Shown: positions 1 through 17,740 of the stretch, piece by piece
Position numbering within the stretch: the stretch's first letter is position 1
How the letters are laid out: the number at the start of each line of letters is the position of its first letter
Virus record (IMG/VR): IMGVR_UViG_3300042401_002002
Strand: one strand, 5' to 3'
Length of the DNA: 17,740 nucleotides
DNA from: a virus
Lineage: Duplodnaviria; Heunggongvirae; Uroviricota; Caudoviricetes
Program-made: the position numbers and the translations under genes
The notes under the pieces: model-generated
What the model was told of the DNA's origin: nothing
What the model saw: the letters and a program-made list of their open reading frames with translations, nothing else
Databases searched by the model: none

Positions 1-318
1 TTAAACAAACTAACAACAATTGAAAAATATAATGAGTTAGGTATTTCTTTTGGTTATACAATTGAGTTTAGAGAAAGATGTTTAAATGAGTTAAACAGAA
101 CTAAAAAAATACCTTTGAATACTATTGTTAAGACAAACGAAACTATTGATTTCAATGGAGGTATTTCAAGTAACTTATTTAAAATTGTTGAGAAAACCTT
201 TTGGAACGGTAAAAAATTTGTATCCAAAAAAGTTACAGTAATTTTGGATATTAACCATAAAGAATTGGCAAACGTTAAAATTGATTTAACTCAATACGAT
301 TTTGAGTTAATTGGTTGA
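1..318 (+). CDS. Hypothetical protein, 5'-truncated (open from base 1)
   Basis: Frame 1 is open from base 1 (LNKLTTIEKYNELGISFGYTIEF...) to TGA at 316-318; the track's TTG start at 115 is internal. Confidence 0.75.
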   Translation, partial: LNKLTTIEKYNELGISFGYTIEFRERCLNELNRTKKIPLNTIVKTNETIDFNGGISSNLFKIVEKTFWNGKKFVSKKVTVILDINHKELANVKIDLTQYDFELIG

Positions 319-319
319 T

Positions 320-422
320 AAATATAAACCGTACAATGTTTGATTATATTGTACGGTTCAATAAACAATGTTAATCGAACATTGTTAAAAATAATTTGAA
401 AATAATAACAATGTTTTGTAAC
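320..422 (+). repeat. Twin-hairpin direct repeat, copy A
   Basis: About 100-nt near-identical copy at 2289-2394; stems 327-358 and 364-386. Confidence 0.9.
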
Positions 423-454
423 CTTATCAAAGTAATTTCGTTAAAGATAGAGTA
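417..454 (+). promoter_or_regulatory. Repeated promoter-like motif
   Basis: TGTAACCTT...TTTCGTTAAAGATAGAGTA upstream of ORF 515. Confidence 0.7.
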
Positions 455-484
455 TTAAGTTAAACAAACAAATCTAAACCTTTT

Positions 485-503
485 CTGTTACTAGGTTAAA
501 CAG
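485..503 (+). promoter_or_regulatory. 5'-leader hairpin (CTGTT/AACAG)
   Basis: TTTT-CTGTT-actaggtta-AACAG, ends 11 nt before ATG 515. Confidence 0.55.
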
Positions 504-514
504 TTTTAAAGTAT

Positions 515-697
515 ATGATTAAAGCATTAGTAAGTATCGTATTATTAGCACAATTAGTTTGTTTAGGTACTATGTTTTCTTCATGTACAATGAATGAAAC
601 ACACTATGGTAGTTCAACCCATAGTTACTACAAAAAAGACTTAAAAAAGGTTGTTTTGAGTAGTAACGTAAATAAATGTTCAAAAATTAGTAGATAA
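515..697 (+). CDS. Small putative lipoprotein
   Basis: Basic N-terminus, hydrophobic stretch, FSS-C24 lipobox-like motif. Confidence 0.6.
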   Translation: MIKALVSIVLLAQLVCLGTMFSSCTMNETHYGSSTHSYYKKDLKKVVLSSNVNKCSKISR

Positions 698-699
698 AA

Positions 700-738
700 C
701 AAAACTTTATTTGTAAGTTTGCGTTAAAGATAAAGTAT
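700..738 (+). promoter_or_regulatory. Repeated promoter-like motif (contains TAnnTTTG)
   Basis: CAAAACTTT...TAAGTTTGCGTTAAAGATAAAGTA. Confidence 0.65.
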
Positions 739-766
739 TCAATTAAACAATTAAATTATTAAGATT

Positions 767-1135
767 ATGGCAACTCGTAGCAGAATAGCATTTGAAGAAA
801 ATAATGAGATAAAATCAATTTATTGTCATTGGGACGGTTATTTGTCAAACAATGGTAAAATATTATTTGAAAACTATACAACACTTGACAAAGTTAAAGA
901 GTTAATTAGTTTAGGAGAGTTAAGTTCTTTAAAAGAAACAATCGAAGAAACTAAAGAAAATAGTTATCATATTAAACAAAATGAAAATATTAACATTGTT
1001 ACAAGTTCAGATGTAAAAGAATATTCAAAAGTATTTGAAGAGTATAATTATCTATTTAAAGACAATGTTTGGTATTTGGTTAATGATAATTTATCATTGG
1101 TTGCATTGAGTGAATATAGAAACTCCTCAAGATAG
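767..1135 (+). CDS. Conserved phage hypothetical protein (MATR..SIYCHWDGY), paralog of 7799
   Basis: AAGATT-ATG start; MATRS and H-x-DGY motifs shared with ORF 7799. Confidence 0.85.
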   Translation: MATRSRIAFEENNEIKSIYCHWDGYLSNNGKILFENYTTLDKVKELISLGELSSLKETIEETKENSYHIKQNENINIVTSSDVKEYSKVFEEYNYLFKDNVWYLVNDNLSLVALSEYRNSSR

Positions 1136-1170
1136 TAAAAGTACAATGTTTAAAAATAATAACAATGTTT

Positions 1171-1208
1171 TGAAACATTGTTTATAAAATTAACGTATAA
1201 GAAGTATA
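1171..1208 (+). promoter_or_regulatory. Repeated promoter-like motif
   Basis: TGAAACATT...TAACGTATAAGAAGTATA. Confidence 0.75.
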
Positions 1209-1219
1209 ACTAAACTTTT

Positions 1220-1235
1220 CAGTTGTTAGTAACTG
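1220..1235 (+). promoter_or_regulatory. 5'-leader hairpin, covariant copy (CAGTT/AACTG)
   Basis: TTTT-CAGTTG-ttag-TAACTG, ends 11 nt before ATG 1247. Confidence 0.6.
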
Positions 1236-1246
1236 TATTAAAGATT

Positions 1247-1477
1247 ATGACCACAGAAGAAAAAAATCAAGCATTAAATAATGCTTTAAGAAGTTTTGGA
1301 TATAGACAAGATTTATTTATCCATACAGTTGGTAAGGACTTATTTATTATTGCCAGTAAAAATGAAGTAGGTGGATTAAATACGTTTGGTTTGGCTTATA
1401 ACTACAAAGAAATGAATTTATTTCTTAAAGCTTATAATATAGGTTTTAATAACAATACATCACTAAAATTAATTTAA
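1247..1477 (+). CDS. Hypothetical protein (76 aa)
   Basis: Start moved from TTG 1223 to the in-frame AAGATT-ATG at 1247. Confidence 0.8.
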   Translation: MTTEEKNQALNNALRSFGYRQDLFIHTVGKDLFIIASKNEVGGLNTFGLAYNYKEMNLFLKAYNIGFNNNTSLKLI

Positions 1478-1491
1478 AAACAATTAACACA

Positions 1492-1632
1492 ATGTTACAG
1501 ATATTTATCAAATCAACAAACATTTTACCATTAAAAGAAATTGTTTGTCAAGTGTTAAAATCACAACCAAAATGTTCAAGCTATAACAATGCTATTAACA
1601 TTAATAGTAAACAAAATATTAACCGTAGATAA
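1492..1632 (+). CDS. Possible 46-aa hypothetical protein
   Basis: ATG-to-TAA ORF filling the gap between ORFs 1247 and 1641. Confidence 0.35.
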   Translation: MLQIFIKSTNILPLKEIVCQVLKSQPKCSSYNNAININSKQNINRR

Positions 1633-1640
1633 CCAAGATT

Positions 1641-2099
1641 ATGGAAACGACAATTTTAAAAAGAATATCGCCACAAAAATTAGCAGTAATGTTCCATGAC
1701 CATGCTGATAAAATCAATATTAGGTATTTCAATGCTTTGACTAAAGAAGAAATAAACGAACATAATGACCACAATGTTTTTACTTTTGAAGTTAAGGTAA
1801 GGCACAATGAAAATGAAAACCCTAATAAGCTTTTCAACAATGTTTTAAAAATAATCAATCAACCAAAAAGAAACATTGTTAAAACCAATAACAACAATGT
1901 TTTTAAACAAACTTCATTGTGTAAACAGGAAAGAATTAGTTTAGTTTCATTGCGTACTGATTTAATTAAAAAGATAGGTACAAATGATTTAAATGTTATT
2001 GATAGTTACATTATACCATTGTATAACGAACAAAGTAATTCAGTTTATTTTGTTGATGAAACAAGTTATTCAAGTGATGAAAGAGCTATTATTCTGTAA
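1641..2099 (+). CDS. Hypothetical protein
   Basis: AAGATT-ATG start, 152 aa; contains three AACAWTGTT sites. Confidence 0.75.
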   Translation: METTILKRISPQKLAVMFHDHADKINIRYFNALTKEEINEHNDHNVFTFEVKVRHNENENPNKLFNNVLKIINQPKRNIVKTNNNNVFKQTSLCKQERISLVSLRTDLIKKIGTNDLNVIDSYIIPLYNEQSNSVYFVDETSYSSDERAIIL

Positions 2100-2127
2100 C
2101 AACAATGTTAAAATAATAACAATGTTT

Positions 2128-2165
2128 TGCAACAATGTTTGTAATATTAACGTATAAGAAGTATA
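2128..2165 (+). promoter_or_regulatory. Repeated promoter-like motif
   Basis: TGCAACAAT...TAACGTATAAGAAGTATA. Confidence 0.75.
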
Positions 2166-2196
2166 AATAATTCAACCACAAACCAAATAAAGTAAA

Positions 2197-2289
2197 ATGA
2201 ATAAGTATAACAATATCCAGGATTTTGATGATTTGCCACATGGTAAAATAAAAGTAACTAAACCTAAAGTAAAGAAGTTTAAAGGTTAA
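2197..2289 (+). CDS. 30-aa peptide with basic tail (MNKYNNIQDFDDLPHGKIKVTKPKVKKFKG)
   Basis: Only ORF between motif 2128 and the twin hairpin at 2289; below the track's size cutoff. Confidence 0.6.
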   Translation: MNKYNNIQDFDDLPHGKIKVTKPKVKKFKG

Positions 2290-2394
2290 AATATAAACTT
2301 AACAATGTTTGATTATGTTGTTAAGTTCAAGAAACAATGTTAGTCGAACATTGTTTAAAAAAATAATTTGAAAATAATAACATTCTTTTGAAAC
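2289..2394 (+). repeat. Twin-hairpin direct repeat, copy B
   Basis: Matches 320-422; stems 2296-2327 and 2332-2356. Confidence 0.9.
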
Positions 2395-2462
2395 ATTGTT
2401 TGTGTTTACAAGGTACTATTAGTAGAAAAACTAAGGACTTTGTTTTAGAAAAATGTTAATAT

Positions 2463-2540
2463 ATGAATATTATTTATTATGTTGGAATACAAATATTGAT
2501 TGGTGTTTATTGTGGTAAAAAGTTAAGTGAAATAGTTTAA
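2463..2540 (+). CDS. 25-aa hydrophobic peptide (MNIIYYVGIQILIGVYCGKKLSEIV)
   Basis: ATG-to-TAA ORF directly upstream of ORF 2557. Confidence 0.45.
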   Translation: MNIIYYVGIQILIGVYCGKKLSEIV

Positions 2541-2556
2541 GTTAATTAAAGTAAAT

Positions 2557-2742
2557 ATGGAGTTAAAAGATTTAAGAAAATTGTACAAAGGTTTAATGGA
2601 ATACATTGATAGTTCAGAAGAGAACTTTAATAAACCTTTAAAAACAAATATAACTGATTATTTGGGTTTAAAGTTTGGTAATAATGATGCAGAACGTGAA
2701 GAAATTTTTACGAACTACATTATTGGTAGATTAGCTAGATAA
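2557..2742 (+). CDS. Hypothetical protein
   Basis: ORF track, 61 aa. Confidence 0.75.
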   Translation: MELKDLRKLYKGLMEYIDSSEENFNKPLKTNITDYLGLKFGNNDAEREEIFTNYIIGRLAR

Positions 2743-2996
2743 ATCCGTAGAAATAACAATGTTTTTGATTTTATTAAAATTTAAACAATGTTATTTTTTT
2801 GCATTTTAACATTGTTTTATAATGCAACAATGTTATTATACAATGTTTCAGAATTAACAATATGTTAATAATGTACCATTAAATACATATTATACTGATT
2901 ACTAAGGTATTAAAAAGTACAATAAATGTATGTTAAATTTAGTAAAAAATTCTTACATTTTATATGTTATATTTTAACAAAAAATACTAGTTTTAT

Positions 2997-3034
2997 AACA
3001 ACTTTATTACTACATTTGCGTTAAAGAATGTATA
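2997..3034 (+). promoter_or_regulatory. Repeated promoter-like motif (contains TAnnTTTG)
   Basis: ACAACTTT...TACATTTGCGTTAAAGAATGTATA. Confidence 0.65.
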
Positions 3035-3059
3035 ACTAAAAACAAGATATAAATACTAT

Positions 3060-3985
3060 ATGAAAACAGAATTTAATTTAAGATTATTAGAACAGTTTAG
3101 TTCAGCAAATTTACATACTAAAATTAGTTTACTTGAAATTTCCACAATAGATAATATGTCTATTGGTATGGAATGGGTAAAAAATAATGTTGAAGCAGTA
3201 TTGGTTGGTGGTACGGCAGTTGTTAATTATTTATCAAAAGGTAGAGATTTAACACCCGATGTTGATTATTTAGTAAGTAATATTAATGATGTTAAAACTA
3301 AACTAACAAAAGATAATATTTTAGACCCAAACGTAGGTAATAAAAGTCTAAATTCTTTGATTTTAAAATCAAAGATACAAACTGTTATAGGTGGGGTTTC
3401 AGTTGATATTATTAGACCATTACATATTCTATTTAAAATATGTATCCAATGGACTTTAACCTCCATTGAGCCTACGGCTACGGCTCATATTGTGTACTTA
3501 AATTCCACAACTACATTTTAACACTCATTACAACTATCTATTTGATTCAACAAGCATAGCTTGTTGTCTTGTTAGTGTAATTTGTCTAAAACACTCAATG
3601 ATTTTACGTTTACGAGAGCAAAAACCTTTAGGTTTTTGATTTGTAAACAACCTAATATCAATATGTCAAAGATTCAACAACCTTTTGTTATTGAAGCAAC
3701 GTAAAAAAACTATGGTGGGTCTTAGCTTACGTTACATTTTAATTTAAATAGTGTAAAATTAAATAAATTTCATTAAATTTAAACAAAATTAATGATTGTA
3801 TTTAACCCGAATTACTTGCGATACTTAAATTAGATTTAGGTAGAACTAAAGATATTGACGATGGCTTTGCTTTATTGCAAAGTGACAAGGTTAATAAGAA
3901 AAATTATATTACCTTTGTTGAAGGTTTAAAGAAATTTCTTAATGATTACGAATCATTAATAAGTTACCAAGATTTAATTCAATAA
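3060..3985 (+). pseudogene. Pol-beta-superfamily nucleotidyltransferase interrupted by a 389-nt insertion
   Basis: N-part has VLVGGTAVVNY...R.LTPDVDYLV (GG + DxD). C-part 3806-3985 reads PELLAILKLDLGRTKDIDDG. Removing 3417-3805 restores one 178-aa frame (..VSVDIIRPELLAILK..). Confidence 0.8.
3417..3805 (-). mobile_element. Putative non-autonomous IS607/IS200-IS605-type remnant
   Basis: Disrupts the NTase. ACC (GGT on - strand) occurs at both junctions. Minus-strand fragments LKCSCG (3521-3504) and AVGSMEVKVH (3478-3449) resemble a TnpB C-terminus. Several hairpins. Confidence 0.5.
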
Positions 3986-3987
3986 CT

Positions 3988-4176
3988 ATGGAAAATTATA
4001 ATATATACATTTATTTGTTCAATGTAGTAACAAACCTAATTATACTAGGTTTTAGTTTAAGTTGTTATTTAAGGTGGAAAACAAAAAATTGGTTGTTTTT
4101 TATCTTAGCTAACATATTCTTAATTACTTATTTTAGTATAAAAATATACCAAGTAACGCAACCTTTATTAAAGTAA
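3988..4176 (+). CDS. Small membrane protein (two hydrophobic segments)
   Basis: 62 aa with two long hydrophobic stretches separated by RWKTKNW. Confidence 0.7.
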   Translation: MENYNIYIYLFNVVTNLIILGFSLSCYLRWKTKNWLFFILANIFLITYFSIKIYQVTQPLLK

Positions 4177-4199
4177 TAACGTATATAACCAAAAGTATA
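4157..4199 (+). promoter_or_regulatory. Repeated promoter-like motif
   Basis: CGCAACCTTT...TAACGTATA..AAGTATA; overlaps the end of ORF 3988. Confidence 0.7.
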
Positions 4200-4204
4200 A
4201 TATT

Positions 4205-4657
4205 ATGCAAACAATCAAAAATTATTTTGTTTCTTCATTGACTAATAAAGGAATAAACGAAGTAGAAGCAAACAACTTAGTTGAACAAGCTAAAACAGAT
4301 ATTGAGATATATTTGAATAGTTCAATGGATAAACAATTTTCATTATCCAAAAATGAAATTAAAGATGTTAGAACTATATTAAGAAATATTGCAGTTCTAA
4401 ACCTTAGAAAATCAATTAGAGAAAAACCATTTGCAAATTTAAAAAGCAAAGAAGTAACCAACGTACTTAAAGGTTTAAATATAACAGTTAACAGAAAATA
4501 CAGTAAAAAAAGTGTTTCTATGTTAAAGATATTTGGCGAAAGACATAATGTATTAAATAACAAGTTAGGTTTGCCACATAAACATATTATGTTTTATAGC
4601 AAATCAAATGTTTATATTGCTAAACATAAAAAATTAGGTTTTAAATTTCTTGACTAA
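4205..4657 (+). CDS. Hypothetical basic protein
   Basis: ORF track, 150 aa, downstream of a motif copy. Confidence 0.8.
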   Translation: MQTIKNYFVSSLTNKGINEVEANNLVEQAKTDIEIYLNSSMDKQFSLSKNEIKDVRTILRNIAVLNLRKSIREKPFANLKSKEVTNVLKGLNITVNRKYSKKSVSMLKIFGERHNVLNNKLGLPHKHIMFYSKSNVYIAKHKKLGFKFLD

Positions 4658-4660
4658 TAA

Positions 4661-4696
4661 CGCAACCTTATTCAGAATAACAACGTATAAGATGTA
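4661..4696 (+). promoter_or_regulatory. Repeated promoter-like motif
   Basis: CGCAACCTTA...CAACGTATAAGATGTA. Confidence 0.75.
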
Positions 4697-4722
4697 AGTT
4701 TAAACATATAAATATTAAGAGT

Positions 4723-4908
4723 ATGGAACTAAAAGAAATGATTTATAATAATGTAAAAGTTACATTATTAATTCAATACAAAGATAATTACAATGTACAA
4801 GAAGATGTTACATACAAATATTTTCTTAACGGTTTCGAGGTTAAAGACTTAACAACAATTAAACCAATTCATTTAGAAATCTTTGAGTTACTAAAGAAAT
4901 ATAACTAA
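4723..4908 (+). CDS. Hypothetical protein
   Basis: ORF track, 61 aa. Confidence 0.75.
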   Translation: MELKEMIYNNVKVTLLIQYKDNYNVQEDVTYKYFLNGFEVKDLTTIKPIHLEIFELLKKYN

Positions 4909-4911
4909 GTT

Positions 4912-4980
4912 ATGACTTACTTATTAATAACAATATTATTTTGTTGGTTGTTATTTGAAATTATAACTAACAAACATTGA
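4912..4980 (+). CDS. 22-aa hydrophobic peptide (MTYLLITILFCWLLFEIITNKH)
   Basis: ATG 3 nt after the previous stop; TGA directly precedes a terminator hairpin. Confidence 0.55.
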   Translation: MTYLLITILFCWLLFEIITNKH

Positions 4981-4984
4981 TAAC

Positions 4985-5021
4985 AAAACCTTAATTATTG
5001 ACTTAATTAAGGTTTTATTTT
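4985..5021 (+). terminator. Intrinsic terminator-like hairpin
   Basis: AAAACCTTAATTA-ttgact-TAATTAAGGTTTT perfect 13-bp stem followed by ATTTT. Confidence 0.7.
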
Positions 5022-5040
5022 AAAAATAAATTAAGTTTAA

Positions 5041-5078
5041 TGCAACCTTTTATATTTTACCAACGTATAAGAAGTATA
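5041..5078 (+). promoter_or_regulatory. Repeated promoter-like motif
   Basis: TGCAACCTTT...CCAACGTATAAGAAGTATA. Confidence 0.8.
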
Positions 5079-5095
5079 TTTAAACAACCAAGATT

Positions 5096-5266
5096 ATGTT
5101 AAAGAAACAAGAAGAACTTAAGGAATTAATCCGAGATAGTTATTATGAAGGTGCAAAATCCTTTAGAAAACATTGTAAAGATAAACCAAATGAATGGTCT
5201 TATATAATGGACGATGCAGTTGATTATTCAAATGAAATTGTTGACAAACTAAAAGAAAATGACTGA
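5096..5266 (+). CDS. 56-aa hypothetical protein (MLKKQEELKELIRDSYYEG...)
   Basis: AAGATT-ATG start; overlaps ORF 5259 by 8 nt; missed by the track. Confidence 0.8.
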   Translation: MLKKQEELKELIRDSYYEGAKSFRKHCKDKPNEWSYIMDDAVDYSNEIVDKLKEND

Positions 5267-5477
5267 CAAAGAGTTTTATTTACATAAACATTATGGGATT
5301 GATGTAACTAAAGAAGTTGTTTCTAAGCCAAAGGAAACCAACAAAGTATATATGTTGGTTCATAACCAAACTAAACAAATCTTAATAAAAGGTTTATATA
5401 GTTTGTGTAAATGGAAGTACAACCAACTTAATACATTTGAACGCAAAAGTTATTCAATAAAACAGTATAAAAATTAA
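5259..5477 (+). CDS. Hypothetical protein
   Basis: ORF track, 72 aa, translationally coupled to ORF 5096. Confidence 0.8.
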   Translation: MTDKEFYLHKHYGIDVTKEVVSKPKETNKVYMLVHNQTKQILIKGLYSLCKWKYNQLNTFERKSYSIKQYKN

Positions 5478-5569
5478 TAATGGGAAATTTATCGTTTCTA
5501 ATACCAACTGAAAATATTAATACATGAAGGTATTCACCCCGAATATGATAAATTTAATTAAGAATGTTG

Positions 5570-5603
5570 TGTAACATTTATTCAAAATTAACGTATAAGA
5601 ACT
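5570..5603 (+). promoter_or_regulatory. Repeated promoter-like motif
   Basis: TGTAACATTT...TAACGTATAAGAACT. Confidence 0.75.
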
Positions 5604-5615
5604 AAAAACAAGTAT

Positions 5616-5951
5616 ATGAAAAACCAAGATTTAATTTTAGATTGCCCTATTGAATTTATAGAAAATTCTTTAGAAATTGCTTTAAATCGTTTTGAAGGTA
5701 ATAGTAATAAAATACCTAAACATAGTGATTTAATTAATGTTTACTTTGCAGGTGCTACATTATGTTTAGATGTTTACATTAATTGTAAAACAGATAAAGA
5801 TGTTATTACTATTAGTTATAACAAACAAACATTTGGTTATTTTAGTGGTGGTTATCGTAGGTTATTATCTATCAAAGCCTTAAAAACTTTAGATAAATTA
5901 ATTAAAGTAGCTAAAATTAATCACGAACAAATTAGTTGGTTAAAACTGTAA
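5616..5951 (+). CDS. Hypothetical protein
   Basis: ORF track, 111 aa; its stop TAA lies inside the next motif's GTAACC. Confidence 0.8.
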   Translation: MKNQDLILDCPIEFIENSLEIALNRFEGNSNKIPKHSDLINVYFAGATLCLDVYINCKTDKDVITISYNKQTFGYFSGGYRRLLSIKALKTLDKLIKVAKINHEQISWLKL

Positions 5952-5984
5952 CCTTTATTATTAAACCAACGTATAAATAGTATA
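5947..5984 (+). promoter_or_regulatory. Repeated promoter-like motif
   Basis: TGTAACCTTT...CCAACGTATAAATAGTATA. Confidence 0.8.
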
Positions 5985-5990
5985 TCTATT

Positions 5991-6221
5991 ATGGAAACAA
6001 CTTACAGAGAATGGCTTCAAAATAATGAAGAAGCTAAAGAATTAATTATTAACGAACATTATAATTTAATACCTAAATCAGCATTAGAGTATATTGATAA
6101 GTTACAGGAACGTAGTGATAAATTAGAAAACGATAATAAAGATTTACTTAAAACTGTTTCTATATTACGTGGATACCTTACTGAATTACAAGAAGAAATT
6201 AAAGTCCTTAAAAATAAGTAA
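5991..6221 (+). CDS. Hypothetical coiled-coil protein
   Basis: 76 aa with heptad-like L/I pattern in the C-terminal half. Confidence 0.8.
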   Translation: METTYREWLQNNEEAKELIINEHYNLIPKSALEYIDKLQERSDKLENDNKDLLKTVSILRGYLTELQEEIKVLKNK

Positions 6222-6225
6222 TACC

Positions 6226-6534
6226 ATGTCTATTCCAATTAACTCAAACATTGATTATAATAAATTGATTAATCAATTAGATTCTATTTCACTTAACAAA
6301 CTTAATACCAATATGAATACAATTCCAATGGCAGACCCAAGAGATTCATTTAACTATGAAGAATTTGAAAAAGAAATGTTGAATAATACAAATTCTTTTT
6401 TCAACAAAAGACAACCAAGTTATAATAAGTCTATCCACAAACCAACTAACCCAATTGATGTTTTAACTAGGAAATTAGAACGTGAGAGAAAACGTGCTAT
6501 TACTAGGGAACAGTATGGAGTTAATATTTATTAA
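6226..6534 (+). CDS. Hypothetical Asn-rich protein (102 aa)
   Basis: Start moved to the in-frame ATG 6226, 4 nt after the upstream stop. Confidence 0.7.
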   Translation: MSIPINSNIDYNKLINQLDSISLNKLNTNMNTIPMADPRDSFNYEEFEKEMLNNTNSFFNKRQPSYNKSIHKPTNPIDVLTRKLERERKRAITREQYGVNIY

Positions 6535-6536
6535 TT

Positions 6537-6737
6537 ATGAATAAACTAAGAGATTACTTTGTAAGATTATTAATTGATTTTTGTTGTGGAAAAGCATTGA
6601 AGTACCAACAAAGAACTGATTTGTTACATAATACAAAAGGTACTAACTATATTTATAGTATAGGTAGTAATGTTGTTCAACGTGATAAGTGGTTGAAAAG
6701 AATTTATTTGTTAGAAAAATTCATAGGTAAAGCTTAA
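6537..6737 (+). CDS. Hypothetical protein
   Basis: ORF track, 66 aa. Confidence 0.75.
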   Translation: MNKLRDYFVRLLIDFCCGKALKYQQRTDLLHNTKGTNYIYSIGSNVVQRDKWLKRIYLLEKFIGKA

Positions 6738-6741
6738 TAAC

Positions 6742-6882
6742 ATGATGCAGATAGATAAAAGGTTTAAAGAAGAGAAACTAAGAATATTTAAATGTAATGT
6801 TTCTATTAAAGAATTTACTAAACTTGAAAATGTTGAAAAACGATTTATATATGTAGATAATCTACATATATTCAGTAAATAA
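6742..6882 (+). CDS. 46-aa hypothetical protein (MMQIDKRFKEEKLRIF...)
   Basis: Fills the gap between ORF 6537 and the terminator at 6897. Confidence 0.6.
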   Translation: MMQIDKRFKEEKLRIFKCNVSIKEFTKLENVEKRFIYVDNLHIFSK

Positions 6883-6896
6883 CCAACTAACAATAT

Positions 6897-6936
6897 AAAA
6901 AACTTTCTTATTAATTTAGGAAAGTTTTTTTGTTTT
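6897..6936 (+). terminator. Intrinsic terminator
   Basis: AAAAAACTTTCTTA-ttaatt-TAGGAAAGTTTTTT followed by TGTTTT. Confidence 0.75.
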
Positions 6937-6949
6937 ATTGGCACATAAG

Positions 6950-6986
6950 TGTAACCTTTATGTTTTATCAGCGTATAAGTAGTATA
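6950..6986 (+). promoter_or_regulatory. Repeated promoter-like motif
   Basis: TGTAACCTTT...CAGCGTATAAGTAGTATA. Confidence 0.8.
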
Positions 6987-7002
6987 TTTAAACAACAAGA
7001 TT

Positions 7003-7350
7003 ATGGAAAACCAAACTAGAGTAATAAAGTTAAAAGAACTAAATTGTCAAGCCAAAAGTATGTTGGCTAGTGAATTTAATAAACTATTAGATGAGTGGGA
7101 TAGACAAAATTATATTAATTACAGGGAATTGTTATCGGAAAGTTATAGACACGTTTTAGATTATTATAATTTATCCGTATTCTTTCCACAACAAAAAATT
7201 TGGCAAAAACGTTTAAAAGATTCAGAAAAAGAGTTTAATAAACTTCTTAAACAACAAAATAAGATTTTAGTTAAACTAACTAAAATCAACAAACAAAGAA
7301 GGTTATTAAGAATTACTAAACCTAACAAACAACTTAAAATTAATTTCTAA
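7003..7350 (+). CDS. Hypothetical protein
   Basis: AAGATT-ATG start, 115 aa. Confidence 0.8.
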   Translation: MENQTRVIKLKELNCQAKSMLASEFNKLLDEWDRQNYINYRELLSESYRHVLDYYNLSVFFPQQKIWQKRLKDSEKEFNKLLKQQNKILVKLTKINKQRRLLRITKPNKQLKINF

Positions 7351-7354
7351 AATT

Positions 7355-7501
7355 ATGCCAAGAGAACCCTTGCCCTTAAAAAGAGAATACAAAGCTGATG
7401 TTACTATTAACATTGCAGATATTTTCAGAAACCCCGATATACAAAACGAGGTAATAAAAGAATGTAAAAAATTAAAAACTAATCGAACTAAAAGACTATG
7501 A
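7355..7501 (+). CDS. 48-aa hypothetical protein (MPREPLPLKREYKADV...)
   Basis: Starts 4 nt after the upstream stop; ATGA overlap with ORF 7498. Confidence 0.7.
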   Translation: MPREPLPLKREYKADVTINIADIFRNPDIQNEVIKECKKLKTNRTKRL

Positions 7502-7758
7502 AAACAGTAGAACAAAAAAGACTTGAAACAATTCAAAGTAAAATTGATAAACAAGTAAAAATCTTAACAGAACTTAAAAGTAAATCACTAACTAAGTTCT
7601 TAAGTCATAATGATATTGTTAAAATTAACAATAAATTTCAAGCTAGGTTATTGAATTACTTAGAAGAAGAAAAAAGAAATGTTAATTATTTGCAAGAACC
7701 AAATAAATTTAATAATATTGAAGAAAATATTAGATTTGTTGAAACCTTTGTAGATTAA
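7498..7758 (+). CDS. Hypothetical protein
   Basis: ORF track, 86 aa. Confidence 0.8.
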   Translation: MKTVEQKRLETIQSKIDKQVKILTELKSKSLTKFLSHNDIVKINNKFQARLLNYLEEEKRNVNYLQEPNKFNNIEENIRFVETFVD

Positions 7759-7777
7759 GTACGTAAAAGACTATATA
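7741..7777 (+). promoter_or_regulatory. Repeated promoter-like motif
   Basis: GAAACCTTT...GTACGTAAAAGACTATATA; overlaps the end of ORF 7498. Confidence 0.7.
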
Positions 7778-7798
7778 ACAATTAAACAAATTAAGATT

Positions 7799-8305
7799 AT
7801 GGCAACTAGAGCAACAATAAGTATTGAATTAGAAAACAAAAGCATTTTAACCGTTTTTTTATCACAAGATGGTTATCCTATGAATGATAGTAAAGATTTT
7901 GGTTGTGGTTTAACTTTATTAAAACATTATAATAAAGTAGATTTAGTGAATGAATTAATTTCACATGGAAATATTTATTCATTACAAGAAAAAATTGAAA
8001 AAGACCCAACAAAACCACATCGAATTGAATTAGAAAAAAGACAAAGAGATGTTTGTTTTTTCTTTAATAGAGATTATAAACAAGAAAATATTGAACCTAT
8101 AATTTTCTTTTCTGAAAAAGATTACAAAAAACGTAATGAAATGCAAGATTGGAATTATTTGTTTAAAAATAATGAATGGTATGTTTACTTAACTAAGTAT
8201 GATACTAATAACATAAAATATAAAAATAAGTTTGTTAAACTTAAAGAATTTATTGAAAATTCTGTAAAATATGTTGGTATAAATGAAACTGAAAACGTTT
8301 ATTAA
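7799..8305 (+). CDS. Conserved phage hypothetical protein (MATR..DGYP), paralog of 767
   Basis: MATRA, DGYP, ELISHGNIYSL and WNYLFKNNEWY align with ORF 767. Confidence 0.85.
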   Translation: MATRATISIELENKSILTVFLSQDGYPMNDSKDFGCGLTLLKHYNKVDLVNELISHGNIYSLQEKIEKDPTKPHRIELEKRQRDVCFFFNRDYKQENIEPIIFFSEKDYKKRNEMQDWNYLFKNNEWYVYLTKYDTNNIKYKNKFVKLKEFIENSVKYVGINETENVY

Positions 8306-8321
8306 ACGTATAAGAACTATA
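8284..8321 (+). promoter_or_regulatory. Repeated promoter-like motif
   Basis: TGAAACTG...TAAACGTATAAGAACTATA; overlaps the end of ORF 7799. Confidence 0.7.
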
Positions 8322-8338
8322 AATTAAAACTTAAGATT

Positions 8339-8485
8339 ATGGAAAATAAAATTAAAAAAGTATTAATTTGCAATAACTGTAAAGATATTTGGATAGCACC
8401 AATTAATAAATGTAAGTGTGGTTGTACTACGTTAACAGAAACGCATCTAAGTAATATAAATCTTGCACAAAATTTTAATAAATAA
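8339..8485 (+). CDS. 48-aa Cys-rich putative zinc-ribbon protein
   Basis: AAGATT-ATG start; CNNC...CKCGC; missed by the track. Confidence 0.75.
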   Translation: MENKIKKVLICNNCKDIWIAPINKCKCGCTTLTETHLSNINLAQNFNK

Positions 8486-8487
8486 TT

Positions 8488-8679
8488 ATGGAATACAACC
8501 AACAAATAACACATTGGTTAAGCAACTATGTTGAATTAGCTAACAAATTTAATGAAGAAGGAAACAAGGAACTTGCAGAATATTGGAAGGGTCAAGTATT
8601 TGGTACAGTCAAAACTGCTGAATTAATACTAGGCAAGGAAAATGTTGATTTTTCTTGGTATTTAAGACAATTGCCTTAA
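8488..8679 (+). CDS. Hypothetical protein
   Basis: ORF track, 63 aa. Confidence 0.8.
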   Translation: MEYNQQITHWLSNYVELANKFNEEGNKELAEYWKGQVFGTVKTAELILGKENVDFSWYLRQLP

Positions 8680-8689
8680 AATAAAAAAC

Positions 8690-8743
8690 CGAAAACAAAC
8701 AAAATATTTATCTAAATATTGAAACTTATTTTGTTTGTTTTCG
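8690..8743. repeat. 16-17 bp inverted repeat
   Basis: CGAAAACAAACAAAAT (8690-8705) / ATTTTGTTTGTTTTCG (8728-8743). Confidence 0.85.
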
Positions 8744-8758
8744 TTAAACAACATATAA
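8720..8758 (+). promoter_or_regulatory. Repeated promoter-like motif (variant)
   Basis: TGAAACTTA...TTTCGTTAAACAACATATA; 21-nt G-to-CG register. Confidence 0.55.
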
Positions 8759-8772
8759 AGCAAAACATAAAA

Positions 8773-9042
8773 ATGAAAAGAAAATATATAAACAATCCGA
8801 ATAGTAAAATAAAACCTTTTATTATTAACCCAGTAAAACAATCAATGATTAATAACGAAACAGTTATATTCAGCGAAACATTTGAAGATGCAATAAAAAC
8901 TTATGCAGAACAAAGAAACAAAACATTTACAGAAACTTGGTTTGATATTCAAGACAAACCTAGAAATGCTAATTTAAATAATAGCTTTCAAATAAGAAAT
9001 AGGCACGATGTAAAAGTGTTTGCTTTGTTGGACTTAAAATAA
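8773..9042 (+). CDS. Hypothetical protein (89 aa)
   Basis: Start moved from TTG 8719 to the in-frame ATG 8773 downstream of the motif. Confidence 0.75.
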   Translation: MKRKYINNPNSKIKPFIINPVKQSMINNETVIFSETFEDAIKTYAEQRNKTFTETWFDIQDKPRNANLNNSFQIRNRHDVKVFALLDLK

Positions 9043-9064
9043 ATTAAAAATATTTGCTTAAGTT

Positions 9065-9101
9065 TGTAACCTTATCAAATAATCAACGTATAATAACTAT
9101 A
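9065..9101 (+). promoter_or_regulatory. Repeated promoter-like motif
   Basis: TGTAACCTTATCAAATAATCAACGTATAATAACTATA. Confidence 0.8.
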
Positions 9102-9120
9102 AATTAACTAATAAACTTTT

Positions 9121-9136
9121 CTGTTGAATGTAACAG
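9121..9136 (+). promoter_or_regulatory. 5'-leader hairpin
   Basis: TTTT-CTGTTG-aatg-TAACAG, ends 12 nt before ATG 9149. Confidence 0.6.
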
Positions 9137-9148
9137 TACTCAAAGATT

Positions 9149-9607
9149 ATGGAAAAAATAGAAAAAAGAATTATCGGTTTTCACACAGGTAGAGGTGGTC
9201 GATTTTATAACGGTGGTCATACAGTTTGTATTGGGGAAACCAACATAAATAATTTTACCAATGATTTATTTGATAGATATGAAAATGAATTTGAATTACG
9301 TAAGTTAATTGGTAAAAGAAATAACCTAAATAATTTAGCTGATGAAAATATTGAACTACTAGCAGGAAAATTAAATTTTAATTTAGGTAAAAAAGTATGG
9401 TTTGATTGTAACAGTAACCCAGTTGGTTTAGATGTTAATAATGAAGGTATTGGCACTATTGATAATGACGGAATTTATGATACATTATCTTGTAAATACT
9501 TAGAAGACCTTTCGGATACTGAACTTAAATTAATATTAGAATTTCAAGGTTACATTGATAGTGAAATTATTAATTTTTGTAAAGAAAAATTAGAAATATT
9601 TGCTTAA
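9149..9607 (+). CDS. Phage hypothetical protein (FHTGRGGRFYNGGH motif)
   Basis: AAGATT-ATG start, 152 aa, Gly/Arg-rich N-terminal motif. Confidence 0.85.
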   Translation: MEKIEKRIIGFHTGRGGRFYNGGHTVCIGETNINNFTNDLFDRYENEFELRKLIGKRNNLNNLADENIELLAGKLNFNLGKKVWFDCNSNPVGLDVNNEGIGTIDNDGIYDTLSCKYLEDLSDTELKLILEFQGYIDSEIINFCKEKLEIFA

Positions 9608-9610
9608 GTT

Positions 9611-9647
9611 TGTAACCTTATTAAAGAACCAACGTATAAGAAGTATA
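9611..9647 (+). promoter_or_regulatory. Repeated promoter-like motif
   Basis: TGTAACCTTA...CCAACGTATAAGAAGTATA. Confidence 0.8.
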
Positions 9648-9666
9648 TCTAAACAATAAAAAGAAT

Positions 9667-9906
9667 ATGTTCAATTTATTCAAGAAGAAAAGAAACAAGC
9701 AAACTATATGGATAGCTTGTGATAACGACAATAATTATTATCTATTTGATAATAAACCAATAAAAGTTTATAAATCATGGGTTTGTACAGAAGGTACAAT
9801 GTTGTATATTAGTTCAACTATTTACATGATGTTAGTTAAACAATTCGATTTACCTATAATAACAAGTAGTAGTGAACCAATTGAAATTATTATTAAACAA
9901 ATCTAA
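9667..9906 (+). CDS. Phage hypothetical protein
   Basis: ORF track, 79 aa (WIACDNDNNYYLFDNKP). Confidence 0.8.
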   Translation: MFNLFKKKRNKQTIWIACDNDNNYYLFDNKPIKVYKSWVCTEGTMLYISSTIYMMLVKQFDLPIITSSSEPIEIIIKQI

Positions 9907-9908
9907 TT

Positions 9909-10190
9909 ATGCCTTACCCAAATTATACCTCCGAAATTTACCCTATCTTAGTTAATCTAACAGATAGTGAATTATTAATGATTAGTAATGATTCAATTAT
10001 TAGTGATAAAACGTTTACTAACATTGTAGGTTATCAAACATTGTATAACAACATTGTTAATTATCAAACCTCAAAAGGTTTTAGAACTGATACATATATT
10101 ATTAAATCAATGATTGGTAATTGTATTATTCATTATTGTGGCATGAAGTACTTAAATAATATAGCTAAAGAAGTTTTTGATAAAATTTAA
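9909..10190 (+). CDS. Hypothetical protein
   Basis: ORF track, 93 aa. Confidence 0.75.
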   Translation: MPYPNYTSEIYPILVNLTDSELLMISNDSIISDKTFTNIVGYQTLYNNIVNYQTSKGFRTDTYIIKSMIGNCIIHYCGMKYLNNIAKEVFDKI

Positions 10191-10199
10191 TATTACAAC

Positions 10200-10427
10200 A
10201 TGATAGTTACTGAACTAACAAATTCTCAATTGGTTTTCTTATCTAAAGAAATTAGTACAATGTCTAATTTAGATAAACCTAGTGAACATAAACGTAGTTT
10301 TTTATTGAATGAAATTTGGAAATTTTATAAGTTAATAAATTTCCATGATACATTTATCTCAATAAAACATACGGTAAAAGCAGAAATAATTCACAGAATT
10401 AATACAGATAAAATGAAACTTATTTAG
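10200..10427 (+). CDS. Hypothetical protein
   Basis: ORF track, 75 aa. Confidence 0.75.
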   Translation: MIVTELTNSQLVFLSKEISTMSNLDKPSEHKRSFLLNEIWKFYKLINFHDTFISIKHTVKAEIIHRINTDKMKLI

Positions 10428-10450
10428 TTTCTTAACGTAAAAGTAGTATA
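10414..10450 (+). promoter_or_regulatory. Repeated promoter-like motif
   Basis: TGAAACTTA...TAACGTAAAAGTAGTATA; overlaps the end of ORF 10200. Confidence 0.75.
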
Positions 10451-10468
10451 TTTAAACGACCAAAGATT

Positions 10469-10765
10469 ATGTCTTATATTTCAAAATTATTCATTAAGTC
10501 TTTAACATCAAAAGACAAAACTAAGCAAGAAAAAGTTGCTAATTTATTTGCAGTTAATCAAAATTGTGAATTTACACAAACAATTGCAATCAACAAACAA
10601 CCAAAGGATAAAAAATTTCCTGTACATTTATTTACGGTTACAATCTTTCAAAACAACATTAGTTTGTTGAAAACCAACGATGCAACTGAAAAAGAATATA
10701 ATGATATTTTGTTAGCTATTAAAACAAAATTTCCAAAAAATAATGTTATGTTTGTTAAGAATTAA
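10469..10765 (+). CDS. Hypothetical protein
   Basis: AAGATT-ATG start, 98 aa. Confidence 0.8.
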   Translation: MSYISKLFIKSLTSKDKTKQEKVANLFAVNQNCEFTQTIAINKQPKDKKFPVHLFTVTIFQNNISLLKTNDATEKEYNDILLAIKTKFPKNNVMFVKN

Positions 10766-10769
10766 AACC

Positions 10770-10958
10770 ATGACAGGAAGACGTTTATACCGTGAATTTG
10801 CTCAAAGTAAAGGCAAAGAAGCAAAAGAATTTGTATGTATCAAAGAAGAAATGTATAATATTGATACTCTAATCACTAAAGATAATAAAGGTAATGAAGA
10901 ACATACGACAATAAATTACAAAGAATTAGTTCATTGGATAATTAAAAATATTTTGTAA
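10770..10958 (+). CDS. Hypothetical protein (62 aa)
   Basis: Start moved to the in-frame ATG 10770; stop lies inside the next motif's GTAACC. Confidence 0.75.
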   Translation: MTGRRLYREFAQSKGKEAKEFVCIKEEMYNIDTLITKDNKGNEEHTTINYKELVHWIIKNIL

Positions 10959-10989
10959 CCTTATCAAATAACCAACGTATAAACCTATA
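10954..10989 (+). promoter_or_regulatory. Repeated promoter-like motif
   Basis: TGTAACCTTATCAAATAACCAACGTATAAACCTATA. Confidence 0.8.
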
Positions 10990-11005
10990 TAAACAAATAA
11001 AGATT

Positions 11006-11353
11006 ATGAAAATTTACATAATAACATTTATTAATGAGTTTGGTAATAAAACTACAATTTTTTCTAAAGGCTTTACAAAAGAAGAAGCTAAATTGAGGTT
11101 TATTGACGACTATGAATTACCCGAAAAAGTTAAAATAACTAAATGTATTTTAGCTAAAGATGGAGATTATGGTACTTTATCAGAAATGCCAAACCCATAC
11201 ATATTTAAGTTATTTAGTATATTGAAAAGAAATAATTGGATTGAACCAACTAAAAAAGAATTTCCTTCATATAGAGATAAAAATCCAAGTAAAAAGGTTT
11301 GGTTTGAAGATATTCATTTTATTTGGAGAAATTATGATATAAATTCTTTGTAA
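11006..11353 (+). CDS. Hypothetical protein
   Basis: AAGATT-ATG start, 115 aa. Confidence 0.8.
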   Translation: MKIYIITFINEFGNKTTIFSKGFTKEEAKLRFIDDYELPEKVKITKCILAKDGDYGTLSEMPNPYIFKLFSILKRNNWIEPTKKEFPSYRDKNPSKKVWFEDIHFIWRNYDINSL

Positions 11354-11356
11354 TTT

Positions 11357-11393
11357 TGCAACCTTATCAAATAACCAACGTATAAGTAGTATA
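11357..11393 (+). promoter_or_regulatory. Repeated promoter-like motif
   Basis: TGCAACCTTATCAAATAACCAACGTATAAGTAGTATA; 26 nt identical to the copy at 10954. Confidence 0.8.
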
Positions 11394-11413
11394 ATTAAAA
11401 ACTTAATCCTTTT

Positions 11414-11433
11414 CTGTTAACTAGGACAAACAG
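11414..11433 (+). promoter_or_regulatory. 5'-leader hairpin
   Basis: TTTT-CTGTT-aactaggaca-AACAG, ends 11 nt before ATG 11445. Confidence 0.55.
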
Positions 11434-11444
11434 TAATTAAAATT

Positions 11445-11921
11445 ATGTCAAACTACTGTGTTAATTACCTACAAATTATTGGAAATGATTCTAACGAAAT
11501 AGAAAGATTCCAAAACCTTATTACTAATAACAATGATAAAACCAATAATGGTTTATTGTTAGAAACAAAAACAACTAGTGAAGTTATCTTTGATGTTTAT
11601 ATCAATGATGACAATAGAATTGATTTCTTAACAAAATACACAACTAACATAGATATGTTCAAAGAATTGTCTGAATTATTTCCTACATTAACTATTAAGT
11701 TAGAATACATGGAACTAGGTTATGATGTTTTTGGTAAGGCTACATTTGAAAATGGTACTGTTAAACATAAACAATTAAGTGAAAGTGATTTTGAATTGAT
11801 TACAGAATGTTGCGATAGTGATGTTGATATTGAAACATACAAATATAAAGACTTTGAAAGCGAAAGTAGAGAAGAAGTTATAGAATATTTGTTTGAAGAC
11901 TTGTATAACGAATTTGTTTAA
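11445..11921 (+). CDS. DUF1281/YubB ferredoxin-like domain protein
   Basis: MSNYCVNYLQIIG N-terminus and LSELFPTLTIKLEYMELGYDVFG match my recollection of this family's pattern. Confidence 0.65.
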   Translation: MSNYCVNYLQIIGNDSNEIERFQNLITNNNDKTNNGLLLETKTTSEVIFDVYINDDNRIDFLTKYTTNIDMFKELSELFPTLTIKLEYMELGYDVFGKATFENGTVKHKQLSESDFELITECCDSDVDIETYKYKDFESESREEVIEYLFEDLYNEFV

Positions 11922-11942
11922 TTATTAAAATATAAGATTATC

Positions 11943-12404
11943 ATGTTAACCTTAGAAAAACCAAAACAGTTACTTTATTTGTGTTCAATTAAAGGTAAAG
12001 AAAACATTATCAGTAAGTTAAAACAAGATAATACTAGAATTAGTAACTATGTTTTAAAATCTTTAGAATGTCAATCAATTTTAGAAGATAGTTGTACATT
12101 AATAACCAACAAAGAATTATTAAAAGATTTGTTTAGTTATGTTATTGATGTTGCTCAAACAGCTAATGGTAAAATATATGATGCTGAAAATATTCATAGT
12201 TTTACTAAAAACGTACAACATAGTAATTTTGTTATCAATCAAATGAAACAAAATAAAGGTTTGTTTTATTATAACAAACTAAATGATGTTTATATTTATT
12301 TCTTACCAACTAGTTATTATTCACAAATAACACAAATGTTGGTTTGTACTAAAGATTTAGAAGATTACAAAGCGATTAATAACGATTTAAGCTTGTTGTT
12401 CTAA
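11943..12404 (+). CDS. Hypothetical protein, C-terminus INNDLSLLF
   Basis: ORF track, 153 aa. Confidence 0.8.
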   Translation: MLTLEKPKQLLYLCSIKGKENIISKLKQDNTRISNYVLKSLECQSILEDSCTLITNKELLKDLFSYVIDVAQTANGKIYDAENIHSFTKNVQHSNFVINQMKQNKGLFYYNKLNDVYIYFLPTSYYSQITQMLVCTKDLEDYKAINNDLSLLF

Positions 12405-12489
12405 TTAATACAAATGAAAACAATATTTATATTGTTGATTATATAGATAAAATTAAGTAACTTTAGACTATTTAAGTTTAAACAACTAA

Positions 12490-12717
12490 ATGGAAACTAA
12501 CTTAATCTTTAAAGAAAATATCACTAATAACAATATTTTAACTAAACTCAATAAAAAAACACAAGCTATTCTAGTAATAGATAATGACAGTTTTATTGAG
12601 TTTCTATCCAACGGAACTTTTTTTGTTCCAACTAATGAAAATGTAGGTATCAATTGCACCAACATTAAAGATGCAATTTATGAGATTGAACGAACTAAAA
12701 ATAAATTATTGGTTTAA
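12490..12717 (+). CDS. Hypothetical protein
   Basis: ORF track, 75 aa. Confidence 0.75.
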   Translation: METNLIFKENITNNNILTKLNKKTQAILVIDNDSFIEFLSNGTFFVPTNENVGINCTNIKDAIYEIERTKNKLLV

Positions 12718-12755
12718 TGCAACCTTTTATAAGGTTTACACGTTAAAGATGTATA
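12718..12755 (+). promoter_or_regulatory. Repeated promoter-like motif
   Basis: TGCAACCTTTTATAAGGTTTACACGTTAAAGATGTATA. Confidence 0.8.
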
Positions 12756-12776
12756 ACAATTAAACAAATTAAGATT

Positions 12777-13196
12777 ATGTCAACAGGAAGAAAAAGATTA
12801 AATGATGCGTTAAAGAAAGGTGAATTTTTTAACGCATTTAAAAATATAACGTATGATTATGATTCAAAATATATTCATATTATTGATAAAAATAAATTAA
12901 ATTTACTTTATGAATATGTTATAATTAATGCTGAAATATTAAATGGTAAAATGGATAGTATTGTAACGTATGGAACAGGTGCAACACATGAACAAAATAT
13001 TATTGATAAAGAAATAAATAATTTATTCATTGAAACAGTTAAAAAAGGAAAATGTTTATTCTTTTTAATGCCAAATAATGAATATATTGGTTTAGTACCT
13101 TTAGAAGAAAAATCTGAACTTCTTCAACCTAGTTTTACAGTTGAAGACTTTGAAAAATTTCAAGAAATTAATAAAGATTTAAGTTTATTATATTAA
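12777..13196 (+). CDS. Hypothetical protein, C-terminus INKDLSLLY
   Basis: AAGATT-ATG start, 139 aa. Confidence 0.8.
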   Translation: MSTGRKRLNDALKKGEFFNAFKNITYDYDSKYIHIIDKNKLNLLYEYVIINAEILNGKMDSIVTYGTGATHEQNIIDKEINNLFIETVKKGKCLFFLMPNNEYIGLVPLEEKSELLQPSFTVEDFEKFQEINKDLSLLY

Positions 13197-13201
13197 AAAT
13201 T

Positions 13202-13456
13202 ATGTTAACCGATAAGATTTTAAAACAAGCTAAAGTAATTAAGCAAAAAGAAAAATGTCCTTTTGTTCTTATTATAAAAGAAAAAATTGTGCCTTTATAT
13301 AATATGGAACAAAAACATTTTGTTGAACAAAATTTCATTAAAAGACAAAACTTAAGGTTGTTTGTATCTTTGTTAAATCATGTTTTAAAAACAAAAGAAA
13401 CTGATTATCAAAAACTTAAACAACTTTATGTTGAACAAGTAGAAATAATTGACTAA
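13202..13456 (+). CDS. Hypothetical protein
   Basis: ORF track, 84 aa. Confidence 0.75.
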   Translation: MLTDKILKQAKVIKQKEKCPFVLIIKEKIVPLYNMEQKHFVEQNFIKRQNLRLFVSLLNHVLKTKETDYQKLKQLYVEQVEIID

Positions 13457-13460
13457 TAAG

Positions 13461-13498
13461 TGTAACATTTTATAAGGTTTTCACGTTAAAGAATATAT
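13461..13498 (+). promoter_or_regulatory. Repeated promoter-like motif (last copy in window)
   Basis: TGTAACATTTTATAAGGTTTTCACGTTAAAGAATATAT. Confidence 0.75.
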
Positions 13499-13520
13499 AA
13501 CAATTAAACAAATTAAGATT

Positions 13521-13841
13521 ATGGAAATTTTATCAACAACTTACTTAGACCACAAAAGAAAAAGTAAGTTAAAAATTAAAGGTATTATCAATCCACTTGA
13601 AAGAAGTGTAAGAATTATTCAATCAACAGGAAATGTTATTGTAGAAGGTATTATATATTTTAAAGATGTTGATGAATGGAATAGTTTTACTTTATTAGAT
13701 GGTAGAGTAGTGGATTGTCATTTTGATAGTTATGAAAACAATACTATTTCATTCAGTGTATATGAAGTTATTGACAATGTTAGACAAGACAATAAATCTA
13801 TTCATATTCAACTTAAGTTAGAAACTATTAAATTAACGTAA
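13521..13841 (+). CDS. Hypothetical protein
   Basis: AAGATT-ATG start, 106 aa. Confidence 0.8.
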   Translation: MEILSTTYLDHKRKSKLKIKGIINPLERSVRIIQSTGNVIVEGIIYFKDVDEWNSFTLLDGRVVDCHFDSYENNTISFSVYEVIDNVRQDNKSIHIQLKLETIKLT

Positions 13842-13845
13842 GTCT

Positions 13846-14118
13846 ATGGCACGTTTAACAGTTACAAAAGTAACCTCTTTGATTTTGCATACAGAGGATT
13901 ATAATAATGCAGGTCTTAAACAATCTGATATTATGGAGCGTATTAAAAAAGAAATTGGGGGTGTGTGTATGGTTGAAGAATTTCCTATTAATTCAAATAT
14001 ACAAGTTCATTTTGATACTAATAATGAAAGTGTTATTAATATGGTATTTTATAAAATAAATATATTGCTTGAGTTTATGTTAATGGAACATAAAAAATTA
14101 AATAAATTTAAAAACTAA
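13846..14118 (+). CDS. Hypothetical protein
   Basis: ORF track, 90 aa. Confidence 0.75.
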   Translation: MARLTVTKVTSLILHTEDYNNAGLKQSDIMERIKKEIGGVCMVEEFPINSNIQVHFDTNNESVINMVFYKINILLEFMLMEHKKLNKFKN

Positions 14119-14152
14119 AAGTTATAGTTTATCTTTAAAACTGATTATAAGT

Positions 14153-14848
14153 ATGTTTCATTTCCTTAAAAATATGTTTTCTTCTTCAGAAGATAGAAAT
14201 AAATTCAACAAAAATATGTCAAACAATGTTATTACAGAACTAACAAAGTCTGGTAAATTTAAAACACCTAATGAATTTTTTATCTTAGGTGATACAATCA
14301 CAGACCCTTTAACTAACAATCTTTACAATACAGGTGTTACACAAGAAAAATCAACTGCAATGTCAGAAATTGCTAAAAATCTTTCATTAAATATAGTCGA
14401 TTTACCTTTAAGTAAAAATGTTGCAGAAAAACAAGACCGTTGTACTTTTGAATACAATGCTCAATACAAAGCTTTGAGAAACATAACAATGTTGTTCAAG
14501 AATGTTTTAAAAGAAAAACTATCCATTAACCAACATAAGACAGTTGAACTTTGTATCAAAGCAGTAAGAAAGGATAGTGATTTTATTAAAAATCGTTTAA
14601 CCGAAGGTACTTATGATAAAACAAAAGGTACTGATTACGATGAAGAAGTATTAACATTGTTTGCTTCATTAAAATCTTTGAGGGTTATCAGAAAAACATT
14701 GTTTTATATTCAAGAAAACAAATCTGATGAACTAAGTAAAAAAAGAATTGTTTCAAAATTAATTGATATTCTAAACAATGAAATCAATTCAAGACAAACA
14801 ATGTTGGATTCTTTGAAAAAAGATTTAAACATTGTTGTAAATAAGTAA
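14153..14848 (+). CDS. Hypothetical protein (231 aa, helical)
   Basis: ORF track; contains six AACAWTGTT sites. Confidence 0.85.
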   Translation: MFHFLKNMFSSSEDRNKFNKNMSNNVITELTKSGKFKTPNEFFILGDTITDPLTNNLYNTGVTQEKSTAMSEIAKNLSLNIVDLPLSKNVAEKQDRCTFEYNAQYKALRNITMLFKNVLKEKLSINQHKTVELCIKAVRKDSDFIKNRLTEGTYDKTKGTDYDEEVLTLFASLKSLRVIRKTLFYIQENKSDELSKKRIVSKLIDILNNEINSRQTMLDSLKKDLNIVVNK

Positions 14849-14881
14849 ATTAATTAGTAAGTTTGTTAAAAATATAATATT

Positions 14882-15109
14882 ATGAGTTTGTTTAAGTTAT
14901 TTATTCCAAAAGATAAAGGACAAGTTGTTACAGAACTTGAAAGTTGGACTGTTAAATGGGAAGTTGCAACATCACTTAGATGGGGACAATCTCAAGTTTA
15001 TCATAAAGTCTTTGTAAAAGAAAATGAAGCTAAAGAATTTAAAAAACAACTTGAAAACTCTGCATCTTTTATAAAGACTCCGATTAATACTGAGATTGTA
15101 CGTAATTAA
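14882..15109 (+). CDS. Phage hypothetical protein
   Basis: ORF track, 75 aa. Confidence 0.8.
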   Translation: MSLFKLFIPKDKGQVVTELESWTVKWEVATSLRWGQSQVYHKVFVKENEAKEFKKQLENSASFIKTPINTEIVRN

Positions 15110-15121
15110 TTTGTAAATGTT

Positions 15122-15466
15122 ATGGAAATTGTAACTAAAATAGAAGGTGTTCATTCGTTTGGTAGAAGAAACATAAACAACAATGTTTGTGAATATCAAT
15201 TACATAGTCCTAGAATGTGTGAAAATGATATTTTAATTTATTACTATCCACAAGAAAATGTAATAGGTATCTATCAAGTAACTGAAGAACTAAGTTATTT
15301 CAATAAAGATGATTTGCAACTATGTACAGGTTTAATGAATAGAATAAATCCAGGTTCATTAGCTGATTGTATAGCAAACATTGAAAGACAAAATTTTGAA
15401 TTAGCTAAAAAGTTAGTTGGAATACTTAATAAAATGTTTGAAAAATATAGTTTAGTTGCTTGTTAA
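15122..15466 (+). CDS. Hypothetical protein
   Basis: ORF track, 114 aa. Confidence 0.8.
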   Translation: MEIVTKIEGVHSFGRRNINNNVCEYQLHSPRMCENDILIYYYPQENVIGIYQVTEELSYFNKDDLQLCTGLMNRINPGSLADCIANIERQNFELAKKLVGILNKMFEKYSLVAC

Positions 15467-15467
15467 T

Positions 15468-15527
15468 ATGGAATTGTTAATAACAATTATAATAACATTC
15501 TTAATCTTCATGTTATTTGCATTTTAA
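15468..15527 (+). CDS. 19-aa hydrophobic peptide (MELLITIIITFLIFMLFAF)
   Basis: ATG 1 nt after the upstream stop; almost entirely hydrophobic. Confidence 0.45.
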   Translation: MELLITIIITFLIFMLFAF

Positions 15528-15625
15528 ACAATGTTAGAGAGAAGACAACATTGTTTGTGAACAATGTTCAGTTAAGTAAAGAAAGCTGTAAGAAGGTGTG
15601 TTAAAATAGAAAATTAAATAAGTCA

Positions 15626-15850
15626 ATGAACAACGAAATAACAGAATTATTTAAATCAATATCAGATAATGATTTAAAATTAGTAATGCAAGAAATGAAA
15701 GATAGCGAATCAACAGGTTATATTGGTGATTTAGTTAGAGATTATGCTAGAAAGACTGTTCTAATAACAGGTAATGATGTTTCAACCGACCTTTACATGG
15801 TTCAAATAAATTTATTCAAGGAAGCTGCTTTTAGGTGGTTAAATAACTAA
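15626..15850 (+). CDS. Hypothetical protein
   Basis: ORF track, 74 aa. Confidence 0.8.
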   Translation: MNNEITELFKSISDNDLKLVMQEMKDSESTGYIGDLVRDYARKTVLITGNDVSTDLYMVQINLFKEAAFRWLNN

Positions 15851-15861
15851 AAAATAATATT

Positions 15862-16053
15862 ATGTTAACAGGAATTATAATTTATCAAATCATTGCAGGT
15901 TTAATTATGTGTGGGTTCTTTTTGGAGAATGCTGATGCAGAAACACCTATGAAAACTATTGTTACTTGGTTGTTTATCAACTTAATAGTAGGTTGTATAA
16001 CTTTACCAATGCAGATTGGTTCTATCTTAGCAAGAATAAACAATAACAAATAA
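15862..16053 (+). CDS. Small membrane protein (two hydrophobic segments)
   Basis: 63 aa with two hydrophobic stretches. Confidence 0.75.
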   Translation: MLTGIIIYQIIAGLIMCGFFLENADAETPMKTIVTWLFINLIVGCITLPMQIGSILARINNNK

Positions 16054-16057
16054 GAAT

Positions 16058-16279
16058 ATGCGATATACTATTAAGTACAAAGTTGATAATTGGTTGTTTG
16101 ATACATACTTTCAATACGAAACATTGTTAGATGCCTTTATTGATTTAAAACAATGTTCAGAAATATCTGAAAACAAGTTCTACGTGATAGACAATGTTAA
16201 AGATAAGGAGGTAAAACCGACATTGTTTTATAACATTGTTGTTGAAATAAGAATGTTTATTAATAAGTTAGTTAAGTAA
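16058..16279 (+). CDS. Hypothetical protein
   Basis: ORF track, 73 aa; three exact and two near AACAWTGTT sites. Confidence 0.7.
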   Translation: MRYTIKYKVDNWLFDTYFQYETLLDAFIDLKQCSEISENKFYVIDNVKDKEVKPTLFYNIVVEIRMFINKLVK

Positions 16280-16286
16280 TAAGAAT

Positions 16287-16757
16287 ATGCCAATCAAACT
16301 AAAAGAATATAAAATAAAACCTTATGAAGGTGATGGAATTGTAAAGAGACATGGACACTTATCTGTTGATGGGTTATTTAAACATTTTAAAGATAAATCA
16401 GTAAAACGTGTTTTAAATGGTAATATTAATCATGTTCCTATAACATTTTTACAATGGAATGTTTATTATTTAAATTACAAAAAGAACAACAATGTTTGTA
16501 AATGTGGTATTTGCGGTGCTGAAGCAACACATGTTTCTGTTGTTAGTTTTGCACATTCAACTACAAAAAAATCATTTAGGTTCTTTACTATTAAGGATAA
16601 AAAAGAAATGATTTTCAATATTGACCATATCATACCTGTATCAAAAGGTGGTTCAAATGATATTGATAATTTACAAATAACTTGTAAAGATTGTAATTCA
16701 TTAAAGTCGAATAAAATTATAATTAAAAGAGAAAGTGTTTTAAAAGCAACCATATAA
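16287..16757 (+). CDS. HNH endonuclease
   Basis: CGIC ... NIDHIIPVSKGGSNDIDNLQITCKDCNSLKSN is a canonical zinc-binding HNH motif. Confidence 0.9.
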   Translation: MPIKLKEYKIKPYEGDGIVKRHGHLSVDGLFKHFKDKSVKRVLNGNINHVPITFLQWNVYYLNYKKNNNVCKCGICGAEATHVSVVSFAHSTTKKSFRFFTIKDKKEMIFNIDHIIPVSKGGSNDIDNLQITCKDCNSLKSNKIIIKRESVLKATI

Positions 16758-16841
16758 TATAGAACTTTATGTTAGTTTTATGTAAATTTAACATATTTAT
16801 TTTATAAATCAAACTATTTATAATAAATAACTAATCGTTTA

Positions 16842-17740
16842 ATGTACGTTACTGAAAAACACATAATCAACAAATCACATCGCTTCTATGAAGAGATTGA
16901 TTCTCTGTGTTTTAAAAGTAAAAATTTGTACAATAAAGCTCTTTATACTGTAAGACAAGAATTTATTAATACTTCAAAATTAAAACAAGAAGGTTTGTTA
17001 GATAACGCTAATTATTTTAATTATAATACTATTAATAGACAATTTGTGGACAGTAAAGATGTTGATTATTACAATTTACCTTGTAAAGTTAGTAATCAAA
17101 CTCTTATGTTGGTTGATAAAAACTTTAAATCTTTCTTTGCTCTTTGTAAAAAGTATAAAAGCAACAAATATGATTTAACAGGCAGACCTAAGCTACCTAA
17201 CTACTTGCACAAAACCAAAGGTCGTTACGTAGTAACGTATGAACTTGGTGCTATATCTAAAAGAGAATTAAAGAAAGGTTTTATCAAACTAAGTGGAACT
17301 AACATTGAAGTACCTGTCATTAACAAATACAATGGTGTTTTAAAACAGGTACGTTTAGTACCCATGTCAAATAAAAAATATAAAATTGAAGTTGTTTATG
17401 ATGTAGAAGAAAAGAACATGAACTTAAACAAAGATAATATAATAAGTATTGATTACGGAGTTAACAATTTAATGACCATAACATCAAATGTAGAAGGCTT
17501 TCAGCCTCGTATAATTAAAGGTGGTCATGTTAAGTCTATTAATCAATTTTATAATAAAGTCAAAAGTGAGTTGCAGTCGCAACTACCAAACCACCCTACT
17601 AAAAAGGATAACCAAGGTAAACCTCAAATCTTACAGAACTCTAATAAGATTAACACTTTAACACATAAGCGTAACTGTAAGATTGAACATGAGTTTCATG
17701 AGTACACAAACAAAATATTGCAACTGTGTTTACAGTATAA
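16842..17740 (+). CDS. tnpB: TnpB-family RNA-guided endonuclease, 3'-truncated by window edge
   Basis: Open frame of about 299 codons: MYVTEKHII..CFKSKNLYNKALYTVRQEF, NFKSFF, RPKLPNY, QVRLVP, and RuvC-I SIDYGVNNL with the Asp intact. Confidence 0.92.
   Translation, partial: MYVTEKHIINKSHRFYEEIDSLCFKSKNLYNKALYTVRQEFINTSKLKQEGLLDNANYFNYNTINRQFVDSKDVDYYNLPCKVSNQTLMLVDKNFKSFFALCKKYKSNKYDLTGRPKLPNYLHKTKGRYVVTYELGAISKRELKKGFIKLSGTNIEVPVINKYNGVLKQVRLVPMSNKKYKIEVVYDVEEKNMNLNKDNIISIDYGVNNLMTITSNVEGFQPRIIKGGHVKSINQFYNKVKSELQSQLPNHPTKKDNQGKPQILQNSNKINTLTHKRNCKIEHEFHEYTNKILQLCLQY

Follow-up and report, generated by a model that had tools for sequence, protein, structure and literature searches.

The window analysed here, a 17,740-nucleotide stretch of an IMG/VR record assigned to the Caudoviricetes, contains 21 repeats of a two-box motif that most likely serve as promoters for ECF (group 4) sigma factors. 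The repeats would form one arm of a divergent regulon with about 46 promoters in two arms. The source is most likely a large uncultured lake phage with such promoters before nearly every small accessory gene. Taken as a whole, the evidence makes it likely that these ECF-type promoters, arranged as a divergent regulon, are read by the host core RNA polymerase together with a phage-encoded ECF-like sigma factor.

A strand-locked array in two arms

The motif consensus is T-G-N-A-A-C-(C)TT followed, after 16-17 nt, by CGT(A/T)(T/A)AAG. A first-pass annotation of this DNA listed 21 copies, all of them correctly placed; its coordinates refer to the G of TGNAAC, and the T sits one base before. As it had also claimed, the C of CGT follows this G at 21 or 22 nt without exception; 12 copies have an AAC-to-CGT gap of 16 nt and the other 9 one of 17 nt. 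Within the -35 box, AAC is invariant (21/21), with G ahead of it in 18 copies and TG in 16. CGT, in the -10 box, occurs in all 21 window copies and is the block of highest information. When scanned with a loose pattern ([GA][TCA]AAC-N15-17-CGT[AT][TA]A), the window yielded 22 sites on the plus strand and 2 on the minus strand; first-order Markov shuffles gave an expectation of 0.7 per strand. The extra plus-strand site, at 7188, is intragenic and below the weight-matrix threshold, and was rejected as a copy.

The window holds only one arm of the array. Its source contig, of 43,265 bp, carries 24 further copies on the minus strand (record positions 8,981-24,810), in the same direction as the minus-strand genes. 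A weight-matrix scan of the whole contig, for which the null is 0.45 per strand, confirmed the strand and region bias, with 23 plus-strand copies on the right and 24 minus-strand copies on the left of record position 24.9 kb. Copy orientation matches gene orientation over the whole contig. The statement that the motif is always on the plus strand is thus true of the window, but not of the full contig. Overall, the phage has about 46 copies within 30 kb. In the minus arm, the -10 box has AGT in 8 of the 24 copies and CGA in 2, instead of CGT. A single-sigma model leaves these minus-arm variants unexplained.

All copies are sited before genes, as had been noted, with the C of CGT 21-76 nt 5' of the next ATG. 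Relative to the preceding stop codon, the first box starts anywhere from 636 nt after to 21 nt before. In the 21-nt case the box overlaps the last codons of the upstream gene, and in seven copies it lies within 5 nt past the stop. The suggestion of one to five small genes per copy fits copies 1-20, which head 1-4 ORFs, but not the last copy (13462, counted from its G), which precedes nine ORFs and a TnpB gene. At a matrix score of at least 10 this is also the last copy in the window, in agreement with the reported absence past 13.5 kb.

The plus-strand units are short and varied. Copy 1 (417-452; TGTAAC-N16-CGTTAAAG) heads an ORF at 515-697, and AACAATGTT sites overlap its upstream side. Copy 2 (700-735), with a weaker -35 box (AAAAC), heads a phrog_1987 paralogue at 767-1135. 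Copies 3 (1171-1207; TGAAAC-N17-CGTATAAG) and 4 (2128-2164; TGCAAC-N17-CGTATAAG) head three and two ORFs and are overlain by three AACAWTGTT and three AACAATGTT sites, respectively. A decayed plus-strand copy (2385-2430), within a 109-nt repeat of 320-425, has retained TGAAAC and lost CGT (AAGGTACTATTAG). Single ORFs follow copies 5 (2997-3032; ORF 3060-3521), 6 (4157-4193; ORF 4205-4657), 7 (4661-4697; ORF 4723-4908), 9 (5570-5605; ORF 5616-5951) and 18 (10954-10989; ORF 11006-11353). Two ORFs follow copy 8 (5041-5077), which has the top matrix score, and copy 20 (12718-12754). Terminator-like AT-rich hairpins with T-runs lie on the plus strand just 5' of copy 8 (4985-5024; fold z = -3.2) and 5' of copy 11 (6897-6942; z = -3.0).

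Four ORFs follow copy 10 (5947-5983), which overlaps the preceding ORF's stop codon, and three follow copy 11 (6950-6985). Copy 12 (7740-7775), within the 3' end of ORF 7498-7758, heads a second phrog_1987 paralogue (7799-8305), whose own 3' end is overlapped by copy 13 (8284-8320), itself followed by two ORFs. The -35 box and spacer of copy 14 (8720-8755) are enclosed by a 16-bp hairpin at 8690-8743 (z = -6.0), the two together occupying 8690-8755. Copy 15 (9065-9100) heads ORF 9149-9607, with a CTGTT...AACAG hairpin in the 5' leader, and the 75-nt unit of copy 16 (9611-9646; three ORFs) is 87% identical to the copy 15 unit. Two ORFs follow copy 17 (10414-10449), which overlaps the 3' end of the preceding ORF, and copy 19 (11357-11392) heads three, one of which encodes a DUF1281_C protein. 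Copy 21 (13461-13497) heads the unit 13521-16757, in which the nine ORFs include an HNH endonuclease, with TnpB following.

Promoter class and sigma genes in relatives

The motif departs from the Bacteroidota sigma-A type (TTTG / TAnnTTTG), as first remarked, and has instead the boxes and spacing of ECF promoters. Sigma-70-type promoters show no enrichment (125 found, 140 expected). Bacillus subtilis SigW uses a tGAAACnTTTt -35 and a CGTA -10 element, and spacers of ECF sigma promoters measure 14-17 bp (PMC5758882), a range into which the 16/17-nt spacer of the motif falls, consistent with ECF spacing. In Flavobacterium psychrophilum, a class of promoters with a CGT -10 box, mapped by 5'-end RNA-seq, has been assigned to ECF sigmas (PMC9723704). 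The array shares with the SigW and F. psychrophilum 'SM6' promoters the TGNAAC followed by Ts, the CGT(A) start and the 16-17 nt spacer. It also adheres closely to consensus, and in relatives the motif occurs 5' of the sigma gene as well; ECF sigmas typically self-regulate (PMC7826278). Unlike in those systems, there is one copy per 1-4 tiny genes, packed in a phage, the -10 box is longer, CGTATAAG(A)AGTATA, and no anti-sigma or cognate sigma gene is visible in the contig.

Many IMG/VR contigs, most of them fragments from phages of ~330-360 kb, contain dense, strand-locked arrays of the same motif, and the element studied here is probably a piece of a large phage of ~330 kb. Sigma factors of 180-233 aa, consisting of regions 2 and 4 only, are encoded in six of seven array contigs tested, the seventh being a 14%-complete fragment. 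The six relatives examined have one or two such genes each, and in all six an ECF-size sigma gene marks the start of the array or borders it. In three of them it starts directly after the sigma gene and in the same direction, with 24 copies downstream versus 1 upstream in G003, 26 versus 0 in G004 and 34 versus 2 in G006. The sigma gene likewise adjoins the array in G001, G002 and G005. Two of the relatives' sigma genes have the motif directly 5' of the gene itself, and most have a TAnnTTTG box, of the host sigma-A type, farther 5'. Of 80 cellular sigma genes homologous to the phage one, 40 have G[TA]AAC-N16-CGT in the roughly 100 nt 5' of the gene, versus 6 of 80 in the opposite-strand control. 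The nearest of these homologues include some on contigs labelled Patescibacteria as well as Bacteroidota. The phage host is probably a member of the Bacteroidota.

In the 43-kb contig, neither Pfam nor a profile of nine phage sigmas (best E = 0.07) found a sigma gene. Given that a sigma gene is located at or inside the array in all six relatives, its absence beside this array is unexpected, and we infer the identity of the reading sigma in this phage, as we do promoter activity, start sites and timing. The contig and the array-bearing relatives have only about five, small, proteins in common, so their kinship rests mostly on the promoter itself.

We propose that region 4 of a small sigma would bind the -35 box TGNAAC(C)TT and that region 2 would bind and open the -10 box CGT(A/T)(T/A)AAG, 16-17 nt further on. 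Transcription would start a few bases 3', within the AAGTATA stretch, producing short leaders that would lack a Shine-Dalgarno sequence and often end in AAGATTATG; of 46 leaders, only one has a Shine-Dalgarno-like sequence. The copies would give 21 short transcription units of small accessory genes, their function unassigned, and together with the 24 mirror-image copies of the minus arm would constitute one divergent regulon. Most likely, an ECF-like sigma encoded by the phage, from a gene outside the 43-kb contig, would direct host core RNA polymerase to these promoters. With a phage-encoded sigma as reader, the array genes would be middle or delayed-early.

Alternative readers and a possible role in recombination

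Every array-bearing relative of sufficient length has its own ECF-like sigma at the array head, and the contig is only a fragment, so a phage sigma gene may lie elsewhere. Both points weigh against the possibility, which we consider unlikely, that a host ECF sigma reads the promoters and that the accessory genes are plugged into a host stress regulon, for example one responding to envelope stress caused by infection. This possibility draws on the lack of a detected sigma gene in the 43 kb around about 46 promoters, on the use of the same boxes by cellular ECF sigmas (the 40 of 80 self-promoters) and by the F. psychrophilum CGT-box class, and on the retention of the motif across phages whose sigmas are only 30-47% identical. 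Reading by a host ECF sigma and by a phage sigma are compatible with each other. More doubtful is a scheme in which the array has no sigma of its own, about 46 cassettes are wired into the host ECF stress regulon, AACA(A/T)TGTT provides a repressor-type second layer, and the AGT variants are a sub-class with other sigma selectivity. If this were true, the host response to infection would turn the accessory cassettes on. The first-pass annotation had attributed the motif to a phage-specific RNA polymerase or sigma factor. The ECF boxes and spacing, and the ECF-size sigmas of array-bearing relatives, uphold an alternative sigma. A phage-encoded polymerase, whether single-subunit or phiKZ/AR9-like multisubunit, is extremely improbable as the reader, even though a phage-private, strongly conserved motif that does not resemble the primary promoter of the host would fit one. 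An AAC box and a CGT box set 16/17 nt apart are what sigma regions 4 and 2 characteristically recognise, and five relatives, two of them complete, had no Pfam match to beta, beta-prime or T7-type polymerases, in a search that very divergent jumbo-phage polymerases can escape and in which the T7-type model had no positive control.

In another view, cassette shuffling would be the main role of the repeats, which would act as PeSL-like or integron-like recombination joints and only secondarily as promoters. The promoter units are direct repeats of 50-110 nt with 72-97% identity, and they include spacer and leader sequence that sigma boxes do not need. Near-identical leaders are common to unrelated genes, and the paralogous genes 767-1135 and 7799-8305 have one promoter unit each. 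Moreover, gene content is almost wholly different among phages having the same promoter, and elsewhere homologues of two cassette genes follow host-type TAnnTTTG promoters. We nonetheless judge recombination to be a very unlikely primary role, as co-orientation with genes and a fixed ATG distance are needs of promoters and not of crossover sites, and a stem-loop accompanies only 3-5 of the 21 copies. The comparison with integrons, as first put, finds no support: each cassette has its own promoter, no integrase or attC-like palindrome was found in the 43 kb, and no recombinase family gave a match in the window ORFs, the larger contig ORFs scanned or the precomputed Pfam hits of the called genes over 43 kb. 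The motif itself is non-palindromic. Three other assemblies of the region (L015, L016 and L002) are all 100% identical to the window and so offer no indel breakpoints to inspect.

In the PeSLs of T4-type phages, a sigma-70-like early promoter is joined to a terminator stem-loop (PMC2839356, PMC4122927). Like them, the repeats described here are short, conserved regulatory sequences that precede small ORFans within a variable region and offer enough length for homologous exchange, and a PeSL-like role as a recombination joint is possible. In contrast to PeSLs, the boxes are ECF-type, not those of a strong sigma-70-like early promoter, and stem-loops occur at a few copies only. Clear hairpins precede copies 8 and 11 and surround copy 14, and a further one (325-362) precedes copy 1; the folds of the remaining copies do not differ from shuffles.

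Comparison with known phage sigma systems

In concept, the array as read here follows a known strategy, an alternative sigma paired with a private promoter, on a large scale, and is no new kind of system. SPO1 gp28 and T4 gp55 are phage-encoded sigma factors with private promoters. So is gp36 of phiEco32, a phage with promoters in which AATGTA, near -11, is the sole element (PMC12276001). As in phiEco32-type systems, a conserved phage-specific promoter, unlike the host primary one, is repeated before many genes; the sigma is seen in relatives only. Such systems combine host core polymerase with an alternative sigma, as is proposed here, in a temporal class apart from host sigma-A promoters. 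Unlike those of phiEco32, the array promoters have both boxes in canonical ECF form, and the relatives' sigmas are ordinary two-domain ECF proteins recognised by Pfam.

We found no description of such arrays in the literature searched. The proposed reading would supply a simple transcription map (one promoter class, two divergent arms, short units) for a block of about 100 genes of unassigned function in an uncultured giant phage. More broadly, a widespread group of ~330-kb aquatic phages would run accessory genes from ECF-type promoters. Promoter and sigma would make a compact orthogonal pair, and thus natural candidates for Bacteroidota expression tools.

Distinctive to this phage are the divergent two-arm array and a second phage-specific element, the 9-mer AACA(A/T)TGTT, over the first promoters. 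Its exact copies occur in two zones: 20 at 330-2850, where they overlap copies 1, 3 and 4 and the decayed copy, and 14 at 14200-16500, in the promoter-free last unit.

A divergent array of promoter-like repeats

All 21 copies of the bipartite repeat listed by the first-pass annotation, which gave the G of TGNAAC as the coordinate, were recovered between 417 and 13497 in the window. The pattern [GA][TCA]AAC-N15-17-CGT[AT][TA]A occurs there 22 times on the plus strand and twice on the minus strand (0.7 expected per strand in first-order Markov shuffles). The plus-strand match at 7188 is intragenic and below the weight-matrix threshold, and was not counted as an extra copy. In an alignment centred on CGT, information content peaks at T-G-N-A-A-C-(C)-T-T and (A)ACGT(A/T)(T/A)AAG, and a weaker (A)AGTATA is conserved 3' of CGT(A/T)(T/A)AAG. 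AAC and CGT are separated by 16 nt in 12 copies and by 17 nt in the other 9. As first described, the copies precede ATG codons (21-76 nt from the C of CGT to the ATG) and are absent past 13.5 kb, with none beyond position 13462. Box 1 starts from 636 nt after to 21 nt before the preceding stop codon. That each copy heads one to five small genes holds for copies 1-20 (1-4 ORFs) but not for the last, which precedes nine ORFs and a TnpB gene. A decayed copy at ~2390 retains TGAAAC and has lost CGT.

The window forms the final 17.7 kb of a metagenome contig of 43,265 bp (JGI 3300042484 Ga0453661_0000224 = JBFDKP010002870.1; G+C 24%). Exact-protein look-ups yielded the contig piecewise in full and no sequence outside it; contig coordinates are given as record positions. 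Over the whole contig, 24 plus and 24 minus sites match a weight matrix derived from the 21 copies (null, 0.45 per strand), each co-oriented with small genes downstream. Of the plus sites, 23 occur at record 24,921-38,987, and all of the minus sites at record 8,981-24,810. Thus, the statement that the motif is always on the plus strand is true inside the window but not of the contig, whose minus-strand copies lie to the left, and it reflects the window boundary. The array is divergent, with two arms and ~46 units, and switches direction ~650 nt before the window start. In the minus arm, AGTATAAG (8 copies) or CGAATAAG (2 copies) replaces CGTATAAG as the -10 element, and these copies may represent a second selectivity class. 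The contig was rejected as a complete 43-kb phage because structural and packaging genes are absent from it. No close relative among isolated phages was identified by megablast, for which the full window had zero matches in 50,697 phage records.

Probable ECF-type promoters and their likely reader

Judged by sequence, TGNAAC plus Ts, a 16-17-nt spacer and CGTA form the textbook layout of ECF sigma promoters. B. subtilis SigW recognizes a -35 tGAAACnTTTt and a -10 CGTA, and ECF spacers are 14-17 bp (PMC5758882); the window motif has the same TGNAAC-type -35, the CGTA -10 and a spacer inside this range. A CGT -10 box is also common to the motif and a mapped class of transcription starts in Flavobacterium psychrophilum that has been assigned to ECF sigmas (PMC9723704). 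We agree with the first-pass annotation that the motif is unlike the Bacteroidota primary promoter, and the window shows no enrichment of sigma-70-like sites: neither promoters of the sigma-70 type nor GC-rich terminators are commoner there than expected by chance. At window 7731, 9059, 9605 and 11351, TAnnTTTG (a box of the host sigma-A -7 type) directly adjoins or overlaps the TG of the ECF -35 box; these may be tandem promoters, or the T-rich flank may produce such boxes incidentally.

In IMG/VR, exact-match searches for the -10 half, and subsequently for both boxes, place the motif in at least 119 stretches. Many contigs carry dense one-strand arrays, such as one with 23 copies across 11.9 kb and another with 15 across 8.2 kb. 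Array-bearing contigs are mostly fragments with a CheckV-scaled full size of ~330 kb; the two complete ones measure 334 kb and 363 kb. Of the seven contigs tested, six have one or two genes for sigma factors that are 180-233 aa long and consist of regions 2 and 4 alone, and the seventh is a 14%-complete fragment. The sigma genes stand at the heads of arrays. In relative G003, the gene at 93.6 kb (+) has 24 co-directional copies in the next 16 kb downstream and one in 20 kb on the opposite side; in G004, the gene at 52.8 kb (-) has 26 downstream and none in the opposite 20 kb; and in G006, the genes at 107.5 and 110.7 kb (+) have 34 downstream and two in the opposite 20 kb. G001 and G005 are arranged similarly; in G002, the array has two divergent arms, and the minus one contains the sigma gene. 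The proposal of an alternative sigma promoter is therefore supported and can be narrowed to a putative ECF type, given the boxes, the spacing and the sigma genes at the relatives' arrays.

The motif lies directly upstream of two of the relatives' sigma genes themselves, and most of these genes have TAnnTTTG, the Bacteroidota sigma-A -7 element, further upstream, consistent with a cascade in which the host sigma activates the phage sigma. A genome scan with a three-sequence phage-sigma alignment identified cellular homologues, of which 40 of 80 are preceded by G[TA]AAC-N16-CGT at a distance of up to ~100 nt, compared with 6 of 80 on the opposite strand. Since ECF sigmas are usually self-regulated (PMC7826278), this suggests that the phage-sigma clade reads such boxes. 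In the same list of homologues, JBAZIW010000001.1, submitted as a 'Candidatus Paceibacterota' MAG in one contig of 362,763 bp, is identical to G005, rated by IMG/VR as a complete phage. It lacks a match to rpoB or rpoC and is probably a mis-binned jumbo phage; other 'Patescibacteria'-labelled contigs of 190-290 kb in the list may be mis-binned phages too.

Which sigma factor acts in the phage of the window? No sigma gene was detected in the 43-kb contig by a profile of nine phage sigmas or in its ten largest proteins by a permissive Pfam scan, and Atlas look-ups gave no sigma identity for two head-of-arm proteins. Only about five proteins, all small, are common to the contig and the relatives. 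Among the products near the head of the minus arm, one of 104 aa (record 23,535-23,849, minus) has a homologue adjoining the sigma gene in G001 and G006. Its ~70-aa domain (…FPY…Y.HVGQHS..DY…GY.L), which has no Pfam family, makes up a separate small protein here and beside the sigma gene in two relatives (L017:862-1116 and L171:835-1149), and forms part of ~900-1,000-aa proteins in G002 and G005. Given no detectable sigma gene and few shared proteins, we infer the reader, which is most likely an ECF-like sigma of the phage, with its gene in another part of a much larger genome. The main alternative is that a host ECF sigma reads the promoters, and the two are not mutually exclusive. A Bacteroidota host is suggested by Shine-Dalgarno-like sequences in only 1 of 46 leaders, by the TAnnTTTG boxes preceding the relatives' sigma genes, and by the nearest clearly cellular sigma homologues, which are from Bacteroidota. 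The first-pass annotation had also offered a phage RNA polymerase as reader. Pfam models for RNA polymerase beta, beta-prime and the T7-type enzyme match nothing in five relatives, which argues against a phage polymerase, and promoters of a T7-like or multisubunit phage enzyme were rejected.

Spread of the promoter units

The promoter units are repeats of 50-110 nt with 72-97% identity, spacer and leader included, and are longer than the sigma boxes need. Near-identical leaders, such as ACAATTAAACAAATTAAGATTATG, precede unrelated genes, and gene content is almost wholly different between phages with the same promoter. These features point to spread of the units by duplication or conversion, and the units could serve as substrates for homologous exchange. 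Two cassette genes have homologues in other phages that stand behind host-type promoters. The region is present in three other assemblies, each 100% identical to the window. The suggested integron-like array was rejected, as both an integrase and an attC-like site are absent from the 43 kb. The comparison with PeSLs fares no better: a stem-loop is part of their definition (PMC2839356), whereas one is found at only 3-5 of the 21 copies, which places the array outside it. Four leaders share a 5-bp hairpin, (C)TTTTC(T/A)GTT...AAC(A/T)G (window 475-505, 1212-1235, 9113-9137 and 11405-11432), with a compensatory change in the leader of the copy at 1172 (CAGTT/AACTG versus CTGTT/AACAG).

A second repeat, gene content and TnpB

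The window contains 35 copies of the 9-mer AACA(A/T)TGTT (~1.2 expected) and the whole contig 39 (3 expected), in zones at window 330-2850 and 14200-16500 and at record 7.5-8.0 and 10.1-10.5 kb. Intergenic sequence makes up 19% of the window and holds 19 of its 35 sites. Three sites lie over copy 3, three over copy 4, and a single site borders the -35 box of copy 1, a placement that resembles that of operator sites. G001, G002 and G005 show no enrichment of the 9-mer, which is thus specific to this phage. A stretch from a Lake Mendota-type sample (L046), compared with L045 and record ~7-10.5 kb, has a four-gene block (153, 31, 81 and 37 aa) inverted directly 3' of a 188-aa gene and lacks three minus-strand genes there. 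The block is flanked by inverted repeats of 435-477 nt, ~76% identical and rich in ACATTGT/ACAATGT sites, making it a candidate invertible or rearranging segment.

Almost all of the ~100 contig ORFs lack a known family, the exceptions being an HNH endonuclease, TnpB, one DUF1281_C protein and a few function-less PHROGs; NCBIfam and PADLOC recognize nothing beyond the HNH and TnpB genes. No RNA genes emerged from Rfam and tRNA scans. A 231-aa window protein has no relatives in viral contigs, and the sole match to the HNH protein in metagenome contigs is a 1.7-kb variant that supplies the missing part of the TnpB gene. This gene (window 16842-17740) is cut by the contig end, and the 96%-identical variant (L271) supplies the full 433 aa. 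Its RuvC D/E/D motifs look intact, and the zinc-finger cysteines are absent. RNA-guided transcription by TnpB working with sigma has been described (PMC13472631), and was dropped here because of the intact-looking motifs and the lack of an adjacent sigma gene. Sequence from downstream of the TnpB gene recurs at record 51-145 and 3,657-3,783, indicating that both contig ends break in copies of the TnpB element. A 160-nt non-coding element without an Rfam match (window 3539-3699, within ORF-free 3522-3987) is 84% identical to record 3,802-3,961. It contains several hairpins, and the indels between its two copies preserve the stems. The left-end copy adjoins a remnant of a TnpB 3'-end/guide-RNA region.

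Follow-up and report, generated by a model that had tools for sequence, protein, structure and literature searches.

The window, that is, the whole stretch of 17,740 nucleotides analysed here, lies on a 43-kb contig of an uncultivated, T4-like and lytic-looking jumbo phage from an aquatic clade with a genome of about 308 kb. Copies of the 9-bp word AACAWTGTT are found in it at bipartite promoters (box 1 and box 2), in intergenic hairpins and within genes, and the site clusters form two patches of about 2.5 kb that flank an early-gene block of 11 kb. The features that hold the word are given below (positions in the window, no strand assigned); handles such as L261 stand for relatives, and the upstream register lies 13 bp upstream of the box 1 position.

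320 to 422: twin-hairpin and promoter module; sites 364 and 378 make up an inverted pair of 9 bp, and the AAC of a canonical box 1 (418) follows site 407 at a distance of 13 bp
992 to 1000: single site in the open reading frame (ORF) 767-1135, read as NIV; kept in L261
1142 to 1182: promoter module P1172, with the variant TACAATGTT at 1142, site 1161 in the upstream register and site 1174, 19 nt ahead of ACGTATAAG, in the place of box 1
1836 to 1901: three in-frame sites (1836, 1872, 1893) in ORF 1641-2099, all three kept in L261 and two of three in L264
2101 to 2139: promoter module P2129 with three sites, of which 2118 falls in the upstream register and 2131 on the box 1 position; the third is 2101
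2289 to 2400: second twin-hairpin module, with 2301 within hairpin 1, the inverted pair 2333/2347, the variant AACATTCTT at 2379 and site 2392, which takes the place of box 1 in a decayed promoter
2755 to 2848: promoter-less array of four exact sites and a variant at 2840, spaced by 29, 24, 18 and 14; a tract of about 150 bp with 84-86% A+T lies 3′ of it, followed by promoter P2998
10050 to 10058: isolated exact site in ORF 9909-10190, with two core variants just upstream
14222 to 14836: six sites, in two reading frames, in the gene of a 231-aa predicted four-helix bundle; five kept in L139
15179 to 15187: single site in ORF 15122-15466
15516 to 15571: intergenic triplet (15527, 15547, 15560) upstream of a box-2-like element; kept in L139
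16120 to 16240: gene of 73 aa with three exact sites and two variants, in all three frames
16488 to 16496: site in an HNH gene, at its NNVCKC zinc motif; kept in L139

The original prediction had listed 20 exact copies between 364 and 2834 and had counted 35 in the window. Each listed copy was recovered exactly at its coordinate and the total of 35 was reproduced, where about one is expected; base composition gives 0.55, in line with the predicted value below one, and in 200 shuffles of the window the count averaged 1.26, peaked at 6 and in no case came to 35. By region, 20 sites are located at 364-2834, 14 at 14222-16496 and one at 10050, the latter being, as had been claimed, the only exact site between 2.85 and 14.2 kb. 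Uniform abundance of the word, which had been named as an observation that would speak against a special role, was not seen, as 4 sites were counted in the 25.5 kb that precede the window on the 43-kb contig. In one relative, 40 sites were found within 22 kb and none in the adjoining 8.6 kb.

The core of the word is strict and its flanks hold no information. Both halves are invariant, the GTT half being kept as strictly as the AAC half; variants with a central C or G do not occur in the set and one-mismatch variants are few, while the central base is mixed overall (A/T 21:14). For an operator the word is unusually exact. As a palindrome of 4+1+4 it is a dyad-symmetric site of the kind read by dimeric regulators. 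The predicted pairs at 13 to 14 bp are real (364/378, 1161/1174, 2118/2131, 2333/2347, and 2826 with the variant at 2840), and 13 bp is both the minimum distance between two sites and the most frequent spacing, which fits the footprint of one dimer per site.

The same word was found in the same two regions in four diverged relatives, whose proteins are 50-79% identical. L139 carries 24 sites, all inside 2.5 kb, the marine locus L136 carries 10 in 1.8 kb, and L261 and L264, both colinear with the first cluster, carry 14 and 9, respectively; the contig of a distant relative (homologue 50% identical) holds 40 sites in 30.5 kb. Homologues of the 231-aa gene contain 4-7 sites per gene, the homologue of the 73-aa gene in the distant relative contains five, and the HNH gene of L139 contains nine, of which eight lie in a 3′ tail that is translated as NNV repeats. 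In three comparisons the conservation of sites was 12/14, 13/17 and 7/13 against background 9-mer identities of 0.32, 0.49 and 0.10, respectively. Moreover, the central base flips between relatives while the word stays, in one case with a change from Leu to Met. The sites within ORFs fall in all three reading frames, and 10 of the 15 N[NI]V tripeptides are spelled as a site, where about 0.12 each (about 2 in all) would be expected. These sequence comparisons show that selection maintains the word as DNA. A coding repeat as the origin of the word was rejected on the use of three frames, and repeats at IS ends were rejected because relatives without TnpB keep the word.

For the analysis of promoter registers, sites within 70 nt upstream of box 2 were taken as promoter-proximal (n=30 across lineages). 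Twenty of these 30 lie in two registers, 10 at box 1 and 10 located 13 bp further upstream, counts that are not independent since many of the promoter modules are paralogous. The predicted overlaps of sites with the promoters at 418, 1172 and 2129 are real, and where a site lies at box 1, the AAC triplets of the two coincide exactly. Orientation is fixed as well, with AACAATGTT upstream and AACATTGTT at box 1 (9 of 10 box 1-register sites); the exception is site 2131, which reads AACAATGTT and is flipped in L261. This fixed orientation could reflect hairpin potential, the reading of box 1 or common descent rather than a symmetric binder. The promoter registers hold about a fifth to a quarter of all sites, and the second cluster lies mostly within a promoter-poor run of genes. 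The word is an integral part of some of the bipartite promoters, in which it takes two fixed registers.

Taken together, conservation in relatives, codon-level bias and the two fixed promoter registers point to a selected, promoter-linked word for a symmetric binder. We give about an even chance to the reading that AACAWTGTT is the recognition word of a predicted two-fold symmetric, sequence-specific protein, which would switch a subset of the bipartite promoters of the phage and could belong either to the phage clade or to its host. The link to promoters favours a transcription regulator among the functions that had been listed. The bound protein would compete with, or replace, the reader of box 1, and the promoters concerned would thereby be switched, more probably as a timed shut-off than through the activation of another promoter class. 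The extra copies in arrays and within ORFs may raise local occupancy, acting by cooperative binding, by looping from patch to patch or as transcription roadblocks, as dispersed operators of other mobile elements do.

The claim of binding sites for a dimeric protein stood in part: that the word is selected, symmetric and placed at a subset of promoters is well supported, whereas no gene for the binder was found in the 43-kb contig. The suggestion to look for ParB, TubR or HTH genes was followed with a Pfam and PHROG scan for DNA-binding domains (HTH, RHH, ParB), which was negative for all 92 ORFs of this 43-kb part of the ~308-kb genome. A bZIP_1 match in ORF 5991-6221 was rejected, as the zipper alone was covered and the N-terminus is acidic. 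The 231-aa protein was also rejected as the binder, being predicted as a generic four-helix bundle with weak ferritin-like matches and no DNA-binding fold, and Atlas and PDB sequence searches with five further ORFs yielded no lead. Weak evidence against a host regulon came from four arbitrary Bacteroidota genomes, a group that may not be that of the host, in which the word was not enriched (88-135 vs 77-96 for a control word). Paired sites in viral and genome contig collections were scattered as by chance, viral contigs scanned at the protein level yielded no relative, no DNA match was obtained among GenBank phages, and Rfam and tRNA scans found nothing.

A more specific proposal, which we hold to be doubtful, is that this lytic T4-like jumbo clade runs a KorB- or stoperator-like silencing system on the 9-bp palindrome with one small protein. 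Such a protein would load on the two patches of about 2.5 kb that bracket the 11-kb early-gene block, sit on box 1 at certain promoters and either coat the patches or draw them into loops, so that early transcription would be insulated or shut off. Selection on this system would be so strong that codon choice, and even the sequence of proteins, is shaped by it.

Several other explanations of the word were weighed. That it forms the iterons of a replication origin, with an initiator dimer bound to the arrays and above all to 2755-2848, which adjoins the A+T-rich tract and P2998, appears distinctly unlikely. A compact array beside an A+T-rich region is indeed present there, with five sites in 94 bp ahead of the tract and the promoter; its spacings of 29, 24 and 18 recur in L261, where a scaffold gap hides the position of the fifth site. 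The second cluster, in which one conserved gene holds six sites, would then resemble the P4 crr or the lambda iterons inside the O gene. Against this, comparable A+T-rich tracts occur elsewhere in the window, 20 sites are locked to promoter registers, and instead of being confined to an origin the sites spread over 17-22 kb (about 20 kb in the distant relative). Furthermore, no initiator, helicase-loader or primase gene was found nearby among the 92 ORFs of the 43 kb, and the 231-aa protein lacks a DNA-binding fold.

A centromere-like or genome-organising array, whose ParB/KorB-like or ribbon-helix-helix reader would also silence nearby promoters, has a similarly small probability. Near-exact palindromes clustered beside promoters and inside genes are what such a system would show, and KorB on RK2 represses from proximal and distal operators placed from 4-10 bp to more than 1 kb from promoters (PMC11790492). 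The word, at 9 bp, is nevertheless shorter than the palindromes of 13-16 bp of parS or OB sites, neither a ParB-family HTH/CTPase gene nor ParA, ParB or TubZ-like genes were found in the 43 kb, and it is not evident why a lytic T4-like phage would need partition.

The T4-type PeSL, in which a stem-loop is located within a promoter (PMC2839356), suggests a further explanation, namely stem-loop/promoter cassettes whose pairs form attenuator hairpins overlapping promoters, either by RNA folding or by extrusion from the DNA, the word being kept uniform by recombination between cassettes and not by a protein. An intergenic promoter with an overlapping stem-loop and flanking ORFans was seen at 320-422, 1142-1182 and 2289-2400. 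Folding energies of -7 to -8.7 kcal/mol (z down to -4.8) were obtained for pairs whose centres are complementary, a twin-hairpin pair of L261 shows a compensatory change (AACATTGTC..GACAATGTT), promoter pairs run AACAATGTT then AACATTGTT, and among pairs 17-35 bp apart complementary centres outnumber matching ones by 25 to 9. At spacings of 13-16 bp this ratio is 9 vs 8, however, and the pairs 2118/2131 and 2088/2102 of L264 have a central mismatch. The arrangement of an intergenic promoter with a stable overlapping stem-loop was not seen at 2118/2131 (-3 kcal/mol) or at the 15 in-gene sites, the stems are not followed by a U-tract, and about half of the sites are single. The codon-level selection on sites within ORFs, and the identity of the word between phages with flanks diverged to 69% identity, also argue against this explanation, which we regard as similarly unlikely.

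It seems very unlikely that the word is the highest-affinity symmetric form of box 1, read by the same factor, with perfect copies setting an affinity-graded firing order or titrating that factor. The exact coincidence of the AAC of site and box would follow from it, as would the prevalence among box 1-register sites of AACATTGTT, a form that agrees with the box 1 core AAC(C/A)TT, and in a relative box 1 at one register reads AACCTTTAT, AACAAAGTT (12 copies) or AACATTGTT. The canonical box 1, GTAACCTTAT, is nonetheless asymmetric and shares with the word AAC-N-TT alone; the equal strictness of the GTT half and the orientation of site 2131 are further points against it. Finally, the injection-stop repeats of T5 are placed in a terminal repeat, at the end of the genome that enters first. 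The proposed array of this kind found no support here, since the contig is broken off at IS607/TnpB copies by the assembly and does not reach genome ends.

Temporal control in T4-type phages is thought to act through RNA polymerase-remodelling factors rather than through DNA-bound repressors with dispersed operators. A selected palindrome on promoter box 1 and in coding sequence across an uncultivated phage clade therefore points to an unrecognised DNA-reading regulator, for which an AACAWTGTT duplex would be a precise bait. It also shows that a regulatory word can strongly constrain codon choice in small phage genes.

Among known systems, the lambda ori and the P4 ori/crr consist of short dyad-symmetric or repeated arrays beside an A+T-rich tract. 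Arrays adjacent to A+T-rich DNA, sites inside genes and two clusters kilobases apart are found here as well, whereas the origin sites of lambda and P4 lie within a few hundred bp and have no promoter registers, and here the 43 kb contain no initiator gene. The OB of RK2 is a site of 13-16 bp read by a ParB-family CTP clamp that acts with KorA (PMC11790492). Its near-exact palindromes directly upstream of promoter elements or far off, and the use of one protein for both regulation and DNA organisation, are likenesses, while the length of 9 bp and the lack of a ParB-family gene in the 43 kb set the present word apart. As in PeSLs, intergenic modules recur in a hyperplastic early region, are flanked by small ORFan genes and join a promoter to a stem-loop that overlaps it. 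T4-type PeSL stems are G/C tracts without a fixed word and are absent inside genes (PMC2839356, PMC4122927), whereas here a 9-mer is conserved as one unit, also in coding sequence. The stoperators of Cluster A mycobacteriophages are asymmetric 13-mers in short intergenic spaces of temperate phages, bound by a monomer in an orientation-dependent manner, and are proposed to block initiation and elongation with repressors of the L5 gp71 type (PMC9283540). In contrast to these 13-mers, whose orientation follows transcription, the present word is a 9-bp palindrome with a central A/T of 21:14 and many copies in ORFs of a lytic-looking T4-like phage, and its binder is predicted. Common to both is a short word that occurs more than 20 times per phage genome, at promoters as well as in transcribed regions.

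The palindrome AACAWTGTT (W = A or T), exact copies of which are here referred to as sites, was detected 35 times by pattern search of the 17,740-b window, for which base composition predicts 0.55 sites and dinucleotide-preserving shuffling gave a mean of 1.26 and a maximum of 6. AACAATGTT and AACATTGTT ranked first and third, respectively, among the 9-mers of the window. All 20 sites of the original prediction were recovered as exact copies, the pairs spaced by 13-14 bp were present as claimed, and the described overlap of sites with the promoters at 418, 1172 and 2129 (box 1 positions) was confirmed. The sites and the features containing them are as follows (window coordinates):

364-2834: cluster 1, 20 exact sites
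2755-2848: promoter-less array of sites with spacings of 29, 24, 18 and 14
10050: lone exact site
14153-14848: gene of a 231-aa protein, 6 sites inside
14222-16496: cluster 2, 14 exact sites
Gene of a 73-aa protein: 3 to 5 sites inside

The core comprises exactly 9 bp with zero information in the flanks. No variant with C or G as the central base occurred in the window, and one-mismatch variants were scarce and changed chiefly at the outermost base. The minimum distance between two sites was 13 bp, which was also the most frequent spacing. Coding sequence makes up 82% of the window, yet 19 of the 35 sites are intergenic; the other 16 lie inside ORFs and are distributed over all three frames, and an amino-acid repeat as their source was therefore rejected.

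A metagenome contig of 43,265 b ends with the window (its final 17,740 b); 43.2 kb of this contig were reassembled from loci that overlap. Only 4 exact sites and a small cluster of TACATTGTT variants occur in the 25.5 kb preceding the window. This cluster, found in the L122/L127 composite approximately 17.5-17.6 kb before the window begins, is intergenic, comprises 2 exact sites and about 4 variants, and lies in a divergent-promoter region; the 2 further exact sites are found inside inverted copies of an IS-related repeat. An identical protein is shared with a 308,574-b contig, and no DNA match to the window was found among GenBank phages. The window has a G+C content of 24% and is crowded with small plus-strand ORFs without Shine-Dalgarno sequences. 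About 22 bipartite promoters were recognized, with G(T/C/A)AAC(C/A)TT as box 1 and ACGTATAAG or CGTTAAAGA as box 2. The start context AAGATTATG was observed at 12 start codons (e.g. 761, 1241, 5090 and 12771), which lack a Shine-Dalgarno sequence and follow the promoter after a very short leader.

For the analysis of promoter registers, the window and four relatives were pooled and sites located at most 70 nt upstream of box 2 were considered, which yielded 30 sites. Ten of these start 19 nt before box 2 (18 nt for the CGTT type), where the AAC of the site is the AAC of box 1, and another ten start 13 bp upstream of this register; these counts do not represent independent events, as many promoter modules are paralogous or homologous, but despite this kinship the register is exact in each lineage. 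The upstream site reads AACAATGTT in all ten cases, while the box 1-register site reads AACATTGTT in nine of ten, a sequence which also meets the box 1 core AAC(C/A)TT. In a distant relative, box 1 at one register is AACCTTTAT, AACAAAGTT or AACATTGTT. In the composite L133/L137 (relative), AACAAAGTT occurred 12 times versus about one expected and stands at box 1 in several promoters; box 1 flavours are therefore lineage-specific and one letter away from the palindrome.

Relatives were located via protein homologues. On a 47-kb contig (homologue 50% identical), the first 22 kb contain 40 sites and the following 8.6 kb contain none, the locus L139 (66% identical; colinear with window 10490-16757) carries 24 sites, all inside 2.5 kb, and a marine contig carries 10 within 1.8 kb. 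Two loci colinear with cluster 1, L261 and L264, contain 14 and 9 sites. Conservation of sites amounted to 12 of 14 against L139 (9-mer background identity 0.32), 13 of 17 against L261 (0.49) and 7 of 13 against L264 (0.10; p = 7e-5). The central A and T are exchanged between relatives with AACAWTGTT retained, in one case changing Leu to Met, and vanished sites are compensated by new neighbouring ones, so that site density is maintained. Furthermore, of the 15 N[NI]V tripeptides that occur in window ORFs, 10 are encoded by a site (expectation from codon usage, about 0.12 per tripeptide), and in L139 the HNH gene has taken in, at its 3′ end, an 8-site array that is translated as an NNV-repeat tail. 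Taken together, the occurrence in relatives, site conservation, central-base flips, codon bias and the HNH array are evidence for selection of AACAWTGTT as DNA. The HNH endonuclease gene (L139:5351-6028) encodes 225 aa versus 156 aa in the window; its eight tail sites are all AACAATGTT, read as DNNV, LNNV, GNNV, TNNV, INNV and ANNV, and the tail continues directly into the next bipartite promoter.

Symmetry and exactness, a spacing never below 13 bp, selection at the level of DNA and the two registers jointly point to AACAWTGTT as the putative site of a symmetric sequence-specific DNA-binding protein that would act on some of the bipartite promoters. An overlapping operator, at which the binder would compete with the box 1 reader, is favoured because the sites in the box 1 register conform to the box 1 core as well as to the palindrome; alternatively, the binder might replace the box 1 reader and activate an alternative promoter class. 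About three quarters of the sites lie outside any promoter register, among them those of the 2755-2848 array and those in the genes of the 231-aa and 73-aa proteins, and cluster 2 is set in a nine-gene run with only one promoter-like element. The arrays and in-gene copies could increase occupancy locally, make cooperative binding possible or let the two patches form a loop, or serve as roadblocks. The spacings 29, 24 and 18 of the promoter-less array recur in L261, where the fifth site is masked by a scaffold gap. An origin of replication would account for this array and the A+T-rich tract that comes after it, but is unlikely given that one relative has its sites dispersed across about 20 kb and that the promoter registers are left unexplained.

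In the search for a binder, Pfam and PHROGs yielded no match to a DNA-binding family for any of the 92 ORFs on the 43-kb contig, and Atlas and PDB sequence searches with other conserved ORFs returned nothing. A bZIP_1 match of a 76-aa ORF (window 5991-6221) was rejected, being sub-threshold and restricted to the zipper, with an acidic N-terminus preceding a leucine-zipper-like coiled coil. For the 231-aa protein, a four-helix bundle, no informative structural match was obtained; its C-terminal 135 residues, near-invariant in nine homologues, adopt this fold with high confidence, and its N-terminal third is disordered and variable. A KorB/ParB-like array would match the exactness of the sites and their mixed promoter-proximal and distal placement (PMC11790492), but is improbable, as a matching gene is lacking and the site length differs from that expected. 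Enrichment of AACAWTGTT was absent from four Bacteroidota genomes, and the phage host may be another organism. The Spiroplasma phoeniceum P40 chromosome (L145, L148, L214) contains 199 copies versus 58 of a control word, located in repeated elements as 13-bp spaced doublets or triplets near small ORFs and an IS30-like gene; these may represent a mobile-element regulatory repeat using the same word.

Stem-loop cassettes of the PeSL type (PMC2839356) would explain the paired modules, their constant A-then-T order at promoters and a compensatory change in L261, yet single sites, codon-biased in-gene sites and mismatched pairs do not fit, and a low probability is assigned to them. The change in question affects the second hairpin of a twin-hairpin module (L261:4490-4530), where both sites are altered (AACATTGTC..GACAATGTT) such that pairing is preserved and each leaves AACAWTGTT. 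Reading of the word by the same factor as box 1 agrees with the common AAC register, but is unlikely since canonical box 1 is asymmetric and the GTT half of the word is equally strict.

With regard to the favoured operator, dispersed operator-like words in temperate phages and plasmids are already known and include the phiC31 repeats. Stoperators (PMC9283540) and KorB operators (PMC11790492) are further words of this type. It is not such words as such but the combination of features that is new: the word, an exact palindrome of very small size, coincides with a promoter box specific to the phage, is written into coding sequence and is shared by a clade of uncultivated T4-like jumbo phages as a conserved element, and no recognisable binder is present on the 43-kb contig.

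Follow-up and report, generated by a model that had tools for sequence, protein, structure and literature searches.

One of the closest described likenesses to the locus analysed here is offered by the promoter-early stem-loop (PeSL) cassettes of T4-type phages (Arbiol et al. 2010, PMC2839356). In both cases a T4-related phage has, in a plastic part of its genome, small orphan genes preceded by a repeated promoter module that includes a stem-loop; one PeSL subclass has its stem-loop downstream of the -10 box, and whole PeSL cassettes are enclosed by repeats, as is one cassette here (see the exact 28-bp pair in Table 1). The stem-loops themselves differ, in that those of PeSL cassettes are stable, often polyG/polyC, terminators, whereas those described below are A-U rich and reach only -2 to -4 kcal/mol. 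The four stems were not listed by a terminator scan, have no U tract and are not stable terminating stem-loops. In addition, the promoter here is phage-specific rather than of the sigma-70 type, and the stem-loop is present in only 4 of the ~19 modules.

T4 also controls early mRNAs post-transcriptionally through leader elements near the start codon, including the RegA sites, the gp43 hairpin and the gp32 pseudoknot (Uzan and Miller 2010, PMC3014915). The RegA regulon comprises ~30 unrelated genes, and RegA sites are A+U rich, unstructured and overlap or abut the AUG (PMC3014915). A RegA-type site was rejected for the present element, an inverted repeat separated from the AUG by 11-12 nt. Two further T4 operators, the short hairpin of gp43 and the pseudoknot of gp32, each serve a single gene and have a conserved loop or pseudoknot sequence, whereas the loops vary here. 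A gp43-type operator was likewise rejected, because the loops (4-10 nt, 30-70% identity) are not conserved.

Post-transcriptional control is little known in the Bacteroidota and their phages, because Bacteroidota ribosomes ignore Shine-Dalgarno (SD) sequences. The SD-free starts of this phylum instead favor A at -3 and -6 together with A-rich sequence between -11 and -14 (Baez et al. 2019, PMC6847099). In Flavobacterium johnsoniae, initiation benefits from A residues at -11 to -14 and from low structure between -20 and +20, and domain 4 of ribosomal protein bS1 lies near -12 to -15 (PMC6847099). The 3' arm of the element described here falls inside this structure-sensitive interval, at -16 to -12 (-17 to -13 at one site). 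The published determinant is, however, a general tuning rule and not a repeated discrete element, and the predicted accessibility of the region (see below) is not specific to the native arms. A discrete repeated element lying over the A-rich determinant would provide a handle for testing the effect of structure at -12 to -16. It would further reveal how part of the orphan early genes is timed in a giant phage.

FourU-type RNA thermometers are short, weak, A-U rich leader hairpins with a run of four U residues. The CUUU of the present element could similarly pair with the purine tract ahead of the start codon (AAAG at -7 to -4), and the hairpin here is predicted to be stable at 5-15 C but only marginally so at 37 C; however, there is no SD sequence to mask, and adding the CUUU/AAAG helix gives no predicted gain in stability at 37 C. 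Lambda-type nut sites consist of boxA and a boxB stem-loop of 5 bp, located in leaders shortly after early promoters, and here too a conserved single-stranded box is followed by a 5-bp leader stem-loop. The boxB loop is conserved and read by a protein, at no fixed distance from a start codon, whereas the loops vary here, and the terminator scan found no downstream terminator pattern behind the element.

Four copies of a leader element

The window, by which we mean the whole stretch of 17,740 nucleotides that was analysed (IMG/VR record IMGVR_UViG_3300042401_002002; 24% GC), comes from an uncultured giant phage of lake origin with very AT-rich DNA. The ~19 promoter-leader cassettes occupy 13 kb of it, each with a small ORF behind it, and the four with the stem-loop are the variants with the longest leaders. 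The promoter motif is GTAACCTT-N11-AACGTATAAG, which differs from the sigma-70 consensus; a scan for sigma-70-like matches found no enrichment. Every site has a promoter-like box upstream (4/4). In the related contig G001, a box of the same CGTATAAG type ends 5 nt ahead of the mature 5' end of a tRNA, arguing that transcription starts within ~6 nt of the box and that the element is therefore transcribed. The palindrome AACAWTGTT is frequent in the window and stands next to the site 1 and site 2 promoters.

Table 1. Coordinates of the four element copies and associated features in the window
Feature	Position	Strand	Details
Promoter-like module, site 1	418-425, 439-446	+	GTAACCTT and CGTTAAAG
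Alternative helix, site 1	477-481 / 493-497	+	AACCT / AGGTT; MFE structure, -3.3 kcal/mol
Site 1 (type A)	480..503	+	CTTTTCTGTT 480-489; CTTTT, arms CTGTT 485-489 / AACAG 499-503; loop contains CTAGG; CM R1 41.9 bits; stem -2.1 kcal/mol at 37 C; last stem base 11 nt before ATG 515
ORF behind site 1	515..697	+	60 aa; lipoprotein-like signal (..FSSC); no family match
Promoter, site 2	1194-1201	+	downstream box CGTATAAG; AACAWTGTT palindrome pair in place of upstream box
Site 2 (type B)	1215..1235	+	CTTTTCAGTT 1215-1224; CTTTT, stem 1220-1225/1230-1235 CAGTTG/TAACTG; 6 bp including closing G-U, 4-nt loop; CM 46.1 bits; -3.5 kcal/mol; stem end 11 nt before ATG 1247; copy with A-T for T-A swap
ORF behind site 2	1247..1477	+	76 aa; no family match
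28-bp exact repeat	9048-9075, partner 9594-9621	+	encloses a cassette made up of promoter, hairpin leader and ORF 9149
Promoter-like module, site 3	9066-9073, 9087-9094	+	GTAACCTT and CGTATAAT
Site 3 (type B)	9116..9136	+	CTTTTCTGTT 9116-9125; CTTTT, stem 9121-9126/9131-9136 CTGTTG/TAACAG; 4-nt loop; CM 45.1 bits; -3.7 kcal/mol; stem end 12 nt before ATG 9149
ORF behind site 3	9149..9607	+	152 aa; no family match
Promoter-like module, site 4	11358-11365, 11379-11386	+	GCAACCTT and CGTATAAG
Alternative helix, site 4	11407-11410 / 11423-11426	+	TCCT / AGGA; within 11407..11426
Site 4 (type A)	11409..11433	+	CTTTTCTGTT 11409-11418; CTTTT, arms CTGTT 11414-11418 / AACAG 11429-11433; loop contains CTAGG; CM 40.7 bits; stem -2.0 kcal/mol; stem end 11 nt before ATG 11445
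ORF behind site 4	11445..11921	+	158 aa; DUF1281_C (Api92-like ferredoxin-like) domain

The pattern CTTTTCWGTT, followed after a gap of 6-10 nt by AACWGT, occurs exactly four times in the window, always on the + strand and thus in the same orientation as the genes. Exact copies of the 10-mer number four on the + strand and none on the - strand, compared to a mean of 0.04 and a maximum of 2 in 2000 dinucleotide shuffles; the full hairpin pattern has a mean of 0.0005 in shuffles. The repeated element is thus genuine, at a copy number far above chance. A prior reading of the sequence alone (hereafter the sequence-only reading) had placed each copy between a promoter motif and an ATG, with gaps of 11, 11, 12 and 11 nt, and the coordinates of all four sites, this placement and these gaps are confirmed. 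So is its claim of variable loop length, the loops being 9 nt at site 1, 4 (or 6) nt at sites 2 and 3, and 10 nt at site 4.

The arms are the best-conserved part of the cassette, with identities between copies of 83-100%, compared to 71-84% for the promoters, 39-68% for the spacers and 30-70% for the loops. The distance to the ATG is constant (11-12 nt), whereas the distance to the promoter box ranges from 18 to 38 nt. The element is asymmetric, with the conserved CTTTT on its 5' side only, and the closing G-T pair can form only as G-U, that is, on the + strand. Similarity between copies extends past the element on either side. Three of the four hairpin sites share the promoter subtype AACCTTATCAAA, which occurs as an exact box four times, so common descent of whole cassettes accounts for part of the similarity.

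Protein comparison bears out the earlier claim that the four downstream genes are unrelated; the product of the ORF at 11445..11921 has five metagenome orthologues with 63-86% identity. The starts are SD-free, as had also been supposed, with an SD-like 4-mer at 1 of 46 starts, and their context is Kozak-like (AAGATT-ATG). Leaders of the same phage that have no hairpin usually carry a TAAAC box near -16 to -12. No ORF of the window matched an RNA-binding family.

Searches of IMG/VR, of an 88-kb phage contig that has the same promoter, and of the JGI metagenomes (scanned with one pattern) gave no further copies. No collection searched has so far yielded other copies with covariation, which is the outcome that the sequence-only reading had itself named as counting against it. 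Rfam gave no covariance-model match anywhere in the window at E up to 1.

Folding and covariation

The stems have only two G-C pairs and predicted energies of -2.0 to -3.7 kcal/mol at 37 C; at 15 C the values are -4.6 to -6.7 kcal/mol, so the stems should be formable at lake temperatures. When the leader is folded with its coding sequence at 37 C, the claimed pairs have probabilities of 0.00-0.15 and other pairings win, and the claimed stems are rarely dominant in the predicted ensemble. Folding was no better than in shuffles (z-scores of -0.22 to +1.36), and no stability beyond that due to composition was found. Almost all ORFs in this 24% GC DNA have a stem of at least 5 bp upstream.

The copies had been described as covarying, and the T-A to A-T swap that distinguishes the sites at 1220 and 9121 is real. 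Both stem changes are compensatory (they make up one double change in one copy), and no stem pair is broken. However, this is one double change among six pairs in four sequences, and 128 of 500 column shuffles equalled it, so the earlier description was overstated. The sequence repeat is significant and the pairing evidence is not.

Alternative helices are predicted in both type A copies (Table 1). At site 1, the alternative helix and the claimed stem are topologically compatible only as a pseudoknot. At site 4, the alternative helix differs from that of site 1 by an A-U to U-A swap, a second compensatory swap that belongs to type A. Crude simulations gave P values of ~0.05 (type A) and 0.11-0.15 (type B).

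Predicted accessibility at -16..-12 is 0.44 in the four hairpin leaders vs 0.80 in the 14 other leaders that reach as far upstream (one-sided P = 0.004). When the 5' arm and loop were shuffled, the predicted accessibility of the start region was unchanged (a fraction of 0.22-0.83 of the shuffles did not exceed the native value), arguing that length and composition account for most of the gap. The evidence for action as a folded RNA is thin.

Possible function and rival explanations

The reading we prefer, with a probability of roughly 0.4, is that the element acts at the RNA level on translation initiation in an SD-free host, and such an element probably tunes translation. It is a conserved mRNA leader (5' UTR) module of one promoter-leader cassette subfamily, consisting of a U-rich CUUUU and then a short, weak stem-loop (CWGUU-loop-AACWG) whose 3' arm covers -16 to -12 (-17 to -13 at one site), in an SD-free host the place of the A-rich initiation determinant and the bS1 contact. 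Its most likely role would be to lower or condition translation initiation of the four genes, and possibly to affect mRNA life too, either through pairing alone or through a trans-acting factor that keeps the weak stem closed. We infer both folding in vivo and the effect on translation, and the four genes may form a regulon served by a trans-acting factor. The sequence-only reading had favored RNA structure over a DNA operator. Fixed spacing to the ATG, the one-sided CTTTT, the G-U pair and loop variation do fit a start-codon role at the RNA level better than a dyad DNA operator; the weak, non-dominant stems and the non-significant covariation do not support the structural part of that claim. 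Invariant arms with free loops also speak against the preferred reading, since most protein-bound RNA hairpins have the reverse arrangement.

A more specific version, which we regard as doubtful, is a translational operator for SD-free initiation, in which the weak hairpin would hide the A-rich ribosome/bS1 contact at -12 to -16 in four early mRNAs until opened by temperature, or would be locked by a phage protein. If true, this would be a post-transcriptional regulon in a giant Bacteroidota phage, of a kind so far undescribed for the phylum. As an operator, the hairpin would be a small pseudoknot in two copies.

A serious competitor to the preferred translational role, though an unlikely one on balance, is that a single promoter-leader variant was spread by recombination between repeated promoters, much like the modular shuffling of PeSL cassettes, and that its inverted repeat has no function. 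This would explain why three of the four exact AACCTTATCAAA boxes lie at hairpin sites and why the whole 9149 cassette is enclosed by an exact 28-bp repeat; it also agrees with the ubiquity of 5-bp hairpins in the phage DNA, with covariation that is not significant and predicted folding at the level of shuffles, and with the absence of the element from the only other phage contig with the promoter. Neutral spread does not, however, readily account for arms that are conserved above loops, spacers and even the adjoining promoter boxes, that stay intact despite replacement or resizing of the loop, and whose sole change is matched on the opposite arm, nor for an ATG spacing that is held while promoter spacing drifts by 20 nt. 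Were the element only the mark of a cassette subfamily, it would still document the diversification and spread of promoter-leader modules in a phage lineage. The cassette-like behavior of the genes also suits a hairpin in single-stranded DNA with no role in gene expression, for example a recombination site or a promoter of the N4 virion RNA polymerase type, and conserved arms with variable loops would likewise suit hairpin-reading recombinases. This seems very improbable: the single clear cassette boundary is the promoter box and not the hairpin, similarity between copies runs on at either flank, and N4 hairpin promoters have 3-nt loops. Integron attC sites are imperfect hairpins of 57-141 nt with R''/L'' and L'/R' cores (RYYYAAC ... 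GTTRRRY). An attC site was rejected, because the element spans only 16-20 nt, lacks a second core pair and has its arms in the opposite order (GTT ... AAC).

The element could also be read as sequence, with the halves TTTTCWGTT and AACWGT recognised by a phage or host protein and their complementarity reflecting a dimer rather than a fold; we judge this unlikely on balance, though a real rival to the preferred reading. The target would be either duplex DNA (a roadblock or activator site 3' of the promoter) or single-stranded RNA. Half-sites typically combine nearly invariant arms with free loops, the element follows closely on the promoter, and the AACAWTGTT palindrome next to the promoters at sites 1 and 2 also has AACA/TGTT half-words. 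On the other hand, the distance between CWGTT and AACWG is 6, 6, 9 or 10 nt, and a rigid dimer would be misplaced by such shifts of 3-6 bp, which amount to as much as about half a helical turn. The two flanks differ, CTTTT being present on one side only, and position is tied to the ATG and not to the promoter. Furthermore, site 2 alters the same base in both half-sites, and all copies have a single orientation.

A repeated element in four promoter-leader modules

The 10-mer CTTTTCWGTT occurs exactly four times in the window, on the plus strand only (at 480, 1215, 9116 and 11409), and AACWGT follows each copy at a distance of 6-10 nt, the W bases of the two halves being complementary. Across 2000 dinucleotide shuffles, the mean expectation was 0.04 copies for the 10-mer and 0.0005 for the full pattern, a relaxed form of which is CTTTTCNNTT-N4-12-AANNGT. 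The sequence-only reading had described a stem before four unrelated genes; the stems, their coordinates and the gaps to the ATG (11, 11, 12 and 11 nt) were borne out at all four sites, and comparison of the four encoded proteins confirmed that they are unrelated. In a covariance model trained on the four copies, these reach 40-46 bits, and the next match in the window, which lies within a gene, 19 bits. The repeat is genuine: a small leader element, recorded so far in four copies in a single phage, whose structural support is thin.

The window has a G+C content of 24% and is dense with small ORFs, almost all on the plus strand, few of which have family matches. An SD-like 4-mer is found at only one of the 46 starts, and the genes have in common a Kozak-like start context with A at -6, -5 and -3 (AAGATT-ATG). 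Starts this poor in SD motifs, together with that context, would fit a Bacteroidota host. The best phage relatives of the TnpB/OrfB_IS605-like gene are those of Lak megaphages and other large phages (36-40% identity). The 60-aa ORF behind site 1 (515-697) begins with a lipoprotein-type signal, a hydrophobic stretch followed by FSSC, and its product is possibly a membrane protein or one of the superinfection-exclusion type.

A single type of promoter-like module precedes about 19 of the window genes. Its parts are, in order, a GTAACCTT-like box, a spacer of about 11 nt, AACGTATAAG (or CGTTAAAG) and AGTATA, and it leads into a short, A-rich leader that usually contains TAAAC and ends in AAGATT-ATG; the promoter departs from both the sigma-70 consensus and the Bacteroidota TTTG/TAnnTTTG consensus. 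In the four modules with the element (hairpin modules), 45-68 nt of leader follow the second box, versus 13-37 nt in the other 15. The extra length is made up of the U-rich arm and the loop, which lie between the upstream TAAAC and the AAC-containing 3' arm. That 3' arm falls approximately at the TAAAC position of the hairpin-less leaders, with its C at -14/-15 as against mostly -10 to -13. The distance from box to stem varies between 18 and 38 nt, whereas the distance from stem to ATG is constant across the four sites.

The same promoter occurs about 40 times in G001, an IMG/VR phage contig, in some cases directly before tRNA genes. There the box stops 5 nt short of the 5' end of a mature tRNA, and therefore transcription should start no more than about 6 nt from the box. 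A start at most about 6 nt past the CGTATAAG box would in turn place the element inside the transcript, so that, by analogy with this relative, the element probably belongs to the transcribed leader.

At sites 1 and 2, AACAWTGTT palindromes coincide with or adjoin the upstream promoter box, and at site 2 a pair of them makes a perfect 10-bp inverted repeat. The half-words AACA/TGTT are common to these palindromes and the hairpin arms; no consistent link between the two was found at these sites.

Features of the window and of the promoter-sharing contig G001
Feature	Position	Strand	Remarks
Site 1 (type A)	480-503	+	upstream of ORF 515
Site 2 (type B)	1215-1235	+	upstream of ORF 1247
Site 3 (type B)	9116-9136	+	upstream of ORF 9149
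Site 4 (type A)	11409-11433	+	upstream of ORF 11445
Promoter-like modules	417-13560	+
AACAWTGTT palindromes	402-418, 1160-1183		sites 1 and 2
Exact 28-bp repeat	9048-9075, 9594-9621		around ORF 9149
8-bp hairpin	10703-10730		ends 12 nt before ATG 10743
phrog_1987 (T4-type phage family)			family match; 2 members in window
DUF1281_C protein	ORF 11445		family match
HNH endonuclease gene	16287-16757		family match
TnpB/OrfB_IS605-like gene	after HNH gene, within 16287-17738		family match; cut by window end
G001 modules	loci L006-L010	-	contig of 88 kb, 32% G+C, 39 tRNAs; otherwise unrelated to window
G001 leaders with conserved insert	L007:5845-5936, L006:18472-18563, L006:10229-10320	-	conserved insert

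Covariation and predicted folding

Between copies, the arms are 83-100% identical, the promoters 71-84%, the spacers 39-68% and the loops 30-70%, and the sole arm substitution among the four copies is matched on the opposite arm. The earlier description of the hairpin as covarying is overstated: the compensatory double change exists, but it is just one, and it is equalled in 128 of 500 shuffles. The element is asymmetric and the sixth pair of type B (sites 2 and 3, with 4-nt loops) is G-U, features that would suit a single RNA strand.

The two type A copies (stems at 485 and 11414) have loops of 9-10 nt with CTAGG in common. An alternative second helix can be drawn for them, AACCU/AGGUU (477-497) and UCCU/AGGA (11407-11426), in which the AGG of the loop CTAGG is paired with a CCU further upstream; one copy has A-U where the other has U-A. 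As modeled, this helix and the claimed stem would be compatible only as a small H-type pseudoknot. A crude simulation of the compensatory swap gave P values of about 0.05 for type A and 0.11-0.15 for type B, for helices that were picked after seeing the data.

At 37 C the predicted stem energies lie between -2.0 and -3.7 kcal/mol, at 15 C between -4.6 and -6.7 kcal/mol. The folding z-scores of the leaders at the four sites were no better than those of shuffles, and in folds extended by 33 nt of coding sequence the probabilities of the claimed pairs are only 0.00-0.15 at 37 C. Stems of at least 5 bp are found upstream of nearly all 46 window genes. Some hairpin of at least 5 bp ends 11-12 nt before the start in 10 of 42 other genes, and a general excess at this position was rejected as weak. 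The 8-bp hairpin before ATG 10743 (AUUUUGUU, a 9-nt loop, AACAAAAU) sits inside the preceding ORF and has element-like arms (TTTT..GTT / AAC..AAAA).

Translation and competing explanations

The 3' arm of the element spans -16 to -12. In Flavobacterium johnsoniae, initiation is favored by A at -11 to -14 and by low structure from -20 to +20, and domain 4 of bS1 has been placed near -12 to -15 (PMC6847099). Pairing of the 5' arm over the -16 to -12 stretch would lower initiation or make it conditional, and the conserved CUUUU could either pair with AAAG at -7 to -4, for four more base pairs, or offer a single-stranded landing site. The predicted openness at -16 to -12 is 0.44 in the four hairpin leaders versus 0.80 in the 14 others that reach there (P = 0.004). 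However, predicted accessibility was unchanged in a control in which the 5' arm and loop were shuffled, and therefore any U-rich insert of similar size would be roughly equivalent in silico; by these predictions, the control weakens the accessibility result. An effect on translation at the RNA level, with or without a protein, is the best single reading, and we give it a probability of roughly 0.4.

The hairpin modules might instead be a neutral subfamily of cassettes. Of the four AACCTTATCAAA promoter boxes, three are at hairpin sites. The exact 28-bp repeat spans a gene's end plus the first promoter box and flanks, on both sides, the unit of promoter, hairpin leader and ORF 9149, the arrangement that would be expected if a cassette had inserted via recombination between promoter repeats. 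We place this explanation on the doubtful side, while taking it seriously. Invariant arms and free loops are also what a site read by its sequence, on DNA or RNA, would display, and such a site seems unlikely to us; in the form of a dyad operator, it has against it the changing distance between the arms, the asymmetry of the element, and a position fixed relative to the ATG. A DNA hairpin that serves recombination or a hairpin-dependent polymerase is very improbable.

Several other roles were ruled out. An intrinsic terminator or attenuator is contradicted by the missing U tract and the weak stem, and a 5'-terminal stabilizer hairpin by the distance of about 12-32 nt between the inferred transcript start and the beginning of the stem. 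An upstream ORF could be read at site 2, where TTG 1223 and ATG 1247 share a frame, but at site 3 the TTG in the 5' arm lies in a different frame from the ATG. Predicted pairing between the U-rich arm and the beginning of the coding region is confined to sites 2 and 3.

Searches for further copies and related systems

Pattern searching in relatives, as the sequence-only reading had proposed, produced no further copies in G001, IMG/VR or JGI metagenomes (one pattern). In IMG/VR, a first hairpin pattern had 0 matches and a second had 50 chance matches, mostly one coding stretch repeated over many contigs; in JGI metagenomes, a promoter-plus-hairpin pattern retrieved 9 unrelated sequences, all without promoter context. 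Strict promoter patterns identified one IMG/VR contig, G001, plus one chance match (G002), and nothing in GTDB genomes. The covariance model detected no element in G001 (best E = 1.2), and G001 and the window have no proteins in common. Against GenBank phages, megablast with the whole window gave no match and distant blastn with one leader gave chance matches only; tblastn with ORF 11445 against phages found nothing. Protein-guided locus searches in IMG/VR and GTDB genomes (with ORF 9149, ORF 11445 and A1, a protein alignment) were likewise empty, and no Rfam family matches the element. Five orthologues of ORF 11445 are known from metagenomes, at 63-86% identity. The absence of further copies from IMG/VR, JGI metagenomes, G001, GTDB and GenBank phages is weak evidence.

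The nearest described architecture to that of the modules is the PeSL cassette, although the element is not the stable terminator stem-loop that defines PeSLs (PMC2839356). The nearest functional analogues of the element are the T4 RegA, gp43 and gp32 operators (PMC3014915). RegA sites, which overlap the start codon, are unstructured; the gp43 and gp32 operators, with their conserved loops, are each dedicated to one gene (PMC3014915). The element is a plausible candidate for addition to the class of translation-tuning leader stem-loops, here in an SD-free host.

With 32% G+C and many tRNAs, G001 resembles the bS21 clades among Bacteroidetes lake phages (PMC9723584). In three of its leaders, the promoter is separated from the gene that follows by an insert of about 45 nt (GGCUGGGUAA..AGGGUGCAGUAAUCCACACCUGCC), which is conserved and richer in G+C. 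This insert has no Rfam match and only a weak consensus fold, and could represent an as yet undescribed leader RNA.

Follow-up and report, generated by a model that had tools for sequence, protein, structure and literature searches.

A nine-base-pair palindrome, AACAWTGTT, recurs inside several genes of an uncultured lake phage, and the locus raises the question of what holds the word there and what it does. The sequence examined was a 17,740-nt stretch (IMGVR_UViG_3300042401_002002, Caudoviricetes) of the 308.6-kb phage genome, referred to here as the window. The window contains 35 exact copies of the word, compared to 1.26 expected and a maximum of 6 in dinucleotide shuffles. A complete 340-kb phage of 25% GC, taken as a background control, holds 11 dispersed sites. 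Twenty copies form patch 1 (364..2834) and 14 form patch 2 (14222 to 16488), at similar densities (20 sites/2.5 kb and 14 sites/2.3 kb), with a single copy in the 11.4 kb between them. The word is a perfect 4-1-4 palindrome that lacks conserved flanks. Its centre letter is W in 35/35 sites and never G or C, with an A:T ratio of 21:14 over the whole window and 8:6 in patch 2. One-mismatch variants, all taken together, number 36 against the 35 exact sites, and no helical phasing of the sites was detected. An exact palindrome with only W at its centre and no strand bias points to a dimeric binder of double-stranded DNA, which is probably phage-encoded.

Patch 1 is mostly intergenic and is associated with a repeated promoter. 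Its sites occupy constant positions at four promoter copies, immediately before the -35/spacer and overlapping it, and these fixed positions indicate that AACAWTGTT behaves as an operator there. Upstream of patch 2 lie 22 same-strand promoter copies, the last of which starts at 13463, so that patch 2, whose first site is at 14222, begins after the final promoter copy, as a sequence-only reading of this DNA had stated. The same reading had the two patches roughly bracketing the promoter block. About five promoter copies fall within patch 1, however, and the bracketing is only approximate.

Sites and genes of the second patch

All 14 exact sites that had been reported for patch 2 were present, and 11 of them lay wholly inside plus-strand ORFs, in all three frames, as claimed; the other three were located in one intergenic hub. 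The intragenic sites were distributed as six in the ORF at 14153-14848, one in the ORF at 15122-15466, three in the ORF at 16058-16279, and one in an HNH endonuclease gene (16287-16757). Five were read in frame 0, five in frame 2 and one in frame 1. Within ORF 14153, the form AACAATGTT is found at 14222..14230 (frame 0, encoding NNV), 14485..14493 (frame 2, ITML) and 14797..14805 (frame 2, QTML), and the form AACATTGTT at 14653..14661 (frame 2, LTLF), 14695..14703 (frame 2, KTLF) and 14828..14836 (frame 0, NIV). ORF 15122 carries AACAATGTT at 15179..15187 and the HNH gene carries it at 16488..16496, both in frame 0 and both encoding NNV. ORF 16058 has one site per frame, AACATTGTT at 16120..16128 (frame 2, ETLL), AACAATGTT at 16149..16157 (frame 1, KQCS) and AACATTGTT at 16232..16240 (frame 0, NIV, followed by a further V), which bears out the three different readings first described for this gene.

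The genes of patch 2 are real, as indicated by their homologues, an AF2 model and the divergence of third codon positions. ORF 14153 (plus strand) has nine homologues, and its third codon positions diverged most in comparison with those of L002, a marine contig that was the sole match of one metagenome scan and the single syntenic relative compared. The N-terminal 90 amino acids of the protein are variable or disordered, and the conserved C-terminal part is predicted to form a four-helix bundle (AF2 pLDDT >90 at residues 91-227). A fold search with the model gave no significant match. GenBank phages yielded no DNA or protein match to patch 2, and IMG/VR yielded none with ORF 14153, with the alignment of its family or with ORF 15626. 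Two further conserved genes on the plus strand, at 15626-15850 and 15862-16053, have the hub on their upstream side and the sites of ORF 16058 on their downstream side, and neither contains a site or a site-compatible peptide in this phage or in L002.

Selection on the word within coding sequence

The sequence-only reading attributed the sites to DNA-level selection for a word that a protein binds, irrespective of the coding frame, and shuffling tests agreed with this. The enrichment survived codon-preserving shuffles of the patch-2 ORFs, a check that the reading had itself proposed, with 11 sites observed compared to 2.2-2.4 expected, and none of the 1000-2000 shuffles reached 11. Shuffling of residues lowered the expectation to 0.2. 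Among all 4-N-4 words in these ORFs, AACANTGTT was the top outlier (z = 7.1). A codon-context test was also performed, in which the sites realised are compared with the peptide positions able to encode the word. In the patch-2 genes, 11 of 13 compatible positions were realised, compared to 1.85 expected (P = 4.5e-9), whereas the ~9 kb of genes between the patches realised 1 of 8, a neutral result (0.78 expected). Together these tests strongly support the conclusion that the sites are maintained by selection on DNA that is independent of frame and overrides codon usage. Compatible peptides were themselves sixfold denser in patch 2 than in the middle block (5.5 and 0.9 per kb, respectively), which showed that selection on the word has also shaped the amino-acid sequence.

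The pattern recurs independently in L002, which has 10 sites within 1761 bp. All six of its compatible positions were realised (P = 1.2e-5), and 6 sites were observed compared to 1.23 expected from codon shuffles. Conservation of exact positions, which had been suggested as a check, was less clear, as 3 of 8 aligned intragenic sites were identical against a background of 17%, which is not significant from L002 alone (p = 0.14). The identical sites are those at 14828, 16149 and 16232, found in L002 at 488, 1633 and 1716, and the site at 14485 is absent from its L002 counterpart. Three further sites of L002 are new, at other places within these two genes. The window has a one-mismatch copy, GACATTGTT (16219..16227, encoding PTLF), whose homologous place in L002 (1703) is an exact site. 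The L002 homologue of ORF 16058 is 72% identical in amino acids and also has three sites. With three sites in common and three that differ, it is density rather than exact position that is selected. At the level of sequence, the comparison showed that the cluster persists in the marine relative while its individual positions turn over.

Regulator binding sites are usually sought between genes, and here a docking word is kept inside conserved ones. The locus offers a clear natural example of dual-coding DNA: 11 of the 13 possible codon contexts carry the word, and compatible peptides are over-represented in the proteins. The codon-context test can be reused for any motif.

The intergenic hub and a proposed operator system

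The three intergenic sites (15527, 15547 and 15560) form a hub at 15527..15568, in which the copies at 15547 and 15560 make up a 9-bp inverted repeat with a 4-nt loop. The hub sites are retained in L002 and the spacers have diverged. Its micro-architecture is similar to that of 2784-2850 in patch 1, and the non-coding hubs of both patches follow a similar plan (TTTGCATTTTAA-site ... site ... ACAATGTT(T)CAG). An extended -10-like element, TGTTAAAAT, was recognised by eye at 15597..15606 on the plus strand, 19 nt before ORF 15626 begins, and TGTTAAACT occupies the equivalent -10-like place in L002. From these elements we infer a promoter before ORF 15626, relative to which the hub sites would centre near -49, -62 and -82. 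Sites that lie upstream of a putative -10, and not over it, would suit an activator too. Inspection revealed no CGTA-type box, which would mark an internal promoter, after the intragenic sites.

The explanation that we favour, though tentatively, is that patch 2 consists of operators together with auxiliary or roadblock sites that control a conserved early module. AACAWTGTT would be the recognition word of a two-fold symmetric, sequence-specific DNA-binding protein, distributed across the early genes as six sites in ORF 14153, the hub, three sites in ORF 16058 and two single sites, and the bound protein would act on transcription. The hub sites would then be the primary operators of the putative promoter before ORF 15626, and the sites in gene bodies may serve as auxiliary operators, comparable to lac O2 and gal OI, as elongation roadblocks, or as both. 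As roadblocks they would stop read-through from the 22 promoter copies upstream once the regulator accumulates. Patch 1, with copies of the word across the -35/spacer of promoters, would offer a parallel. Such an arrangement may illustrate the way in which blocks of fast-evolving accessory genes are timed or insulated in giant phages.

Several known systems resemble this arrangement in part. The stoperators of Cluster A mycobacteriophages, bound by repressors of the L5 gp71 type, are present in many copies and have been proposed to stop both initiation and elongation (PMC9283540, PMC6550527). They are asymmetric 13-mers that are bound by a monomer, depend on orientation, and are spread genome-wide in the short intergenic spaces of temperate phages (PMC9283540). 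AACAWTGTT is like them in being located both at promoters (patch 1) and in transcribed regions (the gene-body sites of patch 2). Unlike the 13-mers, it is palindromic over all 9 bp and hence has no orientation relative to transcription, and unlike the stoperators, its sites form two sharp patches in the window, lie mostly within ORFs in patch 2, and belong to a T4-like jumbo phage that is apparently lytic. No gene for an L5 gp71-type HTH repressor was found in the 17.7-kb window. Against the operator explanation, repressors that silence a genome in the manner of stoperators are known in temperate phages, and this T4-like phage appears to be lytic. Palindromic operators bound by dimers or tetramers, some of them intragenic and distant from the primary operator, include lac O2 in lacZ, gal OI in galE and lambda OL-OR. 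The layout of patch 2 would suit such a system, with hub sites upstream of ORF 15626 and clusters in ORFs 14153 and 16058, kept in L002, so placed that the hub and ORF 16058 lie on either side of the genes that would be controlled from the putative promoter (15626-15862). It differs from such looping operators in its far larger number of sites (14 in 2.3 kb) and in the lack of phasing.

Alternative roles and the putative binding protein

The sequence-only reading preferred a spreading or segregation locus, or a looping boundary, to a simple operator, and this part of it gained no support: no ParB, partition or other DNA-binding gene was found in the window, phasing was absent, a distant relative had one patch only in 69.9 kb, and patch 1 showed operator behaviour. 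The O_B operator of plasmid RK2 is a 13-bp palindrome with about a dozen dispersed copies. Bound by KorB, a ParB-family CTPase clamp, O_B acts at promoters and from up to kilobases away in long-range silencing, which does not require the position of a classical operator (PMC11790492). AACAWTGTT shares with O_B a palindromic word and a combination of promoter sites and distant sites, but no ParB-family protein (HTH plus CTPase) or ParA partner was detected among the window ORFs (Pfam, PHROG), nor any sign of partition, and the segregation reading has no support. Centromere-like sites are palindromes of 13-16 bp that are few in number; this word is likewise palindromic, at 9 bp and with 34 copies in two patches.

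A protein bound at both patches could instead bridge them, and so loop out or insulate the 11.4-kb block of promoter cassettes. Lambda CI, acting between OL and OR, and ParB/KorB-type proteins acting at a distance are models for such bridging. The patches are alike in size and density, the 11.4-kb block that they flank has a single site, and each has its similar non-coding hub, yet we consider bridging unlikely. The distant relative G001, which has the same promoter type, lacks a second patch in 69.9 kb; helical phasing is missing and patch 1 itself includes five promoter copies; the window contains no gene resembling ParB or KorB; and the L002 site pattern tracks individual genes and not a boundary. 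A more specific version, in which a dedicated phage protein on ~34 copies, many of them running through conserved genes at the expense of codon and residue choice, clamps the patches together so that they pair as the boundaries of an 'insulated domain' of the virus, appears quite unlikely. If true, it would isolate the hyperplastic block, with its ~20 promoter cassettes, topologically and transcriptionally from the rest of the 309-kb genome.

It is improbable that the patch is a packaging or replication recognition region (pac/cos-like or iteron-like) that overlaps genes by chance. Such a role is suggested by an unrelated lineage (L015, L076, L109, L112, L115 and L122), in which 7-12 irregular copies of the word occupy a non-coding hub of ~1 kb that immediately precedes a Terminase_2 small-terminase gene and TerL, and by the position of the only G001 patch, in the last 350 bp of its contig. 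That lineage, however, has no genes in common with this phage and is the only place where the arrangement was seen. The window contains no terS, nor any other terminase or replication gene, its cumulative GC skew has no turning point, and in patch 1 the word is at fixed promoter positions. T4-type phages, moreover, package by headful and do not use a pac site.

Similarly doubtful is the idea that the binder is a nucleoid protein or global regulator of the host, which the sites would recruit or titrate. In its favour, clusters of the same 9-mer were present in several unrelated viral contigs (27-43% GC), and no phage binder was found in the window. The contigs with clusters look like phages of different hosts, however, and bacterial genomes, scanned for triplets of sites, yielded only dispersed and heterogeneous matches, many of them spaced as regularly as repeat arrays. 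A literature search for the word, which returned primers and eukaryotic sites only, yielded no published regulator.

A signal acting in plus-strand transcripts, whether as hairpins formed by neighbouring sites or as the site of an RNA-binding protein or nuclease, is very improbable. Every gene is on the plus strand, and site pairs 13-14 nt apart, such as 15547/15560, could form 9-bp stems. Most patch-2 sites, however, are isolated, and a 4-1-4 palindrome cannot form a hairpin alone; there is no strand bias in the centre letter, and an RNA motif does not need strict palindromy. No Rfam family matched, and no known RNAs or tRNAs were found. Arbiol et al. reportedly described, in 2010, PeSL (promoter-early/stem-loop) cassettes in the hyperplastic regions of T4-type phages, where they mark intergenic cassette junctions. 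The present sites are like PeSL in being short repeated motifs beside early promoters in a T4-like hyperplastic region, with pairs able to form stem-loops. Intergenic cassette motifs leave unexplained the isolated sites that are selected inside conserved genes. Finally, an AT-rich genome and frame-0 sites encoding N-N/I-V might suggest that composition, codon bias or an amino-acid repeat produced the pattern. The shuffles refute such an artefact, and the 340-kb control phage, the 4-N-4 outlier and the codon-context tests are likewise contrary to it.

Candidates for the protein that would bind AACAWTGTT under the operator explanation were sought in the window, and no recognisable DNA-binding domain was found among its ORFs (17.7 kb; Pfam, PHROG). 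ORF 15626 was considered because it is directly downstream of the hub and 86% conserved. Its family of ~140 clusters is nameless in Pfam, PHROGs and the PDB, its AF2 model is poor (pLDDT 61), and nothing supported it as the binder; in G004, a complete phage with a 46%-identical member, the upstream region has no site cluster or other palindrome, and the genome has background sites only. ORF 5991 was considered as a bZIP-like protein that might recognise a 4-1-4 palindrome, and was rejected on a Pfam match below threshold and an acidic protein with no basic region. ORF 14153, as a Dps/ferritin-like DNA binder, gained no support from fold matches that were only to generic four-helix bundles (E ~0.06). 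The word itself provides a handle for finding a new phage DNA-binding protein, in which the 9-bp palindrome serves as bait and the S-centred variant as a built-in negative control.

Site enrichment within patch-2 coding sequence

The 9-bp palindrome AACAWTGTT occurred 35 times in the window against 1.26 expected, with A or T as the central base in 35 of 35. Exact sites were as abundant in the window as all one-mismatch variants pooled, which indicated that the exact word is the target of selection. The sites lie in two sharply bounded patches, patch 1 (364..2834; 20 sites, mostly intergenic) and patch 2 (14222-16496; 14 sites), and only one exact site was found from 2835 to 14221. Each of the 14 patch-2 positions proposed in the sequence-only reading (14222, 14485, 14653, 14695, 14797, 14828, 15179, 15527, 15547, 15560, 16120, 16149, 16232 and 16488) was an exact match. 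Its claim that most are embedded in genes, in different frames, was also borne out: 11 of the 14 lie wholly within plus-strand ORFs (five in frame 0, five in frame 2 and one in frame 1), and the three sites of ORF 16058 (ORFs are named by start coordinate) occupy one reading frame each. As background, a complete 340-kb phage of 25% GC (G004) carried 11 dispersed sites; the window has a GC content of 24%.

Synonymous codons were shuffled both within and across the patch-2 ORFs. The 11 observed sites compared with 2.2-2.4 expected and a maximum of 8, and at least 11 sites were reached in 0 of 1000-2000 shuffles; residue shuffling gave an expectation of 0.2. When every 4-N-4 word of these ORFs was compared, AACANTGTT was the strongest outlier (z = 7.1), and the next-ranked words were shifted versions of it. 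The sharpest test compared realised peptide positions able to encode the word with the number predicted by codon usage. Patch-2 ORFs realised 11 of 13 such positions, with 1.85 predicted (P = 4.5e-9), and ORFs in the 9 kb between the patches realised one of eight, with 0.78 expected. Word-compatible peptides were six times denser in patch 2, which indicated that residue choice has been bent in addition to codon choice. The enrichment in patch 2 exceeds coding bias, as the earlier proposal of DNA-level selection had anticipated.

Further evidence indicates that the carrier genes are real. ORF 14153 has nine homologues, and its highly conserved C-terminal 135 residues are confidently predicted to form a four-helix bundle; a fold search with this domain returned no match giving a name. 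Between the window and its syntenic marine relative (L002), divergence was highest at third codon positions in all four shared genes.

Site turnover in a marine relative

The syntenic comparison rests on this one relative, a contig of 1761 bp. L002 contains 10 sites, six of them intragenic against 1.23 after shuffling (0 of 2000 shuffles), and 6 of 6 compatible peptide positions were realised (P = 1.2e-5). Three of eight aligned window sites were identical in L002 and five were lost, and three L002-specific sites lie elsewhere within the same two genes. With this pattern, conservation of exact positions was not significant by itself (p = 0.14). The conserved property is site density per gene, maintained by turnover. 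In both lineages sites are borne by the 14153-type and 16058-type genes, and the intervening 15626 and 15862 have none. At the hub, an intergenic segment with three sites (15527..15568), the sites were retained in L002 and the intervening spacers diverged.

Whole-gene differences were also seen. ORFs 14882 and 15122 (window 14882-15466) are missing from L002, which has an additional 120-aa ORF (L002 1174-1536) separating its homologues of 15862 and 16058. Past the 14153 stop, the junction GTAAGTTTGTT.AAAAT is retained in both. A micro-ORF of 19 codons, all hydrophobic (MELLITIIITFLIFMLFAF; window 15468-15527), starts one base past the ORF 15122 stop and extends as far as the first hub site. 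It may encode a tiny membrane peptide, and a similar 18-codon ORF occupies the matching place in L002 (544-600).

A possible regulator of both patches and alternative functions

The sites show strict two-fold symmetry, a W-only centre without strand bias, and no conserved flanks. These features match a dimeric protein that recognises double-stranded DNA and do not suit an RNA motif; neither an Rfam family nor a tRNA was found in the window. In patch 1 the placement of the word is fixed, immediately 5' of the -35-like TTG.AAC as well as over the -35/spacer of four promoter copies; such fixed placement is operator behaviour. A regex search of both strands for promoter-type repeats gave 22 matches, every one on the plus strand and the last of them at 13463, so the patch-2 genes lie downstream of a long promoter series running in the same direction. 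No promoter-type repeat was found by this search within the patch-2 genes.

We tentatively propose, with somewhat less than even confidence, that patch 2 comprises operators together with auxiliary or roadblock sites of one regulator that would also act at patch 1. An extended -10-like TGTTAAAAT lies downstream of the hub and is also present in L002. Site clusters in the flanking gene bodies could increase occupancy nearby or form loops with the hub, in the manner of lac O2 and gal OI; they could also block read-through out of the early block. No DNA-binding domain was found in any window ORF. Of two candidate binders, ORF 15626 gained no support when tested, and a bZIP-like match of ORF 5991 was spurious. 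ORF 15626-15850 encodes a 74-aa helical protein of an unnamed family (about 140 clusters at 50% identity), whose members are mostly stand-alone and ~75 aa, with some fused to longer proteins; one is encoded by the background phage above, a complete jumbo phage of 339.6 kb that has direct terminal repeats (G004, L244).

A packaging or origin region, an unlikely reading, is an unexpected lead: an unrelated phage lineage carries 7-12 copies of the word in a non-coding hub just 5' of the genes for its small and large terminases. That lineage has no gene in common with the window phage and seems to infect different hosts, and the window content gives no sign of packaging or replication. The lineage comprises IMG/VR contigs L015, L076, L109, L112, L115 and L122 (33-43% GC). 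Its copies are irregularly spaced in a hub of ~1 kb, flanked on one side by divergent small early-like genes and on the other by a small-terminase gene (Terminase_2) and then TerL; this hub is a candidate for a pac/cos site, an origin or a switch region based on AACAWTGTT.

The looping boundary suggested by the sequence-only reading is a less likely alternative that draws on the similar size of the two patches and their common hub layout, but is weakened by a 69.9-kb viral contig (G001) that has the same promoter type and a single patch, with only six sites, all 5' of its first promoter. G001 (26% GC) carries 11 promoter matches on the minus strand; the six sites (L024 14280-14500, equal to G001 69474-69694) lie at most 350 bp from the contig end, and TnpB is its only protein resembling a window protein. 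Binding by a host factor is an unlikely alternative; searches found neither a host regulon with the word nor published work on it. Elsewhere, a viral contig of 40% GC, for which blastn and tblastx showed no relation to the window, has six AACAATGTT copies in 82 bp (L001 6484-6565), with A at the centre of all.

Gene content of the window

Small plus-strand ORFs fill the window, most without a family assignment. Two paralogues of phrog_1987 (767-1135 and 7799-8305), a family common to KVP40-like vibriophages, KVP40 included, and cyanomyophages, share their first codons and upstream leader (ATTAAGATTATGGCAAC). ORF 11445-11921 significantly matches DUF1281_C, the ferredoxin-like domain of Api92-like proteins (E = 5e-10). 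Mobile elements directly follow patch 2: an HNH endonuclease gene and then an IS605-type OrfB/TnpB gene (16287-17738), the latter extending past the window end.
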